Assembly (NCBI GenBank): GCA_011192125.1
Contig: DUEL01000005.1
Location: forward strand, 1,512 to 65,511
DNA from: Thermoflexia bacterium
Lineage (GTDB): Bacteria; Chloroflexota; Anaerolineae; B4-G1; DUEL01
Length of the DNA stretch: 64,000 nucleotides
Direction of reading: 5' to 3'
The notes below the pieces were generated by a model. The model had not been told where the DNA came from. It did no database searches and worked only from the letters and a program-made list of their open reading frames with translations. Each line of letters begins with the position of its first letter. Within the stretch, counting starts at the first letter, position 1. This document shows positions 1 through 64,000 of this stretch, one piece after another. The position numbers and the translations under genes were made by a program.

Positions 1-2157
1 TACGCTCGCCAGGGCCCTTTCTGGTCCCTCACAGGCAACGCCGGGACCCGGCCAGGCACGAACCTGCTGGGCACCACCGACGGGGTGAGCCTGACCCTGG
101 GCGTGAGTAACACGGTAGGGTGGCGGATGGAGCCGACCAGCGGGACCCCCAACATCATCGGCGGGTACGCAGGCAACGGCCCGATCACCACGACGGTGGG
201 CGTGTTCATCGGCGGAGGCGGGAGGGCAGGAGCAAGCAACGTCGCCGGAGCCGATTATGTGGCCATCGGCGGCGGAGAGCACATCAGCGCGACGGGCTAC
301 GCCGCAACGGTGGCAGGCGGCTCCTGGATCACCGCCACCGGCGACTACGCTGCCATCGGCGGCGGGTTGCATAACACCACCGGTCGGGAGTACGCCACCG
401 TCGGAGGGGGATACAGGAACTCCGCCTCTGGCCCCTACAACACCGTTGCCGGGGGACGGGCCAACACCGCCGCCGACTGGTACAGCACGGTCGGCGGAGG
501 GTTCCACAACACCGCCCAGGGCTACTACGCCACCGTGGGCGGAGGAACTTACAACAGCACCGCAGCCTCGTATGCCACCGTCGGCGGAGGCTACAGCAAC
601 CTGGCCAGCGGCCAATACGCCACCACCCCCGGCGGCTACGATAACACCGCCCAGGGCGACTATTCCTTCGCAGCCGGTTACCGGGCCAGGGCCAACCACC
701 AAGGCTCCTTCGTCTGGGCCGACTCCACCGACGCCGACTTCACCTCCAACGCCACCGACGAGTTCGCCGTGCGGGCATACGGCGGCGTGCGGCTGGTGAC
801 CAACGGCGCGGGGGCAACCGTAGACGGCAACGCGATCTGGCACGAAGGGAACGACGGCTCCGGCTCCGGATTGGACGCTGACACACTGGACGGCTACCAC
901 GCCAGCCAGTTGGGCTCCAGCCACACCCACGATCACAGCTCCCTGACCGGCCTGGCCAACGACGACCATCCCCAGTACTTCCATCTGGACCAGGATGAGA
1001 CGGTGAACGGCCGCCCCGCCTTCAACGGCGGGACCTCCGGCGTCAGCCCGCCTTTTACTGTGGACAGCACCTATCTGGTGGCCAACCTCAACGCCGACCG
1101 GCTGGACGGCTATCACGCCGGCAATAGCAACGGCAACATCCCCCTCAACAACGGGACGCTCAACGCCAACCTCAACGCCGACATGCTGGACGGGCAACAC
1201 GCCAGCGCGTTCGCCAGCGCCTCCCATAGCCACTGGGGCGAGACGTGGACCGGCACTGGCACGGGACTCTCGCTGTCCGGCGGTTCGAGAGGACTCTACG
1301 GCTCCGGCAGCACCTACGGCGTCCACGGCTACTCGACCAGCAGCAACCCGACCTACGCCGGAGTGTACGGGACTGCCTCTGCAGCGCATGGGGTGCTCGG
1401 CGATACCAACGCCGGCGGTCGGGCCGGCGTCAAGGGGATCGGTAACAACGGCACATCCGATTCACCCGCCGGACCGACCGGCATCTGGGGCACCAGCGAC
1501 AGCGGGTACGGCGGGTTCTTCAGCAACTCCAGCACCACCTATCCCGCCCTGTGGGTTCGCAACCAGGGAACAGGAGGAGACCTAATCGTCGCCTACGGCA
1601 CCAGCAGCAGCGACCCCGAGTTCCGCGTGACCAACTCCGGCGACGTCTACGCCGACGGGACCTACTACTGCGGCCAGTCCATCGACGACAACGCCGGCAC
1701 GCTGGATGAGACCGAGCTCTCTCCCTGTCTTGTAGACAGCACACCGGCCGACTTCGCCGAGGTGCTTCCGGCCGAAACGGACCTGGAGCCGGGGGACGTG
1801 CTGGTGATCGGCCCGGATGGGCGGTTGGTCCGCAGTACCACCCCCTACGATCCGGCCGTGGCGGGCGTCTACTCCACGCGCCCCAGTTACGTGGGCGGCG
1901 CGGCCAACCTGGATCAGGCCGGCTTCGCCCCTCTGGCCGTCATGGGGATCGTACCGGTCAAGGCCAGCGCGGAGAACGGCCCCATCAACCCCGGCGACCT
2001 CCTCACCACCTCCTCCACTCCCGGTCACGCGATGAAGGCCAGCCCCGTCACAGTGAACGGCGTCACCTTCTACCCCAGCGGGGTCATCCTCGGCAAGGCG
2101 CTGGAGGGACTGCAGGAAGGAACCGGCACCATCCTGATGCTGGTGATGCTCCAATAG
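1..2157 (+). CDS. Phage tail-fibre-like glycine-rich repeat protein, 5' partial (frame open to window start)
   Basis: No stop in frame from nt 1. YadA-head/Hep_Hag-like repeats (YATVGGG..N.A.G). Three LDG(Y/Q)HAS..HxH repeats resembling the lambda/P2 tail-fibre repeat (LDGQHASAFAS). C-terminal beta-rich domain. Confidence 0.6.
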   Translation, partial: YARQGPFWSLTGNAGTRPGTNLLGTTDGVSLTLGVSNTVGWRMEPTSGTPNIIGGYAGNGPITTTVGVFIGGGGRAGASNVAGADYVAIGGGEHISATGYAATVAGGSWITATGDYAAIGGGLHNTTGREYATVGGGYRNSASGPYNTVAGGRANTAADWYSTVGGGFHNTAQGYYATVGGGTYNSTAASYATVGGGYSNLASGQYATTPGGYDNTAQGDYSFAAGYRARANHQGSFVWADSTDADFTSNATDEFAVRAYGGVRLVTNGAGATVDGNAIWHEGNDGSGSGLDADTLDGYHASQLGSSHTHDHSSLTGLANDDHPQYFHLDQDETVNGRPAFNGGTSGVSPPFTVDSTYLVANLNADRLDGYHAGNSNGNIPLNNGTLNANLNADMLDGQHASAFASASHSHWGETWTGTGTGLSLSGGSRGLYGSGSTYGVHGYSTSSNPTYAGVYGTASAAHGVLGDTNAGGRAGVKGIGNNGTSDSPAGPTGIWGTSDSGYGGFFSNSSTTYPALWVRNQGTGGDLIVAYGTSSSDPEFRVTNSGDVYADGTYYCGQSIDDNAGTLDETELSPCLVDSTPADFAEVLPAETDLEPGDVLVIGPDGRLVRSTTPYDPAVAGVYSTRPSYVGGAANLDQAGFAPLAVMGIVPVKASAENGPINPGDLLTTSSTPGHAMKASPVTVNGVTFYPSGVILGKALEGLQEGTGTILMLVMLQ

Positions 2158-2167
2158 GAGGTGGACG

Positions 2168-2446
2168 ATGAGAAAAACGGTCGTTCTCCTCCTTTTCCTG
2201 GTCCTCCTCACCGTCCCCGCCCTGGCCCAGTCGGGCGGGGGGTACGACCTCTCGTGGTGGACGGTGGACGGAGGCGGGTGGACCTTCAGCACCGGTGGAG
2301 GGTACGCCCTGGGTGGCACCATCGGCCAGGCGGACCCCGGAGAGGCAAGCGGCGGTACTTACACTCTCCTCGGCGGCTTCTGGCCCAGCGGTGCGACCGC
2401 CGGCTCCAAGGTTTACCTCCCCCTGATCCTCCGGAATTTCCCTTGA
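2168..2446 (+). CDS. Small secreted Gly-rich protein with three GG.Y.L..GG internal repeats
   Basis: Signal peptide MRKTVVLLLFLVLLTVPALA. RBS GGAGGTGG 11 nt after the upstream stop, so likely co-transcribed with the tail-fibre-like gene. Confidence 0.5.
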   Translation: MRKTVVLLLFLVLLTVPALAQSGGGYDLSWWTVDGGGWTFSTGGGYALGGTIGQADPGEASGGTYTLLGGFWPSGATAGSKVYLPLILRNFP

Positions 2447-2470
2447 CTCCACCCTAGACAACCCCATCCG

Positions 2471-2506
2471 GCCCTCACCCCACGAGCAGTAACGGGGTGA
2501 GGGCCG
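2471..2506 (+). terminator. Perfect 12-bp stem hairpin after the small secreted protein gene
   Basis: GGCCCTCACCCC-N12-GGGGTGAGGGCC. No clear U-tract. Confidence 0.35.
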
Positions 2507-2585
2507 GAGCAGAGACGCAGAGAGCGCAGAGAACAGATGGGGAAAATGTAGAACCCCGCGCCCTGCGCGCCTCTGCGGTTGCGGG
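2506..2585. repeat. Family-A palindromic intergenic repeat (CAGAGRCRCAGAG ... CTCTGCG)
   Basis: Left arm agcagagacgcagagagcgcagag and right arm cgcgcctctgcggtt. Same architecture as the 11 other copies. Confidence 0.6.
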
Positions 2586-2725
2586 AAACCTGATAGCCCT
2601 ATACCAGACGCCTGCCACTGGAGTTTGGACAAGAGTTCGGACATACCCAATCCGCCCCGCCGTAAACAGGCGGGGCTGGCGGGAAATCGATCCAGCACCG
2701 GCTGAAGAGCCGGTGCTGGACGAGC
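2581..2725 (-). repeat. Family-B two-hairpin repeat element (copy 1 of 3, minus orientation)
   Basis: The reverse complement aligns with 31985-32110 and 36755-36840: CCAGCACCGGCTCTTCAGCCGGTGCTGG ... GATTTCCCGCCAGCCCCGCCTGTTTACGGCGGGGCGGATTGGG. Confidence 0.65.
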
Positions 2726-2782
2726 CGGGAAAGGGTTTCATTGGCGATGTCCGAACTCCTGTCCGAAGGTCAGCTGTCGACC

Positions 2783-2811
2783 TTGACACGCTAAGGGTTC
2801 ACCTGTATACT
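2783..2811 (+). promoter_or_regulatory. Sigma70-like promoter TTGACA-N17-TATACT upstream of the large membrane protein gene
   Basis: Exact -35 consensus and a near-consensus -10 with 17-bp spacing. Confidence 0.45.
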
Positions 2812-2985
2812 GGAACCGGTGGAAGCATTTGGGGAAGTTCCTCTACGACATCTCCTCTGATCTAGAGGCGAACGTAGCCACTTCTCCGCTGTGCACCTCT
2901 CTGCGGTTCCCCGCCCTGGATGCCTCCCAGGCGCCTCTTCGTGAGGGCCATCAGACCGTTCTCGCCACGCTAGGAGGCAAAAGCG

Positions 2986-5900
2986 ATGGACCTCTTCAGT
3001 ACAAGAGCCGGCCGCCTGATCGCCGGTGCTCTGGCGTTGCTGCTGTTAGCGGGTGCCGGATACGCGACCATAGAGGGCGTATCCTTCCTCGGCAATCTGG
3101 AAGACACCCTCTCGAGGCTGGGGGCCGCTCTCGCCAGCCCAGCCAGTCCATCGGAGGGCGAGGGAGCGACTCCCGAGCCGACCGATGAGCCTGCAGAGGC
3201 CCCCACCGAGGAAGAGCCCGAGAGAGTCACTCCCGAGGCAACCGAAGGGGCAAGCGAAGAAACAACCCAGCCAGCCTCTCCCATCCCTACTCCCACCCCG
3301 ATCCCCGAGGACTTTGTGGTGCTCTACCCCGGCGAGGGAGACACCGTAGTCATCGACGCCAACCACCCCGAAATCCAGGTCCGCCTCCTCAGCCGTGAGG
3401 CCGAACTGAAGGGAGTTCGGGTCGAGTTGCTGATCTACCAGGACAAGGCTGGCACTCCATTGAGCCCGGCGCTGACGAGCGTCGCCGTGGCCGAAGGCCT
3501 GACGCTCACCACCACCCAACCTGTCAACGCACTGCTCACCTTTGCTAACCTGCCTCCCTCTGGAGAGTACGGAGGATGGCTGGTGGCGACAGCCACCAAC
3601 GGCCGGACACTCTCCCGGCGCGTCAACATTCTGGTCTCGAACCCTACGGCCGGAGAGGTGATGCTCCTCTACCCCAACCCGACCGGCAGCGACGCGCTCG
3701 TCATCAGCGCCGAGCACCCCGCGGCCCAGATCCGCCTGGTCAACACAGGAATCGTTACGACGAGCGCGAGGGTCCGGCTGACGGTACACCAGCCGAAAGA
3801 AGGCACCCCCCTGAGTCCCGGCCCCGTCGGTACAACGGAAGCCTCCATCGCCGTGCTACCCCCCAACGAACCCACAAACGTGACGATCAGTTTTCAACCT
3901 GAGACGCTGCCTCCCTCCGGGGAGTACGAGGGGTGGCTGGTGATCGAGACGGAGGATGCGGAGCCGCTGACCCAGAAGGTCACGCTGCAGATCTCGCGCC
4001 CCGCCTTTTCGATCCAGCACCGCCTAACCGGGAAAGCCGAGGGGGAACGAGCAATCCTGTTGACGGGCATACGCTGGCTGCCGCTGGCCCCCAGGAGCAT
4101 CACCTGGGAACCCTACCGCATGCGCTTCTGGGAGAAGGACCGTCAGGAGGTTTCCTTCGAGTTCCTCCCCACCGAACTGGTCGATGGGTCCACCGGACAG
4201 GTGGGCTACCTGAACGTCGCGCCTGTCTCCTCCCCCATCGAGGGGGTGACGGAAGTGGACCTGAGCATAGAGGGCGTGCGGTATCCTGGCCTCTATGAGG
4301 GCCTCCTCGTCGTCCGCACAGCTGAGGGCTGGGCCATCGAGGCAATCCACGTCACCGCGAGGGTGTGCGATTTCTATATCTGGCCGTTCCTGGCGATCGT
4401 CATCGGCGCCCTGTCCATCGGCCTTCTACTCCGCGCTGGTCTGCGCGATACCAAGAGCAGCATCCCCTTCCAGAGATACCTTCTCGCGGTCGCCCGACAA
4501 CGCCTGGACGCGGCGTGTGCTGCTTCGCCTCCCACCCGGGTGTGCAAGGACATCGGGCAGAAGTTGGATCAGGTGGAAATGGCGTTAGCCTTCGGGGACG
4601 TGGACCAGGCGCGGGTGTGGCTCGCCGAGGCGATGGAAGCGATCCACAACCTCAAGACCGCCGCCTCTCATATGGCTGCGTTCAAGGCCAAACTGGAAGA
4701 ATCGGAGGCGGAGGGCGAAGGGGATCTGGAAGACGTCCGCCGAAAATACGAGGCCGCCGAGATCTACTTCCAGGCAGGCGACTGGGCCAGCCTGGAGACA
4801 GTCCTGAAGGAAGCGGAGGTAGCGCTTGATCGATCTACCCTGATGGTAGAGTTGGACCTCGACCGCACCGCTCGACTCCTCCAACAAGAGGTGGGGATAC
4901 CCCACATCAGAGGCCGAGTAACCGACCCTTCTGGAGGGGAACGGGTCCTGGAGGACGGGGGAGTCCTGTACACCGATGAAACCGTCGAATTCACCGTATC
5001 CCCAACGGACGACGGGGTGTTTGAATGGGAGGTCTGGTGGGTCCGTCGCTTCTATCCGGACAAGGTAATGGCTCGATCGAAGGAACCGACCAGCACGTTT
5101 ACGCCAACCTTTGAGTGGGCCCCCGTGCACCGCTACCCGCGTGTATGCAAGGTGACGGCCCGCTCCGATGGCGGTCTGCCTCCTTTCATGCTTTCTTTCG
5201 AGATACGCCATCCATTCCGGATCTGGCTGCCGGACACGGTCCGGGCGGGACAGCGAGTGGCCCTGCGGCTACTCCCGGAGCGCGCTGGAGAGAGGCCGCC
5301 CAAAGGGTATCGCTGGTACGTGGATGGAGTGCCTGTCGACTCGCCCCATCTGTTCAAAAAGCCCGGTGAGTACCAGATCACGGCCCGGGCTAAAGGGCGA
5401 CTGCTTGCCGCGACCGTGGTGAGGGTACATCGGAGCCTGGTGGAGATCGCGGCGAAGCGGTACAAGCGGCAAGCCTGTATCGCTATTCTGGCGTGGGCAG
5501 CGGTGGCGGGGGTCATCGGACTGATCTACATCGCAGAGAGGGTCCCCACCTTTGGTCGCTCTTGGCAGGACTACCTCTTGGCGCTGGCGTGGGGTCTGGG
5601 GGTCAGCGCCTCGGTGACCCCCAAAGAGGGTGTAGTGGATGCGATCAAGAAGGCAGTGGGCATCCAACCTCCGGCGAAGGAGACGGTCCCGCTCCTGAAG
5701 GGGAAGACCAAAGCGGAGGCCCAAAGGCTGATCGCCGGGAAGTTCATACCGAAGTGGGAGCCCAAAGAGGCGAAGGAGGACTGGATCGTCGCCGAGCAGC
5801 GACCCTCTGCCGGGACCGCTGCCAAGAAAGGGACCGAGATCACCATCGTCCTTCAGCAGCCCAAGTCCCGCCCCGCCCTCTCCATTACGAAGGTGAATCC

Positions 5901-6150
5901 CACCACGGGGAAAAGAGACGAAAAGGAAGTCAAGGTCACCATCACCGGGTCGGGTTTCGCCCAGGGGGCTACGGCCCGGCTGGAGCGGAAGGACGTGCAA
6001 CCCATTCCGGCCAAGACGGTCCGAATCCTGGACGCAGGGAAGATGGAGTGCGTCTTCGACCTGAAGGGGAGACCCACCGGTGAGTGGGACGTCGTCGTGG
6101 CGATCGGCGATAAGAGCGCGAGGAAGGAAAAGGGCTTCCGGATAACGTGA
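2986..6150 (+). CDS. Large multi-domain membrane protein. It has a signal anchor, an acidic E/P-rich linker, two ~115-aa Ig-like repeats ending PPSGEY.GWLV, two internal TM helices, a PASTA-like domain and an IPT/TIG-like C-terminal domain.
   Basis: Hydrophobic N-terminus; repeated domain pairs; PASTA-like GKTKAEAQRLIAGKF...GTEITIVL; TIG-like TKVNPTTG...VTITGSGF. Confidence 0.55.
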   Translation: MDLFSTRAGRLIAGALALLLLAGAGYATIEGVSFLGNLEDTLSRLGAALASPASPSEGEGATPEPTDEPAEAPTEEEPERVTPEATEGASEETTQPASPIPTPTPIPEDFVVLYPGEGDTVVIDANHPEIQVRLLSREAELKGVRVELLIYQDKAGTPLSPALTSVAVAEGLTLTTTQPVNALLTFANLPPSGEYGGWLVATATNGRTLSRRVNILVSNPTAGEVMLLYPNPTGSDALVISAEHPAAQIRLVNTGIVTTSARVRLTVHQPKEGTPLSPGPVGTTEASIAVLPPNEPTNVTISFQPETLPPSGEYEGWLVIETEDAEPLTQKVTLQISRPAFSIQHRLTGKAEGERAILLTGIRWLPLAPRSITWEPYRMRFWEKDRQEVSFEFLPTELVDGSTGQVGYLNVAPVSSPIEGVTEVDLSIEGVRYPGLYEGLLVVRTAEGWAIEAIHVTARVCDFYIWPFLAIVIGALSIGLLLRAGLRDTKSSIPFQRYLLAVARQRLDAACAASPPTRVCKDIGQKLDQVEMALAFGDVDQARVWLAEAMEAIHNLKTAASHMAAFKAKLEESEAEGEGDLEDVRRKYEAAEIYFQAGDWASLETVLKEAEVALDRSTLMVELDLDRTARLLQQEVGIPHIRGRVTDPSGGERVLEDGGVLYTDETVEFTVSPTDDGVFEWEVWWVRRFYPDKVMARSKEPTSTFTPTFEWAPVHRYPRVCKVTARSDGGLPPFMLSFEIRHPFRIWLPDTVRAGQRVALRLLPERAGERPPKGYRWYVDGVPVDSPHLFKKPGEYQITARAKGRLLAATVVRVHRSLVEIAAKRYKRQACIAILAWAAVAGVIGLIYIAERVPTFGRSWQDYLLALAWGLGVSASVTPKEGVVDAIKKAVGIQPPAKETVPLLKGKTKAEAQRLIAGKFIPKWEPKEAKEDWIVAEQRPSAGTAAKKGTEITIVLQQPKSRPALSITKVNPTTGKRDEKEVKVTITGSGFAQGATARLERKDVQPIPAKTVRILDAGKMECVFDLKGRPTGEWDVVVAIGDKSARKEKGFRIT

Positions 6151-6172
6151 GGATCCCCCACAGACATTGAAG

Positions 6173-6246
6173 TTCACCACAGAGGCGCAGAGGGCGCAGA
6201 CTCCTTACATTTTCTGCGTCCGCGTTCTCCGCGCCTTTGTGGTTCG
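6173..6246. repeat. Family-A palindromic intergenic repeat
   Basis: caccacagaggcgcagagggcgcaga ... tctgcgtccgcgttctccgcgcctttgtggtt. Confidence 0.65.
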
Positions 6247-6301
6247 ACACGCCCCCGTGATCTTGCCCCGAACCCCAAATACAACTCAAGTACTGTTTTG
6301 C

Positions 6302-6330
6302 TTGCGCAAGGCTACCACCTGTGTTATAAT
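6302..6330 (+). promoter_or_regulatory. Putative nusA promoter TTGCGC-N17-TATAAT
   Basis: Consensus -10 with 17-bp spacing to a TTGCGC -35. Confidence 0.4.
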
Positions 6331-6357
6331 GTGTTTAAAGGATATGGGGGTGGTGGA

Positions 6358-6388
6358 AAGTGGGTGCGCGAAGCCCACTTTCTTTAAT
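6358..6388 (+). promoter_or_regulatory. Leader hairpin plus T-tract in the nusA 5'UTR (attenuator-like)
   Basis: AAGTGGG-tgcgcgaag-CCCACTT followed by TCTTTAATAT, 20 nt before the nusA ATG. Confidence 0.35.
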
Positions 6389-6406
6389 ATAGGCGGTGGT
6401 AGCCCG

Positions 6407-8413
6407 ATGAAAAGCGAGTTCATTTTAGCCCTAAACCAAATCTGTGCTGACCGGAACCTATCGCAGGAAGTAGTACTGGAGGCGATCAAGAGCGCCCTTG
6501 TCCGCGCCTACCAGCGGGACACCGGCGCGCCCGCCGGGCAGAACGTCCAGGTGAAGATCGACCTCCGCACGGGAGGCGTCCGCATCTACGCCGAACGACT
6601 CGTCGTCGCCGAGGTCACCGACCCGAAGACGGAGATCTCCCTGGAGGACGCCCGCAAGATCAAGCCGGACGCCGAGGTAGGCGAGCGGATCATGGTCGAA
6701 GACACGCCGGCCAACTTCGGCCGCATCGCCGCCCAGACGGCCCGGCAGGTGATCCTCCAGCGCATCCGGGAAGCGGAGCGGGAGGCCCAGTACAACCACT
6801 TCCGCGAGCAGGAGGGTGAACTGGTCTACGGCACGGTCCAGAGCGTCTCCCCCCATCAGGTGACCCTCCGCCTGGGCCGCACCGAGGCGATCATGCCCCG
6901 CAAGGAACAGGTCCCCGGCGAGCGGTACAACCTCCACGACCGCATCCGGGCCTACGTGCTGGAGGTCCGCAAGACCCCGCGCGGGCCGGAGATCATCGTC
7001 TCCCGTAGCCACAAGAAGATGCTCCGCCGCCTCCTCGAACTGGAGGTGCCGGAGATCGCCAATGGAACGGTGGAGATCAAGGCCATTGCCCGGGAGGCGG
7101 GCTCTCGGTCCAAGGTCGCCGTGGCCGCCCGACAGCCCGGCGTCGACCCCGTGGGCGCCTGCGTGGGCATGCGGGGCATCCGCATCCAGTCCATCGTGAA
7201 AGAACTGGGCGGGGAGAAGGTCGATATCATCGAATGGAGTCCCGACCCCGTCACCTTCATCGCCAAGGCCCTCAGCCCCGCCAAGGTGCTCAGCGTGATG
7301 CTGGAGGAGGATCCCGTGGAGGGGCGGACGGCCAACGTCGTCGTGCCCGACGACCAACTCTCCCTCGCCATCGGGCGAGCCGGGCAGAACGCCCGGTTGG
7401 CCGCCAAACTGACCGGCTGGCGGATCGACATCCAGAGCGTGACCGAGGCCGTCGAGTGGGCGATCCAGAAGATCAACGAGGACCCCGAACTTCTGAACTC
7501 CCTGGGGCCCACGGCCGAACGACTGCCGACGGTGGTCGCCGCGTTGCGCCATCACAAGGAGGAGGGACTCCCCTACAATCTGGAAGAGATGGCCGCAATG
7601 CGAGAGGTCATTGAGGCGGTCCGGCGCCACTACATCTCGATGCGAGACGCCGAGCGGGCTCGCCTGGCCGCCCAGGAAGCGGCCCGACGGGCCGCCCTGG
7701 AGGAGGCCCGCGCCGCCCGCGAGGCCGAGATCCAGGCCGCCAAAGCCCGCATCCCGCCCGCCGCCTACGACATCCCCATCACCGAGATCGGGCTCAGCCA
7801 ACGGGTCCTCGGCCACCTGCAGCGGGGCGGCATCGAGAACGTGGGCCAGTTGATGGAACACCTGGCAGAAGGAGACGAGGGGCTCCTGAAACTGGACGGC
7901 ATCGGTCCCAAGGCCCTCAGCGAGGTCCACAACGCGTTGGATCAACTCGACCTGCCGCCTGCGGAGCCGAAGGAGGAGGTTACCCCGGCTGAGGCGGCTC
8001 CCGTGACCGAGGCCCCGGTCGCCGAGGAGAAGGAGCCTGTCGCCGAAGCCGCTCCTCTGGCTGAACCGCCTGCGCCGCCCGCCGAGGAGGTACCGACGGA
8101 AGCGATTGCACCACCCGTCGAGGAGGCCCCGGCAGAGGCTCCTCCGTCCACTCCCGAGGAGGCCGTCGAGGAGAAACCCGAAGAGGAAGAAGAGGCCCTG
8201 GAGGAGATATGGGAGGAGGTCCTCGAAGAAGAGGAGGAAGAAGAGGAAGAGGTCATCGAAATCCTCCAGCAGAAGAAGAAGCGGCCCAAACGGCCCAAGC
8301 GCCAGTTGGTATACGACGAGGAACTGGGCCGGGTCGTCGCCATCCGGAGACACCGCCGCGGCGAACTGGATGAAGATTGGCTCTTGGAGGAGGATTGGGA
8401 GGATCTGGCGTAG
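6407..8413 (+). CDS. nusA: Transcription termination/antitermination factor NusA with a long C-terminal Pro/Ala/Glu-rich and poly-Glu/Lys tail
   Basis: N-terminal domain, S1 domain and KH domains (GACVGMRGIRIQ, GRAGQNARLAAKLTGW). True start MKSEFILAL at 6407; the tracked ORF at 6167 runs through the repeat element. Confidence 0.9.
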   Translation: MKSEFILALNQICADRNLSQEVVLEAIKSALVRAYQRDTGAPAGQNVQVKIDLRTGGVRIYAERLVVAEVTDPKTEISLEDARKIKPDAEVGERIMVEDTPANFGRIAAQTARQVILQRIREAEREAQYNHFREQEGELVYGTVQSVSPHQVTLRLGRTEAIMPRKEQVPGERYNLHDRIRAYVLEVRKTPRGPEIIVSRSHKKMLRRLLELEVPEIANGTVEIKAIAREAGSRSKVAVAARQPGVDPVGACVGMRGIRIQSIVKELGGEKVDIIEWSPDPVTFIAKALSPAKVLSVMLEEDPVEGRTANVVVPDDQLSLAIGRAGQNARLAAKLTGWRIDIQSVTEAVEWAIQKINEDPELLNSLGPTAERLPTVVAALRHHKEEGLPYNLEEMAAMREVIEAVRRHYISMRDAERARLAAQEAARRAALEEARAAREAEIQAAKARIPPAAYDIPITEIGLSQRVLGHLQRGGIENVGQLMEHLAEGDEGLLKLDGIGPKALSEVHNALDQLDLPPAEPKEEVTPAEAAPVTEAPVAEEKEPVAEAAPLAEPPAPPAEEVPTEAIAPPVEEAPAEAPPSTPEEAVEEKPEEEEEALEEIWEEVLEEEEEEEEEVIEILQQKKKRPKRPKRQLVYDEELGRVVAIRRHRRGELDEDWLLEEDWEDLA

Positions 8414-8764
8414 ATGGCGAAGAAGCAAGGGCGTCGCAGACACGTCCCACACCGGACCTGCGTCGCCTGTCGGACGGTGCGCCCGAAGCGGGAGTTGATC
8501 CGCGTCGTGCGCACCCCCGAGGGGGAGGTCGCGGTAGATGAGCGCGGCAAGCAGAGCGGCCGTGGCGCCTACCTGTGCCCCCAACGGACCTGCTGGGAGC
8601 AGGCCTTGAGACGCCGCGTCCTCGACCGGGCGCTGAAGGTCTCTTTGGACGGGGAGACGATCGCCGCGTTGCGGGCCTACGCCGAGGGCCTGCCGGAGCG
8701 CATCGAATTGGACGAAGAGGACCTGGCTGCGAAGGAGGAAGTGGATGGGAGAGAAGAGGAATAA
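8414..8764 (+). CDS. ylxR: YlxR/RnpM family RNA-binding protein (DUF448)
   Basis: HVPHRTCVACR...GRGAYLCP motif; conserved position between nusA and infB. Confidence 0.8.
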   Translation: MAKKQGRRRHVPHRTCVACRTVRPKRELIRVVRTPEGEVAVDERGKQSGRGAYLCPQRTCWEQALRRRVLDRALKVSLDGETIAALRAYAEGLPERIELDEEDLAAKEEVDGREEE

Positions 8765-10544
8765 CCGCGTTGTCATCATTCCGGCGTCCCTGACCGTGCG
8801 TGAGCTGGCCCAGTTGCTGGACGTGAGCCCCATCGACGTGATCAAAGAACTGATGAACAACGGCATCATGGCTCACATCAACCAGCAGATCGATTACGAC
8901 ACGGCGGCGATCGTCGCAGCGGAGATGGGGTTCGAACCCCAGGAAGAGACCCCGCCGGAGGTTGAAGAAGCGGAGGCGGAGGGCCCCACCACCCTCTGGG
9001 AACGGCTGTACGCAGGGGAGGACCCCTCCAAACTGCGTCCCCGTCCCCCCGTCGTCACCATCCTGGGCCATGTAGACCACGGCAAGACCTCCCTGCTGGA
9101 CGCGATCCGACAGACCAACGTGGTGGCTTCCGAGGCTGGGGGGATCACCCAGCACATCGGCGCCTACCAGGTCCAGCACCAGGGGCGGACCATCACCTTC
9201 CTCGACACGCCAGGTCACGAAGCGTTCACGGCGATGCGCGCCCGTGGCGCCCAGACCACCGACATCGCCGTCCTGGTCGTCGCCGCCGACGACGGGGTGA
9301 TGCCCCAGACCATCGAGGCCATCAACCACGCCCGGGCCGCCCGCGTCCCCATCATCGTCGCCCTGAACAAGATCGACAAGCCCAACGCCCAGCCCGACCG
9401 GGTCAAGCAGCAACTGAGCGAACTGGGCCTCACCCCGGACGATTGGGGCGGGAACACGCTCTGTGTCCCCGTCTCGGCCAAGCAGCGGATCGGGCTGGAG
9501 GATCTGCTGGAAGCGATCCTCCTGGTGGCGGACGAACAGAACATCCGCGCCAACCCCGATCGACCGGCGGTCGGCACGATCCTGGAGGGTCACCTGGACC
9601 GCACCCGAGGCCCCTCTGCCACCGTGCTGGTCCAGAATGGGACGCTCCGCATCGGGGACGCCATCGTCGCTGGCACCGTGTACGGACGGGTCCGGCAGAT
9701 GCTGGACGACAACGGTAAGCCGATCAAGGAAGCCCCGCCCTCCACACCCGTGCTGGTGTTGGGCCTCTCCGACGTCCCCGTCGCGGGAGACATTTTTGAG
9801 GTCGTGAAAGACGAGCGGACCGCCCGCGCTATCGCCGAGAAGCGGAAGGAGGAACAACAGGTCAGGGCCGCAGCCCCCGCTATGCTGACCCTGGACGACC
9901 TCTCCGCCCGCATCCGCGAGGGAGAGGTCAAGGAACTGAACCTCATCCTCAAGGCGGACGTACAAGGATCTATCGAGCCGATCCTCTCCTCGCTGGAGAA
10001 ACTGGGCGGTGAGGACCTGCGGATCAACGTCATCCACGCCGCCCCCGGTAACATCACCGAGTCGGACGTCAACCTGGCGATCGCCTCCAAAGCGATCATC
10101 ATCGGCTTCCAGGTCACGGTGGATCCCGCCGCCCGGCGGTTGGCGGAGAGCGAGGGAGTGGACATCCGTCTCTACGACGTCATCTACAAACTGATCGACG
10201 AGATGGAGATGGCCCTCAAGGGCCTCCTAGAACCTGCATACGTGGAGAAGGTCATCGGCAAGGCGGAGGTCCGCGCCACGTTCGACATCCCCAAGATCGG
10301 CCGTGTGGCCGGCTGCTACATCCTCGAGGGCGTCGCTCGCCGCAACGCCCGGGCCCGGGTCTTCCGCGGGGAGGAGCAGATCTACGACGGCTACGTCGCC
10401 TCCCTCAAGCGGTTCGCCAAGGACGCGCGGGAGGTGCGCACGGGCTTCGAGTGCGGCGTGGGGCTGGAGAACTTCCACGACATCGAGGAGGGCGACATCA
10501 TCGAGTTCTACGTGATGGAACGGGAGGAACCCGCAACAGCCTGA
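8745..10544 (+). CDS. infB: Translation initiation factor IF-2 (short form, no long N-terminal region)
   Basis: GTPase motifs [25 protein letters not shown]; C-terminal beta-barrel domains. Confidence 0.9.
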
Positions 10545-10580
10545 CAAGGGCCAAGCGAGCGACCGAGAAAGGATTGAACG

Positions 10581-10949
10581 ATGGGAAAGAAATACCGCGG
10601 ACGGGCTGCCGATCTGATCCAGACCCACCTGACCGACCTGCTGCAGACCCAGGTCAACGACCCACGCCTGTCGATGGTGACCATCACAGGGGTGGAAGTC
10701 ACCCCGGACACCCGTCGAGCGGACGTTTACATCACGGCCCTGGGAGGCCCCGACACGAAAGAAGAGGTGCTAGCCGGCCTGCAGAGCGCGGCCGGTTTCC
10801 TGCGCCGTGAACTCGGCCACCGGATCCGCCTCCGCAACACACCGGAACTGATCTTTCACTGGGACGAATCGTTCGAACGTGGAGAGCGGATCGACCTCTT
10901 GCTCGAGCAAATCAAAGATGATCTCGCCGGGGAACCTGAGGCAGAGTAG
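10581..10949 (+). CDS. rbfA: Ribosome-binding factor A
   Basis: Conserved position after infB; the N-terminal ~60 residues fit the RbfA family. Confidence 0.85.
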   Translation: MGKKYRGRAADLIQTHLTDLLQTQVNDPRLSMVTITGVEVTPDTRRADVYITALGGPDTKEEVLAGLQSAAGFLRRELGHRIRLRNTPELIFHWDESFERGERIDLLLEQIKDDLAGEPEAE

Positions 10950-10956
10950 CCACCTG

Positions 10957-11931
10957 TTGAGCGAGACACAACGTCCGCTCCTGGTGACCCACGTCGCGCC
11001 CGACGGAGACGCCATCGGCAGTCTATTGGGCCTGGGGTGGACGCTGCTTGCCCAGGGCAAATCCCCTACCCTGGCCTGCCAAGACGTCCTCCCACGCCGA
11101 TTCGCCTTCCTCCCCGGCTTCGAGAAGGTGGTCCAGGACCCTCCACCCGGCCCTTACGACCTGCTGATCGTCCTCGACTGCTCGGATCTGGACCGGATCG
11201 GGCAGATCGGCGAGGTCGTCGGCCGGGACCTGCCCCTTCTCAACATCGACCACCACGTCACCAACACCCGCTTCGGGACCGTCGATCTGGTGGCGGAGGA
11301 CGCGGTCTCCACCACCCACCTCCTCTACCACCTCCTCCAGCGGCTGAACTACTCCCTCGACGAACGGATCGCCACCTGCCTGCTGACCGGCCTGGTCACC
11401 GACACCCGGGGGTTCCGCACCGCCAACGTGACCCCTGAGATCCTCCGCATCGCGGTCGAACTGATGGAGGCTGGCGCGCCGCTCACCACGATCACCCGCA
11501 ACGGGCTGGACCGGCGGCCCCTCGCCGCGCTGCGACTCTGGGGAGCAGGCCTGGCCCGCCTCCAGTCGGCGAACGGGATCGTCTGGACCACCCTGCCCGT
11601 CTCCGTCCAGCAGACGATCGGCCACGACGGATACGGGGACGCCGGCCTGGCGAACCTCCTCATCAGCGCGGAGGAAGCGAAGGTGTCCGTCGTCTTCACC
11701 GAGCAGCCCGACGGAGAGGTCGAGGTCGGTTTCCGTGCCACCCCCGGCTTCGACGTCTCCCGCATCGCACTCCAGTTGGGCGGAGGCGGGCACGCCCTCG
11801 CCGCCGGTTGCCGGGTCCCCGGCCCCCTGGAGGAGGCCCAGCGGCGGGTCCTCGCCCTCCTGCGGGAAGACCTAGCCCGCCAGCGACAACAGGTCTCGCC
11901 CGATGATAAACGGCATCCTCAACCTGAATAA
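10957..11931 (+). CDS. nrnA: DHH-family phosphoesterase NrnA (oligoribonuclease/pAp phosphatase). Start uncertain: TTG at 10957, or ATG at 10879/10918 overlapping rbfA.
   Basis: HVAPDGDAIGS, DHH motif (IDHHVTN), DHHA1 GGGH. Confidence 0.7.
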   Translation: MSETQRPLLVTHVAPDGDAIGSLLGLGWTLLAQGKSPTLACQDVLPRRFAFLPGFEKVVQDPPPGPYDLLIVLDCSDLDRIGQIGEVVGRDLPLLNIDHHVTNTRFGTVDLVAEDAVSTTHLLYHLLQRLNYSLDERIATCLLTGLVTDTRGFRTANVTPEILRIAVELMEAGAPLTTITRNGLDRRPLAALRLWGAGLARLQSANGIVWTTLPVSVQQTIGHDGYGDAGLANLLISAEEAKVSVVFTEQPDGEVEVGFRATPGFDVSRIALQLGGGGHALAAGCRVPGPLEEAQRRVLALLREDLARQRQQVSPDDKRHPQPE

Positions 11932-12769
11932 GCCGCGAGGGATGACGTCGCACGACGTCGTGGATCGGGTGCGGGCGGTGGCCAAACAGCGGCGCGTTGG
12001 CCACGCGGGAACCCTGGACCCGATGGCGACGGGGGTTCTCCTGGTCTGCCTGGGCCGCGCCACCCGCCTCGCCGAGTACCTGATGGCTTCCCCGAAGACC
12101 TACCGTGCCCGCATCCGCCTCGGCATCGCCACCGACACCTACGACGCCGAGGGACAGGTGGTGGAGGAGCGGCCGGTGGAGGTCGCCCGCGCCGACGTGG
12201 AGGCCGCTCTCGACCGGTTTCGCGGGCGCATCCTCCAGGTCCCCCCGATGTACTCCGCCATCAAGCGGAAGGGGCAGCCCCTGTACCGGCTGGCGCGACA
12301 GGGGATCACGGTGGAACGGGAGCCGCGGCCGGTGGAGATCTACGAACTCCGGCTGACCGGATGGGAGCCGCCCGACCTGACGCTGGAGATCACCTGCTCG
12401 CCGGGAACCTACGTCCGCTCCTTAGCCCACGACCTGGGCCAGGTACTGGGATGCGGGGCCCACCTGGCTGGCCTCGTCCGCCTGGCGAGCGGCGACTTCC
12501 GTCTGGAGGACGCCGTTCCCCTGGAGGAACTGACCCCCGACCGGCTACCGGAGGTGCTGTTGCCGCCGGATGCTGCCCTCCGTCGCTACCCGGCGCTCCA
12601 TCTGGACGGGCAGACCGCGCGGGCGGTGCGCTCAGGCCGGGCCATCGCTGGCCCCCCTCCCGAGGGGGAGCCCCTGGCCCGCGCCTACGGTCCCGACGGC
12701 TCCTTCCTCGCCGTCCTGGAATACCAGCCCGATCGGGGTGTCTGGCACCCCCGCAAAGTCTTCGCCTAG
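11903..12769 (+). CDS. truB: tRNA pseudouridine(55) synthase
   Basis: GILNLNKPRGMTSHDVV...GHAGTLDPMATGVL catalytic-Asp motif. Confidence 0.9.
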   Translation: MINGILNLNKPRGMTSHDVVDRVRAVAKQRRVGHAGTLDPMATGVLLVCLGRATRLAEYLMASPKTYRARIRLGIATDTYDAEGQVVEERPVEVARADVEAALDRFRGRILQVPPMYSAIKRKGQPLYRLARQGITVEREPRPVEIYELRLTGWEPPDLTLEITCSPGTYVRSLAHDLGQVLGCGAHLAGLVRLASGDFRLEDAVPLEELTPDRLPEVLLPPDAALRRYPALHLDGQTARAVRSGRAIAGPPPEGEPLARAYGPDGSFLAVLEYQPDRGVWHPRKVFA

Positions 12770-12780
12770 GCAGGTCGACG

Positions 12781-13728
12781 ATGCAGATCGTTCGCCACCT
12801 GGAAGACGCCCAACTTTCCCGCCCCTCGTTCCTCACCATCGGGGCATTCGACGGCATCCACCGGGGCCACCAGCATCTGATCGGCTCGATGGCCCGCGCC
12901 GCCCACGATGCCGGCCGGGAGGCGGTGGTGCTGACCTTCGATCCCCATCCCGGCGTCGTGCTGGGCCGCACGCCGGTGGCCGCCCTCTCCACGCTGGAGG
13001 AACGGGCCGCTCAGATCGAGGCCCTGGAGGTCGACCTGCTGGTCGTCCTCCGCTTCACCCCCGCGATGGCGGGGCTGCCGGCGGTCCGCTTCGTGAGGAA
13101 ACTCCGCCAGCACCTGAAGATGATCGAACTCTGGGTCGGGCCGGACTTCGCGTTGGGGCACCGACGAGAGGGGAACGTCCCCTTCCTCAAGGAACTGGGG
13201 GCCCGGGAGGGGTTCACCGTCCGCGTGGTGGAGCCGCTCCGCTGGCGGGGCGAGGTGGTCAGCAGCACCCGTATCCGCGCTGCCCTCACCGCTGGCGACA
13301 TTGAGGAGGCCAACGGATGCCTCGGCCGACCCTACCACCTGGTCGGCACCGTGGTCCACGGGCGCGGCCTGGGCCGCCAACTGGGGTTCCCTACCGCCAA
13401 CCTGGAACCCCCGCCCGGTCGCTTGATCCCGGCCAACGGAGTGTACGCCGCGCTGGCACACACGGAGCGGGAAGGAACCTGGCCCGCCGTGGTCAACATC
13501 GGGGTGCGGCCCACCATCGCCGCCAACCACCTCACGGTGGAGGCGCACCTGCTGGATTTCGACGGGGACTTGTACGACCAGCAGTTGGGGCTGGACTTCA
13601 TCGCCCGCCTGCGGGACGAGATGGCCTTTCCCAGCCTGAACGCGCTGGTCGATCAGATCCGGCGGGACATCGAACAGGCCCGCCAGGTCCTGGCTTCCCA
13701 CGAGGTCGACCGTGCGCATTGGGATTGA
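12781..13728 (+). CDS. ribF: Bifunctional riboflavin kinase / FMN adenylyltransferase
   Basis: GAFDGIHRGHQ nucleotidyltransferase motif; riboflavin kinase C-terminal half (GFPTANL). Confidence 0.9.
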   Translation: MQIVRHLEDAQLSRPSFLTIGAFDGIHRGHQHLIGSMARAAHDAGREAVVLTFDPHPGVVLGRTPVAALSTLEERAAQIEALEVDLLVVLRFTPAMAGLPAVRFVRKLRQHLKMIELWVGPDFALGHRREGNVPFLKELGAREGFTVRVVEPLRWRGEVVSSTRIRAALTAGDIEEANGCLGRPYHLVGTVVHGRGLGRQLGFPTANLEPPPGRLIPANGVYAALAHTEREGTWPAVVNIGVRPTIAANHLTVEAHLLDFDGDLYDQQLGLDFIARLRDEMAFPSLNALVDQIRRDIEQARQVLASHEVDRAHWD

Positions 13729-14827
13729 CGCCCGCATCCTCGGCTACCGACAGGGTGGCATCGCTCAGTACGTCCTTCACCTCCTCGCCGCCTTGTGCAC
13801 CATCGACCGCGCGACCGACTACTACGTCCTCCACAGCCGTCGCGAACGGAACCGACGCCGATTCGGTCCCAATTTCCACCCTGTGACCCTGTGGACCCCC
13901 CCGCACCACCGGCTGGAACGATGGGCGCTGGGCGCAGAGATCGCCCGGCTACGATTGGACCTGCTCCACAGCCCCGATTTCATCCCGCCCGCCCTCGGCG
14001 CCCGACGGTTCGTCATCACCGTCCACGACCTGAACTTTGTCTATTACCCTCAGTTTCTCACCGCCGAGAGCCGCCGGTATTACGCCGGTCAGATCGAATG
14101 GGCCGTGCGCCGGGCCCACCACATCCTGACCATCTCCGAGACCACCCGCCAGGACCTCCTCCGCCTGCTGGACGTGCCGCCGGAGAAGGTCACCACTGTC
14201 TATCTGGCCGCCGATCCTGCTTTCCGCCCCCTTCCCCTATCGACGGTCCAGACGACGCTCGCCAGATACAGCCTGGAGCCCGGCTACCTCCTCTTCGTCG
14301 GCACGCTGGAGCCTCGGAAGAACCTCCCCGGCCTGTTCGCCGCCTACCGGTTGCTGCTCGACCGGAAGATAACCGAGGCCCCGCTGGTCGTCGTGGGGGG
14401 ACGTGGATGGCTATATGAAGGAATCTTCGCCGCCGTGGAGGACATGGCTTTGGGCGACCGGGTCCGCTTCCTGGAGGGGGTGCCCAGCGCCGACCTGCCA
14501 GCCCTTTACAACGGGGCCGTCCTCCTGGCACTTCCTTCGTTCTACGAGGGCTTCGGCCTGACGGCGCTGGAGGCGATGGCCTGTGGGACCCCGGTCGTCG
14601 TCTCCGACCGGGGCGCTCTACCCGAAGTCGTCGGCGAAGCGGGGGTGCGGGTGGATCCCGAGGACGTGGAAGGGATCGCCGAGGGAATGGCAACCCTGCT
14701 GAGCGACCCCAGACTTCGGGAACAGTTGGTGGCAATGGGAAGAGCCCGCGCCGCCGAGTTAACGTGGGAGAAGACCGCCCACGGGACATTGGACGTTTAC
14801 CGGCGGGTCCTCGGATGGGCCCCGTAG
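13712..14827 (+). CDS. GT4-family glycosyltransferase (GTG start)
   Basis: GT-B fold; E..E/GFGLTALEAMACGTPVV motif. Confidence 0.8.
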   Translation: MRIGIDARILGYRQGGIAQYVLHLLAALCTIDRATDYYVLHSRRERNRRRFGPNFHPVTLWTPPHHRLERWALGAEIARLRLDLLHSPDFIPPALGARRFVITVHDLNFVYYPQFLTAESRRYYAGQIEWAVRRAHHILTISETTRQDLLRLLDVPPEKVTTVYLAADPAFRPLPLSTVQTTLARYSLEPGYLLFVGTLEPRKNLPGLFAAYRLLLDRKITEAPLVVVGGRGWLYEGIFAAVEDMALGDRVRFLEGVPSADLPALYNGAVLLALPSFYEGFGLTALEAMACGTPVVVSDRGALPEVVGEAGVRVDPEDVEGIAEGMATLLSDPRLREQLVAMGRARAAELTWEKTAHGTLDVYRRVLGWAP

Positions 14828-14941
14828 TCTGGGGAAGCAGGGAAGCGAGGATGCAATCGAGGGGCAAGGGGGAACCTTTTCGGGTCCGGCTGCGTCTATA
14901 TGTTTAGGGAACGTAGATATTTCAGGTAAGGAGGGGGCAAG

Positions 14942-15721
14942 ATGGGACCTCGATGGGCGTTTGTCGGTATCCTCATAGCCGGTTTTCTGGCGGGTCTGGC
15001 GACGGGCTGTGAGGCCACCCCTACAATTGTCCAGCCACAGGCCGGTGGCGAAGAAGGCGTGTCCCCTGAGAAAGGTGTATCCCCTTTGGGAACTCCCTTC
15101 CCGTTGAGGGGGATATCCCCTCTTTCGCCTCCCCCCACCCCGCTACCAACGATCGTGGTGACGGGAGAACCGGAGGTCGATCTGATGACTCAAGAGGAAG
15201 CCATCGCGCTGGCGAAACGGACCCTGGCCGAACAGTTGAACGTCGATGAAGCAACGATCGAAGTCGTCTGGGCCGGGCGCGTCACCTGGTCCGACACCAG
15301 CCTGGGCTGTCCCGAGAAGGGGAAGATGTACGCCCAGGTCCTCACGCCGGGCTACCAGGTACTTCTCCGGGTAGAAGGGAAGGATTACGAAGTTCACACC
15401 GGCGGTGGGCGGGCAGTGGTCTGCGAAGCGGGTCAGGGTCGCGTCCCTCCTATGGACAAGGCCCAGGCCGCTGGGCGGGCCTACGAACTGGTCCGTGAGG
15501 ACCTGGCACGCCGGTTAGGCGTACCCGCGGCGGAGATCAAGCCCCGCCTCATCCAGCCGACCACCTGGCCCGACGGCAGCCTCGGCTGCCCCCAGCCCGG
15601 TGAGACCTACCCTCAGACCCCCACGGAGGGGTTCATCATCCTTTTGGAGTACCAGGGCGTGACCTACGAGTACCACTCCGACGGGGAACGGTTCGTCCTA
15701 TGCTCCTCACCCTCACCATAA
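14942..15721 (+). CDS. Secreted/lipoprotein-like hypothetical with an internally duplicated ~90-aa Cys-pair domain
   Basis: Signal peptide plus GC lipobox-like site; two copies of W..(S/G)SLGCP..G..Y.Q.....(L/I)LL.......YE.H..G.R.V.C. Confidence 0.5.
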   Translation: MGPRWAFVGILIAGFLAGLATGCEATPTIVQPQAGGEEGVSPEKGVSPLGTPFPLRGISPLSPPPTPLPTIVVTGEPEVDLMTQEEAIALAKRTLAEQLNVDEATIEVVWAGRVTWSDTSLGCPEKGKMYAQVLTPGYQVLLRVEGKDYEVHTGGGRAVVCEAGQGRVPPMDKAQAAGRAYELVREDLARRLGVPAAEIKPRLIQPTTWPDGSLGCPQPGETYPQTPTEGFIILLEYQGVTYEYHSDGERFVLCSSPSP

Positions 15722-15725
15722 CCGT

Positions 15726-15748
15726 AGTTTCACCGCAGAGGCACCGAT
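15726..15748. repeat. Family-A repeat, half copy (left arm only)
   Basis: tttcaccgcagaggcaccgatc. Confidence 0.4.
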
Positions 15749-15853
15749 CAATTCAACGGCCGTCCGGTCCGGTGTAGACGGATAGCAGGCAAATGACAAA
15801 GAGGGGAGAGTTGAACTCTCCCCTCTTCGGTTCCGTGGGCGGATTCGGTCAGG

Positions 15854-18157
15854 CTACTCGAGGGTGAGATACAGCCTGTAGAAGTCCCGTGCGTACATCT
15901 CATATCCCTCAATGTAGACCCACCAGGTGCCTGCCGCGGGGCTCTCGATCACCGCCCGCTCCGGTGCGTTGCCGCTGACCCCATCTACGGAGGCCAGGTT
16001 GAAGTCGGGATCGAGGATGAACATGTCGATGTCGCTAGTGGGGAACTTGCTCCAGTCGCGATGCCACACCAGATCGAAGGTGGCGGTGCCCACCCCCTCC
16101 GGGATCTCCACCGGGATCAGGAACGCGTCGCCCATCTCGATGTAGCCCGTGGCGATGGGGTGGCGGAGCGGCTGACGGAAGTTCTCCCGCGTGATGCGGA
16201 CCCGGAAACTGACCGGCGCCTCGTTGGAGAAGTCGCCAATGAGGGAGAGCTTCATCAGCCCCGGCTCCATCGGCTGGTAGGTCCAGGGGATCCCCCAGAA
16301 GGTCCACGGCCCGTCCTCGACGACGATGTCGAAGGAGTCGCCGTACCAGAAGGGATACCAGTAGACCCCAATCGGATGCCGGAAGGCGGTCCGCTTCGCG
16401 CTCTGCAGATGGACCTCCAGGGCGTTGGGCCAGTAGGCGTAGGCGGAGTTATCGTCGGTGGTGATGTCGAACACCTCGATCGTCACCTTGCTGGTGTACC
16501 GGTTAACCTCGAAAACGGCGTCGAACGACTCGCTGGGGTTGAGGGTGATGACATCACTCTCCCACACGTCCACCCTGCCCTTCCCGGCCCGCGGCAGCAC
16601 GACGTTGAGATCGGCATACCTGAGGAACGGCACGTACCCCCACGACTTTTCCTTGAGGATCTGAAGGGCGCGCATAGCGTCCACGGCACCCCATCCCATG
16701 TCGTTGATATCCCGCCAAGGCTCTGCCACCGCGTTCGGGTTGGCTCCCTTGAGCAGGACTGCGCGGAACACCAGCGGGTTGGTTTCCCTGCCCTCGGTGT
16801 TCTCCCAGTAGGCGTTGAGCAACGCCGCGACACCGGCTACTGTGGGCGAGGAGAAGGAGGTTCCACCAGCCCAGCGGAGTTCGTTCTCCGGTCCCGCGGC
16901 AAAGTTCCACAGGCCCAGCGCGCTGATGTCCGGCCCGGCCCGCCCGTCGCTCAACGGACCGCGGCTGGAGAAGTTCGCCACGCGGGTCTCGTCCGTAGGA
17001 CGCATCACCATTCCCATACCGGGTCCCTCGTCACCGTTGAAGGGGACACCGTCTACTCCCCGGGTAAGACCGAGGTATTCGTAGAGGACCCGAGACGAGG
17101 GGGCGTAGTCCAGCGCGCCCACGCTGACCGAGTCATATGAAGTCGCGGGCGAACCGACGGAGTTGGGGATCGGCCCCTCGTTCCCCGCAGAGGTGACCAC
17201 CAGGATGTTGGCCGCCTTCAACTCCCGGATGAAGAGGTCGAAAGTGTCCCGCCCGTCGAAGAGGGTCGGGCCGCCGAGGCTCATATTGACGATGTCGATG
17301 TCCAGCAGCCCATCCTTCTTCAAGGTCAAGACGTGATCCAGGCCGTCCAGGATGACCGAGGTGGGCACCCCGCTGCCGTCCTGGGGGAAGACCTTGACCG
17401 GGTACAGGCTTGCCCCGGGGGCCTGCCCAAGGATGGGCACGAAGTCCGGGGGCCAGGGGAGGTACGTGGAGATCGCCTGGTAGAGCGGATTGGTCGGGTC
17501 TTCAAAACCGAGCGCACAGGCAGAGGCGATCACTCCACCAACGTGCGTCCCGTGCCAGTGGTTGCTCGGATCGGTGGCCGGGACTCCGTCGCCGGTGGCG
17601 TTGTAGCCATCGGGGAAACCCGGCGCGCCGATCACAGCGTGCGAGAGGCACACGTTCGGCGTGACCCCCGTATCGACCACGGCGACAACCGTGCCCGCCC
17701 CGTAGTCCGTCGCCTCCCAGACACCGATCGCACCGGTGTATAGGAAGTTGACGTACCCCTCCGGCAAGGCCTCCACGTCGATGGAGAGCGGATCAACCGC
17801 TTGGATATCGACCCCTTCCATCGCTTCCACCGTGTACTCGAGAGGATGCACATCGTCGCCAACGTCGTCCGGCAGATAGACCATCTCATCCTTCTCGATC
17901 AGGGTCACGCCGGGGAACCCCGCCAGGGCCCTCGTCTGATCCACAGGGACGCTCGCAGCGACGACCGGCACGTTCTTATACCGGAAACTGACCGTCCCTC
18001 CGATCGAGACGATGAAATCCAGCAGGGCGTCCACCGAGCCGTCGGTCTGGATCAAGAGATCGATCGTCTCTCCCCCGCCCCCCGCCAGCGCTACAGAGGG
18101 GGTCCACAGGCCGATGAGCAACGCGAGTAGAACAACGGCATACCCCATCCTTCTCAT
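15854..18157 (-). CDS. Secreted S8-family (subtilisin-like) serine peptidase with C-terminal extension domains
   Basis: Catalytic triad motifs VVAVVDTG, HGTHVGGVIAS, GTSFSSPTVAGVAALL. Signal peptide MRRMGYAVVLLALLIGLW; start chosen at that Met. Confidence 0.85.
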   Translation of the reverse strand: MRRMGYAVVLLALLIGLWTPSVALAGGGGETIDLLIQTDGSVDALLDFIVSIGGTVSFRYKNVPVVAASVPVDQTRALAGFPGVTLIEKDEMVYLPDDVGDDVHPLEYTVEAMEGVDIQAVDPLSIDVEALPEGYVNFLYTGAIGVWEATDYGAGTVVAVVDTGVTPNVCLSHAVIGAPGFPDGYNATGDGVPATDPSNHWHGTHVGGVIASACALGFEDPTNPLYQAISTYLPWPPDFVPILGQAPGASLYPVKVFPQDGSGVPTSVILDGLDHVLTLKKDGLLDIDIVNMSLGGPTLFDGRDTFDLFIRELKAANILVVTSAGNEGPIPNSVGSPATSYDSVSVGALDYAPSSRVLYEYLGLTRGVDGVPFNGDEGPGMGMVMRPTDETRVANFSSRGPLSDGRAGPDISALGLWNFAAGPENELRWAGGTSFSSPTVAGVAALLNAYWENTEGRETNPLVFRAVLLKGANPNAVAEPWRDINDMGWGAVDAMRALQILKEKSWGYVPFLRYADLNVVLPRAGKGRVDVWESDVITLNPSESFDAVFEVNRYTSKVTIEVFDITTDDNSAYAYWPNALEVHLQSAKRTAFRHPIGVYWYPFWYGDSFDIVVEDGPWTFWGIPWTYQPMEPGLMKLSLIGDFSNEAPVSFRVRITRENFRQPLRHPIATGYIEMGDAFLIPVEIPEGVGTATFDLVWHRDWSKFPTSDIDMFILDPDFNLASVDGVSGNAPERAVIESPAAGTWWVYIEGYEMYARDFYRLYLTLE

Positions 18158-18280
18158 TGCAAAGCCTCCTCCTTTCGCTAAGGTCCGATCGCTCGACACC
18201 AACCTGCATCCCCAAACGCTAACCTACCCCCCACCGCACCTCCTTTCCACCTTTGAGGTCCGCCCCGGAACCCCTTTTGA

Positions 18281-18345
18281 GGCTTCACATTATAGCACAA
18301 TTATAGCACAACTATGTCTGCATCTTTACGGATAATGTATTAAAA
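18281..18345. promoter_or_regulatory. AT-rich island with direct repeats ATTATAGCACA(A) x2, upstream of the SHMT-GcvT fusion gene
   Basis: cacattatagcacaattatagcacaactatg. Compositionally distinct from the ~68% GC surroundings. Confidence 0.3.
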
Positions 18346-18390
18346 ATTTCCTAAATCCCGTCCAGGTGCTCGCAACAGAAGGAGCTAACG

Positions 18391-18440
18391 GTGGTTTCCA
18401 TCGCAGAGATGCGGAGAGCACAGAGGCTTGTTGCAGCGCC
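18391..18440. repeat. Family-A repeat, partial copy
   Basis: catcgcagagatgcggagagcacagagg. Confidence 0.4.
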
Positions 18441-18506
18441 CCCTGCACCCTCCCGGTGACCCTGGTGTCCGGACTCTTGTCTCAACCTCAGCGCTCCACC
18501 TTGCCC

Positions 18507-18535
18507 CCTTTCCCCGCCGATGCTACAATATCGGC
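18507..18535 (+). promoter_or_regulatory. Putative promoter TTGCCC-N17-TACAAT for the SHMT-GcvT fusion gene
   Basis: 17-bp spacing; -10 TACAAT 44 nt upstream of the ATG; RBS AAGGAG at 18566. Confidence 0.4.
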
Positions 18536-18578
18536 GTTTCACACCATCTCACAATCCACCAACCGAAGGAGTTGCACG

Positions 18579-21500
18579 ATGCCGTCCGGAGATCCTCGAT
18601 CCAAGTCGGACTTTCTTTTCCGCGCTGACCTTGAAGAGATCGCCCCGTTCGTCGCCGAACTGATCCGCTGGGAGGCGGAGCGGCAGGCCCGCAAACTGAT
18701 CCTCATCCCCTCTGAGTCGTACGCCCCAAAAGCGGTCCGTGAGGCCCTGGGCTCCGTTTTTCAGAACGTCTACGCCGAAGGGTACCCGCCGCTGCGGATG
18801 ACCCGCGATCCGGAGGTCCGATTGCGGGACGTGGCCTGGCAGTTGGCCTTCTACCGCCGTTACGCCGACCGGCGGTTCTACAAAGGGGTGGACTACGTCC
18901 ACTTCGTCGAGTGCCTGGCCCAGCGGCGGTGCGCCGAACTGTTCGCCCACGACGGCCTGCGCCCCGAGCACATCTACGTCAACGTCCAGCCCCTCTCCGG
19001 CGCGGCGGCCAACCTGGCCGTCTACCAGGCGCTGATGGAGCCGGAGGACGTCCTGATGGGGATGGACCTCTACCAGGGCGGCCACCTGACCCACGGCTCG
19101 GAGTTCAACCTCTCCGGCCAGCGATACCGGGTGGTCTCCTACGGGGTCGATCCCAAGACGGAACGGCTGGACTACGACCAGATCCGGGATCTAGCGCGGC
19201 AACACCGCCCGAAGGTGATCGTCGCCGGGTACACGTCGTACCCCTGGGCGCCGGACTGGCACGCCTTCCGGGAGATCGCCGACGAGGTGGGGGCCTACCT
19301 GATGGCGGACATCGCCCACACCGCAGGGATGGCCGCTGCCGGGGTCTACCCCAACCCCGTCGGCATCGCCGACGTGACCGTCTTCACCACCCACAAGACG
19401 ATCTGCGGGCCGCGCGGCGCGGTCATCCTCACCACCGACGAGGGACTGGCCCAGGCGATCGACATGGCGATCTTCCCCGGCGAGCAGGGCGGTCCCCACG
19501 TCAACAAGTTCGCCGCGATGGCGGTCGCCTTCCGCATCGCCCAGACGGAGGAGTTCCGCCGCCTGCAGCACCAGATCGTCGCCAACGCCCGCGCCCTGGC
19601 GGAGGGGCTCCAGAAGCGAGGGCTGAAACTGGCCTACGGCGGCACCGACACCCACCTCCTGCTCATCGACCTGAAGTCGATCCCCTCCGACACCGGCTTC
19701 CCCCTGTGGGGTGAGCCAGCGGTCCGCATCCTCGACCTGGTCGGGATCGTCGCCAACAAGAACACCATCCCCGGCGACACCGAGACCGCGCTGGCCACAG
19801 GGGTCCGGCTGGGAACCCCCTGGGTCACCCAGCGCGGGCTCGACGAGGCGGATATGGACACCCTCGCCGGGCTCATCCACAAGGTCCTGACCAACATCAA
19901 GCCCTTCGCCTACAACGGCCTCATCGGCACCCTCCCGCGCGGCAAGATCGATCTGGACGTGATGGAAGAAGTGCGGGCAGGGGTAGCGGAGTTGGCGGAG
20001 AAGGCGGGGATCGATTTTGAGTACACAAAGAGCGGATACCCGCACTTCTGGGAAGCGGGGATGCAGGGAAACGATGGAGGGACACACAGCCGTGCGCCCC
20101 GTGCCCTGCGGGTGACGGGCTGGCGGGCGCGGCAGTTCGTCCAGCAGGTGGTGACGGCGAACGTCGCCGAACTGGCCCCCGGCGAGTCGGCAGAGGCATA
20201 TATGCTCGACCGGCACGGCGGTCTCATCGCCGAGGTGACGGTGGAGCGGGAGGAGCCGGACCGGTGGGGGCGGGATCGCTACCTGATCACACCGGCCTCC
20301 AACGGCGCGCGGGTCGCCGCCTGGCTGCGGGCCCTCTCCGACGGGTACACACTGTTCGACGAGGAGGACGTGTTCCGGAAGGTGGAGGGGCCGGTGGTGG
20401 TGGAGGAGATACCTCACCCCTCCCCCGCCGCCTCCGGCGGCACCCCCTCCCCTCTCCCATCTGGGAGAGAGGAGGGGGCCGGGGAGTGGGGTGAGGTCCT
20501 GGCCACCCACCCGGAGCGGTTCGACCTGACCAAGCCGTACTTCGTGGGCCAGGCGCATCTGAGAGCGTTCGCGCCGAAGGTCGAGCGGGAGGAGTGGCAC
20601 TGGGAGGAGCCGGAGGCCCCCCTGAAGCGGACGCCGCTGTACGAGGTCCACAAGCGGATGGGCGCCAAGATGGTCCCCTTCGCCGGGTGGGAAATGCCGG
20701 TCTGGTACACCTCGGTGAGCGAGGAGCACCGGGCGGTGCGGGAGGCCGCCGGCCTGTTCGACGTAGCCCATATGGGGGTGTTCGAGATCACCGGTCCGCA
20801 CGCCACTGCCTTCCTGGACACGGTCTGTTCCAACTACGTCGCCTGGCTGGAGGACGGCCAGTCCCTCTATGGCTACCTGCTCGACCCCGACGGGCGGGTG
20901 ATCGACGACGTGATGATCTACCGGCTCCGGGCCGACCACTACCTGATGGTGGTCAACGCGGCCAACGAGGAGAAGGACTGGGACTGGCTGAACGCGGTCA
21001 ACGAGCGGCGGGTGGTCATCGACCGGGACCGGCCCTGGGTGCAGGTGGAGGCCCAGGCGGTGCTGCGCAACCTGAAGGACCCGGCCTCCGGCGAGCGGCA
21101 GAAGCGGGACCTGGCGTTGCAGGGACCTGCGTCATTGCCCACCCTCCAGGCGCTGACCAACGACCCGGACGTGAAGGCCGCACTGCGCAGACTGCGCCGG
21201 ACCGAGTTGATGGAGTGCGAACTGGCGGGGATCCCGCTGGTGGTGGCCCGCACCGGCTACACCGGCGAGGAGTGGGGGTTTGAGATCTTTGTCCACCCCG
21301 ACGACGCCCCTCGGCTGTGGGAGGCCATCCTGGAGGCGGGAGAGGCCTTCGGCGTGAAGCCGTGCGGCCTGGGCGCGCGGGACAGCCTCCGCACCGAGGC
21401 CGGACTTCCCCTCTACGGCCACGAACTGGCCGGCCCGTTCGACATCTCCCCCATTGAGGCCGGCTTCCCCGGCTACGTCAAGTACCACAAGCCGTTCTTC

Positions 21501-21872
21501 GTCGGCCGCGACCCGCTCCTGGCCCGGGAGAAGGACCGCAGGCGGGAGGTCATCCGCTTCCGGGTCAACGAGAAGGGCGTCCGCATCCCCCACCTGGGCG
21601 ACCCCGTGGTCAACCGGAAGGGGCAGCAGATCGGCCACGTGACCAGTTGCTCCATCGACGTCGAGGGGTATCTGGTAGGGATGGCGATCGTCGAGAAGCG
21701 GTACAACGTGCCGGAGACCCCCATCGCCGTCTTCCCCCTGGGCGGCAAGTCGCTGGACGAGGCGCTGCTGCGCGGCAAGCGGGTCGCCCTGCCGGTGGCG
21801 GCGACGGTGTTGACGCGGTTCCCAGAAAGGGAAGAGGGGAGACCGAGGATGAGAATGGGTGGGGAGGATTAG
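18579..21872 (+). CDS. Fusion protein. N-terminal serine hydroxymethyltransferase-like PLP domain, a middle GcvT-like partial domain, and a C-terminal complete aminomethyltransferase (glycine cleavage T protein).
   Basis: SHMT motifs LIPSESY...YAEGYP and the PLP-Lys motif [13 protein letters not shown]. GcvT motifs [26 protein letters not shown]...LFDVAHMG. Single continuous 1098-codon frame from the ATG at 18579. Confidence 0.8.
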
Positions 21873-21874
21873 TG

Positions 21875-22597
21875 ATGAGACGAGAGACCTTCGACATCCT
21901 GTTTCTTGTGGCCCGTCCGGCGGCGGGGAAGAGCGAGATCATCGATTATCTCACACGGACGGACGTGGAGGAGCGGCGGCGCCGGTTCCACATCGGCCCC
22001 TTCGAGGTACTGGACGACTTCCCGATGCTCTGGACCTGGTTTGAGGAGGACGCGATCCTGCGCAGGATGGGCTACCCCGGCCTCCACACCGACGAGGAGG
22101 GATACTTCAAGTATCCGTACCTCTGGCACCTCCTCATCGAGCGGCTGGCGCTGGAGTTCCAGAAGCGAGAGCGGGATCGACCGCCCGACCAGGAGGTCAC
22201 CACCATCGTGGAGTTCTCCCGAGGCAGCCCGTCGGGCGGCTACCGGGAGGCCTTCCGCCACTTCCCGGAGGAGATGCTGGCACGGGGTGCGATCCTGTAC
22301 GTGCGGGTCTCCTACGAGGAGTCGCTGCGGAAGAACCGGCTCCGGTTCAACCCGGACCGGCCCGACTCCATCCTGGAGCACAGCCTGCCGGACGAGAAGA
22401 TGGAGCGACTGTACAAGGAGGACGACTGGGATGATTTCACGTCGGCGGACCCGGAGTATGTGGAGGTGAAGGGGGTGCGAGTGCCCTATGCGGTGTTTGA
22501 GAACGAAGATGACGTGACGACGGAGCGAGGGGAACCGCTGGGGCAGCGGTTGGAGGTCGTTCTGGACCAGCTCTGGGCGATCTGGTCCCGCAGGTGA
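21875..22597 (+). CDS. P-loop kinase-fold hypothetical protein (Walker-A-like ARPAAGKSE)
   Basis: LFLVARPAAGKSEIIDYL near the N-terminus; ATG overlaps the upstream stop (TGATG). Confidence 0.55.
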   Translation: MRRETFDILFLVARPAAGKSEIIDYLTRTDVEERRRRFHIGPFEVLDDFPMLWTWFEEDAILRRMGYPGLHTDEEGYFKYPYLWHLLIERLALEFQKRERDRPPDQEVTTIVEFSRGSPSGGYREAFRHFPEEMLARGAILYVRVSYEESLRKNRLRFNPDRPDSILEHSLPDEKMERLYKEDDWDDFTSADPEYVEVKGVRVPYAVFENEDDVTTERGEPLGQRLEVVLDQLWAIWSRR

Positions 22598-22601
22598 GCG
22601 C

Positions 22602-22670
22602 TGTTTCACCGCAGAGATGCAAAGGGCGCAGAGGTTTCCACGGTTTTTCGCAAAGGTAAAGAGACGATGC
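22602..22670. repeat. Family-A repeat (degenerate right arm)
   Basis: tttcaccgcagagatgcaaagggcgcagagg. Confidence 0.5.
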
Positions 22671-23665
22671 GGAAAGGCGTATCTACTCGACCACCCGTCT
22701 TCGTCACTCGCCCCATCCCCGAGGCCGGCCTCCGCCGGGTGCGGGACGCCTGCGAGGTCCGGATGTGGGAAGGGGAACTACCTCCACCCAAGGAGGTGAT
22801 CCTCAAAGAAGTGGCCGAATGTGAGGGCTTGCTTTGCCTGCTGACCGACCCCATCGACGCGGAGGTGGTCGGCGCCGGAAGACACCTTCGGGTGATCAGC
22901 CAGATGGCTGTGGGGGTCGACAACATCGACCTGGAGGCCGCCACGGCGCGGGGGATCCCCGTCGGCCACACACCAGGGGTCCTCACCGAGGCCACCGCCG
23001 ACCTGACCTTCGCCCTGCTCCTCGCCGCCGCACGGCGCATCCCGGAGGGGATCGAGTACGTCCGCCAGGGACGGTGGCGCACCTGGGAGCCGATGGTCCT
23101 CCTCGGGAGGGAGGTCTGGGGGAAAACGCTGGGCATCGTCGGACTGGGGCGCATCGGGACGGCGGTGGCCCGCCGCGCGCGGGGGTTCGCGATGCGGGTC
23201 CTCTACCACAGCCGAAGCCGCAAGCCGGATCTGGAGGCGGAACTGGGCGTGGAGTACACGCCGCTGGACGACCTGCTGGCTCAGGCCGACTTCGTCAGCC
23301 TCCACTGCCCGCTGACCCCCGAGACCCACCACCTCATCGACGAGGAGGCGCTGCGCCGGATGAAGCCGACGGCGATCCTGATCAACGCCGCCCGCGGGCC
23401 GGTGGTGGATACCGACGCGCTGCTGCGGGCGCTGCGGGAAGGCTGGATCGAGGCGGCCGGTCTCGACGTCACCGACCCCGAGCCGCTGCCGGCGGACCAC
23501 CCCCTGCTCGACCTCCCCAACTGCATCGTCATCCCCCACCTGGGCAGCGCGACGGTCGCTGCAAGGGAACGGATGGCGACGATGGCGGCGGAGAACCTGC
23601 TGGCAGGGCTGCGTGGGGAGCGGCTGCCGTACTGCGCGAATCCCGAGGTCTACGAGGCCAGATGA
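22667..23665 (+). CDS. D-isomer-specific 2-hydroxyacid dehydrogenase (glyoxylate/hydroxypyruvate reductase-like)
   Basis: NAD-binding GxGxxG ([13 protein letters not shown]), catalytic [20 protein letters not shown]. Confidence 0.8.
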
Positions 23666-23681
23666 CTGGGGTGACTGGAAA

Positions 23682-24095
23682 ATGGGACGAGTGATCTCCA
23701 CGGAAGGACCAGGGAAGATACGGAATCAGCATCGGCGGACGATCGCCGAGGTGTTGCGGATTTTGAGCCAGAAGCGGGAACTGGACGAGGAGGTGAAGGA
23801 CCTGGCCGCCGTCATCGTCTTCTCGCTCCACGGCATCGCCGACACGGTGGAGCAGACGACGGCGGCATGGGATAAGAGGAACTATTACCTCAAGGCCGAC
23901 CGGTTCCGACGGGAGTGGGCCTGGGTCGAGGAGGCGATCGAGGAACTGAGCGACCTCATCTACCGGGGACGTTGGGAGCATCTCCCCGCCTTCCTGGCCC
24001 GGTTGGCCCCCCGCTTCGCCGACGTGAAGGTATCCCGCCTGACCCGCAACCCATCCCTTTGGAAAGGGGCCTACCAGCGCTTCATGCAGGAATGA
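23682..24095 (+). CDS. Hypothetical protein (137 aa)
   Basis: ORF with no recognisable motif; followed by a strong palindrome. Confidence 0.4.
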   Translation: MGRVISTEGPGKIRNQHRRTIAEVLRILSQKRELDEEVKDLAAVIVFSLHGIADTVEQTTAAWDKRNYYLKADRFRREWAWVEEAIEELSDLIYRGRWEHLPAFLARLAPRFADVKVSRLTRNPSLWKGAYQRFMQE

Positions 24096-24101
24096 GCCCT
24101 C

Positions 24102-24167
24102 CACGAATAGAGCACGAATGCACGAATGGCGGCCTCACCCATTCGTGCATTCGTGCTCTATTCGTGG
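24102..24167. terminator. Perfect 28-bp inverted repeat (family C, CACGAAT/ATTCGTG triple repeats) between convergent genes
   Basis: CACGAATAGAGCACGAATGCACGAATGG-cggcctcac-CCATTCGTGCATTCGTGCTCTATTCGTG. Confidence 0.6.
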
Positions 24168-24203
24168 ACGGCGGCGGGTGCGACCTTGTCTCCCCGCGAC
24201 CCG

Positions 24204-25529
24204 CTAGAGCCGTTCCTCCGGCCCGACGGGCAGCGCCACCAGGCCGCTGATCACCTTGGGATAGAAGTCGGTGGACTTCTGCGGCATCCGCTCGCTGGCG
24301 GCGGTGCAAGCCCGCACCTGCTCGATGCGGGTGGGGTTCATCAGCAGCAGGAACTGGGCCTCCCCCTTGTCCACCGCCGCAAAACCGGGCGTGGGATCGC
24401 GCAGGTAGTCGATGTTCTCCTTCCGCTTGACCGCCTCTTTGTCGATCCCCAGCACCCGCTCGATGAACAGTTCGTGCAGGACCACCACGTCCAGCATCCG
24501 CCAGTCGGCAGCGCGGTCGGGCAGGAGTTGGGCCATCACGCCTGGATCGCGCAACTCCAGCACCGCGTAGGCCCCGTCGTAGAAGCCGAAGCGCGGGTGG
24601 TCGGGCCTAGCCTCCGCCAGCGCCTTCTCCACCGCCGCCCGGTCCGAAGCGGGCGTCACCTCGAAGTACTCCTTCGCCTTCTCCAACGCCGCCTTCCCAT
24701 CCATCCGGGTGTAGGAGTGGATGAGCCGGTGGGTGGGGAGGATCACAAGACCCGGATCGCTCATACTGACCAGCGTGACCATCGTGTAGTTGAAGGCGGC
24801 GTCGGCGGGGGCGTCCGGGTATTTCTGGCGCATCTCGTCCCGGAAGGTGAGCGCGGTCTCGTACCGGTGGTGCCCGTCGGCGATGATCAGGTTCCGCTTG
24901 GGGGCCATCTCCTCTGCCACAGCCCGGATCACCTCCGGATCGTCCACCACCCAGAACCGCTGTTCCACCGCGCTCTCGATCACCTGCTCCCGCGCGACGA
25001 TCGGCTCGTGCGTCTCCAGATAGGACTGGAGAATGGAGTTGACACGGTTCTCGTCGTCGGGGTAGAGGATGAAGATGTGCCCCCAGGCCGTCTCGGTGGC
25101 GCGGAACAGGTTCAGCCGATCCACCTTGGGACCGGAGAGGGTCCGCTCGTGGGGGAGGATCACCCCCTCGTCGAAACGGGTCAGTTGGAGCGCGGCGCTG
25201 AACCCCCGGCGGGTGCGGGTCTCGCCGGTCGGCGTGGTGTAGGTCTGCTCCAGGACGTAGATCGCCGGCCGCTCCTCCCGCATCAACACTCCCTCCGCCA
25301 ACCAGGTACGGGCGTAGCAGCGAGCGCGGGTATAGACATTGTCCGTCTCGCTATCCCACGGCGTCGCCTTGCCCCGGATGATGCGGACGAAGTTGTAGGG
25401 GCTCAGTTCGTAGTACCGCTCCTGCTGCGGCTCGTGGATGCGGTCGTAGGGCTGGGTGATCACCTTCGAGAGGTCGCCGACCTTCTCGACGTTGTAGCGC
25501 AATCCGCGAAACGGTTTCACAATCGCCAT
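24204..25529 (-). CDS. DUF1015 family protein
   Basis: N-terminal MAIVKPFRGLRYN typical of DUF1015. True start is MAIVKPF; the ORF extension MSSVSLWW comes from the repeat element. Confidence 0.7.
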   Translation of the reverse strand: MAIVKPFRGLRYNVEKVGDLSKVITQPYDRIHEPQQERYYELSPYNFVRIIRGKATPWDSETDNVYTRARCYARTWLAEGVLMREERPAIYVLEQTYTTPTGETRTRRGFSAALQLTRFDEGVILPHERTLSGPKVDRLNLFRATETAWGHIFILYPDDENRVNSILQSYLETHEPIVAREQVIESAVEQRFWVVDDPEVIRAVAEEMAPKRNLIIADGHHRYETALTFRDEMRQKYPDAPADAAFNYTMVTLVSMSDPGLVILPTHRLIHSYTRMDGKAALEKAKEYFEVTPASDRAAVEKALAEARPDHPRFGFYDGAYAVLELRDPGVMAQLLPDRAADWRMLDVVVLHELFIERVLGIDKEAVKRKENIDYLRDPTPGFAAVDKGEAQFLLLMNPTRIEQVRACTAASERMPQKSTDFYPKVISGLVALPVGPEERL

Positions 25530-25549
25530 CGTCTACCTCCATTACGTAG

Positions 25550-25632
25550 TTCCACCACAGAGACACAGAGGACACAGAGTTTTTCTCTTGTTTTTTGCGT
25601 TTCTCAGCGCACTCTGTGCCTCTGTGGTTTTT
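25550..25632. repeat. Family-A palindromic intergenic repeat (full copy)
   Basis: ccaccacagagacacagaggacacagag ... ctctgtgcctctgtggtt. Confidence 0.7.
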
Positions 25633-25639
25633 TGTTCCA

Positions 25640-26323
25640 CTAAAACTCCGCCTTGTAGAACGACACCACGGTCACCACGTAGGCGATCATCTTCGGCAGC
25701 ATCAGCATCCCCGCGATGGGGTACCGGTCGACGAAGAGGATGGTGCCGAGGTAGCAGGTGAAGGAGACGATCACCGACCACCCGGCGACGGTCAGCCATT
25801 TACTTCCGGCGCGCAGGAACATCCCGGCGAGGACGAACCCGGCAAAAGCAAAGGGGATATTCCGGTAGATACGCCACGCGGGGGCCGGGCCACCCCAGTT
25901 GTTCTGGGGGAAGAAGAGAAGCACCACACGCACCGCCAGCGCTGCCACCACCAGCCACTCTACCCAGGTCCACGGATGGCCCGTCTTCTCCTGGCGGTAC
26001 AGGAGGGCGAAAAGATAGAAGAAAGTAAGCGTGAAGGAGGTGGCGAAGGAGCCGACGCCGAGCCAGGAGACCAGGTAGCCGCCCCAGTGGAGGGCGATCG
26101 CCTCCACACTGGAGAGGGTCCGGTGGGCGTAAGCGACGATGTGGACCGTGTCGCCGAGGATCAGCGTGACCACCGCCGCCAGCAGCCAGCGACTGCTCCT
26201 CTGCTGCTCCGGCGACTGCTGCCCGTACCGCCTGATCATCAACGCGGCGACGGTCAGGATGCTCGCCAGGTAGGCGAAGTTGAGCAGATTGACGACGATC
26301 CCCATAGGTCCGGTGGTAGGCAT
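25640..26323 (-). CDS. Integral membrane protein (about 6 TM helices), hypothetical
   Basis: Hydropathy pattern; lies in the riboswitch-controlled operon. Confidence 0.5.
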   Translation of the reverse strand: MPTTGPMGIVVNLLNFAYLASILTVAALMIRRYGQQSPEQQRSSRWLLAAVVTLILGDTVHIVAYAHRTLSSVEAIALHWGGYLVSWLGVGSFATSFTLTFFYLFALLYRQEKTGHPWTWVEWLVVAALAVRVVLLFFPQNNWGGPAPAWRIYRNIPFAFAGFVLAGMFLRAGSKWLTVAGWSVIVSFTCYLGTILFVDRYPIAGMLMLPKMIAYVVTVVSFYKAEF

Positions 26324-26391
26324 AGTCTACTCCTTATCTCATAGCTCCGGCTGGTGCGACGCACCTTGAAGTACGTCGCACCAGCCCTACC

Positions 26392-27306
26392 CTACCCCAT
26401 CCTCTGCGCGAACTCGATGGCGATGCGGGCCACCTCCTCGCCCACGCGGGCCTTCGCTTCTTTGGTCCCCGCACCGATGTGGGGCGAGCCGATGACCTGT
26501 GGCAACTCCATCAGCCGCTTGCCCCGGTCCTCCTTCTCGTCCTCGAACACGTCCAGCGCTGCCCCCGCCACCTTGCCGCTGACGATAGCGTCGTACAGCG
26601 CCCCCTCGTCCAGCGTTCCGCCCCGGCCACAATTGATGATATAGACCCCGTCCTTCATCTTGGCGAACTCCTCCGCGCCGATGAGGTAGTGGGTCTCCGG
26701 GGTGTGGGGGACGTGGAGGGAGATGAAGTCGGAGCGGGCCAGGAGTTCGTCCAGGGAGACCTGGGTAGCGCCGGGGACCTCGACCCGGGTGCGGCGGTAG
26801 TAGATGACCTCCATCCCCAGCGCGGCCGCCTTCTGGGCCACCAGGCTCCCGATCCGACCGCAGCCCACCAGCCCCAGTGTCTTCCCGGCCAGTTCGATCC
26901 CCTTACTGAAGGCCTTCTTCTCCCACTTTCCTGCCTTCATCGACGCGGTGGCCTGGGGGATCTGCCGGGCCAGGGCGAAGAGGTAGCCGATGGTCAACTC
27001 GGCCACCGAGTTCGAGGAGGCGGCCGGGGTGTTGCGCACCTCGATCCCTTTCGACTGGGCGTACTCCACGTCGATGTTATCCAGCCCCACCCCACCGCGG
27101 ATGATCAACTTCAGGTTGGTCGCTTTGTCGATGAGGGGAGCACGGACCTTGGTGCGGCTGCGGACGACGATGGCGTCGTAGTCATCGATGACCGCCTCCA
27201 GTTCCTCCGGCGAGATGTCGTCCCGCACGTCCACCTCGATCCCCGCCTCGCGCATCGCAGCGATGGCTTTTTCATCGGTTGGGTCGCAGATCAGGAGCCT
27301 CATCAT
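26392..27306 (-). CDS. Short-form D-3-phosphoglycerate dehydrogenase-like 2-hydroxyacid dehydrogenase (no ACT domain)
   Basis: GGVGLDNIDVEYAQSKGI...GLVGCGRIGSLVA; catalytic His region HIGAGT. Confidence 0.8.
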   Translation of the reverse strand: MMRLLICDPTDEKAIAAMREAGIEVDVRDDISPEELEAVIDDYDAIVVRSRTKVRAPLIDKATNLKLIIRGGVGLDNIDVEYAQSKGIEVRNTPAASSNSVAELTIGYLFALARQIPQATASMKAGKWEKKAFSKGIELAGKTLGLVGCGRIGSLVAQKAAALGMEVIYYRRTRVEVPGATQVSLDELLARSDFISLHVPHTPETHYLIGAEEFAKMKDGVYIINCGRGGTLDEGALYDAIVSGKVAGAALDVFEDEKEDRGKRLMELPQVIGSPHIGAGTKEAKARVGEEVARIAIEFAQRMG

Positions 27307-27319
27307 TACCTCCTTAGAC

Positions 27320-28387
27320 TTACAATCCCAGAATATCGTTGATCTGCTCCAACAGCCACTTGATGTCCTCCACCGTCAGGTCGCCCATGTGTGCGATACG
27401 GAAGCACTTTTCCTTCAGATCACCGTAGCCGTTGGAGATGATGGCACCCCGCTTGCGCAGTTCCTCGTTCAGCCCGGCGACGCTGATGCCGCGGGTGTTC
27501 TTGACATTGGTAACGGTGAGGGAGAGGTACCGCTCGTCGGAGTAGAGGGCGAAGTACTCGCGGGCCCAGTCCTGCACGATGGCCGCCATATCCTTGTGCC
27601 GCTGCCACCGGTTCTCCAGCCCCTCGGCCAGGATGTCGTCCATCTGCTTGTTGAGGGCCCAGATCAGGCTGATCGCAGGGGTCGCCGGGGTCTGGTGCTT
27701 CTCGTACTTCTTATCCATCTGCTCGTAGGAGAAATAGTAGCCCGGATTGGCGACCTGCCTGGCCCGTTCCCGCGCCCGGTCGCTCACCGCGCAGACCGTC
27801 AGCCCAGGCGGGAGGGCGAAGCACTTCTGCACACCAGCCAGGCAGACATCCAGCCCCCAGGCGTCGAACTCGATCTTCACCCCGGCCATACAACTGACCG
27901 CGTCCACCAGGATGAGCACGTCGGGGTACTTGTCGTGGATGAGGGCGGCGATGTCCTTGACCGGGTTCATCACGCCGGTGGAGGTCTCGTTCATCACGAT
28001 GGTCACCGCGTCGTACTCGCCGCTGGCCAGCGCCTCATCCACCATCTCCGGCGTGATCGCCTGCCCCATCGGCACCTCGATCTTGTCGCAGGGGATGCCG
28101 TTCGCCTTGGTGATCTGGTGCCACCGCTTGGAGAAGGCACCGCAGACGGTGTTGAGAACCTTCTTGGTGGAGGCCTGCCGGACCGAACCCTCCATCACGC
28201 CGGTTGACGAAGAGGTGTAGAGGTAGACCCGCTGCGTGGTGTAGAGAAGTTTCTGGAGTTTGGGGGTCACCTCAGCCTGCAGCGCCGAGTACTCCGGCGT
28301 CCGATGGCCGATCATCGGGACCGTCTGAGCCTGCAGAACCTCCTCCCGAACGTGCGTCGGACCGGGGATAAACAGTTTCGGATACAT
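27320..28387 (-). CDS. Class-V aminotransferase (serine-glyoxylate / alanine-glyoxylate / phosphoserine aminotransferase family)
   Basis: MYPKLFIPGPT N-terminus; PLP-Lys motif GVQKCFALPPGL. First gene downstream of the glycine riboswitch. Confidence 0.8.
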   Translation of the reverse strand: MYPKLFIPGPTHVREEVLQAQTVPMIGHRTPEYSALQAEVTPKLQKLLYTTQRVYLYTSSSTGVMEGSVRQASTKKVLNTVCGAFSKRWHQITKANGIPCDKIEVPMGQAITPEMVDEALASGEYDAVTIVMNETSTGVMNPVKDIAALIHDKYPDVLILVDAVSCMAGVKIEFDAWGLDVCLAGVQKCFALPPGLTVCAVSDRARERARQVANPGYYFSYEQMDKKYEKHQTPATPAISLIWALNKQMDDILAEGLENRWQRHKDMAAIVQDWAREYFALYSDERYLSLTVTNVKNTRGISVAGLNEELRKRGAIISNGYGDLKEKCFRIAHMGDLTVEDIKWLLEQINDILGL

Positions 28388-28435
28388 CGCTCACCTCCTC
28401 ACAGATGGGTTGATCGCCTCGTAACACTCCATCCC

Positions 28436-28660
28436 AAGAAAAAAGGGGAACGCACGACCGGCATGCATTCCCCCTGTCCACGACCTGAGAGATTCCCCAC
28501 CCTCCGCCGGAGGGCGGGTTGCCCCGTCGGTGCCCGGCGGGCTCTCCAGGGGTGGCTACGACACGGGGTCCTTTTACCTGAGAGTTTCACCGACGACGTC
28601 CGGTCCCCACCGTCGGCTTGCCCCTTCGGTGCCTCCGACGAGGTCTCTCCCCCGTGTCCG
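28436..28660 (-). promoter_or_regulatory. Tandem glycine riboswitch (two aptamers) with an intrinsic-terminator expression platform
   Basis: Minus-strand aptamer 1: GGGGGAGAGACC...GGCACCGAAGGGGCAAGCC...GUGAAACUCUCAGGUAAAAGGAC. Aptamer 2: CUGGAGAGCC...GCACCGACGGGGCAACC...GAAUCUCUCAGGUCGUGGACAGGGG. Then terminator GGGGAATGCA-N9-TGCGTTCCCC + TTTTTTCTT, then RBS GAGGAGG and the ATG. Confidence 0.88.
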
Positions 28661-28699
28661 CCACGGACGATCAATTTACTCTTTGGATCGACAGAGCCC

Positions 28700-28727
28700 A
28701 TTGTAGCAAATCCTTCCGAGATGTCAA
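28700..28727 (-). promoter_or_regulatory. Promoter TTGACA-N16-TACAAT driving the glycine riboswitch
   Basis: Exact -35, near-consensus -10, about 35 nt upstream of the aptamer 1 P1 stem. Confidence 0.5.
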
Positions 28728-28774
28728 AGCCCGGAGTTGCCCCTCCACGATAAGCATACTAAAATCACACCGAA

Positions 28775-29587
28775 ATGGCAAACAGGTATCCACTTGCGAC
28801 CTGGCGACTCGTCCTCTCCCCCCCGGCCGACGGGGCCACCCATATGGCGGTGGACGAGGCGATCTGGGAGGCCGTCGCTGTCGGTCGGGCTCCCCCCACC
28901 CTACGCCTCTACTCCTGGTCGCCCCCCTGTCTCTCGCTGGGGCGCAACCAGCCCGTGACGACGGTCAATCGGCAGGCCCTGCGGGAACGGGGATACGACC
29001 TGGTCCGCCGTCCCACCGGCGGGCAGGCCGTCCTCCACATCGACGAACTGACCTACAGCGTGATCCTCCCCCTCTCCGACCCCCGTGCCCAGGGAGGCAT
29101 CCTGGAAAGTTGTGAGCGCCTCAGCGCCGGGCTGGTCCGCGCTCTGGAAATCCTCGGCGTGGCGGGAGCCGTCGCCCGCCGCCGTCCCCACCCCCCTCAG
29201 GCCCGCGGCCCGGTCTGCTTCGAGACTACCGCCGACTTCGAGGTCGCCGTCGGCGGAAGGAAACTGATCGGCAGCGCGCAGCGCCGAGGGCGCGGGACCC
29301 TCCTCCAGCATGGCGCGCTCCCCCTCTGGGGGGACATCACCCGCATCTGCCCCCTCCTCGTCCCCCCGGCGGACCCCCAGCGAGTGGCCGCACGCGCCAC
29401 GACGCTGGAGGCGGTCCTTAGTCACCGTATCTCTTGGGAGAGGGCTGCGGAGGCGATGATAGAAGGATTCGCCCAGGCACTGAACCTCCGCCTGGAACCC
29501 GACGGACTGACGCCGGAGGAGCGCCAGCGTGTCGAGCAACTCCGGCAGGAGAAGTACGCCAGCGAAGGGTGGACCAGCCTGGTCTAG
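28775..29587 (+). CDS. Lipoate-protein ligase / octanoyltransferase (BPL_LplA_LipB family)
   Basis: LYSWSPPCLSLGRNQ, RRPTGGQAVLH, the conserved Lys region, and GRKLIGSAQRR. A possible leaderless start: TAAAAT -10 ends 9 nt before the ATG. Confidence 0.75.
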   Translation: MANRYPLATWRLVLSPPADGATHMAVDEAIWEAVAVGRAPPTLRLYSWSPPCLSLGRNQPVTTVNRQALRERGYDLVRRPTGGQAVLHIDELTYSVILPLSDPRAQGGILESCERLSAGLVRALEILGVAGAVARRRPHPPQARGPVCFETTADFEVAVGGRKLIGSAQRRGRGTLLQHGALPLWGDITRICPLLVPPADPQRVAARATTLEAVLSHRISWERAAEAMIEGFAQALNLRLEPDGLTPEERQRVEQLRQEKYASEGWTSLV

Positions 29588-29588
29588 T

Positions 29589-29632
29589 CGACCACAGAGG
29601 GACAGAGTTTTTCTCTGTGTCTCTGTGGTGGA
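29589..29632. repeat. Family-A repeat (short full copy) between convergent genes
   Basis: accacagagggacagag-tttttct-ctgtgtctctgtggtgg. Confidence 0.65.
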
Positions 29633-30502
29633 TTACGGTCCAAGCACGATGACGTTGATCACCGTGGGCAGAACGACGTGGTTGCCCCCCGTGGCGAGCG
29701 GGACCCGCGCCTGTGGCGCTCCGGCGAGGTAGAGGCCGACGGCGAGCCGGGCCTCTCCGGTGTACGCCGCTCCCTCCTCGTTGAACACCAGCACGTGGGG
29801 GTCGACGATCACCTCCCCGGCGACCCACCCGGTCGTCGGCCGGGCCCCACCGGCAGGAGGACCGTCGTGCTGGGCGATGAGCCGTCCGTCCGGCGTTAGC
29901 AAGTGGGTGAAAACGACGTATTCGGCCGTCGCCGCGCCCTCCAGCGCCCGCCAGTACAGGGTCAAAGCGACCCCCTCACCGCTGGTCACCTGGTCGTTCG
30001 CCAGGTCGTACCCCACCAGTTCGGCCACATCGCCGAAGCGCGCGCCCACCGGAATCGAAGGCAGGCCCTCTCCGGCCTGAGCCGCTGGCGTGCTTGTCGG
30101 CGGCTCCGTGGGGAGAGCGGTCGGCGGCGGGGGAGGGGGAACCGTCGGAGGAAGGGTCGGCAGTTCTCCCGCCACCGGTGTGGCCGTCGGTGTGGGAGAG
30201 GGGATCGGCGTCAACCCAAACGAAACCTCGGGCGTGGGAGAGGGCTCCAGGTTGGGCAGGGCGCGGGGGATGAAGTACGTCTGCAGGAGGAACACCGCCA
30301 CCCCGACCAGCACGAACCCCAAAGCGGTCCCCCACAGCCGGTTAGCCTGGGCGGTGATCATCTCCCGTTCGAAGGTGGTCAGACTGGCTCCCAACCGCTG
30401 CTGGACGGCAAGGGCCCGAAAGAGGTAGATAAGGGCCCCCAGCCCGCAGACAGCGTAGATGATCCAGGAGAAATCGATCAGCCAGGCCAGGAGGACCTTC
30501 AT
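29633..30502 (-). CDS. Membrane-anchored hypothetical with a Pro/Thr-rich linker and a C-terminal beta-rich domain
   Basis: Two N-terminal TM helices; PTPTATP/PPPPPP linker. Confidence 0.5.
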   Translation of the reverse strand: MKVLLAWLIDFSWIIYAVCGLGALIYLFRALAVQQRLGASLTTFEREMITAQANRLWGTALGFVLVGVAVFLLQTYFIPRALPNLEPSPTPEVSFGLTPIPSPTPTATPVAGELPTLPPTVPPPPPPTALPTEPPTSTPAAQAGEGLPSIPVGARFGDVAELVGYDLANDQVTSGEGVALTLYWRALEGAATAEYVVFTHLLTPDGRLIAQHDGPPAGGARPTTGWVAGEVIVDPHVLVFNEEGAAYTGEARLAVGLYLAGAPQARVPLATGGNHVVLPTVINVIVLGP

Positions 30503-31341
30503 AGTCGCCTCAACACCCCCCGGACGATGGTCTCGAGGCGCGGGGCTAGCAACCGACCAGCCTCCAATACCTCTTCGTGGGTCGTCTCCGCCGCTGGCTC
30601 ATCCTCTCCCGTCAGGACGTTGCTGATGCCGGAGATGCCCAACACCCGCATCCCTCCGTGCCGGGCGACGATCACCTCCGGCACAGTGGACATCCCCACC
30701 GCGTCCGCTCCGATCATCCGGAGGAAACGGACGTCGGCCGGGGTCTCAAAGTTGGGACCCGCCAGGCAGACGTAGACCCCTTCGTGCACGGGGATCCCGG
30801 CCTCCCGCGCTACCTGCAGCGCCAGGGCCCGCAGCGCTGGGTCGTAGGCACGGGTCATATCCGGAAAGCGCGGGCCAAACCGATCCAGGTTCGGCCCCCG
30901 CAGCGGACTCTGCCCTGCCATGCCAATCAGGTTGATGTGGTCCCGAATGATCATCACGTCCGCAGGACTGAAACCCGGATTCAGGCCACCAGCGGCGTTG
31001 GTCACGATCAGCGTCTCCACCCCCAGGACCTGCATCACCCGAATGGGGAGGGTCAACCGGGCCATCGAGTACCCCTCGTAGTAATGGGCCCGGCCCTGCA
31101 TCACCATCACCGTCTGTCCTTCAAGGCGACCGATCACCAGCCGCCCCGCGTGCCCCTCGACGGTGACCTGGGGGAAATGGGGGATCTCCGTGTAGGGGAT
31201 TACCGCCGCCGCCTCGACCGCCTCCGCCACCCCGCCAAGACCGGAGCCCAGGATGATGCCAACCTGCGGAAGGTCGGTCAGGGGCCGCCGGACCGCCGCC
31301 GCCGCCTCTTCGATCGTCTCCATCGTCACGAACTCTTTCAC
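30499..31341 (-). CDS. Purine nucleoside phosphorylase (PNP family I)
   Basis: GIILGSGLG, VTNAAGGLN, ISGISN motifs. Confidence 0.85.
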   Translation of the reverse strand: MKEFVTMETIEEAAAAVRRPLTDLPQVGIILGSGLGGVAEAVEAAAVIPYTEIPHFPQVTVEGHAGRLVIGRLEGQTVMVMQGRAHYYEGYSMARLTLPIRVMQVLGVETLIVTNAAGGLNPGFSPADVMIIRDHINLIGMAGQSPLRGPNLDRFGPRFPDMTRAYDPALRALALQVAREAGIPVHEGVYVCLAGPNFETPADVRFLRMIGADAVGMSTVPEVIVARHGGMRVLGISGISNVLTGEDEPAAETTHEEVLEAGRLLAPRLETIVRGVLRRL

Positions 31342-31358
31342 GCGCTCCCTCCCCCTCT

Positions 31359-31862
31359 CTAGTCCTCCGCTCCCCCACCGAGAGTCAGTTCTCCCTTGGC
31401 TGTCAGAATCGCCGCCTTGAGCCGGATCGGGTGGGCCACCCGCCGGAACTTATCCACCCCTGTCTCCGTACCGGAGATGATCCGCAGGTCGCCGTAGTCC
31501 AGGATCCGCCCCAGGAAACTCTGCTGGAGCACGAGGTCGTTGACCTTCTCCAGCGAGGTGTCCGAGACGTACTTGTCGAACGTGCCCCGCACGTCGATCA
31601 CCCGTCGATTGGTGACGATGTACTGCTCGCTCCGCCATCGGATGAACTGGATCACAAAGTGGATCACAGGGACCACAAGCAGCAGGAGAAGTAGGAGGGA
31701 TAACTGCACTTGAAGGAAGACCACCCCAGCCACAGCGAGGGCGACGATCACGATAGCGACCCCAAGGTCGACCAAGATGGTCGGTAGCAACGCCAGCCAG
31801 TGGCGTCGGGTCACAAAGAGGATCCTCTCCCCTGGAATCAACAGTTTCTCTACATATCCCAT
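31359..31862 (-). CDS. Bacterial PH-domain (bPH_2, YdbS/YdbT-like) membrane protein
   Basis: Two TM helices followed by YIVTNRRVI...G...DV PH-like domain. Confidence 0.7.
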   Translation of the reverse strand: MGYVEKLLIPGERILFVTRRHWLALLPTILVDLGVAIVIVALAVAGVVFLQVQLSLLLLLLLVVPVIHFVIQFIRWRSEQYIVTNRRVIDVRGTFDKYVSDTSLEKVNDLVLQQSFLGRILDYGDLRIISGTETGVDKFRRVAHPIRLKAAILTAKGELTLGGGAED

Positions 31863-31984
31863 CGGACATCTCCTTCTGAATTCTGACGGAGGTCGATCTG
31901 CGGCTTTCCCATTATATCGGGTTCGCCCTTCCCCACAAGCGGTTTACACTGACCTTTGGACAGGAGTGCGGACGCCGAGCGCGA

Positions 31985-32110
31985 CTGCCTCCTCTCGCCT
32001 GGTCCAGCACGGCTCTTCAAGCCAGTGCTGGACCGATTTCCCGCCAGCCCCGCCTGTTCACGGCGAGGCGGATTGGGCACGCCCGAACTCCTGTCCAAGC
32101 TCCAAATTTA
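31985..32110 (+). repeat. Family-B two-hairpin repeat element (copy 2)
   Basis: ctggtccagcacggctcttcaagccagtgctggaccgatttcccgccagccccgcctgttcacggcgaggcggattgggcacgcccgaactcctgtccaag. Confidence 0.65.
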
Positions 32111-33175
32111 CAGGATCAACATCGCATCCCCGAAACTGTAGAAGCGGTAACGGAGTCGGATCGCCTCCTGATACGCCCTATCCATCAGTTCCTTCCCGCA
32201 GAAGGCGGCCACCAGCATCAGAAGGGTCGATCGAGGGAGGTGGAAATTGGTGATCAACACGTCCACTACACGAAAGCGAAAGCCCGGGTAGATGAAAAGG
32301 TCGGTGTTCCCCTCGAAGGCCGCCACTGTCCGCCATCCGCAGCACTCATCATCCGGCAGCCCCTCGGCCGCCTTCAGCGCCGCCGTCTCCAGCACCCGCA
32401 CCGAGGTGGTCCCCACAGCCACGATCCGTCCCCCCTCCAACCTCGTCCGATTGATCTGCTCGGCCACCTCCGGCCGGAGGGAGCAGTACTCGGTATGCAT
32501 CCGGTGATCCTCCACCCGCTCTTCCCGCACCGGCTGGAACGTATCCAACCCCACGTGCAGGGTGACGAAGGCCAGCCGGACGCCCATCTCCCGCAGCCGG
32601 TGGAGGAGTTCCGGCGTGAAGTGGAGCCCGGCAGTGGGCGCAGCCGCCGAACCGGGGGTCCGGGCAAAGACGGTCTGATACCGCTCGGGGTCGCGCAGCG
32701 GCTCGTGGATGTAGGGGGGCAACGGTACCCGCCCCACCTCCTCCGCCAGGGAAAGGACCGGACGGTCGAAACGGAGCACTCGCAGGCCCCGCTCTCCCTC
32801 CTCGACGACCTCCGCCTCCGCCCCGACCGGCTCCCCCTCCGGTCCCTCCAGGATCGCCAGCCGTAGCCCCGCCCGCACCCGACGCCCCCGCACCAGGACC
32901 TCCCAAACCGTCTCGGACCGGGGCCGGAGGAGCAACACCTCCACCTGCCCGCCGGTCGGCTTGCGGGCGAACATCCGGGCCGGAATGACCCGGCTCTCGT
33001 TGAAGACCAGGAGGTCGCCGGGCCGCAGGTACTCCGGCAGGTCCCGAAACCGCCGGTGGGCCAGCGCCCCCGTCGACCGATCCACCACCATCAGCCGCGC
33101 GGCGTCTCGCGGCTCGACGGGGGTCTGGGCGATCAACTCCGGCGGAAGGTCGTAATCAAAATCGGCGGTCCTCAC
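32108..33175 (-). CDS. queA: S-adenosylmethionine:tRNA ribosyltransferase-isomerase
   Basis: DFDYDLPPELIAQ...LLVFNESRVIPAR; full-length family match. Confidence 0.9.
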   Translation of the reverse strand: MRTADFDYDLPPELIAQTPVEPRDAARLMVVDRSTGALAHRRFRDLPEYLRPGDLLVFNESRVIPARMFARKPTGGQVEVLLLRPRSETVWEVLVRGRRVRAGLRLAILEGPEGEPVGAEAEVVEEGERGLRVLRFDRPVLSLAEEVGRVPLPPYIHEPLRDPERYQTVFARTPGSAAAPTAGLHFTPELLHRLREMGVRLAFVTLHVGLDTFQPVREERVEDHRMHTEYCSLRPEVAEQINRTRLEGGRIVAVGTTSVRVLETAALKAAEGLPDDECCGWRTVAAFEGNTDLFIYPGFRFRVVDVLITNFHLPRSTLLMLVAAFCGKELMDRAYQEAIRLRYRFYSFGDAMLIL

Positions 33176-33182
33176 CCCAGAC

Positions 33183-33416
33183 TCACTTGTTCAACAACCG
33201 GGCGATGACGTTCAGCACGATCGTCAGCAAGATGCTCAGGAGGATCGAGCCTAACACAGGAACGACGCAGGTAAATCCCGGCCGCTCGATGCGGATGGTG
33301 CCGGGGAACTCGCTCAGGCCCGGAAAGCGGGCCAGCAACCAGATAAGCCCTCCGACGACGATCATCGTCAGACCGCCGAGGATCAGCATCTTGCCAGCCC
33401 ACTCAAAACCTTCCAT
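33183..33416 (-). CDS. Small two-TM protein, DUF2905-like
   Basis: LILGGLTMIVVGGLIWLL...FPGTIRIERPGF...LLSILLTIVLNV. Confidence 0.5.
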   Translation of the reverse strand: MEGFEWAGKMLILGGLTMIVVGGLIWLLARFPGLSEFPGTIRIERPGFTCVVPVLGSILLSILLTIVLNVIARLLNK

Positions 33417-33596
33417 ATCCCTCTCTCCTGAAAAATCCCCCATCCAGTCCTGACACTTCGGAAGGAAACCTCCCGCAGGTTCCCTACGGCGCACCCGAGC
33501 GCGCCGTAAAGGGTACCCTGGCTGGTCACTTGCGCTGTCAAGCCGTGCATTAACCTGCGGGAGGTTGGTAAACTGTCAGGTAGCCAGATCTCCCAT

Positions 33597-34616
33597 CTAA
33601 AACAGGGTGGGTTGCTCCGCCCGATCGTAGGGTATCCCCAGATGCTCGTAGGCCCGCACCGTGGCAACGCGGCCACGAGGGGTCCGTTCCAGGAAGCCGA
33701 TCTGGAGGAGATACGGCTCCACCACGTCCATCACCGTGTCCGCCTCCTCGCTCACCGCTGCCGCGATGGTATCCAGCCCCACCGGTCCCCCGCCGAACTT
33801 CTCGATGATGGTGCGCAGGACCTGTCGGTCCAGTTCGTCCAGCCCCATCTCGTCCACCTCCATCAGCGAGAGCGCCTCCTGGGCCACCTCCCGCGTGATC
33901 CGGCCGTCGGAGCGGACCTGGGCATAGTCCCGCACCCGCTTCAGGAGGCGCAGCGCGACGCGGGGCGTGCCCCGCCCCCGCCGGGCGATCTCCGCCGCGC
34001 CCCCCTCGTCCAGCGCCACCCCCAGCACCCGCGCCGCCCGTCGGACGATGGCCTCCATCGAAGCCTGGTCGTAGAAATCCACCCGGAAGATCGCCCCGAA
34101 CCGGGCACGGAGGGGGGCCGTCAGCAGGGCCAGGCGGGTCGTGGCCCCCACGACGGTAAAACGGGGCAGTTTCAGCCGGATGGACCGAGCGCTGGGTCCC
34201 TTGCCCACCACCAGGTCGAGCATGAAGTCCTCCATCGCCGGATAGAGGATCTCCTCCACCGCTCGGTTCAGCCGGTGAATCTCGTCGATGAAAAGGACCT
34301 CCTTCTCTCGCAGGTTGCTGAGGATGGCCGCGAGGTCCCCGGCCCGTTCGATGGCGGGACCGGAGGTAACGCGGATCGGGACCCCCATTTCGCGGGCGAT
34401 GATGTGGGCCAGGGTGGTCTTCCCCAGGCCCGGCGGGCCGTAGAAGAGGACGTGGTCCAGCGGTTCCCCCCGCTGCCGGGCCGCCTCGATCAGGATGGAG
34501 AGGTTCTCCCGCACCCGATCCTGCCCGATCAGGTCGGCCAGCCGCTGGGGGCGCAAGGCCTGGTCCAGTTGCACCTCCCCCGGTCGGGAGGTCGGTGAGA
34601 TCAATCGCTCATCCAT
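33597..34616 (-). CDS. ruvB: Holliday junction ATP-dependent DNA helicase RuvB
   Basis: Walker [10 protein letters not shown], Walker B FIDEIHR, and the winged-helix C-terminus. Confidence 0.92.
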
Positions 34617-34664
34617 TGCGGAGGAATTATACCGGGATTGAGGAGGAAGGGGAAGTCGACCGGT

Positions 34665-36335
34665 TCAGGGCCCGCCCGCCTGGCTGATGATCACCCGTTT
34701 CGTCGCTACGTACCACCGGTTGACCGTCGCGAACCGGTCCGAGGGGTACATCAACGGCCCAATCTGTACTCCCTTGACCTTGTTGCTCACGCCGTAAGTA
34801 TAGACCGGATGGAAGAGCAGAATGGCAGGCACCTCGTCGGCAAACACCTGCTGAAACTCCCGATAGAGGTCGATCCGCTGCTGCCGATCCGTCACGATGC
34901 GGGCCGTCTCGATGATCTCGCTGATCCGCCGGTGATCGAGCCCGGCGTAGTTCTGCCCCTGGGTGATCTCCGTCTGATGCCACAACGGGTACGGATCGGG
35001 GTCGCCCGGCAACGCCAGATCCACCAACGCCGCCTGATACGACCGCTGCTCCAGCGCATCCCGTACGTCCACAGGACCGGTGGTCACAACGGTGACCCCG
35101 ATACCCAGTTCCCCCCATTGGCGGGCGACCTCCTCGGCGATCGCCTCGCGCAGGGGATCGGTGGAGGCCAAGAGTTCGAACGAAAGGGGCCGACCATCCT
35201 TGGTTCGGACGCCACCCTGAGGTGGCAACGTCCATCCGGCCTCGTCCAGGAGCGCCTGTGCCTGCTCTGGGTCATAGTCGTACCGACGGATCTGTGGGTC
35301 GTAAGCCCACGTCCCCGCGACGATGGGGCTGTGGGCCACGATCGCCTGCCCGTCCAGCAGATCCTGAACGATCGCCTGACGATCCAGCCCGTACAGGAGA
35401 GCCTGCCGCACCTCCACCTCTTGGAAGAATGGAAGATCGTCGGCTTTCAGCAGGTTGAGGTAGATCAGTGAGTATTGGGCCAACTGAGCCGAGTAGAGGT
35501 TTAGATCATCGTCCTGCCGGGCCTCCGGGAGGTCCTGCAACTCTACCCGCCCCACCCCCTCCACATCGCCGTTCCGGTACGCCCGAAAGGCGGTGGAGTA
35601 CGAAGGGTAGAAGCGGAACCGGAAGTAATCCACCAGGGGACCGGGTCGGAAATACCGGCGGTTACGCTCCAGAAGAACGGACCGGATCTCCCCATCCGCC
35701 GTCTCCACCTCTACCACCTGGAAGGGTCCCGTCCCTACCGGCTTCAAGTTGAACTCCAGCGCGGGGAGATCCGCGCTGGAAACTCCTTCGAGCAGATGGG
35801 CCGGGAGGAGGCCGATGGTCGTGTAGTCGAGAAAAGGGGCGAAGGGTTCGGGAAGGATCATCCGCACCGTGTAGTCGTCCACCTTCGCGATCTTGACCGT
35901 CCGCCACAGCGCACCGACGTCGGGCGGCCCCGGATAGTCGGGGGCCTGGAGAAGCCGGACCGTAAACACGACGTCGTCGGCTGTGAACGGCACCCCGTCG
36001 TGCCAGTAGACGTTGTCACGAAGGTGGAAAACATAGGTCAGCCCATCCAGAGAGACCTCCCAGGACTCCGCCAGGTCTGGCACCACATCGCCCTGCCCGT
36101 TGAACCGAGTCAGGCCATTGAAGACCAGAGCACACAGGTCCCGATCCGCTTCGTTATACGCGCTGAGAAGCGGGTTGATGTAGTGGGGAACGCCGGCGAC
36201 GCCCTCCACATAGGTCCCACCGGCGGTCGGAACCTGCGTCGTGGTATAGGTCAACGCCAGATAGGTCAAGAGGATGGCCACCAGGGCCATCCCCACGCCG
36301 ATGAGCAGTACCTGCCAGCGGACGGTCCTTCGCAT
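34665..36335 (-). CDS. ABC transporter substrate-binding protein, family 5 (peptide/nickel)
   Basis: Signal anchor; SBP_bac_5 signature region ...NPL...D..L.FNGL....G.VVPDLAESWEVS.DG.TY.F.LR..V.WHDG. Confidence 0.85.
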   Translation of the reverse strand: MRRTVRWQVLLIGVGMALVAILLTYLALTYTTTQVPTAGGTYVEGVAGVPHYINPLLSAYNEADRDLCALVFNGLTRFNGQGDVVPDLAESWEVSLDGLTYVFHLRDNVYWHDGVPFTADDVVFTVRLLQAPDYPGPPDVGALWRTVKIAKVDDYTVRMILPEPFAPFLDYTTIGLLPAHLLEGVSSADLPALEFNLKPVGTGPFQVVEVETADGEIRSVLLERNRRYFRPGPLVDYFRFRFYPSYSTAFRAYRNGDVEGVGRVELQDLPEARQDDDLNLYSAQLAQYSLIYLNLLKADDLPFFQEVEVRQALLYGLDRQAIVQDLLDGQAIVAHSPIVAGTWAYDPQIRRYDYDPEQAQALLDEAGWTLPPQGGVRTKDGRPLSFELLASTDPLREAIAEEVARQWGELGIGVTVVTTGPVDVRDALEQRSYQAALVDLALPGDPDPYPLWHQTEITQGQNYAGLDHRRISEIIETARIVTDRQQRIDLYREFQQVFADEVPAILLFHPVYTYGVSNKVKGVQIGPLMYPSDRFATVNRWYVATKRVIISQAGGP

Positions 36336-36401
36336 CTGGCTCTGCCTTCAGGCAAACGAAGAGGGCCCCGGTCAACCCGGAGCCCCGATTTTCTCTGGGA
36401 T

Positions 36402-36635
36402 TTACCCCAGAGACTCGGCAACCAGCGCGTTGACGAGGGCGATGATAAAGAAGACCACGGAGAGGACGATGGAGATGATGAACAACGTCTTCTCTACGCC
36501 TCGCCGCTTGCGGCGGAACGAGGTCTGCGTACCACCAAACACGCCGCCAAGACCGCTGCTCTGCGTCTGCACGACGATGACGACGATCAGCGCAACACCG
36601 ACGATGATCTGTGCGATATTGAGATAAGTAGCCAT
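36402..36635 (-). CDS. secG: Preprotein translocase subunit SecG
   Basis: 77 aa, two TM helices, Gly-rich GLGGVFGG loop. Confidence 0.8.
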   Translation of the reverse strand: MATYLNIAQIIVGVALIVVIVVQTQSSGLGGVFGGTQTSFRRKRRGVEKTLFIISIVLSVVFFIIALVNALVAESLG

Positions 36636-36754
36636 TCCTCCACTTTACCCCCAGACGAATGCCGATGCATTATATCACGGTCCAGGTCACCGGACAAGTT
36701 AAGGAGGCTGACCTTTCGGACAGGGGTTCGGACATCGGGTGTGAGGCTCCTTCT

Positions 36755-36840
36755 CGGCGGGTCTAGCACCGGTTCTTCAGACCGGTGCTAGGCCGATTTC
36801 CCGCCGGCCCCGCCTGCTTACGGCGGGGCTGGTAAGGTGA
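36755..36840 (+). repeat. Family-B two-hairpin repeat element (copy 3)
   Basis: gggtctagcaccggttcttcagaccggtgctaggccgatttcccgccggccccgcctgcttacggcggggc. Confidence 0.6.
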
Positions 36841-36852
36841 CCGCCCCCTCAC

Positions 36853-38640
36853 CTACAAAGACCGATGCTCCCGAACCGCCTCCAGCGCCAGGTCGATGAA
36901 CGCCTCCACCGACATCGCCCCTGGCACCTCACCATCCCGGCGGCGCAGGTTGACCTGTCCGGCCTCCATCTCCCGGTCGCCGATGACCAGCATATACGGC
37001 ACCTTCTCCATCTGCGCGTCCCGGATCTTGGCCTGCATCCGGTCGCTGGAGTCGTTCACCTCCACACGGAGGCCGACCTCCCTGAGCCGCCTCGCCACAT
37101 CGTAGGCGTAGTCCACGTGCCGGTCGGCGATGGGGATGAGGACCGCCTGGACGGGGGCCAGCCAGACGGGGAAGGCCCCGCCGTAGTGCTCCACCAGGAT
37201 GCCGAAGAACCGCTCCAGACTGCCCAGCAGCGCCCGGTGGACCATGTAGGGCCGGTGCTCCTTCCCGTCCTCCCCCACGTAGGTCATATCGAACCGCTCC
37301 GGCAGGTTGAAGTCGAACTGGATCGTCGTGCACTGCCAGAGCCGGCCGAGGGCGTCCTTGATCTTGATGTCGATCTTGGGACCGTAGAACGCCCCGCCTC
37401 CCTCGTCCACCTCGTAAGGCAGTCCCTCCGCCTCGATCGCCTTGCGCAGGCTCTCCTGCGCCTGCTCCCACCGCTCCGGCTCCCCCACGTGCTTCTCCGG
37501 CATCGTCGCCAGATAGACCTCGAACTCCTCGAAGCCGAAGGCGCGGAGCAGATCCAGCGAGAACCGCAGCACCTCCAGGACCTCGTCCTCGATCTGCTCC
37601 GGCGTGCAGAAGATATGGGCGTCGTCCTGGGTGAAGCCCCGGACCCGGAGCAGGCCGTGCAGGACCCCGCTCCGCTCGTACCGGTACACCGTCCCCAGTT
37701 CCGCCCAGCGCATCGGCAGTTCCCGATAAGAACGACGACGGCTCTTGTACATCAGGATGTGGAACGGGCAGTTCATCGGCTTGATGAAGTACTCCACCCC
37801 TTCGACGTCCATCGGCGCGTACATACTCTCCCGGTAGAAGTCCAGGTGACCGGACCGCTCCCAGAGTTGTGCCCGGCCGATGTGGGGGGTGAAGACGATC
37901 TCGTAGCCGCCCTTCCGGTGCTGCTCCCGCCAGAAGTCCTCGATCACCTGGCGGATGCGGCCACCCTTGGGATGCCAGTAGGCCAGCCCGGGACCGCCCT
38001 CCTCGTGGAAACTGATCAGGTCCAACTCCTTGATCAACCGCCGGTGGTCCCGCTTCTCCACCTCCTCCCGCCAGGCCAAGTACTGCCTCAGTTGCTTAGG
38101 CGTCTCCCAAGCGGTGCCGTAGATCCGCTGCAGCATCGGCCGCCGCTCGTCCCCCCGCCAGTACGCCCCGGCGACGCTGAGCAACTTGATCGCCTTGGGG
38201 TTGATCTCTTTGGTGTTGGCAACGTGGGGGCCGCGACATAGGTCAACGAACGGACCGTGCCGATAGATAGAGAGGACCGGCTTCCCCTCCACCGGCCGCC
38301 CGTGCTCGTCCATCCCGCCGGAGAGGATCTCGTCGATCAACTCCAGTTTGTAGGGCTGGTCGGCGAAGAGGCGACGGGCCTCCTCCTCGTCGATCTCCTC
38401 GTAGACGAAATCGTACCCCTCGGCGATGATCTCCCGCATCCGGGCCTCGATCTCCTCCAGGTCCTCCGGAGTCAACGGCCGGGGGAGGTCGAAATCGTAG
38501 TAGAAGCCGTTCTCAATGGCCGGACCGATGGCCAGTTTGGCACCAGGGAACTTCTCCAGCACCGCCTGGGCCATCACGTGGGCCGCCGAGTGACGGATGC
38601 GCTCCAGCCGACCGTTCTCCTGTTCCTTCTTCTTCGACAT
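36853..38640 (-). CDS. thrS: Threonyl-tRNA synthetase
   Basis: TGS/editing and class II core motifs (HRALLGS..., GPKIDIK); start at the ATG 38640 preceded by a GGAGG RBS. Confidence 0.92.
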   Translation of the reverse strand: MSKKKEQENGRLERIRHSAAHVMAQAVLEKFPGAKLAIGPAIENGFYYDFDLPRPLTPEDLEEIEARMREIIAEGYDFVYEEIDEEEARRLFADQPYKLELIDEILSGGMDEHGRPVEGKPVLSIYRHGPFVDLCRGPHVANTKEINPKAIKLLSVAGAYWRGDERRPMLQRIYGTAWETPKQLRQYLAWREEVEKRDHRRLIKELDLISFHEEGGPGLAYWHPKGGRIRQVIEDFWREQHRKGGYEIVFTPHIGRAQLWERSGHLDFYRESMYAPMDVEGVEYFIKPMNCPFHILMYKSRRRSYRELPMRWAELGTVYRYERSGVLHGLLRVRGFTQDDAHIFCTPEQIEDEVLEVLRFSLDLLRAFGFEEFEVYLATMPEKHVGEPERWEQAQESLRKAIEAEGLPYEVDEGGGAFYGPKIDIKIKDALGRLWQCTTIQFDFNLPERFDMTYVGEDGKEHRPYMVHRALLGSLERFFGILVEHYGGAFPVWLAPVQAVLIPIADRHVDYAYDVARRLREVGLRVEVNDSSDRMQAKIRDAQMEKVPYMLVIGDREMEAGQVNLRRRDGEVPGAMSVEAFIDLALEAVREHRSL

Positions 38641-38935
38641 TTCCCCTCCTTGCAACACAGAGTCTCTTAAAGAAAACCCCCGCGCCCCTTGGGGCGCGGG
38701 GGTCTCCCACGCGGTTCCACCCAAGTTCGGCGGTGAAGCGACTCACCGCCGCACTCTGAGGCTGTAACGGGCCTTCCCGGAGCCCCATACTCTCGCCGAA
38801 GCGATTTCAAGGGCCCACTCCCGGGGGGTTTTCCCGACCGTCCGGTCAAGGGGGCTTCCAGCCACGACCCCCTCTCTCTGGGACCTTCTCAGGCCGGTAC
38901 TCGTCCCGGTCAACGCTTTCACACTCTCGATTGTG
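38641..38935 (-). promoter_or_regulatory. T-box leader (Thr-specific) upstream of thrS
   Basis: T-box sequence AACUUGGGUGGAACCGCGUGGGAGACC with a UGGA bulge (discriminator U of tRNA-Thr). Overlapping terminator CCCGCGCCCC-AAGG-GGCGCGGGGG + UUUUCUUU. Stem I region contains ACC (Thr codon). Confidence 0.75.
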
Positions 38936-38940
38936 GCCTC

Positions 38941-38969
38941 ATTATACTCCTCTTTTGCCTTCTGTCAAC
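38941..38969 (-). promoter_or_regulatory. Consensus sigma70 promoter TTGACA-N17-TATAAT for the thrS T-box leader
   Basis: Perfect -35 and -10 hexamers with 17-bp spacing on the minus strand. Confidence 0.6.
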
Positions 38970-38983
38970 CCCAATGGTATAAT
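38955..38983 (+). promoter_or_regulatory. Divergent overlapping promoter TTGCCT-N17-TATAAT on the plus strand (toward repeat A and the zinc-ribbon gene)
   Basis: Shares sequence with the minus-strand promoter; consensus -10. Confidence 0.35.
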
Positions 38984-38984
38984 C

Positions 38985-39067
38985 ACAACCGCAGAGACAC
39001 AGAGGACGCAGAGGTAAACCCTTTTTCTTTACCTTTACTCACCTCTGCACCCTCCGTGCCTCTGCGA
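38985..39067. repeat. Family-A palindromic repeat
   Basis: caaccgcagagacacagaggacgcagagg ... cctctgcaccctccgtgcctctgcg. Confidence 0.65.
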
Positions 39068-39101
39068 TAAGACAGGGCTCGGATCATCGATCCGCCCAAA
39101 C

Positions 39102-39611
39102 TTGGACAAAGGAGCGAGGACGGATATGGAGAACATCCTGGAGATCGCTCGCCAGTTAGTCGTCTGGCTCGCGTTGATCACCGGCGTCGTGTTTACCGCC
39201 CTGCACGGTGGGGCGATCATCTGGACCTTTCGGGATATGCGTGCCCGGTCGCGGGACGTGCTGGCCTGGATTGTCGCTACCCTGATGGTAGCCCTCCTAC
39301 CCCTGGTGGGCCTGGTAGTCTATCTGATGCTCCGTCCCAGGGAAACCCTCGCCGAGGCCTATGAACGCTCGCTGGAGCAGGAAGCCCTGCTCCAGGCGAT
39401 TGAGGAACCGGAGTACTGCCCCGGCTGCGGCCAGCGGGTGAGGTCGGATTACATCCTCTGCCCCACCTGCCACACCCGTCTCAAGCAGCCCTGCCCCTCC
39501 TGCGGCCGCGCCCTCGACCTCTCCTGGTCGGTCTGCCCGTACTGCGGCACCGCCGTGACCCCCCAGGTAGTGGAGCCCGTCACGCCGCCGCAGCAAGAAG
39601 CGACGGCTTAG
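39102..39611 (+). CDS. Membrane protein with a C-terminal double zinc-ribbon (start may be the internal Met MENILEIAR)
   Basis: Two TM helices; CPGCG...CPTC...CPSCG...CPYCG. Confidence 0.5.
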   Translation: MDKGARTDMENILEIARQLVVWLALITGVVFTALHGGAIIWTFRDMRARSRDVLAWIVATLMVALLPLVGLVVYLMLRPRETLAEAYERSLEQEALLQAIEEPEYCPGCGQRVRSDYILCPTCHTRLKQPCPSCGRALDLSWSVCPYCGTAVTPQVVEPVTPPQQEATA

Positions 39612-39619
39612 ACGAGGTT

Positions 39620-39702
39620 TTTTTCACCACAGAGGCACAGAGGGCACAGAGTTTCTCAAAGATAGAGAGACCTCCGTGCCCTCTGTGTCTCTGTGGTTTC
39701 CT
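39620..39702. repeat. Family-A palindromic repeat (full copy) between convergent genes
   Basis: caccacagaggcacagagggcacagag ... ccgtgccctctgtgtctctgtggtt. Confidence 0.7.
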
Positions 39703-39706
39703 TCTT

Positions 39707-41131
39707 TCACACCTCGCCGGTCTCCCCCACCACGTGCACCTTCAGCATATTGGTCCGCCCTTCCCCCCCGAAGGGAATCCCCGCCGTGAGCACCACCCGG
39801 TCGCCCTTGCGCACGAAGCCCCGCTCGTAGGCGGCGCGGACCATCAGGACGACCATCTCGTCGGTGGTGGCGAAGCGGGGGACCCGCACCGGGGTGACCC
39901 CCCAGACCATCGTCAGCCGCATCAGGGTGCGGGGGTTGGGGGTGGCGGCGACGATCGGCACCCCCGGACGGTGCCGGGCGACCATCCGGGCGGTGGTGCC
40001 GGACATCGTGGCAGTGAGGATCGCCCGTGCCCCTACCTCGGCGGCGATCTCCACCGTCGCGTGGCTGATCGCCTCGGTCACCGTGGGGGATGGGGGGCGC
40101 TCCGCGCCGTATAGGAACCGGCCCAGCGGCAGGTGGGACTCGGCGTGCTCGCAGAGGGAGGCCATCGTCTCCGCCGCCTCCACCGGATACCTCCCCACCG
40201 CCGTCTCACCGGAGAGCATCACCGCGTCGGTCCCGTCCAGCACCGCGTTGACCACGTCGGAGGCCTCGGCCCGGGTCGGCACCGGCCGCTCCATCATCGA
40301 CTGCAACATCTGCGTGGCGGTGATGACCGGTTTCCCCACCCGGTTGCAGGCCCGGATGATTCGCTTCTGGTAGAAGGGAACCTCCTCCGGCGACGTCTCA
40401 ACCCCCAGATCGCCCCGAGCCACCATAATCCCGTCGGCGGCCTCCAGAATGTCGCTAAACGTGTCCACCGCCTCCGCCTTCTCGATCTTGGCGACGATGG
40501 GCAGGTCGCTCCCCGCCGCGTCCAACAGCCGACGGAGTTCCCGCACGTCCTCCGCCGAGCGGACGAAGGAGAGGGCAACGAAATCCACCCCCTGCTCCAG
40601 GGCGAACCGGAGGTCCTCCCGATCCTTCGGGGTGATGGCGGGGATGTGGGACGTGCCGCCTGGCAGGTTGACCCCCTTGTGGGAGGTCAGCCGGCCGCCG
40701 ACGACCACCCGACAGCGCACCCCCTCCTCATCCCGGCCCTCGACCCGCAACTCCAGCCGGCCGTCGTCGAGGAGAATCCGCTGGTCGGGTTGCAGCCCCT
40801 GCAACGCCTCGGGGTGAGGGACCGGGATGCGGCCCGGGGAAAAAGAAGAGGAGGTCAAGACAACGACCTCCCCTTCCTGCAACACAATCCCCTCCTGGGG
40901 CAGATCCCCTACCCGCAATTTCGGCCCCTGCAGGTCCGCCATCACCGCGACCAAGCAGCCCTCCTCCTCGGCGACCCGGCGGACGGTCTGGATGGTGCGG
41001 GCGTGGGTGGCGTGGTCGCCGTGGGAGAAGTTGATCCGCGCGATGCTCATCCCGGCACGGACCAACGCCCGCACCACCTCGGGGTCCTCCGAGGCTGGGC
41101 CGAGGGTGCAGATGATCTTGGTCCGAGGCAT
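39707..41131 (-). CDS. pyk: Pyruvate kinase
   Basis: MPRTKIICTLGPAS, MVARGDLG, and the C-terminal regulatory domain. The ORF extension MPSVSLWW is a repeat artefact. Confidence 0.9.
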   Translation of the reverse strand: MPRTKIICTLGPASEDPEVVRALVRAGMSIARINFSHGDHATHARTIQTVRRVAEEEGCLVAVMADLQGPKLRVGDLPQEGIVLQEGEVVVLTSSSFSPGRIPVPHPEALQGLQPDQRILLDDGRLELRVEGRDEEGVRCRVVVGGRLTSHKGVNLPGGTSHIPAITPKDREDLRFALEQGVDFVALSFVRSAEDVRELRRLLDAAGSDLPIVAKIEKAEAVDTFSDILEAADGIMVARGDLGVETSPEEVPFYQKRIIRACNRVGKPVITATQMLQSMMERPVPTRAEASDVVNAVLDGTDAVMLSGETAVGRYPVEAAETMASLCEHAESHLPLGRFLYGAERPPSPTVTEAISHATVEIAAEVGARAILTATMSGTTARMVARHRPGVPIVAATPNPRTLMRLTMVWGVTPVRVPRFATTDEMVVLMVRAAYERGFVRKGDRVVLTAGIPFGGEGRTNMLKVHVVGETGEV

Positions 41132-41144
41132 ATCGCTCACTTTA

Positions 41145-41228
41145 TCCCACCACAGAGACACGGAGGGCACAGAGACTCTCCAAACCCTGAGAAAAATCTC
41201 TGTGCTCTCTGTGCCTCTGTGGTTTTCC
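41145..41228. repeat. Family-A palindromic repeat
   Basis: caccacagagacacggagggcacagag ... ctctgtgctctctgtgcctctgtggtt. Confidence 0.7.
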
Positions 41229-42539
<1,311 letters not shown>

Positions 42540-42544
42540 CTAGG

Positions 42545-42608
42545 TTTCACCACAGAGACACGGAGAGCACAGAGGTTCCCTTTCTTGTCCTCTGTGTCTC
42601 TGTGGTCC
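42545..42608. repeat. Family-A palindromic repeat
   Basis: caccacagagacacggagagcacagagg ... cctctgtgtctctgtggt. Confidence 0.7.
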
Positions 42609-42610
42609 TT

Positions 42611-43708
42611 TTATTCTAACCCCATCCCTTTATACAGCCGGTCGAAGTCGAAATGCTCGGCCATCAGCGATTCGAACTTCTCCAACTTCTCCGGCTGCCC
42701 TAGTCGGGTTTTGCCGAAGACCCGCTCGATGGCCTCCACGGTCTCCAGCGTGTTCTCCCGCACCAGGAGGACCGGCACCCCGGCCTCCTCGGCACGGCGA
42801 AGGACCTCCGGCTGGGGGCGCAGATGGCCGGTGAGGATCAGACAGGCGGTGGCCGTCTCCAGCGCCGCCAACTGGATGTCCGTCCGGTCGCCGCCGGTGA
42901 TCACCGCCTTGGGGGCAGGGATCCGCCGCATCCGGGGCAGCGCCTGGTCCACACTCATCGCCCCCACGACCAGGTTCTCGATCAACACGTCGGTCTTCTC
43001 CGGCAGCGCCAGGAACTGGGCCCGCAACACCTGCGCCAGTTCCCCCACGCTGATGGCCTGGAGTTCCTCCTGCCGGGGGAGGACGCCCAGCACCGCGATC
43101 CCCCGCTCCTCCAGGCAGGGGCGAGCGACCTCGGTCACGAACTCCTGGCTCTCCTCCGGCACCGCGTTGATGAGGAGCCCCAGCAGCCGCTTCCCCAGCC
43201 GCAGGTTCGCCACCTCACAGTCGTCCACCAGGCTCATCTCGTTGCGGAAGCGGATCACGGCCAGCACCGGCACGTCCAGCGCTTCGGACACGTCGATGGG
43301 GCCCAGGCCGATGCCGACCCCCTCCCGGAGCGAGGCCCCGCCTTCCAGGATCATCACGTCCTTCCCCGTCGACGCCTCCTCATAGGCAGCCCGGACCTCG
43401 GCGATCAGATCGCGGGCGGAGCAGCCGCAGAGGGTGTCGCGCAACAGCGCGGGGGTGAGGACGACCCCCACCAGCGTGTGGGGTGGCTCCCGCAGCCCCA
43501 GCACCCGACGCACGAACTCGGCATCCTCGTCCAGCGCCCGCCCCGGCATCGGCTCCCAGGGTTGGGTCGACAGGGGCTTGAAATAGCCGACCTGGTAGCC
43601 GTCCTGCTGCAGCCGCCGCCCAACCGCCAGGCAGACGGCTGTCTTACCGCTGAAGGTGTGTAGAGAGGTAACGTACAAGGCTTTCATTACTTCCTCCGCG
43701 TGCAACAA
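42611..43708 (-). CDS. Pta-N-terminal-like protein (P-loop AAA_26 + DRTGG domain), standalone
   Basis: N-terminus LYVTSLHTFSGKTAVCLAV; DRTGG-type motif ITGGDRTDIQLAALE...LILTG. Confidence 0.6.
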   Translation of the reverse strand: MLHAEEVMKALYVTSLHTFSGKTAVCLAVGRRLQQDGYQVGYFKPLSTQPWEPMPGRALDEDAEFVRRVLGLREPPHTLVGVVLTPALLRDTLCGCSARDLIAEVRAAYEEASTGKDVMILEGGASLREGVGIGLGPIDVSEALDVPVLAVIRFRNEMSLVDDCEVANLRLGKRLLGLLINAVPEESQEFVTEVARPCLEERGIAVLGVLPRQEELQAISVGELAQVLRAQFLALPEKTDVLIENLVVGAMSVDQALPRMRRIPAPKAVITGGDRTDIQLAALETATACLILTGHLRPQPEVLRRAEEAGVPVLLVRENTLETVEAIERVFGKTRLGQPEKLEKFESLMAEHFDFDRLYKGMGLE

Positions 43709-43739
43709 GTGCTAGCAACCAGCAGCCAGCAACTAGCAA

Positions 43740-45851
43740 CTAGCCCAACACCAACCGCATATCCAGCGCCACCGCCCCGCGCCCCTCGTCAAAGACCATC
43801 AGCGGGTTGATGTCCAACTCGACGATCTCGGGGAAGTCGGTGACCAACTGGGAGATCCGACACAGGGCATCCACCATCGCCTCGTGGTCGGCCGGCGGCT
43901 CGCCGCGCACCCCCTCCAGGAGCGGGTAGGCCCGGATCTCGCGGATCATCTCCTCCGCCTCTTGACGGCTGAAGGGAGCCACGCGGAAGACCACGTCCTT
44001 CAGCGCTTCCACGTAGATCCCGCCCAGCCCGAAGGCCACCAGCGGACCAAACTGGGGATCGCGGCTCATCCCGATCAGCACCTCCCGCCCGCCGGGGACC
44101 ATCTTCTGGACCAGACACCCCCAGATACGCGCGTCGGGCACGTACCGTGTGGCCCGGTACATGATCAGATCGAACGCGTCCCGCACGTCCTCCGCCGACC
44201 GGAGGTTCAGTTTCACGCCGCCCACGTCGGTCTTGTGCAGGATGTCCGGCGAGGCGACCTTGAGGACCACCGGGTATCCCATCTCCTCCGCCGCCTCGAT
44301 CGCCTCCTCGGGCGTTGCCGCCAGGCGGGAGGGCGGGACCGGGAAGCCATAGGCCTCCAGGATCGCCCGCGCCTCGGCATCGCCGATGCTCACGCGCCCC
44401 TCGGAGCGGGCCTTCTCCAGCACCTTCCGCACCGCATCCCGGTCCACCTCGAACCGCTCCGGCGGGTGGATCGGTCGCTCCTGCTCCCTCCGGTAGGCGA
44501 CCATCGCTGCCAGGGCCTCGGCCGCCCGCTCCGGGAAGGGGTAGTTGGGAACCCCGTACTGTCGGAGGACATCCACCCCGGCCTTGATGCGGGCCTCGCC
44601 CATAAAGCACCCCAGGATCGGCTTGTCGGTCTCCTGGGCCGTACGGCCGACGATGTGGGCCGTCTCTTCGATCTGGGTCATCGCCTGCGGCGTGACGATG
44701 ACGATGACCGCGTCCACCCCTGGGTCGGCCAACACCAGCCGAAGGGCGTGCTCGTACCGGTCGGCGAGGGCGTCTCCCAGCACGTCCACCGGGTTGGCGG
44801 CGGAGGCCGCGCTGGGCAGGTCGGCCATCAGCGCTTCAATGGTCTCCGGCTTCAGCCGGGCCAGCCGCAGCCCAGCGTGCTCCAGCGCGTCGGTCGCCAG
44901 GATCCCCGGGCCACCGGCGTTGGTCACGATAGCGACCTGATCCCCGGCCGGGAGCGGTTGGTAGGCAAAGGCGCGGGCGTAATCGAAGAGCCGCTCCATC
45001 GACCCGGCCCGGATGACCCCCGCCTGGCGGAAGGCCGCCCGGTAGGCCGCCTCCGACCCGGCCAGACTCCCTGTGTGGGAAGAGACCGCGCGGGAGCCGG
45101 CCCGGGTCACGCCGGACTTGACCGCCACCACCGGCTTCTTCCGCGTCACCCGGCGGGCGACCTCCATAAAGCGCTGCCCGTCCTTCAACCCCTCGACGTA
45201 GATGAGGATCACCCGGGAGTCCGGATCGTCCTCCCACGCCTCCAGCAGGTCGATCTCGTCCACATCCGCCTTGTTCCCCAGGCTGACGAAGCGGGAGAAG
45301 CCGATCCGCCCCGCCAGGGCCATGTCCAGCACCGCCGTCCCCAACGCGCCGGACTGGGACATGAAGGCCATCGGCCCGGCGGGGGGCATCCCCGCAGCAA
45401 AGGTAGCGTTGAGGGGAGTAGCGGTGTCGATCACCCCCAGGCAGTTGGGGCCGACCAGCCGGATGTTGTAGCGGCGGGCGATTTCGATCAGTTCCTGCTC
45501 CCGCTCCAACCCCTCCCGACCGGCCTCCCGGAACCCTGCGCTGATGACCACCACCGCCGGGACCCCCTTCTGCCCGCATTGTTCCAGGACGGCGGGGACG
45601 AAGGGGTACGGGATGACGATGACCGCCAGATCGACCGGCTCCGGGACGTCTAGAATGCTGGGGTAGGCTTTCAGACCGAGGATCTCATCCGCCTTAGGGT
45701 TGATCGGGTAGAGGGCCCCTTTGAAACCGCCCTCTTTCAGGTTGGCAAGCACCGCGTACCCCAGTTTCTCCGGGTCGCGAGACGCGCCGATGACGGCGAC
45801 GGAAGATGGACGGAAGAACGATTCTAGCATACCTGTTCCCCTGACAACCAC
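43740..45851 (-). CDS. ADP-forming acetyl-CoA synthetase (fused alpha-beta, NDP-forming acyl-CoA synthetase family). Start may be the internal Met at 45830.
   Basis: CoA-binding N-terminus SVAVIGAS...; succinyl-CoA-synthetase-like domains; C-terminal ATP-grasp. Confidence 0.8.
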   Translation of the reverse strand: MVVRGTGMLESFFRPSSVAVIGASRDPEKLGYAVLANLKEGGFKGALYPINPKADEILGLKAYPSILDVPEPVDLAVIVIPYPFVPAVLEQCGQKGVPAVVVISAGFREAGREGLEREQELIEIARRYNIRLVGPNCLGVIDTATPLNATFAAGMPPAGPMAFMSQSGALGTAVLDMALAGRIGFSRFVSLGNKADVDEIDLLEAWEDDPDSRVILIYVEGLKDGQRFMEVARRVTRKKPVVAVKSGVTRAGSRAVSSHTGSLAGSEAAYRAAFRQAGVIRAGSMERLFDYARAFAYQPLPAGDQVAIVTNAGGPGILATDALEHAGLRLARLKPETIEALMADLPSAASAANPVDVLGDALADRYEHALRLVLADPGVDAVIVIVTPQAMTQIEETAHIVGRTAQETDKPILGCFMGEARIKAGVDVLRQYGVPNYPFPERAAEALAAMVAYRREQERPIHPPERFEVDRDAVRKVLEKARSEGRVSIGDAEARAILEAYGFPVPPSRLAATPEEAIEAAEEMGYPVVLKVASPDILHKTDVGGVKLNLRSAEDVRDAFDLIMYRATRYVPDARIWGCLVQKMVPGGREVLIGMSRDPQFGPLVAFGLGGIYVEALKDVVFRVAPFSRQEAEEMIREIRAYPLLEGVRGEPPADHEAMVDALCRISQLVTDFPEIVELDINPLMVFDEGRGAVALDMRLVLG

Positions 45852-46015
45852 GAAGTCATCTCACTAGTTCACCCCAAACAACAACCCATCCTGCTCCGGA
45901 TGTCCTTCTAATCATATCCCAAGAGGCCGAATAGACAAGTGACATTCGACACCCCGATGGCCGTGCATCCTGGCACCTGGTCGACTCGCCCCTGTGGCCC
46001 CGTCTCCGGAGGGAC

Positions 46016-46579
46016 CTATTCACAGACAGAGGGGGCACAACAGATCAACCGGGTCGGTGTGACGACCCAGTCCATCCGCTGGTCCCGCTCGGTGCAGGGA
46101 AGAGCATCGGTCAGACAGGCGTCGAAGGTCACCCCCACGCGGAGGGCGGGGGTGCTCGGCAGGAACCGGTCGTAATACCCCCCGCCGAACCCCAGCCGTC
46201 CTCCCTGCGGATCGAAGGCCACGCCCGGCACGAGTACCACGTCGAGCGTGGCGGGATCCACCGCCGGCAGGGCAGGGTCCGGCTCCAGCATCCCGAAGGG
46301 GTGGCGGACCAGTCGGTCTGGATCGTAGGGGTGCAGCACCAGCCGACGGCCATCGATGCGGGGAAGGACCCACAGGATGGAGGGAAGCAGCGTGAAGAGG
46401 CCACTCAGATCCGGCTCGTTCCGAAAGGCCAGGTAGGTCATCACCGTGCGCGCCTCGCGCAGACGGTCCCATCCAGCCAGCCGCTCGCAGATCGCGGCAG
46501 ACGCAGCGGCGACCTGCTCAGGGGCGAGGCTTTCCCGAATTTGAAGATACCGCCGTCGAAGCGCAGCCTTTTCCATCAT
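46016..46579 (-). CDS. 5-formyltetrahydrofolate cyclo-ligase
   Basis: MEKAALRRRYLQIR...VLVPGVAFDPQGGRLGFGGGYYDRFL signature. Confidence 0.8.
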   Translation of the reverse strand: MMEKAALRRRYLQIRESLAPEQVAAASAAICERLAGWDRLREARTVMTYLAFRNEPDLSGLFTLLPSILWVLPRIDGRRLVLHPYDPDRLVRHPFGMLEPDPALPAVDPATLDVVLVPGVAFDPQGGRLGFGGGYYDRFLPSTPALRVGVTFDACLTDALPCTERDQRMDWVVTPTRLICCAPSVCE

Positions 46580-46614
46580 TGCTCCAGGCGAGTGTACCAC
46601 AGGTTCATAGAAGC

Positions 46615-46645
46615 GCAATTCGTGCATTCGTGCCCATTCGTGGAC
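46615..46645. promoter_or_regulatory. Triple direct repeat ATTCGTG (family-C half site) in the divergent intergenic region between the 5-FCL and GNAT genes
   Basis: gcaATTCGTGcATTCGTGcccATTCGTGgac matches the right arm of the 24102-24167 palindrome. Confidence 0.45.
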
Positions 46646-46678
46646 ACCGACTTGCCCCATCCCGATCGTGGTGGTAGA

Positions 46679-47239
46679 ATGCCAAAACCAGCGAGGGAAG
46701 CCGCCGTGGTATCGATCCGTAAAGCCCGTCCTGACGACTGGGAAACATGCGCTGCCCTGGACCACTCGACGGTCACCGACCGGGCCTGGCGGGTGGAGGT
46801 CCGGGAGCAGGAGGGGCGGATCCATGTCACCTTCGAGCCGATCCGCCTACCCCGCTCTGCTCGCCTCCCGTATCCCCGGCAGGGCAAGCCCCTGATCGCC
46901 GGATGGGAGGGGTGCGACCTGTTCCTCGTCGCCGACACTGGGCGACAGATATGCGGCTACATCACCGTCCGCGCCCTCCGGGGCCATGGGCTGGCCTGGG
47001 TACAGGACCTGGTGGTAGATCGGGCGTGGCGGCGGCGGGGAATAGGAAGTGATCTCTTGGTCAAAGCGGTGGACTGGGCCCAGCGCAACGGCCTGGAGCG
47101 TCTGGTCGCCGAGGTGACGACGAAGAACGATCCCGGCATCTGCTTTCTCCGCTCCCACGGGCTGGTCTTCTGCGGGTATCACGAGCAACACTGGCGGACG
47201 CAGGACATCGCGGTCCTCTTCGCCCGGTCGCTCCGTTGA
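46679..47239 (+). CDS. GNAT family N-acetyltransferase
   Basis: Acetyl-CoA-binding motif VVDRAWRRRGIGSDLL. Confidence 0.75.
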   Translation: MPKPAREAAVVSIRKARPDDWETCAALDHSTVTDRAWRVEVREQEGRIHVTFEPIRLPRSARLPYPRQGKPLIAGWEGCDLFLVADTGRQICGYITVRALRGHGLAWVQDLVVDRAWRRRGIGSDLLVKAVDWAQRNGLERLVAEVTTKNDPGICFLRSHGLVFCGYHEQHWRTQDIAVLFARSLR

Positions 47240-47293
47240 CGCCCCTGGGATAATCGAGAGGCTGTCTGTGGCGGTTGATGGCTTTCACAAAGG

Positions 47294-49249
47294 ATGAATG
47301 GGTTGTCGTCGGTTGATTGGATAGAAACTTTGTCGCTGCTCAACGCCATCTTCACATCCGGCATCGTCATCCTGTCCTTTGCCCTTCTCGTCTACATCCT
47401 CCTCTACAACCTCCGCAGCAACGTTGCCCGAGCCTTCTGCGCCATCCTGGCCTGCGTCCTGGTGGCCTACTTCGTGGACCTGGCCGTGGCTGGCGCACCC
47501 CTCGACATTGCCGTGCGCTGGCTCCGCTTCCAGTGGCTGGGGATCGCCTTCACCCCGGCCGCGTATCTCCACTTTACCGACGCCCTGTTGGGAACCACCA
47601 ACGATCGCAGCCGGGTCCGCACCTGGGCCGTGCGCGGCGCATACGGCCTGAGCGGGCTGACATTGCTGGTCGCCCTGCTGACCGACCTCCTGGTGCATGA
47701 CGGCTACCAAGAGGCCGGCGTGACCCACCTGAGAGCCGGTCCCCTCTTCTGGGTCTTCTTCGCCTACTTCCTCCTCGCCCTCGGCTGGGGAGTGGTCAAC
47801 GTGGTCCGCGCCTGGAGCCGCTGCCTGACCTCCACCTCTCGCCGACGGATGACCTACCTGGGCCTCTCCTTCCTCGCCCCCGCGGCAGGGGCCTTCCCCT
47901 ACCTCCTGATCGCCGGATGGCCCCAGCGGCTGCCCGGCGCGCTGCTCTGGATCCTGCTGGTCGTAGGCAACCTGGCCGTAGGGGCGATGCTGGTGGTGAT
48001 GTCCTACACCGTCGCCTTCTTCGGCGCGCTGACCCCCGACCGCGTGGTCAAGCACCGGTTCGTCCGCTTCCTCCTCCGCGGTCCGGTCCAAGCGACCGTC
48101 GTCGTGGTGGTCATCGTCCTCGCCTCCCGCGCCGACGGCTTCCTGGGCCTCCCTGCCTTCCGTCTGACCCTCTTCGGCGTGGTCGCCGCCATCCTGCTGG
48201 TCCAACTGGCCGTGGAACTGGCCAAGCCGGTGATCGACCGGATGCTGTATCGACAGGACAAAGCGGAGATCGCCTGGATCCAGGAACTAGGGAATCGACT
48301 GCTGACCTCCACCGACCTCCGGCAGTTCCTAGAGAACGTCCTCACCGCGCTATGCGACCTCCTGCGCACCTCCACCGCCTTCATAGCTGTGGTGGAGAAC
48401 GACCGGGCGCACCTGGCCGCGGTCTGCGGGTCCCTGGAACGGGCTCCGGTCTTTCTGAGGGAGGAGACGCTGGAGGCGATGCAGCGGGGGAGCCTGCCCT
48501 GGTACTTGGAGAAACACGGTCGATTCTTCATCTGGGACGGGTACTGGCTGCTCCCCTTGCGGGCGCGAAGCGGCGACGCGGTGATCGGCGTGTTAGGGAT
48601 CACAGCCCGCGAGGAGATCCCCAACCTATCGCCGGAGGAAGAGGCCGCGCTGGACAGCCTGGTGGCGCAGGCCGAGGCCGCACTGGAGGACCGGCGGATC
48701 CAGCAAACCCTCTTCGCAGCCCTGGCGCGGCTCCTCCCCCAGATCGAGGACATCCAGCGGCGGCGGGGGATGGTGCGCTACGGAGGGGATCGTGCCCTGA
48801 GCGACCTGCCCAGCCTGGTGGACGATCCCGAGTTCCCCCGCTGGGTGCGGGACGCTCTCTCCCACTACTGGGGCGGTCCGAAACTGACCCACAGCCCTCT
48901 TTTAAGCCTCCAGGTGGTGGAACGAGCGGCGGAGGAGCACGGGGGCCGGGTGAACGCCCTCCGCGCCGTCCTGCAACGGGCGATCGAGGGGCTGCGCCCC
49001 GAGGGTGACCGGAGCATGACCGCGGCCGAATGGCTGCTGTACAACATCCTGGAACTGAAATTCATCCGCGGCTACAAAGTGCGCGACGTGGCGATGCGGT
49101 TGGCGATGAGCGAGTCCGATCTGTACCGGAAGCAACGGGTGGCCATCGAGGAGGTCGCCCGCGTGTTGGCGGAGATGGAGCGTAAGGAGCAGAAGGAACG
49201 TCTGGAGGAGGAAGATGGTGGAGTTCTCACCGCCGGAAGCACCGCTTGA
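47294..49249 (+). CDS. Membrane-embedded putative transcriptional regulator: N-terminal 7-TM domain, GAF-like domain, C-terminal sigma70-region-4/LuxR-like HTH
   Basis: 7 hydrophobic helices in the first 330 aa; C-terminus EWLLYNILELKFIRGYKVRDVAMRLAMSESDLYRKQRVAIEEVARVL. Confidence 0.55.
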   Translation: MNGLSSVDWIETLSLLNAIFTSGIVILSFALLVYILLYNLRSNVARAFCAILACVLVAYFVDLAVAGAPLDIAVRWLRFQWLGIAFTPAAYLHFTDALLGTTNDRSRVRTWAVRGAYGLSGLTLLVALLTDLLVHDGYQEAGVTHLRAGPLFWVFFAYFLLALGWGVVNVVRAWSRCLTSTSRRRMTYLGLSFLAPAAGAFPYLLIAGWPQRLPGALLWILLVVGNLAVGAMLVVMSYTVAFFGALTPDRVVKHRFVRFLLRGPVQATVVVVVIVLASRADGFLGLPAFRLTLFGVVAAILLVQLAVELAKPVIDRMLYRQDKAEIAWIQELGNRLLTSTDLRQFLENVLTALCDLLRTSTAFIAVVENDRAHLAAVCGSLERAPVFLREETLEAMQRGSLPWYLEKHGRFFIWDGYWLLPLRARSGDAVIGVLGITAREEIPNLSPEEEAALDSLVAQAEAALEDRRIQQTLFAALARLLPQIEDIQRRRGMVRYGGDRALSDLPSLVDDPEFPRWVRDALSHYWGGPKLTHSPLLSLQVVERAAEEHGGRVNALRAVLQRAIEGLRPEGDRSMTAAEWLLYNILELKFIRGYKVRDVAMRLAMSESDLYRKQRVAIEEVARVLAEMERKEQKERLEEEDGGVLTAGSTA

Positions 49250-50204
49250 GGAAGGGTACTGGAGAGCGCTCGTCGAAGGGGGCGAGCACGGAGGAAAGGC
49301 CGCACCGCCAACCCCGCCGGAGGAGGTCTGGCGGTCGCTGGGGCTGGAGGAAGGGAATGGACCGACGGATTCTTCTATCTTTGGTTCGGATGGGAGATGG
49401 GAGGAAGCCATCCAGGCGATGGAGACGGAAGCCGTACTCGAACTGCCCGTCGTCGGTTACAACCGGGGTGGGCTCCTGGTCGAATGGAACGGGCACCAGG
49501 GATTCGTCCCCGCCTCCCATCTGGAAGGCCTCTCTACCTACACCGACGAGCGGGAGCGGGAGCGGGAACTGAAGGCCCGGCTGGGAAAGACCCTCCGGCT
49601 TCGCGTCATCGAGGTCGACCCCGAGCGAAGCCGCCTCGTCCTTTCGGAACGGGCCACCCGCGCCGACGAGGCCAAGAGGCAGTCCCTGATCAACCAACTG
49701 CGTCCCGGAAGCGTCCGAAAAGGCCGGGTGACCAACCTCTGCTCTTTCGGCGCGTTTGTGGACCTGGGCGGCGTCGAGGGGCTGGTCCACGTCTCGGAGA
49801 TCTCCTGGGGGCGGGTCGATCATCCGGCCGACCTGCTGCAACCCGGTCAGGAGGTGGAGGTCTTCGTCCTCAACGTCGACCAGGAGCGGGGGCGGATCGG
49901 CCTGAGCATCAAGCGCACCCGCCCCGATCCGTGGCAGACCGTCGACGATCGGTACCACGTCGGGCAGATCGTGGAGGGGACGATCACCAACGTGGTGGAC
50001 TTCGGAGCCTTCGTCCAGGTAGAAGAGGGGGTCGAGGGACTGATCCACGTCTCCGAGATGAGGGAAGAGGAATTCCTGGACCCCCACGTTGTGGTTCGGG
50101 AGGGGCAACAGGTGCGGGCACGGGTGATCGAGGTGAACGGCGCACAGCACCGGTTGCGGTTGAGCCTGCGGGACCTCCCTCCCTCTGAAGAAGGTACGGT
50201 GTAG
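49215..50204 (+). CDS. S1 RNA-binding domain protein (three S1 repeats)
   Basis: Three G.V.G.V....FGAFV......GL.H.SE motifs. Confidence 0.7.
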   Translation: MVEFSPPEAPLEEGYWRALVEGGEHGGKAAPPTPPEEVWRSLGLEEGNGPTDSSIFGSDGRWEEAIQAMETEAVLELPVVGYNRGGLLVEWNGHQGFVPASHLEGLSTYTDERERERELKARLGKTLRLRVIEVDPERSRLVLSERATRADEAKRQSLINQLRPGSVRKGRVTNLCSFGAFVDLGGVEGLVHVSEISWGRVDHPADLLQPGQEVEVFVLNVDQERGRIGLSIKRTRPDPWQTVDDRYHVGQIVEGTITNVVDFGAFVQVEEGVEGLIHVSEMREEEFLDPHVVVREGQQVRARVIEVNGAQHRLRLSLRDLPPSEEGTV

Positions 50205-50206
50205 CG

Positions 50207-52426
50207 ATGACCCGACGGGGAAGACGGTTCACCGGTTACCCCCTCCGACGAGGAGCGCAGGAGGCCCCCTCCTGGCGAACCTGGCTGACCAACCCCCTGG
50301 TGCTGCAGGCGATAGCGGTCCTTCTACTGGTACTGGCCCTGCTCACCGGCTTGAACCTGGTACACCTCACCTCGGGCCGCTGGATCGACGCCTGGGTCGG
50401 TTTCCTCCGCTACCTCTTCGGCTGGGGCATCGTGCCGGTGACCTTCGCCTTTGGTGCCGGGGGCATTCTGATCCTCCGGCACCAACTGGACCGGCCCGTG
50501 GTCTGGCGGTGGCGACCGGTGGTGGGGCTGGAACTGCTCTTCTTCGGCCTCCTGGCCCTCACCCATCTGGTCCTCGGCCGGTCCGACCCCTGGGGGCTCG
50601 TCGAGCAGGGTTGGGGCGGAGGGCTGGTCGGCTGGGCCTTTGCCTTCCTGCTGAGCGAGTACCTGGGGCCGCTGGTGGCGGGCATCCTGCTGGCGGCGGT
50701 CGTGCTGCTGGGAGCCGGCCTCGCCTTCGACCTGACCGTGGCGGAGGTTCGCGAGGCACTGAGCCGCCTTCGTCCCCAGGCACCACCCCGTCCTGCCGTC
50801 CGCCGCCGCCCGTCGCCGACCCCGCGGCAGGCCACCCCACCTCCTCCCCCACCCAGCCGCCAGCCCCGAAGGAAACCGCCCGCAGAGCCGCCGCCTCCCA
50901 CCCCTCAGCCAACGGCGGTGAAAGAGCCGCCGCCTCAGCCGAAGACGCTCCCGCTGACAGCGGCCGTGCTATCGGAGGAACTGGAACTACCGCCGCTGGA
51001 TCTCCTGGAGGAAGGGAAGGAGGCCGGACTGAGCGACGAGGAGATCCGGGAGAAGAGCCGCATCATCGTCGAGACGCTGGCCTCCTTCGGGCTGCCGGTG
51101 GAGGTGGTGGAGGTCCGCCGTGGGCCGACCATCACCCAGTTCGGCATCGCGCCTGGCTACACCGAACGGACGGACCGCCACGGCCGCCGCCGGGCCCAGA
51201 AGGTGCGGGTCAGCCAGATCGCCGCCCTCGCCGACGACCTGGCGCTGGCCCTGGCCGCGCCGTCGCTACGCGTCGAGGCCCCCGTGCCCGGCCGATCGGT
51301 GGTCGGCATCGAGGTCCCCAACGACGAGGTCGGGCTGGTGACCCTCCGATCGGTGATGGAGAGCGACGCGTTCCAGACCGCCACCAGCCCGTTGACCGTG
51401 GCTCTGGGGGAGGACGTCTCCGGCGAACCGGTGGTGGCCGACCTCGCGATGATGCCTCACCTCCTCATCGCGGGCACGACCGGCTCGGGCAAGTCGGTCT
51501 GTATCAAGGCGATGGCCACCTGCCTGGCGATGACCAACCGGCCCGACGAACTCCGGTTCGTGATGATCGACCCCAAGATGGTGGAATTGGTCCGCTTCAA
51601 CGGCCTGCCCCACCTCCTGGGCCACACCGAGCACGACCTGGACCGCATCGGGCGGGTGCTCCGATGGGTGGCCCAGGAGATGGACCGGCGGTACAAACTG
51701 TTCGCCACCTCGGGAGCGCGCAACATCGATGACTATAACCAGCGGATCGGAGCGAAACAGGCAGGAGAACGCCTCCCCCACATCGTGGTCTTCATCGACG
51801 AGTTGGCCGACCTGATGATGCTGGCGCCAGATCAGACGGAGCGGACGATCTGCCGGATCGCCCAGATGGCCCGGGCCACCGGCATCCACCTGGTCGTCGC
51901 CACGCAGCGGCCCAGCGTCGACGTGGTGACCGGGTTGATCAAGGCCAACTTCCCCGCCCGCATCTCCTTCGCCACCGCCAGCCAGGTCGACTCACGGGTG
52001 ATTCTCGATATGCCGGGCGCGGAGACCCTGCTGGGCCGGGGGGACATGCTGTATCTGGCCTCCGACGCCGGACATCCGATCCGCGTGCAGGGGTGCTTCG
52101 TCAGCGACGCGGAGATCGAGCGGGTAGTCGACTTCTGGCGGGAGCAGACGGGCGGCTGGACCAGCGAGCCGCCCTGGGAGGGTATAATGCCCACCGGCAA
52201 GGAAGAGGCTGCAGCCAGATTGGACGAGGAGGACGCGCTGCTCCAGCAGGCCATCGAACTGGTGAAGCGACGGAGCACCATCACCGCCTCCTACCTCCAG
52301 CGACGGCTGCGGATCGGCTACCCCCGTGCCGCCCGCCTGATCGAACAACTGGAGGAAATGGGCCTCATCGGTCCTCAAGAGGCCGCCGGTCGTCCACGTC
52401 GGGTCATCGGCGGAGAGGGGGAATAG
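50207..52426 (+). CDS. ftsK: DNA translocase FtsK/SpoIIIE
   Basis: N-terminal TM helices, a Pro-rich linker, the motor domain HLLIAGTTGSGKS, and a gamma winged helix. Confidence 0.9.
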   Translation: MTRRGRRFTGYPLRRGAQEAPSWRTWLTNPLVLQAIAVLLLVLALLTGLNLVHLTSGRWIDAWVGFLRYLFGWGIVPVTFAFGAGGILILRHQLDRPVVWRWRPVVGLELLFFGLLALTHLVLGRSDPWGLVEQGWGGGLVGWAFAFLLSEYLGPLVAGILLAAVVLLGAGLAFDLTVAEVREALSRLRPQAPPRPAVRRRPSPTPRQATPPPPPPSRQPRRKPPAEPPPPTPQPTAVKEPPPQPKTLPLTAAVLSEELELPPLDLLEEGKEAGLSDEEIREKSRIIVETLASFGLPVEVVEVRRGPTITQFGIAPGYTERTDRHGRRRAQKVRVSQIAALADDLALALAAPSLRVEAPVPGRSVVGIEVPNDEVGLVTLRSVMESDAFQTATSPLTVALGEDVSGEPVVADLAMMPHLLIAGTTGSGKSVCIKAMATCLAMTNRPDELRFVMIDPKMVELVRFNGLPHLLGHTEHDLDRIGRVLRWVAQEMDRRYKLFATSGARNIDDYNQRIGAKQAGERLPHIVVFIDELADLMMLAPDQTERTICRIAQMARATGIHLVVATQRPSVDVVTGLIKANFPARISFATASQVDSRVILDMPGAETLLGRGDMLYLASDAGHPIRVQGCFVSDAEIERVVDFWREQTGGWTSEPPWEGIMPTGKEEAAARLDEEDALLQQAIELVKRRSTITASYLQRRLRIGYPRAARLIEQLEEMGLIGPQEAAGRPRRVIGGEGE

Positions 52427-52431
52427 GTCGG

Positions 52432-53253
52432 GTGACGGAAGAGAACACCGTCTATCACGTGTTCGCGGTCTCCGACGGCACTGGCGCTACGGCGGAACGG
52501 GTCATCCGGGCCGCCCTCACCCAGTTCACGAAGCCAGTCGAGGTAGAGCGGTTCGGCGAGGTACGCACCGTCCAACAGGTCAAGGACCTGGTCCAGCAAG
52601 CGGCTGAGCAAGGGGCTTTCATCGTCCATACTCTGGTGACGCCTGACCTGCGCCGGGCGATGTTCGAGGAGGGGCGGAGGCGGAACGTCTCCACGCTGGA
52701 CCTGATGGGCCCTCTGCTGGACCGGCTGTCGGACCTGCTGGGCACGTCCCCGTTGGCCCGGCCCGGCGTATACGGCCCGATGACCGAGGCCTACTACCGT
52801 CGCATCGAGGCGATCGAGTTCGCGCTGGGGCACGACGACGGCCGTCATCCCGAAGAGCTGGAGCACGCAGAGATCGTCCTGGTGGGCGTATCCCGCACCG
52901 GGAAGACGCCCCTCAGCATGTATCTCTCCTATCGAGGGTGGCTGGTCGGCAACGTGCCTATCGTCCCAGGCATCGATCCTCCTGAGATCCTATTCCGGCT
53001 CCCGCCCAACCGGGTGATCGGCCTGACGGTCGAAGCGAGGCGGCTGGCGACCCTTCGCCGGGCCCGCGCCCAGCGGCTGGGTGGTCAACTCCGGGAGTAC
53101 ACGGACCTGGCGCGCGTGCGGGAGGAGGTTCGACACGCCCTGAGGATCTTCCACCAGCACAACTGGCCCATCGTGGATATGACCTCCAAGCCGATCGAGG
53201 AGGCCGCTGCCGAGATCGTCGCCATCGTGGAGCAGAAGGACATCGCTGAATGA
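52432..53253 (+). CDS. Pyruvate,phosphate dikinase / PEP synthetase regulatory protein (bifunctional kinase-pyrophosphorylase, DUF299). GTG start.
   Basis: VFAVSDGTGATAE N-terminus; P-loop GVSRTGKTPLS. Confidence 0.8.
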   Translation: MTEENTVYHVFAVSDGTGATAERVIRAALTQFTKPVEVERFGEVRTVQQVKDLVQQAAEQGAFIVHTLVTPDLRRAMFEEGRRRNVSTLDLMGPLLDRLSDLLGTSPLARPGVYGPMTEAYYRRIEAIEFALGHDDGRHPEELEHAEIVLVGVSRTGKTPLSMYLSYRGWLVGNVPIVPGIDPPEILFRLPPNRVIGLTVEARRLATLRRARAQRLGGQLREYTDLARVREEVRHALRIFHQHNWPIVDMTSKPIEEAAAEIVAIVEQKDIAE

Positions 53254-55892
53254 GCACAACGAAAGTCACCCCGATCCGCAAGCAGTACCTCCAGTTGAAG
53301 GCCCAGCATCCAGACGCGATCCTCTTTTTTCGACTGGGCGACTTCTACGAGACGTTCGACCAGGACGCCGAGATCGCGGCCAGGGAACTGGACCTGGTGC
53401 TGACCTCTCGCCCGGTCGCCAAGGGGGTGCGGGTGCCGATGGCGGGGGTGCCTCACCACGCCATCGAGGGGTACATTGCCCGCCTGATCGAGAAAGGCTA
53501 CCGGGTCGCCATCGCCGAGCAGGTGGGGGAGGTCACCGGCAAGGGATTGGTCCATCGGGAGGTGGTCCGCGTCGTCACGCCGGGCACCGTAGTCGAACCG
53601 GCGCTGCTGGAGGCGAAGCGACCCAACTACCTGGTCGCTCTGGTGATCGAAGGGGACCGGGCCGGGCTGGCTTACACCGACATCACCACCGGCGAGTTCG
53701 CCGCCGCCCAACTGGCCCGCGAGGAGGTCCCCCGCGAACTGGCCCGTCTCCAGCCCAGGGAATGCCTCGTGCCCACGCTGGAGGAGGGTGCTGGAGGTAC
53801 AGACACAAGAGGCCAGAGCGCAATCGAATTGCACCCTGACCCCATCCCCGTCCCTATCCCCTCCGACACTCACCTCACCCCCCTCCCCCCCTACCGCTTC
53901 GAGTTGGGCGCAGCCCGCCAGGCCCTCCTCGACCACTTCCGGGTGAGCACCCTGGAGGGGTTCGGCTGCGAAGGGAAGCCCCTGGCGGTCCGCGCCGCTG
54001 GTGCGATCATCCAATACCTCCGGGAGACCCAGAAGGGCTCACTGACCCAACTGACCACCCTGCGGACCTACTCCACCGACCGGTTTATGGTGCTGGACCC
54101 CGCCACGCGGCGCAACCTGGAACTGACGGAGACGCTGCGGGAGCGGAAGATACAGGGGTCGCTGCTGGGGGTGCTGGACCGGACCCTGACGCCGATGGGC
54201 GGGCGGCTCCTGCGGGCGCGGCTGGCCCAGCCACTGGTGGACCGGGAAGCGATCGAGGCGCGGCTGGACGAGGTGGAGGCCTTCGTTGAAGACGGGGTCC
54301 TCCGGACACGGGTGCGGGAGGCCCTGAAGGACTTCCCCGACCTGGAGCGGCTGACCAACCGGGTCCTCGGCTCCATCGCCACGCCGCGCGACCTGGTGGG
54401 GATACGGCGGGCATTGGAGGCGGTGAAAGAGGCAAGGAGCAGGATGCAGGAAGCGGGGAAGCAGGGAGGTGAGGAAAGGGCTGCATCCTGCGTCCTACGT
54501 CTTGCATCCTCGCTGGATCCGTGCGAGGACGTCGTCTCGCTGATCCGCGCCGCCATCGTGGACGACCCGCCCGCCTCTCTTTCTGCTGGGGGAGTGATCC
54601 GGCCTGGGTTCTCCGAGGAGTTGGACGGGCTGCTCCGGTCGGTGCGGGAGGCGCGGGAGTGGCTGGCAAGCCTGGAGCGGCGGGAGCAGGAGCGGACCGG
54701 CATCAAGAACCTCAAGGTCGGCTACAACAAGGTCTTCGGCTACTACATCGAGGTCACCAAGTCCAACCTCCACGCCGTCCCGGACGACTACATCCGCAAG
54801 CAGACCCTGGTCAACGCCGAGCGGTTCATCACGCCGGAACTGAAGGAGGTGGAGGCCCGCATCCTCAACGCCGAGGAGCGACAGGCGGAGGTAGAGGCCC
54901 GGATCTTCCGCGAGGTCTGCCAGCGGGTCGCCGCCCGCGCCCACGCGCTGCTGGAGACCGCCCGCACCGTCGCCCGCATCGACGTGGCGGCCTCGCTGGC
55001 CGAGGTCGCCGTCCGCAACCGGTACGTCCGCCCCGAACTGACGGAGGAGAACGTCTTAGAGATCGTCGGCGGGCGGCACCCGGTGGTGGAGCAGACCCTG
55101 CGGGAGGAGCCCTTCGTCCCCAACGACCTTCACCTCGACGAGGAGATCCGCATCCTGATCATCACCGGCCCCAACATGGCCGGGAAGTCCGTCTATCTAC
55201 GGCAGAACGCCCTCATCGTCCTGATGGCGCAGATGGGGAGTTTCGTCCCCGCCGAGCGCGCGCGGATTGGACTGGTGGACCGTATCTTCACGCGGATCGG
55301 TGCGCAGGACGAGGTGGCGGCGGGGCAGTCCACCTTTATGGTCGAGATGGTGGAAACGGCCAACATCCTCCACAACGCCACCCCCCGCAGCCTCCTGATC
55401 CTCGACGAGATCGGTCGCGGCACCTCCACCTACGACGGCATCTCCATCGCCTGGGCGGTGGTGGAGTACCTGCACAACCATCCGGAGCGGCGGGCGCGGA
55501 CCCTATTCGCCACCCACTACCACGAACTGACCGAGTTGGCAAACCGCCTGCCAGGGGTGCGCAACGTCAACCTGGCGGTGCGGGAGGAGGAAGGGCGGGT
55601 GATCTTCCTGCACAAGGTGGTCCCTGGCGGAGCGGACCGTTCTTACGGCATCCACGTGGCCCAGTTGGCGGGCGTCCCCCGACCGGTGATCAACCGGGCG
55701 CAGGAACTGCTGGAGGGGCTGGAGAGCGGCAAGTTCCGCCCCGGCACCCCCGCCCCGGAGCCGTACCAGCCGGTCCTCTTCGCCGACGAGCACCCGGTGG
55801 TGGAGGAACTGCGGCGGCTGGACGTCTCCCAGATGACGCCGCTGGAGGCCATTAACAAATTGTACGAGTTACAGCGGAAGGTGGAGGAGTAA
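53250..55892 (+). CDS. mutS: DNA mismatch repair protein MutS
   Basis: Mismatch-binding N-terminus (FYE motif), ABC ATPase GPNMAGKS, and STF..E. Confidence 0.92.
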   Translation: MSTTKVTPIRKQYLQLKAQHPDAILFFRLGDFYETFDQDAEIAARELDLVLTSRPVAKGVRVPMAGVPHHAIEGYIARLIEKGYRVAIAEQVGEVTGKGLVHREVVRVVTPGTVVEPALLEAKRPNYLVALVIEGDRAGLAYTDITTGEFAAAQLAREEVPRELARLQPRECLVPTLEEGAGGTDTRGQSAIELHPDPIPVPIPSDTHLTPLPPYRFELGAARQALLDHFRVSTLEGFGCEGKPLAVRAAGAIIQYLRETQKGSLTQLTTLRTYSTDRFMVLDPATRRNLELTETLRERKIQGSLLGVLDRTLTPMGGRLLRARLAQPLVDREAIEARLDEVEAFVEDGVLRTRVREALKDFPDLERLTNRVLGSIATPRDLVGIRRALEAVKEARSRMQEAGKQGGEERAASCVLRLASSLDPCEDVVSLIRAAIVDDPPASLSAGGVIRPGFSEELDGLLRSVREAREWLASLERREQERTGIKNLKVGYNKVFGYYIEVTKSNLHAVPDDYIRKQTLVNAERFITPELKEVEARILNAEERQAEVEARIFREVCQRVAARAHALLETARTVARIDVAASLAEVAVRNRYVRPELTEENVLEIVGGRHPVVEQTLREEPFVPNDLHLDEEIRILIITGPNMAGKSVYLRQNALIVLMAQMGSFVPAERARIGLVDRIFTRIGAQDEVAAGQSTFMVEMVETANILHNATPRSLLILDEIGRGTSTYDGISIAWAVVEYLHNHPERRARTLFATHYHELTELANRLPGVRNVNLAVREEEGRVIFLHKVVPGGADRSYGIHVAQLAGVPRPVINRAQELLEGLESGKFRPGTPAPEPYQPVLFADEHPVVEELRRLDVSQMTPLEAINKLYELQRKVEE

Positions 55893-55925
55893 CAGTAACC
55901 CCACGCAGAACACGGAACACCTAGA

Positions 55926-56933
55926 ATGAAAGAGATCCTACCCGACCTGACCCGCTGGCTCGCCTCCGGCGAGCGCGTCGCCCTGGCGACGGTGATCCGC
56001 GCTCAGGGTCCCTCCCCGCGACCGGTGGGGGCCTGCCTGGCGGTCACGGCCTCCGGTAAGATGGCCGGCTCCGTCAGCGGGGGGTGTGTGGAGGGAGCCG
56101 TCTTCCGGGAGGCCCAGGCGGTGCTGGAGGGCGCACCCCCCAAGCGGCTCCGGTACGGCGTGGCGGACGAAGGGGGCTGGGAGGTGGGGCTGGCCTGCGG
56201 GGGGACCATCGAGATCTACCTGGAGCCGCTGGCCCCCATTCACGAGCGGCTCCTGGAGGCCCTGCGGGCCGATGAGACGGTGGCCCTGGTCACTCGGCTC
56301 GACGGCGGCGGTCACCTCCTGGCCTGGCCGGACGGACAGATGGAGGGGGATCGCTCTCTGGCCGATGAACTGGAGACCGCTTTCCCAGGCCCCCTGGCCG
56401 AACTCCGGCCGTCCCCCCAGGGCGACCGCTTCGTCCAGGTCTTCGCCCCGCCCCCCACCCTCACCATCGTCGGCGCGGTCCACCTGGCCCAGCCGCTGGT
56501 CCGCCTGGCCCAGGTGCTGGGCTTCCGCGTGAGGGTGGTGGACGCGCGGCGGGTCTTCGCCACGCGGGACCGGTTCCCCACGGCGGACGAACTGGTGGTC
56601 GCTTGGCCGAAGGAGGCGCTGGGACCGGACCACCTGCGCCCGTCCGACGCCCTGGTCGTCCTCACCCACGACCCCAAGTTCGACGTGCCCGCGCTGGAGA
56701 TCGCGCTGAGAAGCCCCGTGGGCTACATCGGCCTCCTCGGATCGCAAAGCACCCAGGCCCGCCGGAAGAAGGCGTTGAAAGAGCGGGGATTTACAGAAAA
56801 GGACCTGGCCCGCATCCACGGGCCGGTGGGGCTGGACGTGGGGAACTCGCCGGAGGAAATCGCCCTGGGCATCCTGGCCGAGATCGTTGCCCATCGGAAC
56901 CGCACGATCCGCACTCCACGCCCCCCACCCTGA
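55926..56933 (+). CDS. XdhC/CoxI family molybdoenzyme maturation factor
   Basis: XdhC_CoxI N-terminal domain (GSVSGGCVEGAV) and C-terminal Rossmann-like domain. Confidence 0.75.
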   Translation: MKEILPDLTRWLASGERVALATVIRAQGPSPRPVGACLAVTASGKMAGSVSGGCVEGAVFREAQAVLEGAPPKRLRYGVADEGGWEVGLACGGTIEIYLEPLAPIHERLLEALRADETVALVTRLDGGGHLLAWPDGQMEGDRSLADELETAFPGPLAELRPSPQGDRFVQVFAPPPTLTIVGAVHLAQPLVRLAQVLGFRVRVVDARRVFATRDRFPTADELVVAWPKEALGPDHLRPSDALVVLTHDPKFDVPALEIALRSPVGYIGLLGSQSTQARRKKALKERGFTEKDLARIHGPVGLDVGNSPEEIALGILAEIVAHRNRTIRTPRPPP

Positions 56934-56981
56934 ACCCCATCCTTTGCATCCTGCGCCCTTACAACCCACAGAGGTGTTCCT

Positions 56982-57758
56982 ATGCTAACCCCAGAACAGC
57001 GAGAGCGTTTCGCCCGCCAATTGGTGCTGGAAGGGATCGGCGAGGAAGGGCAGGAACGGTTAGCGGCTGCCCGCGTGCTCGTCGTCGGCGCAGGAGGGCT
57101 GGGCTCTGCCGCCTGCTTCTATCTGGCCGCGGCGGGGGTGGGCTCCCTCGGCATCGTGGACGCCGACGTGGTGGCCCTTTCCAACCTCAACCGGCAGATC
57201 CTCCACGCCACCGCCGACCTGGGGCGGCCGAAGACCGAATCCGCCGCCGAGACCCTCCGGGCGCTGAACCCCGACCTGGAGGTGGTCCAATATCCGGAGC
57301 GGCTGACCCCCGCGCGGGCCGAAGCGCTGGCGACGGAGTACGACCTGGTGATGGAGTGCTCCGACAACTTCGAGACCAAGTTCCTCGTCAACGCGGCCTG
57401 CGTGCAGGCGGGGAGGCCGTTGGTGTGGGCCTCCGTGCTGGCGTGGGAGGGGCAGATGTCGGTGGTGGTGCCCGGTGAGGGACCGTGCTATCGGTGCCTC
57501 TTCCCACCCCACCTCGACCTGAGCGGCGCGCCGACGGCGAAGGAGGTGGGTATCCTGGGAGCCGTCGCCGGGACATTCGGCGCGCTGGAGGCGGTGGAGG
57601 CGGTGAAGGTGCTGCTGGGGATCGGGAAGCCGTTGGTGGGCCGGCTGCTGGCCTGGGACGGTCTCACCGCAACCTTCGACCTGATCGCCTTCGAGCGCCA
57701 ACCAGGATGTCCAGTATGCCATCACAGGGACAGAGGGAGCACGGAGAGATCACCCTGA
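56982..57758 (+). CDS. moeB: ThiF/MoeB-family adenylyltransferase (molybdopterin-synthase adenylyltransferase-like)
   Basis: VLVVGAGGLGS; CxxC...CxxC zinc motif at the C-terminus. Confidence 0.8.
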   Translation: MLTPEQRERFARQLVLEGIGEEGQERLAAARVLVVGAGGLGSAACFYLAAAGVGSLGIVDADVVALSNLNRQILHATADLGRPKTESAAETLRALNPDLEVVQYPERLTPARAEALATEYDLVMECSDNFETKFLVNAACVQAGRPLVWASVLAWEGQMSVVVPGEGPCYRCLFPPHLDLSGAPTAKEVGILGAVAGTFGALEAVEAVKVLLGIGKPLVGRLLAWDGLTATFDLIAFERQPGCPVCHHRDRGSTERSP

Positions 57759-57800
57759 ACAAAACGGCTTCTGTGCCTTCTGCACCGCTGCGGTGGAATT
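57721..57800. repeat. Family-A repeat (degenerate copy) overlapping the end of moeB
   Basis: cacagggacagagggagcacggagag ... cttctgtgccttctgcacc. Confidence 0.45.
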
Positions 57801-57855
57801 GCGCCATACTCAGGTGCTATTCCCCAGATTTTAAGAAAAAAAGGGGCCTCCCCGC

Positions 57856-57884
57856 TTGCCCCGCGCCCTCGGGTATGGTATAAT
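57856..57884 (+). promoter_or_regulatory. Promoter TTGCCC-N17-TATAAT for nrdR(-nrdD)
   Basis: Consensus -10 with 17-bp spacing. Confidence 0.5.
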
Positions 57885-57893
57885 AACCATGAA

Positions 57894-57939
57894 CCCCTAG
57901 ATATGGGGGTTTTTGGCTCTAAAGCCCCCATATCTGGCG
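57894..57939 (+). promoter_or_regulatory. Two NrdR-box-like imperfect palindromes immediately downstream of the -10
   Basis: CCCCTAGATATGGGGG and GCCCCCATATCTGGCG, 14-bp gap. Each resembles the NrdR box acaCwAtATaTwGtgt. Confidence 0.55.
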
Positions 57940-57969
57940 ATCTCCCACCCAAGGACAAGGAGTAGCGGG

Positions 57970-58422
57970 ATGAAGTGTCCCCACTGTGGGGCTGAACGCA
58001 GCCGGGTCATCGCCACCGACCATGATGCCCGAGGGATCCGCCGTCGGCGGGAGTGCCGCACGTGCGGGCAGCGGTTCACCACGCTGGAGCGGCCGATCCT
58101 CACCACCCCCCTGGTCGTGAAGCGGGACGGCCGGCGAGAGGAGTTCGACCGGCAGAAGGTGCTCTCCGGGCTGCGCACCGCCTGCGCCCGCCGGCCCATC
58201 TCCGCCGATGAACTGGAGCGGCTGGTGGACCGAGTAGAGGACCGCATCCGGCAGATGGGCAAGACCGAGGTCCCCAGCCGCGCCATCGGTGACATGGTGA
58301 TCGCCGAACTGCGAGAACTGGACCCCGTTTCCTACATCCGCTACGCCATTGTCTACCTGGGCCTGGAGGACCTGGAAGCGGTCCGCGCCGAGATCAATCG
58401 GTTGCTGGAAGCCGACCAATAG
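57970..58422 (+). CDS. nrdR: Transcriptional repressor NrdR
   Basis: Zn-ribbon MKCPHCG...CRTCGQRF and ATP-cone. Confidence 0.9.
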   Translation: MKCPHCGAERSRVIATDHDARGIRRRRECRTCGQRFTTLERPILTTPLVVKRDGRREEFDRQKVLSGLRTACARRPISADELERLVDRVEDRIRQMGKTEVPSRAIGDMVIAELRELDPVSYIRYAIVYLGLEDLEAVRAEINRLLEADQ

Positions 58423-58426
58423 CCGA

Positions 58427-58486
58427 ACGGCCAATGGCCCAACGGCCATCCTACGGTTGGTCATTGGGCCATTGTCGGTCATCACA
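58427..58486. other. Imperfect long inverted repeat between nrdR and nrdD
   Basis: CGGCCAATGGCCCAACGGCCAT ... ATTGGGCCATTGTCGGTCAT. Confidence 0.35.
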
Positions 58487-58596
58487 CCGGGATCAAACGC
58501 GCCAACACCGTCGCAGGGATGTGGAGAACGCGAGGGAACCATCTCAACGCTACGTTCTCCGTGTCCCTGTGGTGAAAGACCTCAGCGAGGCACAAA

Positions 58597-61500
58597 ATGA
58601 GCATAGAAAAGGTCATCAAACGGGACGGGACCACTGTCCCTTTCGACCGAAAACGGATCGAAAACGCCATCTACGCCGCCGCCCGGGCGGTGGGCAGCGG
58701 AGAGGGCCGCCAGTGGGCGGAAACCCTCTCCTGGGCGGTGACGGGCCTCTTGGAGGAGCGGTTCGGCCGCAACGGCTACACTCCCCACGTCGAAGAGATC
58801 CAGGACATCGTGGAGGAGGTACTGATCAAGTCGGGTAACCCCCGCGTCGCCAAGGCCTACATCATCTATCGGCAGAAGCGGGCCGAGGCGCGGGAGGCCC
58901 AACGGATCATGCTGGATGCGGAGAAGTTGGTGGACGACTACCTCCGCCGGGCCGACTGGCGGGTCAACGAGAACAGCAACATGAACTACTCCCTCCAGGG
59001 GCTCAACTTCTACCTGGCCTCCTCCATCGCCGCCCGGTACTGGCTGCAGAAGATCTACCCACCGGAGGTTCAGTCCGCCCACGTCGAAGGGGATCTGCAC
59101 ATTCACGACCTGGGGATGCTCTCGGTCTACTGCTGCGGGTGGGATCTGCTGGACCTCCTGATCCAGGGGTTCGGCGGGGTGCCGGCCAAGATCGAGAGCA
59201 AGCCACCCCGCCACCTCCGCACCGCGCTGGGCCAACTGGTCAACTTCTTCTACACTCTCCAGGGCGAGGCGGCCGGCGCGGTCGCCGTCTCCAACTTCGA
59301 CACCCTCCTCGCCCCCTTCATCCGGTACGACGGGCTGGACTATCCCCAGATCAAGCAGGCGATGCAGGAGTTCGTCTTCAATATTAACGTGCCCACGCGG
59401 GTGGGATTCCAAAGTCTGGTATGGGACGAACTGGTGGTGATCCGACGCAATGGGCGGATCGAGGTCACCGAGATCGGCCGGTTGGTGGACGAACAGTTCG
59501 AACGCAACAAACACCGGGTGCTCAGTCAGGGGAACGGCAGCTTCGCCGTCCCCAACGTTGACGACATTCAAGCGCTGGCGTTCGACGAGACAGGACACGT
59601 GGTATGGGCACCGGTCAAAGCGTTTGTGCGTCACAAGGTACCCAAAGACGCTCCCTTCGTGCGCGTGCGGACCAGCCGGGGAACGGCAAGCGTCTCGTGG
59701 GCCCATTCGCTCTTCGCCTTCCAGAGCCTCAACGGCCGGTTCGATCCACGCCCCATCGCCGCCAGCGAGGTGGAAACCGCTCACGGCAACGCCAAGATAA
59801 CCCCTGAGAACCATTTTATCGCCGTGCGCCGCGTGCCCAACACGGGGAGCCGGGATAGCCTCGACCTGGCCGAACTGATCGATGCCGTGCCTCAGATCGC
59901 CGCACGAGCCCGTGTCCGCGTACCCAACCCTGCCCAGGCCGTCGAGCGCTTGCGGCAACGGGTACGGGAGACCTTCGGCGGTTTCACCCCCTTCTATCTG
60001 GAATACGGTATCAAGGACAAAGGATGCTGGAGGCGGTGGTCAGAAGGCGGTTCCCTTCCCTACCTTGTCTGGCGAGCGTTGGGAGAAGACGAACCGGAGG
60101 CCGAGTTCGCGCTGCGTAACAGTGTATTATGGTACCCCCGCTCCCTGCAAGGAGAATCCCTGGAAGCGTTCGTCCGCCTGCTGGCCTGGTACATCACCGA
60201 AGGCCACAATGACATCACCAACGGTCTCTACATCTCTCAAGCACGAGGTGGAGACCAGGAAGAGATGACCCAGGTGATGGGTACGCTGAAAGCACTGGGA
60301 CGTGTGGAGGAGGCCAAAGGATGGTCCGCCAAAGGAAATCCTACCCAGACCGTCCTCCGGATGGCGGGCAAAGGGCTTCTAGCGGCGCTGATCGGGTATC
60401 TGGGTGGGACCTACAGCACCAACAAGCAGATCCCCTGGTTCGTGTACGAACTGACCCCCACCTTGCAGGAAACGTTTATCGCAACGCTGATGCAGGGTGA
60501 TGGAAGCGAGTACGCGGATCATTTCGACTACCATACCACCTCTAAGAAACTCAGCCTGGGCCTCAGCCTGCTCCTGGCGATGAACGGCTACAAGTTCAGC
60601 GTGTACGAGGTCGCCTACGAGCGGGAAAACTGGAACGACCAATACATCGTCCGGGTCTACAAGGACAAAGAAGCACCTGAGCGCTACGCCATTGGGGATC
60701 TGACAGCACGGATCTGTATCGACCGGGATCCCTTCACTTATGATCGGGAGTACGAATACGACCTGAGCGTGGATGTCAGCCTGGAGAACTTTGTCGGCGG
60801 GAGCGGACTTCTTTGCTTCCACAACACCCCGTTCACCAACATCACGATGGATCTCACTCCCCCCTCTACCCTCAAAGACCTCCCGGTCATCATCGGCGGG
60901 GAGCCGCAGGAGGCGACCTACGGGGAGTTCCAGCGGGAGATGGACCTCCTGAACCGTGCCTTCGCGGAGGTGATGCTGGAGGGGGACGCGAAGGGGCGCG
61001 TCTTCACGTTCCCGATCCCAACCTACAACGTCACCGCCGACTTCGACTGGGACAACCCCAACCTGGAGCCGGTCTGGGCGATGACCGCCCGGTACGGCAT
61101 CCCCTACTGGGCCAACTTCATCAACAGCGATATGCGGCCGGAGGACGCCCGCTCGATGTGCTGCCGCCTCCGGCTGGACACCCGCGAACTCCACAAGCGG
61201 GTCGGCGGGCTCTTCGCCGCTGCCCCCCTCACCGGCTCCGTCGGCGTGGTCACCATCAACCTCCCCCGCCTGGGCTACCTCTCCCGCGACGAGCGGGAGT
61301 TCCGCCACCGGCTGGAACGGCTGATGGAGATCGGCCGCACCAGCCTGGAGATCAAGCGTAAGATGCTGGAGCAACTGACCGAACAGGGCCTCTACCCCTA
61401 CAGCCGTCACTACCTGCGGGGGGTCAAGCAACGGACCGGTCATTACTGGACCCACCACTTCTCCACCATCGGCCTGATCGGCATGCACGAGGCCTGCCGG

Positions 61501-62034
61501 AACCTGCTGGGGGTGGGAATCGACCATCCGGATGGAAAAGCGTTCGCCATTCGGACCCTGAAGTTTATGCGAGAGGTGCTGGCCCGGTTTCAGAAAGAGA
61601 CCGGCCACCTCTACAACCTGGAGGCCACCCCAGCGGAGGGGGCCTCCTTCCGGCTGGCGAAGGCGGACAAGGAGCGGTTCCCGGACATCATCACCTCCGG
61701 CACCGAGACCGCCCCTTACTATACAAACTCCACCCACCTCCCCGTCTCCTTTACCGACGACCTGTTCGAGGTACTGGAGCACCAGGACGACCTGCAGACG
61801 CTCTACACCGGCGGGACGGTGGTTCACATCTTCCTGGGCGAGCAGTTGGACGACTGGCGACAGGCGCGACGGCTGGTGCGGGTGGTGGCGGAGAACTTCC
61901 GCCTCCCCTACTTCACCCTCACCCCCACCTTCAGCATCTGCCCGGTCCACGGCTACATCCCCGGCGAGCACCCCTTCTGCCCCTACGACCACACGCCGGA
62001 GGAACTGGAGCGATTCGGGCTGCGGGTGGGGTGA
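58597..62034 (+). CDS. nrdD: Anaerobic ribonucleoside-triphosphate reductase NrdD (class III) with ATP-cone, interrupted by an intein. The C-terminus ends at ...LRVG, immediately at the expected glycyl-radical motif.
   Basis: ATP-cone N-terminus. NrdD blocks FNINVPTRVGFQ | intein | TPFTNITMD, and CCRLRLDTREL. C-terminal Zn-site region FSICPVHGY...CPYDH. 1145 aa versus about 700 aa for a typical NrdD. Confidence 0.85.
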   Translation: MSIEKVIKRDGTTVPFDRKRIENAIYAAARAVGSGEGRQWAETLSWAVTGLLEERFGRNGYTPHVEEIQDIVEEVLIKSGNPRVAKAYIIYRQKRAEAREAQRIMLDAEKLVDDYLRRADWRVNENSNMNYSLQGLNFYLASSIAARYWLQKIYPPEVQSAHVEGDLHIHDLGMLSVYCCGWDLLDLLIQGFGGVPAKIESKPPRHLRTALGQLVNFFYTLQGEAAGAVAVSNFDTLLAPFIRYDGLDYPQIKQAMQEFVFNINVPTRVGFQSLVWDELVVIRRNGRIEVTEIGRLVDEQFERNKHRVLSQGNGSFAVPNVDDIQALAFDETGHVVWAPVKAFVRHKVPKDAPFVRVRTSRGTASVSWAHSLFAFQSLNGRFDPRPIAASEVETAHGNAKITPENHFIAVRRVPNTGSRDSLDLAELIDAVPQIAARARVRVPNPAQAVERLRQRVRETFGGFTPFYLEYGIKDKGCWRRWSEGGSLPYLVWRALGEDEPEAEFALRNSVLWYPRSLQGESLEAFVRLLAWYITEGHNDITNGLYISQARGGDQEEMTQVMGTLKALGRVEEAKGWSAKGNPTQTVLRMAGKGLLAALIGYLGGTYSTNKQIPWFVYELTPTLQETFIATLMQGDGSEYADHFDYHTTSKKLSLGLSLLLAMNGYKFSVYEVAYERENWNDQYIVRVYKDKEAPERYAIGDLTARICIDRDPFTYDREYEYDLSVDVSLENFVGGSGLLCFHNTPFTNITMDLTPPSTLKDLPVIIGGEPQEATYGEFQREMDLLNRAFAEVMLEGDAKGRVFTFPIPTYNVTADFDWDNPNLEPVWAMTARYGIPYWANFINSDMRPEDARSMCCRLRLDTRELHKRVGGLFAAAPLTGSVGVVTINLPRLGYLSRDEREFRHRLERLMEIGRTSLEIKRKMLEQLTEQGLYPYSRHYLRGVKQRTGHYWTHHFSTIGLIGMHEACRNLLGVGIDHPDGKAFAIRTLKFMREVLARFQKETGHLYNLEATPAEGASFRLAKADKERFPDIITSGTETAPYYTNSTHLPVSFTDDLFEVLEHQDDLQTLYTGGTVVHIFLGEQLDDWRQARRLVRVVAENFRLPYFTLTPTFSICPVHGYIPGEHPFCPYDHTPEELERFGLRVG
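59413..60825 (+). mobile_element. Intein (about 471 aa) inserted in NrdD, with LAGLIDADG-like homing-endonuclease blocks
   Basis: Begins with Ser right after the conserved GFQ and ends ...CFHN followed by +1 Thr resuming the conserved PFTNIT. Internal LAGLIDADG-like blocks LLAWYITEGHNDITNG and FIATLMQGDGS. Confidence 0.65.
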
Positions 62035-62076
62035 GCCCCACGCGATCTAGCCCGAAGAGAACGAGGAGAAAGACAG

Positions 62077-62361
62077 ATGGCCGAAGAGGTCAAGGGATTT
62101 CCTATCGTCGCACGGGTGATCAGGCAGGAGGGCCACTGCGCCGCAGGCCATAAGGTAGGGGACGAGGTGGTCTTCGACGGGCTGACCGTGCGGGGGAAGA
62201 TCTGCATCAGCGCGCTCTACAGCATGCTCCCCAAGGTCTTCGCGATGCACTACGGAGCCCAGTTCCCGTGGCTGGAGGACCCCGACGTCGCCACCCACGC
62301 CTGCCCGGACGCCTGGAACCCCGTGGTGTTCGAGATCCGCCGCATCCGAGAGGAGGAGTGA
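62077..62361 (+). CDS. Small conserved Cys/His-containing protein (94 aa; possibly a TIGR04076-like family)
   Basis: RBS AGGAG 8 nt upstream. Conserved-looking C/H: EGHCAAGHKVGDEV...ICISALYSMLP...HACPDAWNP. In the same frame as nrdD, 14 codons after its TGA. Confidence 0.55.
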   Translation: MAEEVKGFPIVARVIRQEGHCAAGHKVGDEVVFDGLTVRGKICISALYSMLPKVFAMHYGAQFPWLEDPDVATHACPDAWNPVVFEIRRIREEE

Positions 62362-62362
62362 G

Positions 62363-62920
62363 TTGCCGCTGATCGAGTCCTACCGGCTGCAATTCGACCT
62401 CTCCCCCCACAGCGGCGAGGAACTGGAATACGAGGCGATCGCCCACCTGCCGGTGGACATTTCGGAGGTACTTCCCTATCTCAACACGGTGCTCGGTCGG
62501 GGGGTCTACCTCCCCGACGAACCCGCTCTCTCTTGGCGGCATGAGGGTCGCAACATCGGCTTCTGGCCCGATCGGATCGCAGTAGACCACCTGAAGGACC
62601 GGGACGAGGCCCGACAGGTGATCGAGGAACTGATCGCGCTGGTCAATCGGGTGTGGGATCAGCGAGACGAGATCAAGCCGGATACGACCACCCACCAGTA
62701 CCTGCAACCGCTGGAGGTGTACAAACTGCTCCCGCAGACGAACTGCGGTACGTGCGGCGAGAAGGGGTGCTTCCCCTTCGCCGTCAAACTGGCAGCCGGC
62801 GAGGTCGCGGCGGAGTCGTGCCGTCCTTTGTTCGAGGAGCCGACCTACACGGAGCGATTGGAGCAACTACAGACCCTCCTCGCCGCCAAGTGGCCGTCGT
62901 TGCAGAAAGACGTGCTATGA
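62363..62920 (+). CDS. Fe-S domain protein (C-terminal PF04060-like putative 4Fe-4S domain as in RnfB/CFeSP N-termini). TTG start translationally coupled to the upstream ORF.
   Basis: LLPQTNCGTCGEKGCFPFAVKLAAGEVAAESCRP; RBS AGGAGGAG; TTG 2 nt after the upstream TGA. Confidence 0.55.
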   Translation: MPLIESYRLQFDLSPHSGEELEYEAIAHLPVDISEVLPYLNTVLGRGVYLPDEPALSWRHEGRNIGFWPDRIAVDHLKDRDEARQVIEELIALVNRVWDQRDEIKPDTTTHQYLQPLEVYKLLPQTNCGTCGEKGCFPFAVKLAAGEVAAESCRPLFEEPTYTERLEQLQTLLAAKWPSLQKDVL

Positions 62921-63609
62921 TAGAGAAGACCGTCCACGTGCATCCCATCCCTTTGAGGGTGGCCTGTGCCTATCTGATCACGTCGGACGACGGCACCGTG
63001 CTGGTCGACGCCGGGGCACCCCGCCAGGAGCGGACCATCCTCCAATACCTGGCACAGTTCGGGGGAGGCGACCTGCGGCTGATCTTCATCACCCATGCCC
63101 ACTTCGACCACTACGGGAGCGCGGCGGCGATCCGCCGAGCGACCGGCGCGCCAATCGCTGTCCACGAGGCCGACCGAGACCCGATGGCCCGGGGGGAGAC
63201 GCCCATCGGGACCGCCCGCGGCTACGGCCGCCTGACCTTCCTGCTGGCACCGCTCATCGACAGGTGGTTCCAGCCCGAACCCACCGAAGCCGACGTGGTC
63301 CTGGAGGACGGGGAAGACCTGACCCGCTTCGGCATCCCCGGCCGGGTGGTCCACACGCCTGGACACACCTTCGGCTCCTCCACCCTCCTCCTTGACGACG
63401 GCACCGCCTTCGTCGGCGACCTGGTGGCGACGGTGGTGAGGCCCCGCCTGCAACACCTCTACGCGCAGGATTGGGACCTTCTCCAGCGGAGTTTAGAGCG
63501 GCTGGCGGAACTGGCCCCGAAGCGGGTGTACCCCGGCCACGGCCGTCGCCCCCTTGACGGTTCGACGTTCCAACGACTGGTAGCCAACCGAAATGGAGCC
63601 CGGAGGTAG
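62917..63609 (+). CDS. MBL-fold metallo-hydrolase
   Basis: HxHxDH motif ITHAHFDHYG, plus the downstream His/Asp ligands (HTPGH). Confidence 0.75.
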   Translation: MIEKTVHVHPIPLRVACAYLITSDDGTVLVDAGAPRQERTILQYLAQFGGGDLRLIFITHAHFDHYGSAAAIRRATGAPIAVHEADRDPMARGETPIGTARGYGRLTFLLAPLIDRWFQPEPTEADVVLEDGEDLTRFGIPGRVVHTPGHTFGSSTLLLDDGTAFVGDLVATVVRPRLQHLYAQDWDLLQRSLERLAELAPKRVYPGHGRRPLDGSTFQRLVANRNGARR

Positions 63610-63612
63610 GGT

Positions 63613-64000
63613 ATGGCGAAGTACTTCGTGTTGGTGGCCGGCAACATCGGCGTGGGGAAGACCTCCCTCACCGAGCGGATCGGTGCACGGCTGGGCTGGC
63701 GCACCGCCTTCGAATCGGTCAGCGACAACCCCTACTTGGCCGACTTCTACGCCGACATGCGGAAGTGGTCCTTCCACCTCCAGATCTTCTTCCTCGGCCA
63801 CCGCGCCCGCCAGCACTGGGAACTGGCAACCGCACCGGAGTCGGCCATCGCCGACCGCAGCATCTACGAGGACGCCCACATCTTCGCCCGCGCGCTCCAC
63901 CATATGGGCAACCTCAGCGAGCGGGACTACCTGGCCTACCGCACCGTCTTCGACCTGGTGGTGGAGGGGTTGCCCCGGCCCGACCTCCTCATCTACCTCA
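63613..64000 (+). CDS. Deoxynucleoside kinase (3' partial at window end)
   Basis: P-loop VAGNIGVGKTSL and the E.S/DRS motif (IADRSIYED) of the dNK/dCK/dGK family. Confidence 0.75.
   Translation, partial: MAKYFVLVAGNIGVGKTSLTERIGARLGWRTAFESVSDNPYLADFYADMRKWSFHLQIFFLGHRARQHWELATAPESAIADRSIYEDAHIFARALHHMGNLSERDYLAYRTVFDLVVEGLPRPDLLIYL

What the first reader, a model, noticed from the sequence alone, without database searches (positions are those of the whole stretch)
2506..57800. Family A: abundant palindromic intergenic repeat (12 copies in 64 kb) built on CACCACAGAG(R)CAC(R)GAGRGCACAGAG ... CTCTGTGCYCTCYGTGYCTCTGTGGT
Copies lie at about 2506, 6173, 15726 (half), 18391 (half), 22602, 25550, 29589, 38985, 39620, 41145, 42545 and 57721. 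Each has two imperfect inverted arms of (CAGAG/CACAG)n separated by a variable 7-40-nt loop, predicted to fold into long hairpins. They sit almost exclusively in intergenic gaps, including convergent, tandem and divergent ones, and one lies in a 5'UTR. They create spurious N-terminal ORF extensions reading ...SVSLWW... or ...TEAQRAQ.... The density, about one per 5 kb, suggests a REP/MITE-like element or a lineage-specific terminator or RNA-stability motif.
Basis: seen in the sequence. Interest (0 to 1): 0.55.

Follow-up and report, generated by a model that had tools for sequence, protein, structure and literature searches.

The report
Gene-less hairpins of a pan-bacterial nuclease-linked repeat
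The window's intergenic hairpins are real; their arm sequence recurs almost unchanged in many bacterial phyla and some archaea, where the same arms usually flank a small uncharacterised nuclease gene, so this looks like an undescribed, very widespread miniature mobile element.

Summary
Family A is real. There are 13 sites: 9 two-armed hairpins and 4 half copies. Arms read TT[C/A]ACC plus 2-3 CACAGAG heptads (13 arms seen, 0.43 expected by chance). All sites are intergenic except one at a gene's 3' end.

It is not lineage-specific. The exact 26-nt arm occurs in more than 119 genome stretches from over 15 phyla (35-74% GC) and in 61 viral-contig stretches. When two arms lie far apart, the only recurrent gene between them is a GxxExxY protein (TIGR04256/PF13366, a small PD-(D/E)XK nuclease). 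Conversely, 49 of 73 metagenomic GxxExxY genes have such arms on both sides and 13 more on one side.

In close relatives of the window organism (Thermoflexia), the same operon carries the same four hairpins, decayed or halved copies, or, at three of the four sites, none. This indicates gain followed by decay.

Best reading: these are gene-less, REPIN/MITE-like members of a GxxExxY-linked palindromic element. That the nuclease mobilises them is inferred, not shown.

Neither Rfam nor the paper library describes the motif. The terminator idea is not supported for the operon-internal copies.

The parts
2510..2579 (.). Degenerate two-armed copy (CGCAGAG-type arms) between the gene ending near 2446 and the gene starting at 2986
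   Evidence: nhmmer arm hit at 2510-2532; predicted hairpin -30 (plus strand) and -40 kcal/mol (minus strand); 2-heptad arm
6173..6245 (.). Two-armed copy with GC-enriched arms, between a PASTA-domain gene (stop 6150) and nusA
   Evidence: (-41 kcal/mol)
15728..15744 (+). Half copy (outer 17 nt of one arm) in a convergent gap
   Evidence: E 0.11; sequence
18399..18425 (+). Half copy (one decayed arm) in a divergent gap or 5' region
   Evidence: E 0.014
22604..22634 (+). Half copy (one arm, no partner), about 30 nt upstream of the ATG at 22667
   Evidence: E 0.009
25551..25629 (.). Full hairpin between two minus-strand genes (a DUF1015 gene and an unknown gene)
   Evidence: I6; -37 kcal/mol
29591..29632 (.). 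Short hairpin (2 heptads per arm, 5-nt loop) filling a 45-nt convergent gap
   Evidence: I10; -31 kcal/mol
38987..39066 (.). Hairpin at the start of the 5' UTR of the zinc-ribbon gene, directly after a promoter-like -10 box (38955-38983); absent at the same site in relative L203
39622..39698 (.). Best-preserved hairpin (26-nt arms, 92% complementary) between the convergent zinc-ribbon and pyruvate kinase genes; absent in L203
   Evidence: I4; -57 kcal/mol
41148..41223 (.). Full hairpin inside the operon between enolase and pyruvate kinase; the gap in L203 is 24 nt with no hairpin
   Evidence: I5; -50 kcal/mol
42545..42606 (.). Hairpin between the DRTGG-domain gene and enolase, with one arm shortened by a deletion relative to the orthologous copy in L202; L206/L207 keep only one arm
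   Evidence: (I12)
57721..57796 (.). Degenerate two-armed copy overlapping the last codons and the stop of ORF 56982-57758
   Evidence: -29 kcal/mol
58554..58577 (-).
   Evidence: E 0.01
24096..24172 (.). Probable sister-family palindrome of the same design (CCAC-GAAT heptads, 34-nt arms, 97% complementary). CACGAA-type arms flank GxxExxY genes elsewhere, and one sits nested inside a CACAGAG hairpin in a viral contig.
   Evidence: I1; L133, L192, L150; L212

Best explanation
The Family A copies are gene-less members of a very widespread family of small palindromic DNA elements. Each end of such an element is an arm reading TT[C/A]ACC followed by 2-4 heptads C-R-C-N-G-A-G (here CACAGAG), spaced by 1-3 purines, and the other end is its inverted copy.

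Full-length members carry, between or next to the arms, one 120-135 aa gene for a GxxExxY protein. This is a minimal PD-(D/E)XK nuclease with an intact D...ExK motif.

Inferred mechanism: the arms pair as a single-strand DNA hairpin or cruciform. The nuclease acts on this arm duplex and promotes copying of the element into intergenic DNA, including the loops of other hairpins. Gene-less hairpins, like the ones in this window, are then moved in trans, as REPINs and MITEs are. After insertion they decay by point changes, loop indels and loss of one arm, which produces the half copies.

When transcribed inside operons or UTRs they form very stable RNA hairpins. Any effect on mRNA processing or stability is a by-product.

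Shown here: the family identity, the link to GxxExxY, the cross-phylum spread, presence/absence between relatives, and decay. Inferred: that GxxExxY is the mobilising enzyme, and whether the substrate is DNA or RNA.
For: 1. Same arm across life. Sources include Acidobacteriota, Planctomycetota, Chloroflexota, Myxococcota (complete Sorangium genomes), Cyanobacteria (Nostoc), Bacteroidota, Chlamydiota, Verrucomicrobiota, Gemmatimonadota, Nitrospirota, Pseudomonadota and two archaeal MAGs. Local GC ranges from 35 to 74%. A Bacteroides finegoldii record also carries it.

2. Cargo. Among arm pairs 100-600 nt apart, three hold an intact GxxExxY gene and one a decayed copy (TIGR04256 E 2e-44, PF13366 E 1e-43). 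No other neighbouring gene family recurs.

3. Reverse test. Of 73 metagenomic GxxExxY genes with at least 150 nt on both sides, 49 have arms of at least 3 heptads on both sides and 13 on one side.

4. The two arms of one element carry the same heptad variant (r = 0.93 at heptad position 2, r = 0.83 for G at position 4). This is not explained by flanking GC (r = 0.22). Protein identity is slightly higher between elements with the same arm type (63.5 vs 61.2%; none of 2000 permutations reached the observed difference).

5. Gain and decay. Relative L202 (enolase 97% identical) has the same four hairpins. L206/L207 (97%) have a half copy, a shortened copy and an interrupted copy. L203 (92%) has short gaps of 24-31 nt with no hairpin at three of the four sites.

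6. Nesting and vehicles. A CACGAA-type hairpin sits in the loop of a CACAGAG hairpin next to a phage head-protease gene. The arm occurs in 61 viral-contig stretches.

7. The GxxExxY model is confident (pLDDT 91.5). Its best, though weak, fold matches are PD-(D/E)XK nucleases (Cas4 SSO0001, splicing endonuclease, AddAB). D72, E82 and K84 are invariant in 38 sequences.
Against: - There is no GxxExxY gene in the window or in about 50 kb of relatives' contigs, so trans-mobilisation in this genome is untested.
- No direct-repeat target duplication was seen. The flanks outside the arms often continue the palindrome instead.
- Loops of the window's copies are no more alike than loops from other phyla. 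This is unusual for a MITE spreading from a master copy.
- Between the window and L202 the arms are about 94% identical, against 86% at third codon positions (arm differences counted by eye, small sample). This hints at some constraint or at arm-to-arm repair, not pure neutral decay.
- Both arm orders occur: ACC ends outward (53 cases) and ACC ends facing each other (21 cases, mostly Pyrinomonadaceae). A simple "terminal inverted repeat" picture does not predict the second order.
- No biochemical data exist for any GxxExxY protein in the sources I could search.
Confidence: 0.6

Rival explanations
1. Deletion scars. Only gene-carrying GxxExxY elements move. Each short hairpin is what is left after the gene between the arms was deleted, and it has no mobility of its own.
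For: Loops differ completely between copies in the window. A decayed GxxExxY remnant sits between arms in L037. In L131 the loops of the gene-less hairpins resemble the leader and trailer of the neighbouring gene-carrying unit. Orthologous copies show loop and arm deletions.
Against: The density of about one per 5 kb would need hundreds of full-element insertions, almost all followed by clean loss of the gene. Gene-less hairpins outnumber gene-carrying ones by about 15 to 1 in the arm-selected sample. Four new hairpins and no gene in a 4.5-kb operon of one lineage is easier to explain by small units moving.
Confidence: 0.2
2. Host RNA element. The hairpins are kept by the host as RNA structures that protect upstream mRNA, are cut by a double-strand RNase, or end transcription. 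GxxExxY genes merely use them.
For: The copies are very stable hairpins placed between cistrons and in a 5' UTR. Arms are somewhat better conserved than synonymous sites between the window and L202. The copy at 39622 has a T-rich tail.
Against: Three of four sites are empty in a relative at 92% enolase identity, and copies are halved or interrupted at 97%. G-T and A-C mismatches are equally common (57 vs 61) and are not consistent within an element (p = 0.15), so there is no wobble signature of selection on one transcribed strand. There is no U-run on the transcribed strand of the operon-internal copies. A host structure does not need the same 26 nt in genomes from 35 to 74% GC. There is no Rfam family.
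Confidence: 0.1
3. Homing target. The palindrome is the recognition site of the GxxExxY nuclease acting as a homing endonuclease. The gene sits in the middle of its own site. Empty hairpins are uninterrupted target sites that arose or spread by another route.
For: The gene lies between two inverted half-sites, as expected for a dimeric PD-(D/E)XK enzyme whose gene splits its own site. Arm type and protein sequence are weakly linked.
Against: The spacing between the arms of empty hairpins varies from 2 to more than 100 nt, which does not fit a duplex site read by a dimer. Some genes lie between two complete hairpins rather than inside one (L137, L124, L131). This reading does not explain how hundreds of empty sites arise.
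Confidence: 0.08
4. Chance low-complexity tracts with no common origin.
For: The arms are built from a short repeated unit, and other heptad tandem arrays exist in the window.
Against: 13 arms are seen against 0.43 expected. Spacing within the arm is irregular (8 then 9 nt) and the TT[C/A]ACC cap is conserved. Arm E-values reach 1e-10. Exact matches occur in unrelated genomes, where by my estimate fewer than one is expected by chance.
Confidence: 0.01

Closest known systems
REP / REPIN elements with their RAYT transposase (E. coli REP/BIME, Pseudomonas REPINs; PMC3116915, PMC3337134, PMC3733652)
   Same: Short imperfect palindromes at high density in intergenic DNA, often as inverted pairs that fold into a larger hairpin. 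The same repeats flank a cognate nuclease-type gene. No target duplication. Frequent location after genes and inside operons.
   Different: The flanked gene is a PD-(D/E)XK GxxExxY protein, not an HUH/Y1 RAYT. There is no GTAG or CGTC tag. Arms are built from heptads. The arm sequence is nearly identical across phyla, whereas REP sequences are species- or genus-specific. GxxExxY genes appear to be multi-copy (tandem units in L124 and L131; at least 7981 protein clusters), whereas RAYTs are typically single-copy (PMC5581495).
Bacterial MITEs (for example Correia/NEMIS, RUP, Nezha)
   Same: Terminal inverted repeats shared with a longer gene-carrying element. Gene-less short forms greatly outnumber long forms. 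Insertion polymorphism between relatives. Nested insertions.
   Different: No direct-repeat target duplication was found. No DDE transposase is involved. The internal sequence is not shared between copies. The arms can occur in either relative order.
Intervening sequences of 23S rRNA carrying a small ORF (Leptospira, Coxiella; the four-helix-bundle 'S23p' family). This comparison rests on my own knowledge.
   Same: A small ORF of about 120-130 aa enclosed by a long inverted repeat whose stem brings the flanks together. Patchy distribution across phyla.
   Different: The ORF family is different, and the location is intergenic or in operons rather than in rRNA. Not tested here.
Cyanobacterial STRR heptanucleotide repeats (my own knowledge; mentioned in PMC2858038 and PMC4046671)
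   Same: Seven-base units repeated in tandem in non-coding DNA and inside RNA helices.
   Different: STRR units have other sequences and are plain tandem arrays. Here the heptads are spaced by 1-3 nt, capped by TT[C/A]ACC and arranged as inverted arms.
Free-standing homing endonuclease genes of the PD-(D/E)XK class (I-Ssp6803I; my own knowledge)
   Same: A small PD-(D/E)XK nuclease gene behaving as selfish DNA and sitting between two halves of a symmetric sequence.
   Different: No intron or intein host. The half-site spacing is variable. There are many gene-less copies.

Membership tests
REP/REPIN-RAYT | 20-40 nt imperfect palindrome, many copies, extragenic | tested here: met
   26-29 nt arms at 13 sites in 64 kb; 12 of 13 sites intergenic
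REP/REPIN-RAYT | Conserved unpaired GTAG (or CGTC) tag at one end (PMC3733652) | tested here: not met
   Position counts over 195 arms give TT[C/A]ACC at the outer end. This cap is itself paired with GGT[G/T]AA. There is no GTAG or CGTC.
REP/REPIN-RAYT | Cognate gene flanked by the repeats is a RAYT (Y1 HUH transposase) | tested here: not met
   The gene flanked by the arms is TIGR04256 / PF13366. Whether the genome also has a RAYT was not tested.
MITE | Terminal inverted repeats shared with a longer, gene-carrying element | tested here: met
   The same arms flank GxxExxY genes in L048, L019, L043, L126, L129, L200 and others
MITE | Direct-repeat target-site duplication at the ends | tested here: not met
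   113 element ends were listed. The flanks are inverted, not direct, repeats. Empty and filled sites were too diverged to settle this at single-base level.
MITE | Copies within a genome share their internal sequence | tested here: not met
   Loop similarity within the window is 12.8, against 12.1 to loops of other phyla
MITE | Presence/absence polymorphism at orthologous sites | tested here: met
   Four hairpins in the window and L202; three of those sites are empty in L203
MITE | The encoded protein of the long form is a transposase that moves the short form | not testable with these tools
   GxxExxY has a nuclease fold with intact D...ExK, but no activity data exist
Intrinsic (Rho-independent) terminator | GC-rich hairpin followed by a U-run on the transcribed strand | tested here: not met
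   The consensus scan of 25000-43000 reports none of the hairpins. The minus-strand tails of the copies at 25551, 41148 and 42545 lack T-runs. Only 39622 has a T-rich plus-strand tail.
Any Rfam RNA family | Match to a curated covariance model at its gathering score | tested here: not met
   The window gives only a T-box and two glycine riboswitch aptamers. The hairpins give only sub-threshold generic miRNA-precursor matches. 14 related loci give only a tRNA.
GxxExxY-linked heptad palindromes (family defined in this report) | Arm = TT[C/A]ACC + at least 2 heptads C-R-C-N-G-A-G spaced by 1-3 nt, with an inverted partner | tested here: met
   13 arms in the window and 9 two-armed copies. The consensus is identical to arms flanking GxxExxY genes.
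GxxExxY-linked heptad palindromes (family defined in this report) | GxxExxY gene between or beside the arms (full-length form) | tested here: not met
   tblastn with two GxxExxY proteins finds nothing in the window. The window's copies are the gene-less form.
Known anti-phage defence or phage protein family (for the cargo) | Match to a PADLOC or PHROGs model | tested here: not met
   No hit for three GxxExxY proteins in either library

The most novel reading that the evidence does not exclude
A roughly 450-550 bp unit, made of two heptad-built hairpin arms plus a 125-aa PD-(D/E)XK nuclease, is an autonomous mobile element of a new kind. It would be among the smallest known. It is spread by horizontal transfer (in part on phages) through most bacterial phyla and some archaea, and it seeds hundreds of gene-less hairpins per genome. 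This would make it a second, mechanistically independent counterpart of the REPIN-RAYT system, with a recognition sequence conserved across phyla.
Probability: 0.4. Interest if true: 0.9.

Novelty: new variant of a known kind. Interest (0 to 1): 0.72.

Why it matters
GxxExxY / PF13366 is a very large protein family with no known function: at least 7981 clusters at E <= 1e-10 in one capped search. Tying it to a defined DNA sequence gives a direct, cheap experiment: does the nuclease bind or cut its own arms?

If it does, this would reveal a new class of miniature mobile DNA with an unusually conserved end sequence across phyla. It would explain a common source of intergenic hairpins and of spurious ORF extensions in environmental genomes and MAGs. 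It would also provide a marker for horizontal transfer.

For annotation, the arm profile lets these sites be masked, and start codons next to them corrected.

Tried and rejected
- Rfam at gathering and at permissive thresholds gave only generic hairpin (miRNA-precursor) noise.
- Literature searches for the arm strings found nothing. Searches for GxxExxY, PF13366 and TIGR04256 found only passing mentions.
- RNA-level selection: I looked for compensatory changes at the four R positions and for an excess of G-U over A-C mismatches. Neither was found.
- Terminator reading: rejected for the operon-internal copies.
- Target-site duplication: none seen.
- Shared loops as a sign of a master copy: none.
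- Other cargo or a neighbouring transposase: none recurs.
- PADLOC and PHROGs gave no hit.
- Plasmid and cultured-phage collections gave only 1 and 2 partial hits, so these are not the main reservoirs.
- A Chloroflexota GxxExxY gene (L277) had no upstream arm, and its contig ends just after the gene. The Kallotenue gene (L278) has a decayed CACAAAG-type hairpin downstream only.
Full report

Yes. The core CACAGAGRCAC, with up to 1 mismatch, occurs 16 times against 2.25 expected. Reading the twelve listed places and scanning for inverted repeats shows hairpins with 17-27 nt arms at 25554, 29585, 39626, 41149 and 42549. A profile built from 195 arms of other genomes then finds every listed site in the window except the degenerate 57721 (found by pattern match), plus a new half arm at 58554-58577 on the minus strand, with E-values down to 1e-10.

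With a generalised rule (C[AG]CNGAG heptads spaced by 1-3 nt), the window holds 13 arms of at least 2 heptads against 0.43 expected, and 8 arms of at least 3 heptads against 0. Nine sites have both arms. Four sites (15728, 18399, 22604, 58554) are half copies. Predicted RNA hairpin energies are -24 to -57 kcal/mol.

A GC3-based gene map, checked with Pfam, places 12 of 13 sites between genes, and they often fill the whole gap:
- 29591-29632 fills a 45-nt convergent gap.
- 41148-41223 and 42545-42606 separate the DRTGG-domain gene, enolase and pyruvate kinase, which lie in tandem on the minus strand.
- 38987-39066 begins right after a promoter-like -10 box.
- 57721 provides the last codons and the stop of an ORF.

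**2. What the arm looks like**

Across 195 arms the consensus is TT[C/A]-ACC-ACAGAG-R-CACAGAG-RR-CACAGAG. The purine-rich arm contains essentially no T. The only freely varying positions are the spacers and heptad position 4, and these vary as A or G.

**3. It is not lineage-specific**

The sources include:
- Acidobacteriota (many Pyrinomonadaceae), Planctomycetota, Chloroflexota and Verrucomicrobiota
- Myxococcota, including three complete Sorangium genomes
- Cyanobacteria (Nostoc, Prochloron), Bacteroidota and Chlamydiota
- Gemmatimonadota, Nitrospirota, Armatimonadota and several classes of Pseudomonadota
- one Bacillota MAG and two archaeal MAGs

Local GC ranges from 35 to 74%. By my estimate, the pattern carries about 48 bits against about 2^40 positions searched, so fewer than one chance hit is expected. 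A Bacteroides finegoldii record has a full hairpin between murF/alr and tatA.

The arms pair in two ways. In 53 cases the ACC ends point outward, as in the window. In 21 cases, mostly Pyrinomonadaceae, the ACC ends face each other across about 22 nt. Of 223 arms, 61 have no partner within 600 nt.

**4. The link to a gene**

Among arm pairs 100-600 nt apart, three enclose an intact ORF of about 125-134 aa and one a decayed ORF (L048, L019, L043, L037). The intact ORFs tested match TIGR04256 "GxxExxY protein" (E 2e-44) and PF13366 PDDEXK_3 (E 1e-43). No other neighbouring gene family recurs near the arms.

I then ran the reverse test. A metagenome scan for GxxExxY genes gave 587 confirmed loci, of which the best 80 were fetched. 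Of the 73 with at least 150 nt on both sides, 49 have arms of at least 3 heptads on both sides in the outward order. Thirteen more have one on a single side, and a few have the facing order.

The heptad comes in variants: CACGGAG, CACAGAG, CGCAGAG, CGCCGAG, CGCGGAG, CGCAAAG, CACGAAG and CACGGAA. Both arms of an element, and all heptads within an arm, carry the same variant (left/right r = 0.93 at position 2, r = 0.83 for G at position 4). This does not follow the GC content of the flanks (r = 0.22). Proteins from elements with the same arm variant are slightly more alike (63.5 vs 61.2%; none of 2000 permutations reached the observed difference), though shared ancestry of some loci contributes to that.

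Some loci show other layouts: a gene between two complete hairpins, or tandem arrays mixing gene-carrying and gene-less units (L137, L124, L131). The window has no GxxExxY gene, so its copies are the gene-less form. The window's palindrome at 24096-24172 (CACGAAT heptads) is probably a sister variant.

**5. The protein**

GxxExxY is a very large family: at least 7981 clusters at E <= 1e-10 in a capped search. It has no solved relative by sequence and no described function. The PD-(D/E)XK survey lists it as "unknown", with multiple transfers between divisions.

An AlphaFold model from 38 sequences is confident (pLDDT 91.5). Its best Foldseek matches are weak but are all PD-(D/E)XK nucleases: Cas4 SSO0001 (E 2e-3), archaeal splicing endonuclease and the AddAB nuclease domain. 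D72, E82 and K84, the D...ExK motif, are invariant. It matches no PADLOC or PHROGs model.

**6. Turnover in the window's own lineage**

The enolase of the window is 100% identical to one from a Thermoflexia MAG, and part of the window is syntenic with a Thermoflexia contig. I fetched the operon (CoA ligase, DRTGG gene, enolase, pyruvate kinase, zinc-ribbon gene) from relatives and compared the gaps:
- **L202 (97% enolase identity):** has all four hairpins at the same sites. Changes are independent rather than compensatory, and there are indels in loops and arms.
- **L206/L207 (97%):** keep one arm only upstream of enolase. They have a shortened, GC-enriched copy between enolase and pyruvate kinase. 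After pyruvate kinase only "ACCAC" remains, followed by an unrelated repeat of about 300 nt.
- **L203 (92%):** has short gaps of 24-31 nt with no hairpin at three of the four sites.

So the hairpins were gained in one sub-lineage and then decayed. The half copies in the window are explained by loss of one arm.

Between the window and L202, third codon positions are 86% identical (n = 1965). By my own count on the alignments, the arms are about 94% identical (about 12 differences in about 200 positions) and the loops about 88% plus indels. The arms are therefore somewhat protected, by selection or by repair within the hairpin, but they are clearly not essential to the host.

**7. Tests that speak against an RNA-only or terminator role**

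At the four R positions the two arms do not co-vary. G-T and A-C mismatches are equally common (57 vs 61) and are not consistent within an element (p = 0.15). There is thus no sign of selection for wobble pairing on one transcribed strand.

The terminator scan reports none of the hairpins. The operon-internal copies have no U-run on the transcribed strand, and the copy before enolase is followed within 8 nt by GGAGG and the start codon. Rfam has no matching family for the hairpins or for the flanks of GxxExxY genes.

**8. Tests that complicate a simple transposon picture**

No direct-repeat target duplication is seen at 113 element ends. The flanks often extend the palindrome with lineage-specific bases. 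Loops of the window's copies are no more alike than loops from other phyla. Both arm orders exist.

On the other hand, nested hairpins do occur: a CACGAA-type hairpin sits inside the loop of a CACAGAG hairpin next to a phage head-protease gene. The arm also occurs in 61 viral-contig stretches, which offers a route between phyla.

**9. Conclusion**

What is shown:
- Family A belongs to a cross-phylum family of heptad-built palindromes.
- These palindromes are the usual flanks of GxxExxY nuclease genes.
- The window holds gene-less copies.
- Such copies come and go between close relatives and decay into half copies.

What is inferred:
- The GxxExxY nuclease acts on the paired arms and mobilises both itself and, in trans, the gene-less hairpins.
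- Effects on mRNA are incidental.

The system works like REP/REPIN-RAYT or like a MITE with its parent element. It is not a member of either: there is no GTAG or CGTC tag, no RAYT, no target duplication and no DDE transposase. I found no description of the motif or of the GxxExxY link in Rfam or in the searchable literature. That library is incomplete, and database curators may have noted the flanking repeats elsewhere.

Noticed in passing
window 24096-24172: A near-perfect palindrome (34-nt arms, 97% complementary, 9-nt loop) built from CACGAAT heptads. It has the same design as Family A. CACGAA-type arms flank GxxExxY genes (L133, L192, L150), and one sits nested inside a CACAGAG hairpin in viral contig L212.
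   Followed up: partly
window 2625-2766, 31956-32098, 18467-18484, 36716-36733: A second repeat family, TTGGACARGAGTKCGGAC (6 hits against 0.27 expected), occurring as inverted pairs about 90-105 nt apart. A similar TTGGACAAAGGAGCGAGGAC lies in the 5' UTR of the zinc-ribbon gene (about 39085) and is conserved in relatives L202 and L203.
   Followed up: partly
window 43714-43744 (between the CoA-ligase and DRTGG genes): A plain tandem array of the heptad GGTTGCT/AGCAACC (4.4 copies). The orthologous array has about 6 copies in L202 and about 14 in L206/L207, so it changes length quickly.
   Followed up: partly
window 38687-38922 (minus strand): A T-box leader (105.6 bits) upstream of the threonyl-tRNA synthetase gene, with a perfect TTGACA-16-TATAAT promoter at 38968-38941.
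   Followed up: no
window 28464-28662 (minus strand): A tandem glycine riboswitch (two aptamers, 42 and 67 bits) upstream of the aminotransferase, 2-hydroxyacid dehydrogenase and DUF1015 genes on the minus strand. In the Thermoflexia relative L081, a CACAGAG hairpin with a 90-nt AT-rich loop lies upstream of the orthologous gene.
   Followed up: partly
L129, L148, L152, L153, L119, L051 (flanks of GxxExxY genes and their gene-less versions): A subclass has a second, inner local hairpin on each side of the gene, with mirrored loops (GGGAGATA / TATCTCCC, or TTGAGAGG / CCTCTCAA). L119 and L051 keep both inner hairpins but have lost the gene.
   Followed up: no
L206 6330-6640 and L207 (after pyruvate kinase): A GC-rich repeat of about 300 nt (units CCAACCCGCGCCGCCGTGAGCGGTGCGCCGCCGTGAACCGGCGGCGCT...) has replaced most of the hairpin found at this site in the window. 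It is another repeat family of this lineage.
   Followed up: no
L033, L026, L035 (Nostoc): A single CACAGAG arm sits inside the loop of a different AT-rich palindrome (GGACTTCCAAATAAA ... TTTATTTGGAAGTCC) at the same locus in three Nostoc genomes.
   Followed up: no
window arms generally (for example 39626-39651): The purine-rich arm is a run of Shine-Dalgarno-like motifs (AGAGG, GGAG, GAGGG) every 8-9 nt, and the other arm is their complement. Whether this matters for translation of the enclosed GxxExxY gene or of downstream genes is unexplained.
   Followed up: no

Follow-up and report, generated by a model that had tools for sequence, protein, structure and literature searches.

An operon of four genes (G, F, E and D, in that order) was found downstream of a promoter and a tandem glycine riboswitch in the 64,000-nucleotide stretch of Chloroflexota DNA that we analysed (the window), adjoining a gene for an SHMT-GcvT fusion protein (A). 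With somewhat better than even confidence, we propose that this operon is induced by glycine and, together with the fusion, routes surplus glycine via serine and phosphoserine to 3-phosphoglycerate. The initial annotation of the region had suggested a branch similar to the lower part of the C2 cycle, leading from glycine through serine to phosphoglycerate by way of glycerate; the overall route is plausible and was strengthened by comparative data, whereas the glycerate chemistry was not borne out. The genes named there (the fusion, the P-loop-like protein B, C, G, F, the riboswitch and the ligase H) are real, as seen with Pfam, NCBIfam, Rfam and AF2 modelling, but three genes within the interval (D, E and X) had been overlooked. 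The SerA-like gene F, described as lying under the riboswitch, is indeed in the riboswitch operon, though as its second gene, since that for the aminotransferase G comes first. The features are as follows.

18579-21872, + strand: A, SHMT-GcvT fusion, 1097 aa, a single ORF (PF00464, 409 bits; PF01571, 313 bits)
21875-22597, + strand: B, P-loop kinase-fold protein, 240 aa, with the motif ARPAAGKSE
22667-23665, + strand: C, GRHPR/GyaR-type glyoxylate/hydroxypyruvate reductase-like 2-hydroxyacid dehydrogenase, 332 aa
23682-24095, + strand: X, predicted helical protein, 137 aa, convergent with D; also predicted as a gene on the identical contig from JGI
24204-25529, - strand: D, DUF1015 / 'SerBK' protein, 441 aa (PF06245, 299.5 bits)
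25640-26323, - strand: E, multi-pass membrane protein, 227 aa, within the operon between F and D
26392-27306, - strand: F, short 3-phosphoglycerate-dehydrogenase (PGDH)-type enzyme, 304 aa, without ACT/ASB domains
27320-28387, - strand: G, class-V (AGXT-family) aminotransferase, 355 aa (PF00266)
28433-28475, - strand: expression platform, a 14-bp intrinsic terminator hairpin and then UUUUUUCUU (terminator scan)
28464-28662, - strand: tandem glycine riboswitch with two aptamers (Rfam RF00504)
28556-28662, - strand: aptamer 1 (RF00504, 66.9 bits, whole model matched)
28464-28555, - strand: aptamer 2 (RF00504, 42.2 bits, whole model matched)
28700-28727, - strand: sigma-70-type operon promoter (TTGACA, 16 nt, TGcTACAAT; extended -10)
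28775-29587, + strand: H, LplA-type lipoate/octanoate protein ligase, catalytic domain only (PF21948, 120 bits)

The glycine riboswitch and its expression platform

The operon promoter, upstream of the riboswitch, is near-consensus, with 11 of 12 positions matching in addition to the TG (promoter scan). A similar TTGACATTTG...TAGTGTAAAAT promoter was found 5' of the riboswitch in loci L016, L088, L090 and L168, and immediately 5' of the operon in L166, which has no riboswitch. Both aptamers scored well above the RF00504 gathering score of 32. The P1 helix of aptamer 2 consists of CCCCUG paired with CAGGGG, and the 5' arm of the terminator, AGGGGGAAUGCAUG, holds five of the six bases of the P1 3' strand. 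The terminator hairpin has a folding energy of -22.6 kcal/mol, and in the unconstrained, ligand-free MFE structure the terminator was formed and P1 was not. Since the 5' arm of the terminator overlaps P1, the layout is that of an ON and not an OFF switch, and from the sequence alone we infer a glycine-ON riboswitch. Without glycine, the 3' strand of P1 would form the base of the terminator and transcription would halt before G, while binding of glycine would stabilise P1, block the terminator and allow the operon to be read.

We examined the leaders of L005, L013, L014, L016, L021, L088, L089, L093 and L168, which were confirmed by Rfam, and that of L090, a singlet which was not recognised by Rfam. 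The hairpin begins within the P1 3' strand in every one of them, with stem sequences that differ by locus, and is followed by a U-run in most, this being absent from L021 and weak in L168. Compensatory changes were present in five of the eight consensus pairs of the platform hairpin (RNAalifold). In L097 and L101, a riboswitch confirmed by Rfam lies immediately 5' of the SHMT-GcvT fusion and has a platform of this hairpin-plus-U kind; a riboswitch lies upstream of the fusion in L104 too, but there the hairpin and U-run are weak. The fusion consumes glycine, and only induction would be sensible there, so that the presence of this platform before it provides an internal control for the ON reading.

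Gene products of the operon and its neighbours

The true start of A is at position 18579, and 18507 falls in its promoter region; a promoter-like site was seen at 18501-18529, and no riboswitch was found upstream of the gene in the window. The PLP-lysine motif TTHKT is conserved, and A would convert two glycines to serine, with the one-carbon transfer presumably channelled between its domains. Full-length fusions were present in 4 genome loci and 79 metagenome loci. GcvH and GcvP were not found among the window ORFs scanned.

G did not reach the cutoff of any NCBIfam equivalog (BhcA, 209 of 650; serC_3, 73.5 of 402). Its best match in the PDB was 2dr1, a 'serine aminotransferase' from P. horikoshii (232 bits), compared to 130 bits for the serine-glyoxylate aminotransferase 6pk1. 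A substrate cannot be read from this sequence, and we propose that G could serve as the phosphoserine aminotransferase (the serC role). F, which starts 13 nt after the end of G, matched positions 1-299 of the 525 of the TIGR01327 PGDH model with 356.8 bits, and falls below the full-length cutoff because the regulatory domains are absent. Its top PDB matches were all PGDHs (human PHGDH, 257 bits; P. horikoshii 1wwk, 240; M. tuberculosis, 227), and scores against solved PGDHs ranged from 257 to 220 bits as against 184 or less for glyoxylate reductases, which points to a PGDH-type enzyme with a probable serA role. E has no Pfam or NCBIfam match and is rare, with 20 homologues among 5.8 billion proteins, all of those with a source name being from Chloroflexota. 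Homologues with 61% identity occupy the same slot between the PGDH and DUF1015 genes in L166 and L168.

The family motifs of D, DGHHR and MPQKST, were invariant in 34 diverse homologues. The sole protein touched by the DUF1015 profile in the PDB was 1vk1, at an E value of 1.1 (not significant) and through two colinear motifs; the match sits at the DGHHR and C-terminal motifs, and the family of 1vk1 is SerK, a 'free serine kinase'. The AF2 model of D was of poor quality. DUF1015 was proposed as a serine kinase in a 2026 preprint, in which its structure was found to resemble that of the serine kinase SbnI and the protein, SerBK, to act on phosphoserine (10.1101/2024.10.14.618325). The one direct experiment on DUF1015 runs in the biosynthetic direction: such a gene complements a phosphoserine-phosphatase (serB) mutant of E. 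coli. Genomes with serA-linked DUF1015 mostly lack serB, and B. thetaiotaomicron requires its DUF1015 gene to grow on L-serine as nitrogen source (10.1101/2024.10.14.618325). We therefore propose D as a putative free serine kinase.

B gave no sequence match in Pfam, NCBIfam or the PDB. Its AF2 model (pLDDT 87) has a nucleoside/NMP-kinase-like fold, and the top Foldseek matches in the PDB were deoxycytidine/deoxyguanosine kinase, PSTK and adenylate kinase, with TM values of about 0.5. There are 6790 homologues; none of the 120 matches listed carried a Pfam domain, and those with names were hypothetical proteins. B was not found in any other fetched locus, including that of the close relative L003, whose DUF1015 protein is 86% identical, and its homologues, even at 86% identity, occur in unrelated contexts, twice immediately after an Mg-chelatase/VWA gene. 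B is thus probably a passenger gene outside the pathway. H is divergent from the riboswitch operon, and its adjacency was confined to the contig of the window itself (L001), the corresponding slot in relatives being occupied by a second SHMT-GcvT paralogue or by other genes; it is probably an incidental neighbour.

Conservation of the neighbourhood

Of 60 informative genome loci, 27 had G, F and D side by side, in members of Chloroflexota, Thermotogae, Bipolaricaulota and TA06; F adjoined D in 33 of the 60, which adds WOR-3. The trio corresponds to a widespread one, serC-serA-serBK, that belongs to the phosphorylated serine pathway. Most G-F-D operons have no riboswitch, and none was present in 12 Clostridia loci. 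The link between riboswitch and operon was seen in nine other loci, all from one Anaerolineae clade, and in that clade the operon also adjoins the SHMT-GcvT fusion, the glyoxylate-reductase-like gene and the small ORF X. The best NCBIfam match of C was to glyoxylate reductase (PRK13243 / NF009714; 430 bits, cutoff 455), with 296 bits for GhrB, and C is found close to DUF1015, the fusion or both in L003, L005, L013, L016, L088, L090-L093 and L147. X, with 315 representative clusters and no Pfam or PDB relative, is confined among the fetched loci to the neighbourhood of this clade (13 loci). C, E and X are members of the same clade-specific module.

The fusion, C or X was present within the flank in 5 of 5 riboswitch-bearing genome loci and in 0 of 23 riboswitch-less G-F-D loci, counts that all come from one clade and are not phylogenetically independent. 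When viewed from the fusion, D, F or G was nearby in five of six informative close orthologues (at least 72% identity); about 60 more distant fusions had none of the three nearby. The window, L088-L093 and L005 show a convergent arrangement, and a divergent one is seen in L014 and with the second paralogue; retention of proximity while gene order varies suggests selection on proximity. Clustering of the G-F-D core exceeds chance and the adjacency of B and H does not. Conservation of the neighbourhood holds for the operon, the fusion, C and X within a narrow clade, and fails for B and H. The coupling of glycine sensing to glycine-to-serine conversion, which had been suggested earlier, is plausible given the ON-type switch and an operon that co-localises with the fusion across rearrangements.

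Direction of flux and alternative readings

The trio could simply serve ordinary serine biosynthesis from 3-phosphoglycerate, with DUF1015 in place of SerB and the riboswitch acting as an OFF feedback device, or with an induction unrelated to catabolism. Complementation of serB, the scarcity of serB in genomes with serA-linked DUF1015 (10.1101/2024.10.14.618325) and the wide occurrence of the trio without a riboswitch are all consistent with this, and it would be metabolically reasonable for glycine to feed back on serine synthesis. However, overlap of the terminator with the P1 3' strand is the layout of an ON switch, the same platform governs the glycine-consuming fusion in relatives, and the operons that carry the riboswitch are those adjoining the fusion. 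There would be no regulatory logic in switching on de novo serine synthesis while glycine is abundant, and we consider this explanation rather doubtful. A further reading is that the functional unit ends with the known serC-serA-DUF1015 operon, and that chance or lineage history placed the fusion, C, X, B and H nearby. This would agree with the lack of conserved B and H adjacency and with a full neighbourhood found in a single clade, where shared ancestry is possible. We judge it very improbable, because proximity survives the change between convergent and divergent loci, the riboswitch co-occurs with the fusion, C and X, and glycine riboswitch control is common to the fusion and the operon across relatives.

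A non-phosphorylated route resembling the C2 or serine cycle, in which G would convert serine to hydroxypyruvate, C or F would reduce this to D-glycerate and B would yield phosphoglycerate, is close to what the initial annotation had envisaged. G does belong to the AGXT/SGAT class-V family, C scores near the glyoxylate/hydroxypyruvate reductases and is kept near the fusion in the clade, and the fold of B is that of a P-loop kinase; plants and cyanobacteria are known to have a glycerate kinase family of the P-loop type. B is nevertheless missing from all other loci, has homologues in unrelated contexts, and resembles nucleoside/NMP kinases most, so that its candidacy as a glycerate kinase was not upheld, and the scanned window ORFs included no member of any glycerate-kinase family. 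F is closest to true PGDHs and shares its operon with DUF1015/SerBK. Of the partners of G and F this is the best conserved, and such a route leaves it without a role. SerA/SerC-type orthology and a nucleotide-metabolism P-loop protein had been named at the outset as findings that would speak against it, and this is largely what was observed. We regard the glycerate route as unlikely. Detoxification of glycine, by transamination to glyoxylate (G) and reduction to glycolate (F and/or C) with DUF1015 and E accessory or unrelated, appears less probable still. Class-V aminotransferases often use glyoxylate and glycine, and C is glyoxylate-reductase-like, but transamination between glyoxylate and glycine lies far towards glycine, F is PGDH-like and not glyoxylate-reductase-like, C lies outside the riboswitch operon, and both the conserved trio and the SHMT-GcvT linkage would be left unexplained. 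In favour of detoxification, other bacteria place glyoxylate enzymes, malate synthase among them, under glycine riboswitches (PMC2211319).

Glycine induction and the adjoining fusion make it most likely that G, F and D run in a catabolic or assimilatory direction, the reverse of biosynthesis. In the favoured route from glycine to 3-phosphoglycerate, two glycines would be converted to serine by the fusion together with H, P and L proteins that the window does not encode, and D, as a free serine kinase, would use a nucleotide phosphate donor to form O-phosphoserine. G would then transfer the amino group of phosphoserine to a 2-oxo acid to give 3-phosphohydroxypyruvate, which F would reduce with NAD(P)H to 3-phosphoglycerate. 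There is a precedent in T. kodakarensis, where a route from glycine through serine, SerK, an aminotransferase and SerA to 3-phosphoglycerate was proposed (PMC5120207; PMC11032457). If G and F are the organism's sole serA/serC set, an operon that is off by default would be hard to reconcile with serine prototrophy.

The convergent neighbourhood and its glycine riboswitch

A compact operon on the minus strand, encoding a class-V aminotransferase (G), a short 3-phosphoglycerate dehydrogenase (PGDH)-type dehydrogenase (F), a membrane protein (E) and a DUF1015 protein (D), was found to be convergent with four genes on the plus strand (A, B, C and X). The genes listed by the initial annotation are all present, but D, E and X had been overlooked. 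The riboswitch had been placed in front of the SerA-like gene F; it is instead the aminotransferase gene that directly follows it. The window has a G+C content of 62-70%, an 8.9-kb metagenome contig from JGI matches the interval exactly, and its nearest relatives are Anaerolineae/Anaerolineales and Thermoflexus-like MAGs.

Features of the neighbourhood (positions in the window, strand, description)
18579-21872, plus: A, SHMT-GcvT fusion, 1097 aa (SHMT 409 bits, GCV_T 313 bits)
21875-22597, plus: B, 240-aa protein with the P-loop ARPAAGKSE, starting 2 nt past the end of A
22667-23665, plus: C, 2-hydroxyacid dehydrogenase (best match glyoxylate reductase PRK13243, 430 bits, cutoff 455)
23682-24095, plus: X, 137-aa ORF
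28727-28700, minus: promoter TTGACA-16-TGcTACAAT
28662-28556, minus: glycine aptamer 1 (66.9 bits, gathering score 32)
28555-28464, minus: glycine aptamer 2 (42.2 bits, gathering score 32)
28475-28433, minus: terminator hairpin and U-run
28387-27320, minus: G, class-V aminotransferase
27306-26392, minus: F, PGDH-type dehydrogenase, 304 aa, 13 nt past G
26323-25640, minus: E, membrane protein, 227 aa
25529-24204, minus: D, DUF1015 protein (PF06245, 299.5 bits)
28775-29587, plus: H, LplA-type ligase, divergent from the operon promoter

Both tandem aptamers are full-length matches to the RF00504 covariance model above the gathering score of 32. The 5' arm of the terminator (AGGGGGAAUGCAUG) holds five of the six bases of the 3' strand of the basal stem (P1) of aptamer 2 (CAGGGG), so that P1 and the base of the terminator are mutually exclusive, and the minimum free energy fold obtained with no ligand constraint is the terminator and not P1. 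Judged from sequence and structure, the leader is a classical glycine-ON layout, in which glycine would permit read-through into the operon. The hairpin begins inside the 3' strand of P1 in all other riboswitch leaders upstream of orthologues of G, and it is followed in most of them by a U-run (absent in locus L021 and weak in L168). Stem sequences of the hairpin vary by locus (for example GGGGGAAUGCAUG, GGGAAUGCGC, GAGGACGCACAGCC, GAGGACACACA and GAGGCUCACAGUA), and RNAalifold detected compensatory changes in 5 of the 8 consensus pairs.

The gcvT-type tandem glycine riboswitch of Bacillus subtilis, reportedly described as an ON switch by Mandal and colleagues in 2004, likewise has two aptamers and then a terminator competing with P1 of the second aptamer, and in such a layout glycine is expected to induce glycine-consuming genes. 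The window differs in that serC/serA/DUF1015 genes, and not gcvT-gcvP, are placed under control. Support for the ON reading came from an internal control in relatives, where the same riboswitch and hairpin-plus-U platform lie directly upstream of the SHMT-GcvT fusion (L097:1714-1896 and L101:670-863); since the fusion consumes glycine, only induction by glycine makes sense for its riboswitch. An Rfam-confirmed riboswitch with a weaker hairpin also precedes the fusion at L104:2592-2703. Upstream of the window's own fusion gene, no riboswitch was detected even at E up to 1.

Variant leaders were also seen. One aptamer in L100 and L104 is enlarged by a long insertion of repetitive GGTCAGGTGGTCA-like units. 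The leader at L090:13700-13900 (minus strand) resembles a single hybrid aptamer, built from the 5' half of aptamer 1 and the 3' half of aptamer 2, with an intact terminator; as Rfam gave no match to it at E up to 0.01, it was left out of the confirmed riboswitches.

Elsewhere in the window, a T-box leader (38687-38922, minus strand; 105.6 bits, gathering score 93) precedes the gene of a class-II aminoacyl-tRNA synthetase (36853-38724, minus strand); the tRNA_SAD, tRNA-synt_2b and HGTP_anticodon domains of the enzyme point to threonine as its amino acid. A same-strand run at 39707-45851 (minus strand), 11-17 kb from the riboswitch operon, encodes pyruvate kinase, enolase, a DRTGG/AAA_26 protein and an ADP-forming acyl-CoA synthetase-like protein, that is, lower glycolysis and acetate formation. 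NrdR, followed by a 1145-aa anaerobic ribonucleotide reductase NrdD with an ATP-cone (57913-62034, plus strand), is consistent with an anaerobic lifestyle. Two ORFs of 1054 and 803 aa (2986-6150, plus strand, and 6458-8869, minus strand) have coding-like GC3 and gave no Pfam match at E up to 1e-5.

Assignment of the encoded proteins

When compared with proteins of solved structure, F matched human PHGDH with 257 bits and the PGDHs of P. horikoshii and M. tuberculosis with 240 and 227 bits, respectively. Its best 19 PDB matches are all PGDHs (257 to 186 bits); the first match outside that group is the glycerate dehydrogenase/glyoxylate reductase 2cuk (184 bits), and glyoxylate reductases score at most 184. 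By sequence, F is nearer to characterised PGDHs than to other 2-hydroxyacid dehydrogenases. Its score against TIGR01327 (356.8 bits) is below the cutoff of 454 because the ACT/ASB domains are absent, the match spanning positions 1-299 of 525, which is the catalytic half only.

The aminotransferase G belongs to the AGXT family of class-V enzymes. Its best solved relative is an uncharacterised 'serine aminotransferase' from P. horikoshii (2dr1, 232 bits), and a serine-glyoxylate aminotransferase (SGAT) scored 130. All scores against the canonical SerC equivalogs are under cutoff (serC_3, 73.5 against 401.65; serC_1, 25.7 against 443.6; PRK05355, 28.8 against 253). Because G passes no equivalog cutoff at all, we infer its substrate from context only, and the serC role from synteny. 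The motif GHR in G (MIGHRTPEY) was weighed as a possible phosphate-binding signature in common with SHR of E. coli SerC, but dropped as non-discriminating, since plant SGAT presumably also has (H/Y)R at this position.

Residues 4-348 of D align to positions 1-324 of the 325 positions of PF06245, with 299.5 bits against a gathering score of 25.8. The DUF1015 family has been named SerBK in a 2026 preprint, which reports that a C. botulinum member complements E. coli serB, that the family is structurally similar to the serine kinase SbnI and that the Bacteroides thetaiotaomicron member is needed for use of L-serine as nitrogen source; on these grounds SerBK is put forward there as a serine kinase working in a phosphorylated pathway run in reverse (10.1101/2024.10.14.618325). 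A profile of 34 diverse DUF1015 sequences reached a single PDB protein, the SerK-family member 1vk1, at a non-significant E of 1.1. The aligned parts are two colinear motifs (IADGHHRY against IVDGHHRW, and C-terminal ...MPQKST against ...FSPKTT), and a fragment of 1vk1 matches 'free serine kinase' structures from T. kodakarensis (~1e-26). An AlphaFold2 model of D from a shallow alignment of 12 sequences had a pLDDT of 52 and gave meaningless Foldseek matches (best E = 0.23); it was too poor for any claim on the fold to be drawn from it, and the proposed ParB/Srx-like serine-kinase fold of D is taken from the preprint (10.1101/2024.10.14.618325).

In the fusion A, SHMT and GCV_T Pfam domains were found in a single ORF, with a PLP-lysine motif (TTHKT) invariant in 4 orthologues. 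Fusions of ~1100 aa are widespread, being seen in 79 full-length metagenome loci at 49-80% identity; a ~220-aa linker separates the domains, and Pfam gives two GCV_T stretches in A. The dehydrogenase C falls short of the cutoff of both models that it matches, glyoxylate reductase (430 of 455 bits) and GhrB (296 of 492 bits).

The P-loop protein B yielded a confident AlphaFold2 model (pLDDT 87), with a fold like those of deoxynucleoside kinases, PSTK and adenylate kinases (TM ~0.5). Its family has 6790 matches; all 120 of the 120 listed are devoid of a Pfam domain, and those that are named are hypothetical proteins. None of the other fetched loci carries B, not even L003, whose fusion shares 89% identity. 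The genomic contexts of three homologues are unrelated; one of these proteins is 86% identical, and two are encoded directly after a Mg-chelatase/VWA gene. The family is highly conserved in Anaerolineae, and the homologues at L083:10001-10741 and L086:8001-8720 overlap the end of a ~690-aa Mg-chelatase/VWA gene by 4 nt, a hint of another functional partner. B is probably a passenger gene.

A search of 5.8 billion proteins gave 20 homologues of E, which is thus very rare. Homologues of 61% identity lie between the PGDH and DUF1015 genes in L166 and L168, and E-like genes sought in the F-D gaps of other loci were not found. As the homologues occupy the same PGDH-DUF1015 slot in every context examined, E looks like a dedicated, uncharacterised member of the operon. 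The X family comprises 315 representative clusters with no Pfam or PDB relative, and has the invariant residues R14, D40, W63, K71, W79 and W81; among all fetched loci, X occurs only in the neighbourhood of this clade.

Recurrence of the operon and its neighbours

Recurrence was examined by two scans, which started from DUF1015 (80 species-level genome loci) and from the fusion (79 metagenome loci). Of 60 informative genome loci, 33 have F directly upstream of D and 27 have the order G-F-D. Loci with G-F-D span Chloroflexota, Thermotogae, Bipolaricaulota and TA06, while F-D adjacency extends also to WOR-3. On the DUF1015 side, Rfam placed a glycine riboswitch before G in L005, L013, L014, L016 and L021 only, and none in six other scanned Anaerolineae operons. 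A further 17 G-F-D loci, which had no Rfam scan, were riboswitch-negative by a strict aptamer-core regular expression that a divergent aptamer could escape. In the loci scanned by both means the expression missed no Rfam match, and its only matches lacking Rfam support were in L090, L100 and L145 (at a contig edge). The fusion, C or X was present in the flank of all five riboswitch-bearing genome loci and in none of the 23 riboswitch-less G-F-D loci.

From the fusion side, the whole neighbourhood was found to recur in L088, L089, L090 and L093, and part of it in L091. The recurring order is A, C (absent in L089) and X, facing convergent D, F and G genes that are read from the riboswitch. A second fusion paralogue (52-62% identical) is divergent from G in L088, L089 and L090, and the same arrangement was seen in L014. 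D, F or G lies near the fusion in five of six informative close orthologues (at least 72% identity), and D, F and G are all absent within 10 kb of the ~60 more distant fusions. Rfam also confirmed the riboswitch in L088, L089, L093 and L168, giving ten instances of the riboswitch operon including the window. The close relative at L166:4100-6075 has an operon with the same promoter and no riboswitch, and a PemK-type toxin gene with a small upstream ORF is inserted there between the aminotransferase and PGDH genes.

This recurrence across both scans indicates that the core operon is ancient and widespread, and that control by glycine, together with the links to A, C and X, makes up a clade-specific module that has stayed together through rearrangements. 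The counts at the level of the module are not phylogenetically independent, because all come from one clade. Conservation of the neighbourhood thus holds for the core trio and the clade module, but not for the adjacency of B or, among the fetched loci, of H.

A proposed glycine-induced route through phosphoserine

The best-supported reading of these data is a glycine-induced assimilation route via phosphoserine to 3-phosphoglycerate (3-PGA), for which we infer the flux direction and the substrates throughout. Two glycines would be converted to serine by the SHMT-GcvT fusion, serine would be phosphorylated to phosphoserine by D as a putative kinase, G would convert phosphoserine to 3-phosphohydroxypyruvate, and F would reduce this to 3-PGA. 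The reverse direction is thermodynamically reasonable, as 3-PGA is the favoured side of the PGDH equilibrium and the irreversible step of the phosphatase is avoided by a kinase. The H, P and L proteins of glycine cleavage are not encoded in the 64-kb window and may be encoded elsewhere in the genome; genes for gcvH, gcvP, an HAD-type SerB and serine dehydratase were not seen among the scanned window ORFs. In its fullest form, we put forward only tentatively a bacterial, glycine-riboswitch-induced, phosphorylated C2/serine-assimilation branch, in which a DUF1015 serine kinase replaces glycerate kinase, the SHMT-GcvT fusion feeds the branch, and E and X are new dedicated components; in it, G might use glyoxylate as amino acceptor, mirroring SGAT.

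The initial annotation had proposed a route through hydroxypyruvate and glycerate, analogous to the lower branch of the C2 or serine cycle (SGAT, hydroxypyruvate reductase and glycerate kinase). The likeness in the net conversion of glycine-derived serine to phosphoglycerate is kept, and it extends to the coupling of glycine cleavage to SHMT, the class-V aminotransferase and the GRHPR-like dehydrogenase. The neighbourhood differs, however, in its PGDH-type regulated dehydrogenase F, in a putatively phosphoserine-acting DUF1015 protein within the operon, and in the lack of a glycerate kinase: no Pfam family of class I, class II (MOFRL) or class III (PRK-like) was found among the scanned window ORFs. 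The P-loop protein B, which had been the candidate, has no family match, a nucleoside/adenylate-kinase-like fold and a position that is not syntenic in relatives, and is an improbable glycerate kinase. We regard the glycerate route as improbable. A plain serine-biosynthetic operon with OFF or unexplained control is unlikely. Detoxification of glycine through glyoxylate appears very improbable, and clustering by chance is scarcely credible. No single one of these four can explain, in combination, an ON-type platform, a dehydrogenase of the PGDH type, DUF1015 as partner and a linked fusion.

The route through phosphoserine has relatives in known systems. A serC-serA-serBK (DUF1015) operon occurs in Clostridioides difficile, Clostridium botulinum and B. 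thetaiotaomicron (10.1101/2024.10.14.618325; Hofmann et al. 2018 cited there). Judged by family and gene order, the window has the same three families in the same order on one strand, D being ~40% identical to Clostridia homologues, and the preprint likewise raises serine use through phosphoserine (10.1101/2024.10.14.618325). It differs in the glycine-ON riboswitch, the extra membrane-protein gene and the SHMT-GcvT fusion as neighbour, and in that its SerC is of the class-V type and its SerA of the short type. Thermococcus kodakarensis is proposed to carry out serine assimilation and 2-phosphoglycolate salvage with SerK, the aminotransferase TK1548 and the SerA TK1966, and serK clusters with PGDH and aminotransferase genes in Desulfurococcales (PMC5120207; PMC11032457). 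The proposed sequence from glycine through serine, phosphoserine and 3-phosphohydroxypyruvate to 3-PGA is alike, with phosphorylation preceding transamination and reduction. In contrast, the kinase candidate here is a 441-aa DUF1015 protein with motif-level similarity only (E = 1.1) to the 242-aa archaeal SerK, and the window is bacterial with a riboswitch-controlled operon, whereas the archaeal genes are mostly dispersed.

Earlier surveys had met parts of this arrangement. COG4198 is, we take it, the DUF1015 family. Kazanov et al. (2007; PMC2211319) described glycine riboswitches in metagenomes upstream of serC (COG1932) and COG4198 genes, and Sun et al. (2013; PMC3766115) riboswitch-regulated serC and serA in a single Clostridium species. 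Those cases resemble the window in having a glycine riboswitch before serC/serA-type genes but are from Proteobacteria or Firmicutes, some with single aptamers, and were neither interpreted functionally nor linked to SHMT-GcvT or a serine kinase. All 12 Clostridia DUF1015 loci that we scanned were free of riboswitches and T-boxes, and the 2007 report for COG4198 was therefore not reproduced in this sample. Riboswitches before serC/COG4198 (2007) and serC/serA (2013), and the SerBK proposal (2024-2026), were thus already known; new here are the evidence for an ON type, the repeated association of riboswitch and operon within a Chloroflexota clade, the additional components E and X, and the linkage to SHMT-GcvT fusions, themselves under glycine riboswitch control in relatives.

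Whether DUF1015 acts as phosphoserine phosphatase or serine kinase in cells is a question raised by the 2026 preprint. A riboswitch reveals the physiological signal that its operon answers, and induction by glycine of serC-serA-DUF1015 beside a serine-making enzyme would argue, independently and from regulation, for the direction of the kinase, the catabolic one. The neighbourhood offers compact test material, with a riboswitch leader for transcription assays and three enzymes for coupled assays, and ties two uncharacterised families, E and X, to a glycine-operon module. In anaerobic Anaerolineae, the route might form the carbon-assimilating arm of a metabolism centred on glycine, perhaps of the reductive-glycine type. 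If true, it would be a third bacterial route from serine to central carbon, besides serine dehydratase and hydroxypyruvate/glycerate, yielding 3-PGA directly, and would bear on glycine and serine fermentation, on designs of the reductive glycine pathway, and on the annotation of thousands of 'serine biosynthesis' operons.

Follow-up and report, generated by a model that had tools for sequence, protein, structure and literature searches.

A one-chain fusion of SHMT and GcvT, probably a bifunctional enzyme that couples glycine cleavage to serine formation

The gene at positions 18579–21872 (plus strand) of the 64-kb stretch of Thermoflexia (Chloroflexota) DNA analysed here (the window) encodes a genuine one-chain fusion (NCBI HEY74907.1) of a complete serine hydroxymethyltransferase (SHMT) and a complete aminomethyltransferase of the glycine cleavage system (GcvT, the T-protein), with a partial, pseudo-GcvT remnant between them. 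Judging by its sequence, both enzymes are apparently active. We consider it probable (about 70%) that the product is a natural bifunctional T-protein/SHMT whose H, P, and L partners are encoded separately and which links the cleavage of glycine to the synthesis of serine. The two activities, the direction in which they run in the cell, and any direct passage of the folate from one site to the other are what we infer.

The initial annotation had described a single uninterrupted frame at this place, and this was confirmed: the gene comprises 1097 codons and a stop codon from the ATG at 18579, and its frame stays open over 18366–21872 with no interruption. The motifs quoted there were all found, namely YAEGYP at aa 65–70, the 12-residue PLP-lysine motif (TTHKT..GPRG) at aa 269–280, and a 26-residue GcvT motif at aa 685–710, and the domain scan detected both PF00464 and PF01571 in the one ORF. 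HEY74907.1 is identical to the fusion product over 1097 aa, and the start codon matches the N-termini of the homologues. The sequence GAAGGAG at 18566–18572 (plus strand), 7 nt before the ATG, reads as a Shine–Dalgarno sequence. Further upstream lies a promoter-like element, TTGCCC-17-TACAAT with a TG extension (18501–18529, plus strand), which is a consensus match only and is situated only about 50 nt from the ATG. The same promoter hexamers precede a riboswitch-controlled orthologue in the related locus L019. A cmscan of 18150–18650 (E ≤ 10) detected neither a glycine nor a THF riboswitch in front of the window's fusion.

The SHMT catalytic domain occupies aa 1–440 (18579–19898, plus strand), as indicated by family profiles, PDB matches, and residue mapping. 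The fusion ORF matched PF00464 with an E-value of 1.6e-122 (409.4 bits; cut-off 27) and the NCBIfam SHMT profile NF000586 with 432.6 bits (cut-off 335). SHMTs from the PDB aligned to it with E-values of 1e-103 to 1e-105, and the predicted SHMT part superimposed on solved SHMTs in Foldseek with TMt values of 0.74–0.78. The PLP lysine is K273. The PLP-site residues T270, H272, D244, H247, H169, and R279, as well as the substrate-carboxylate and folate-chemistry residues S45, Y65, E67, Y101, N395, and R410 (S35, Y55, E57, Y65, N347, and R363 in the E. coli GlyA reference sequence, whose numbering is self-consistent), are present and invariant in 71 fusions; H172 is also among the mapped active-site residues. 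Altogether, 15 SHMT and seven T-protein residues do not vary among these 71 full-length fusions, which come from six phyla, as far as the ORFs reach; the ORFs of L058 and L061 are N-terminally incomplete or frame-broken and do not cover the first SHMT positions. A Leu in place of His at 'QPLSG' could be taken for the loss of the PLP-stacking His, but this was ruled out by the alignment, in which the stacking His (E. coli H126) corresponds to the conserved H169 in 'GGHLTHG'.

This domain differs from E. coli GlyA in two elements, among others. The insertion after YAEGYP that had been noticed earlier is real: the alignment to E. coli GlyA places 26 additional residues at aa 71–96 (18789–18866, plus strand), and they belong to the best-conserved stretches of the fusion protein (mean conservation 0.94–0.95). 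The insertion is invariant in 100 sequences of 57–94% identity, the invariant positions of the region being L89, Y92, R93, R94, Y95, D97, and R99–G103, and AF2 predicts it to be helical. It sits beside the active-site loop. The second element is a C-terminal extension, aa 441–480 (19899–20018, plus strand), with the motif PFAYNG..LPRGK, which is absent from E. coli GlyA, conserved, and common to the long SHMT profile of the NF010094/PRK13580 type. In the AF2 model it forms a beta-hairpin (strands 441–446 and 451–457) followed by a helix (459–476) with a pLDDT of about 90.

The complete GcvT occupies aa 682–1097 (20622–21869, plus strand). It had been proposed to be a complete T-protein, and the GcvT equivalog cut-offs passed and the catalytic residues kept bear this out: TIGR00528 gave 293.1 bits (cut-off 235.85) and NF001567 gave 334.6 bits (cut-off 300), while PF01571 matched the fusion ORF with an E-value of 1.8e-93 (312.9 bits; cut-off 25.6). 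The PDB entries 1yx2 and 1woo matched this part with E-values of 1e-68 to 1e-70, and its predicted structure superimposed on 1yx2 in Foldseek with a TMt of 0.84–0.85 and an rmsd of 3.2–3.4 Å. The C-terminal barrel (PF08669) scored 18.2 bits, which is below the Pfam cut-off of 25.9; the region nevertheless aligns end to end with 1woo and 1yx2. The catalytic Asp is D777, and it is invariant in the 71 fusions together with the folate-site residues Y764, Y781, Y894, E902, and R934 (in the Thermotoga maritima enzyme D96 for the Asp, then Y83, Y100, Y188, E195, and R227). M732 (T. maritima M51) is kept, and R1002 is also listed among the GcvT residues. An Arg aligned to the Arg of the E. coli T-protein that contacts the H-protein is invariant as well. 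The profiles of H-protein-independent families scored far below their cut-offs (Tdm 178.3 against 1100, SoxA 155.4 against 1164, and DmdA 78.8 against 410).

The segment between the two enzymes contains, at aa 505–611 (20091–20411, plus strand), a shortened and decayed copy of the folate-binding domain of GcvT. The earlier description of a roughly 200-aa partial GcvT domain was right in spirit; the Pfam match spans aa 510–591, which correspond to positions 51–128 of the PF01571 profile (E 5.8e-11). In tblastn, the middle segment matched the GcvT domain of the same gene with 26% identity over 102 aa (E 4e-7). In long relatives, the middle domain is a near-complete GCV_T (1.3e-38) that is only partly degenerate and retains the Asp-Asp, Glu, and Arg folate-site residues. 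A second active T-protein was rejected for the clade of the window because the equivalent of the catalytic Asp, E552, varies among E, Q, K, R, and T within the clade and half of the domain is deleted. The place of this second half is taken by a low-complexity Pro/Ser/Gly linker, aa 612–645 (20412–20513, plus strand), as seen in the alignment with the long variants; the linker is poorly conserved, and its pLDDT falls below 50 at aa 616–634. It is followed by a 10-residue remnant, aa 649–658 (20523–20552, plus strand), which the alignment shows to be homologous to the opening of the T-protein C-terminal barrel and in which Y654 and G657 are invariant. Most likely, the middle domain, which is predicted with a pLDDT of 89–96, now acts as a structural spacer or a docking module.

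The whole 1097-aa chain was modelled with AF2 as a monomer from a 100-sequence alignment, which gave a pLDDT of 85.3 and a pTM of 0.85; an earlier run with 61 close homologues (pLDDT 69.7, pTM 0.59) was set aside for the conclusions. The model shows one compact body with disorder confined to short linkers. This, together with the pTM, argues for a fixed arrangement of the domains in the predicted structure.

Downstream of the fusion, the P-loop gene at 21878–22597 matched no family, and none of the related loci has an equivalent of it. Next to it, a D-2-hydroxyacid dehydrogenase gene resembling glyoxylate/hydroxypyruvate reductase (GyaR-like; 22667–23665, plus strand; Pfam match, NF009714 430 bits, cut-off 455) is the best conserved of all neighbours of this fusion clade: in 13 loci, orthologues at least 69% identical to it follow closely behind the fusion. 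An operon on the minus strand, 2.3 kb downstream of the fusion stop codon, is headed by a tandem glycine riboswitch (28464–28662) whose two aptamers scored 66.9 and 42.2 bits with RF00504 (gathering score 32). Its promoter-like sequence, TTGACA-16-TACAAT (28700–28727, minus strand), has 11 of 12 matches to the consensus. An intrinsic terminator hairpin of 14 bp with a U-tract (28443–28475, minus strand) abuts aptamer 2 as the expression platform and forms in the ligand-free MFE structure. The platform looks like a glycine-ON terminator design, a polarity suggested by the sequence design only.

The first gene of this operon encodes a class-V (AGXT/SerC-like) aminotransferase (27320–28387, minus strand; PF00266), the best NCBIfam matches of which, BhcA-like and serC_3-like, are all below cut-off; it occurs in nine loci with 71–85% identity. 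The second, a short gene similar to that of 3-phosphoglycerate dehydrogenase (SerA-like; 26392–27306, minus strand; TIGR01327 356.8 bits, below the cut-off of 454), is conserved in nine loci with 70–81% identity. The last is a DUF1015 (SerBK) gene (24204–25529, minus strand; PF06245, 3.2e-89), present in 10 related loci. [quoted passage not shown] The composition of the operon suggests an assimilation route from glycine through serine to phosphoglycerate. Divergent from it lies a gene of the lipoate-protein-ligase family (28775–29587, plus strand; PF21948, 1.4e-34; NCBIfam LplA matches below cut-off), the product of which would lipoylate an H-protein. Pfam scans of about 48 ORFs and tblastn searches with probes from L051 revealed no gcvH, gcvP, or lpd and no second SHMT or GcvT in the window. 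The window also encodes an anaerobic ribonucleotide reductase.

In several relatives, the fusion replaces gcvT in gcv operons, and no separate gcvT was seen in any related locus examined. In relatives 47–61% identical, gcvH is adjacent to the fusion in seven loci: the gene order is riboswitch-X-fusion-gcvH-gcvPA-gcvPB in L051, riboswitch-aminotransferase-fusion-transketolase-like-gcvH-gcvPA-gcvPB-LplA in L060, and fusion-gcvH in the archaeal L082, while in L041, L045, L048, and L081 the fusion stands beside a convergent gcvH-PA-PB cluster. Lipoate-ligase homologues flank the gcv clusters in L041, L045, L048, and L060. In the clade of the window, the fusion, the GyaR-like gene, and the riboswitch operon (AT-V, SerA-like, DUF1015) form a conserved island, and, of the nine clade-A/B loci scanned, five (L004, L019, L020, L025, and L028) have riboswitches equivalent to that of the window. 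In L019, a promoter, tandem glycine aptamers, a terminator, and an RBS lead straight up to the ATG of the orthologue itself, which is 81% identical. It should be noted that universal synteny was rejected, since the neighbours in L001 and L003 are unrelated.

On the bifunctional reading that we prefer, the T part would take the aminomethyl group from the lipoyl-H-protein and release NH3 and 5,10-methylene-THF. The SHMT part would then combine methylene-THF with a second glycine to form serine and return THF, so that the net reaction would be 2 Gly + NAD+ + H2O → Ser + CO2 + NH3 + NADH, which is reversible. The serine could then enter central metabolism by way of the neighbouring riboswitch operon (aminotransferase, SerA-like, SerBK) and the GyaR-like gene. 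The glycine-to-serine direction is consistent with the orthologues that lie behind glycine riboswitches and beside gcvH and gcvP, and with an operon in the window that could carry serine to phosphoglycerate. Points against this reading are that no gcvH, gcvP, or lpd was found in the window, that the copy there has no riboswitch, that the synteny is not universal, and that the C-terminal barrel scores below its Pfam cut-off. Direct channelling of methylene-THF is plausible, and an obligate two-glycine-to-serine machine, as the initial annotation had proposed, would need H, P, and L proteins, which were not found in the window. Channelling is sensible only for the interconversion of two glycines and serine; in serine catabolism or in the reductive glycine pathway, one and the same form of folate serves both sites, and the fusion might then do no more than fix their stoichiometry. 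SHMTs of the GlyA type are obligate dimers with shared active sites. A stricter version, which we put forward only tentatively, is a dedicated glycine-to-serine synthase in which methylene-THF stays on the enzyme and passes from the T site to the SHMT site within one dimeric particle, while the SHMT insertion and the T-like middle domain would serve as its conduit or as a place where folate is 'parked'. Heterodimers might arise from tandem paralogue pairs.

The bifunctional enzyme could also work without channelling and mainly in the opposite direction as a housekeeping supplier of C1 units, which we regard as unlikely. Serine from the neighbouring SerA/SerC-like/SerBK genes would be split by the SHMT part, the glycine would then be cleaved by the T part, and both parts would load THF with C1 units, and the fusion would only secure equal dosage and co-regulation. 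The phosphoserine-pathway-like operon adjoining the fusion fits this, as does the plain, riboswitch-free promoter of the copy in the window; moreover, neither the window nor the related loci examined showed another glyA or gcvT, and the cell may thus have no SHMT but the fusion. However, in L019, L051, and L060 the fusion or its operon stands behind a glycine riboswitch, as does the SerC-like/SerA-like/SerBK operon in the window and in the five clade-A/B loci mentioned above, and the apparent glycine-ON design is easier to reconcile with glycine consumption than with serine biosynthesis. More than co-expression is also suggested by the compact architecture of the model and by the invariant insertion.

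Both the SHMT and the glycine cleavage reactions are reversible, and the fusion could belong to the reductive glycine pathway as one of its modules. In that case, the T part, running in the glycine-synthase direction, would make glycine from methylene-THF, CO2, and NH3, and the SHMT part would add a second methylene-THF to give serine, which would serve formate/CO2 assimilation in anaerobes. The carriers do belong mostly to anaerobic lineages (Anaerolineae, Aerophobetes, Spirochaetota, Phycisphaerae, and Thermoplasmata), and the ribonucleotide reductase of the window is an anaerobic one. Nevertheless, beside the fusion, neither the window nor the related loci examined showed genes for Fhs, FolD, formate dehydrogenase, or serine deaminase. 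Both sites would consume methylene-THF, so no hand-over would be gained from the fusion, and glycine-ON control is more typical of catabolic gcv operons. We consider this reading improbable.

It is still less probable that one half is not a working enzyme, that is, that the T-like part is an H-protein-independent scavenger of formaldehyde or methylene-THF, as in dimethylglycine oxidase, sarcosine oxidase, and TMAO demethylase, or that the SHMT part is a mere dimerisation scaffold. GcvT-like domains are known as C1-capturing modules in other fusions (PDB 9q59, 1pj5, 2gag, and 4p9s, which are among the PDB matches), and the fusion already has one decayed T-like domain. Against this stand the profile scores given above for GcvT and for the Tdm and SoxA families, the invariance across phyla of the checked catalytic residues of both halves, and, for a T-protein, the adjacent gcvH in seven loci together with the invariant Arg. 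Finally, the idea that separate glyA and gcvT genes were joined by an assembly error or a frameshift, for which nothing speaks beyond the general possibility in a metagenome-assembled genome, was refuted because the same architecture is uninterrupted in hundreds of independent assemblies.

The search for orthologous fusions found the three-part architecture in at least 580 GTDB species, mostly Anaerolineae or Thermoflexales, and also Fraserbacteria, Aerophobetes, Spirochaetota, Planctomycetota, and Thermoplasmata archaea. The architecture and the linker domain are shared by at least 120 clusters at 72–100% identity from NCBI, JGI, ENA, and Logan assemblies, and there are roughly 65–70 full-length clusters at 50% identity. 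The best 120 homologues are all MAG or metagenome proteins, with no cultured carrier among them. The initial annotation knew of no described enzyme with this architecture: no paper on an SHMT–GcvT fusion was found in a full-text literature search, but the sequences are already in the databases by the thousands, each named as one enzyme only ('GcvT' or 'glycine hydroxymethyltransferase'). HEY74907.1, for its part, is annotated only as 'GcvT'. This is an annotation blind spot, as a result of which glyA or gcvT will mistakenly be scored as missing when pathways are reconstructed for Anaerolineae and other uncultured anaerobes.

The two central gates that connect amino-acid with one-carbon metabolism are SHMT and the glycine cleavage system, and the direct passage of methylene-THF between them has been debated for plant photorespiration. 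The hand-over is also relevant to the engineering of the reductive glycine pathway. An ancient, widespread, natural covalent fusion offers a ready-made test system for it: its architecture is predicted to be rigid, and it has a pseudo-T domain in addition and an invariant insertion next to the active site of the SHMT.

Compared with known systems, the SHMT part has the fold of GlyA (EC 2.1.2.1; PDB 1dfo, 1kkj, and 2dkj), passes the NF000586 cut-off, is 43–45% identical to the Thermus, Geobacillus, and Enterococcus enzymes, and retains the PLP-Lys motif together with every catalytic and folate residue that was checked. It differs from GlyA in the 26-residue insertion, a 7-residue insertion near aa 126–132, the 40-residue C-terminal extension, the replacement of S99 by Ala and S175 by Thr (E. 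coli numbering), and the covalent continuation into about 620 more residues. Long SHMTs of the NF010094/PRK13580 type (about 496 aa) share the extra residues of the N-terminal half and the C-terminal extension, positions 169–483 of the profile aligning to aa 157–475, and P0236, a stand-alone relative of 486 aa, has the same insertion. However, the fusion scores 340.7 bits against the NF010094 cut-off of 735 and so is not a member, and the NF010094 proteins are not fused to GcvT. The T part agrees with GcvT (EC 2.1.2.10; PDB 1woo, 1yx2, and 3a8i) in the cut-offs passed, the residues kept, and the gcvT position in relatives, but it is the C-terminal third of a 1097-aa chain and not a free monomer, has an extra insertion of about 20 residues relative to T. 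maritima GcvT (aa about 809–843), and its C-terminal barrel stays below the Pfam cut-off. In dimethylglycine oxidase/dehydrogenase, the sarcosine oxidase alpha subunit, and Tdm, a T-like folate domain is likewise covalently joined to a catalytic domain that handles C1 units, and what one site produces the other takes up, which is a precedent for intramolecular C1 transfer. There, an oxidase or demethylase is the partner, and the T-like domain does not depend on an H-protein, whereas here the partner is the folate enzyme SHMT and the T domain looks like a true GcvT by its profile scores and the adjacent gcvH in relatives. In the photorespiration of plant mitochondria, two glycines are converted to serine, CO2, NH3, and NADH, with methylene-THF going from the T-protein to SHMT. 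The overall chemistry is the same as that proposed here, but plant glycine decarboxylase and SHMT are separate proteins on a shared folate pool, whereas here they form one polypeptide. If the fusion were indeed a dedicated glycine-to-serine synthase, it would be a natural covalent answer to the coupling of the glycine cleavage system and SHMT that plants reach with separate proteins.

The plus-strand frame carrying the fusion gene is free of stop codons from 18366 to 21872, and the gene was read from the ATG at 18579 as 1097 codons and a stop. This start fits the N-termini of the homologues; a ribosome-binding site (GAAGGAG) lies 7 nt 5' of it, and a promoter-like sequence, TTGCCC-17-TACAAT, is found at 18501-18529 (+). 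An identical protein is deposited at NCBI as HEY74907.1, on an 81,168-bp contig of a Thermoflexia MAG. The initial annotation had proposed that one frame encodes both serine hydroxymethyltransferase (SHMT) and the glycine-cleavage T-protein (GcvT). The open frame bore this out, as did the domain scan suggested there, which detected SHMT (PF00464, 1.6e-122) and GCV_T (PF01571, 1.8e-93) in a single chain. Both halves also scored above curated NCBIfam cut-offs (SHMT: NF000586, 432.6 vs 335; GcvT: TIGR00528, 293.1 vs 235.85, and NF001567, 334.6 vs 300), so that the protein belongs to both families; it is not a member of the long SHMT family NF010094 (341 vs 735). The SHMT and T-protein motifs quoted in the initial annotation were located in the translation where it had placed them.

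A search for orthologous fusions, also suggested there, returned 120 best database clusters, all with both Pfam domains (1012-1123 aa, 72-100% identical), from independent NCBI, JGI, ENA and Logan assemblies. With clustering at 50% identity, approximately 65-70 of the best 150 representatives were full-length fusions of 1000-1340 aa with 37-59% identity. GTDB was then scanned, one genome per species, using the linker-specific motifs WLR[GAD]L[SA]DGY and PFAY...., and at least 598 stretches matched, of which at least 580 were confirmed. The best 80 loci belonged chiefly to Anaerolineae and Thermoflexales and also took in Fraserbacteria, Aerophobetes, Spirochaetota, Planctomycetota and Thermoplasmata/Methanomassiliicoccales archaea. 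Wherever the ORF was complete, its order was SHMT-middle domain-GcvT. The fusion of these two textbook enzymes is real and widespread. A frameshift or assembly artefact is ruled out by the recurrence in independent assemblies and by at least 580 GTDB-species matches.

The SHMT part (aa 1-440) was aligned to an E. coli GlyA reference whose numbering agrees with the published one at 19 of 19 landmark residues. Residues S35, Y55, E57, Y65, S97, G98, H126, H129, D200, H203, T226, H228, K229, R235, P258, N347 and R363 (E. coli numbering) are kept, the sole landmark changes being S99 to Ala and S175 to Thr. Compared with GlyA, this part is longer at three places: 26 residues are inserted after YAEGYP (aa 71-96) and 7 near aa 126-132, and the C-terminal end is extended by 40 residues (aa 441-480). 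Few stretches of the protein are as conserved as the first insertion (mean column conservation 0.94-0.95); across 100 sequences with 57-94% identity, L89, Y92, R93, R94, Y95, D97 and R99-G103 do not vary. This invariant insertion is proximal to the SHMT active site. P0236, a long stand-alone SHMT-like protein of 486 aa, has the same insertion behind YAEGYP and the same C-terminal extension. With its altered active site (NIDAEGF, TYKT, FPRLQSAP), P0236 could be a pseudo-enzyme or an enzyme of different activity.

The GcvT part (aa 682-1097) aligned end to end with the T-proteins of B. subtilis and T. maritima (E 1e-68 to 1e-70) and retains M51, Y83, D96, Y100, Y188, E195 and R227 (T. maritima numbering). 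The family-invariant R1002 was aligned to the Arg of 'EKGVLRNE' in the E. coli T-protein, which we take to be the H-protein contact Arg292.

Between these parts, aa 510-591 matched positions 51-128 of the GCV_T profile (5.8e-11, Pfam), and the middle segment was 26% identical to the T domain of the same gene over 102 aa (E 4e-7). In relatives whose chains are longer (about 1230 aa), a nearly complete GCV_T (profile positions 1-238 of 255, 1.3e-38) occupies this region between SHMT and the true GcvT, as in an archaeal locus (L075, 7989-9161), a Chloroflexota locus (L041, 7983-9095) and a Phycisphaerales locus (L083, 4055-5191). According to the alignment, the second half of this domain is gone in the window's clade and a Pro/Ser/Gly linker (aa 612-645) stands instead; a [10 protein letters not shown] remnant, the start of the T-protein C-terminal barrel, is retained. 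One insertion, absent from T. maritima GcvT, is common to the middle and C-terminal domains. As judged from the alignment, the ancestral fusion had the order SHMT, GcvT-like, GcvT, made by internal duplication, and the window's form is a deletion derivative. The equivalent of the catalytic Asp is E552 here and varies (E/Q/K/R/T) across the clade, which makes the middle domain a pseudo-enzyme module in the window's protein. Such a decayed third domain in the fusion is unexpected. In the long forms, the middle domain keeps D96 in 19 of 23, E195 in 16 and R227 in 14, and Y83, Y100 and H50 are replaced. The Asp-Asp motif is kept in most of the long relatives, a group that includes archaeal ones.

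An AF2 model built from 61 close homologues was of middling quality (pLDDT 69.7, pTM 0.59). When 100 homologues of greater diversity were used, pLDDT rose to 85.3 and pTM to 0.85 for the full chain, disorder being limited to aa 1-4, 300-306, 493-505, 616-634 and the C-terminal tail. Since this pTM extends over three modules, the model implies a fixed mutual arrangement, predicted with confidence. The Foldseek comparison matched the SHMT half to solved SHMTs (TMt 0.74-0.78) and the GcvT half to 1yx2 (TMt 0.84-0.85); no solved chain in it spanned more than a third of the model (best TMq 0.32).

The neighbours of 84 related loci were clustered and representatives scanned. In locus L051, a glycine riboswitch, an unknown gene, the fusion, gcvH, gcvPA and gcvPB follow one another on one strand. 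In L060, the riboswitch precedes an aminotransferase gene, the fusion, a transketolase-like gene, gcvH, gcvPA, gcvPB and an LplA-like gene; the transketolase-like gene (10544-12601, +) encodes a three-domain TPP enzyme and lies between the fusion and gcvH in this riboswitch operon. The fusion is followed by gcvH in archaeal L082 and adjoins a convergent gcvH-gcvPA-gcvPB cluster in L041, L045, L048 and L081. No separate gcvT was found in any of these seven loci; nothing else argues as strongly for the C-terminal domain being the working T-protein.

Several genomes encode a pair of full-length fusion paralogues with about 50% identity, adjacent or close to each other: L004 (10001-13279 and 19317-22604), L020 (3292-6600 and 6675-9938), L043, L050 and L009 with L079. 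The two copies are often arranged in tandem or on either side of the riboswitch operon, and all catalytic residues are kept in both. Because SHMT is an obligate dimer, paralogue heterodimers are conceivable.

Within the 64-kb window, no gcvH, gcvP, lpd, second SHMT or second GcvT gene was found. An ORF for a 239-aa P-loop protein (21878-22597, +; Walker-A-like ARPAAGKSE) starts 6 nt after the fusion stop; it had no Pfam or NCBIfam match and no counterpart in the 84 loci. It is followed by a gene for a glyoxylate/hydroxypyruvate-reductase-like (GyaR-like) dehydrogenase (22667-23665, +; NF009714, 430 bits vs a cut-off of 455). A small ORF of about 140-160 aa without a family match (23613-24095, +) lies between this gene and the DUF1015 (SerBK) gene and is kept at 50-67% identity in 11 related loci.

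On the minus strand, a strong promoter-like site (28727-28700) heads a tandem glycine riboswitch (RF00504, 28662-28464; 66.9 and 42.2 bits), a 14-bp terminator (28475-28443) and an operon. The operon, which is distinct from a gcv operon, comprises genes for a class-V AGXT/SerC-like aminotransferase (27320-28387), a short PGDH-like dehydrogenase (26392-27306), an ORF without an assigned family (25640-26323) and DUF1015 (24204-25529). If P1 of aptamer 2 is assigned by analogy with that of aptamer 1, its 3' strand (AGGGG) also serves as the terminator's 5' arm; the terminator forms in the ligand-free MFE structure. From these two points we infer a probable glycine-ON switch. In L019, the fusion itself, an orthologue 81% identical to the window's protein, has such elements in front of it: promoter, two glycine aptamers, terminator and RBS come in this order before its ATG. 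The island of fusion, GyaR-like gene, small ORF and riboswitch operon was seen in 9-13 loci of the window's clade, and the riboswitch and operon are also paired in L004, L019, L020, L025 and L028.

Because it is under glycine control, the 'serine pathway' operon is suggested to run from serine to phosphoglycerate. DUF1015 (SerBK) has been reported to substitute for SerB, probably as a serine kinase, and to be required for serine utilisation in Bacteroides (bioRxiv 10.1101/2024.10.14.618325, 2026 preprint). Taken together, the riboswitch, the operon genes and this report fit a glycine-induced route in which glycine would be converted to serine via the glycine cleavage system (GCS) and the fusion, and serine would pass to 3-phosphoglycerate via phosphoserine, or via hydroxypyruvate and glycerate.

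A lipoate-protein-ligase-family gene (28775-29587, +) diverges from this operon, and its homologues end gcvH-gcvP clusters in L041, L045, L048 and L060. Its presence implies a lipoylated H-protein in the host, outside the window. At 46016-46825 (-), 24 kb away from the fusion, is a gene for 5-formyl-THF cyclo-ligase; 5-formyl-THF is a known SHMT side product. The anaerobic ribonucleotide reductase NrdD with an ATP-cone (58597-62034, +) is consistent with an anaerobic or facultative lifestyle. The window also holds a T-box leader (RF00230, 105.6 bits; 38687-38922, -) upstream of the threonyl-tRNA synthetase gene (36853-38724), and two large ORFs, 2986-6150 (+, 1054 aa) and 85-2157 (+, 690 aa), with coding-like GC3 and no Pfam family at E<=1e-5.

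We conclude, with a probability of roughly 0.7, that the fusion is a bifunctional T-protein/SHMT by which, in concert with separately encoded H, P and L proteins, glycine cleavage is coupled to the formation of serine. Both domains are very probably catalytically competent, and the T domain most likely serves the GCS. Glycine to serine is the direction that we favour here, with reserve, and direct hand-over of methylene-THF between the two sites is doubtful. That the same enzyme works in the biosynthetic direction without hand-over is unlikely. A role as a reductive-glycine-pathway module is improbable. That one half is inactive or H-independent is hardly credible: the SHMT and GcvT residue sets are both invariant in 71 full-length fusions from all phyla sampled, and the profiles of H-independent T-domain fusions scored far below their NCBIfam cut-offs (Tdm 178 vs 1100, SoxA 155 vs 1164, DmdA 79 vs 410).

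The fusion is concealed by single-name annotation, being called 'GcvT' at NCBI and 'glycine hydroxymethyltransferase' or 'GCS T protein' at JGI. In the full-text literature searched, which leaves most subscription journals uncovered so that an earlier mention is possible, we found neither a published natural SHMT-GcvT fusion nor a characterisation of one. The coupled enzyme is functionally like the GDC-SHMT couple of plant mitochondria, from which it differs in being one polypeptide.
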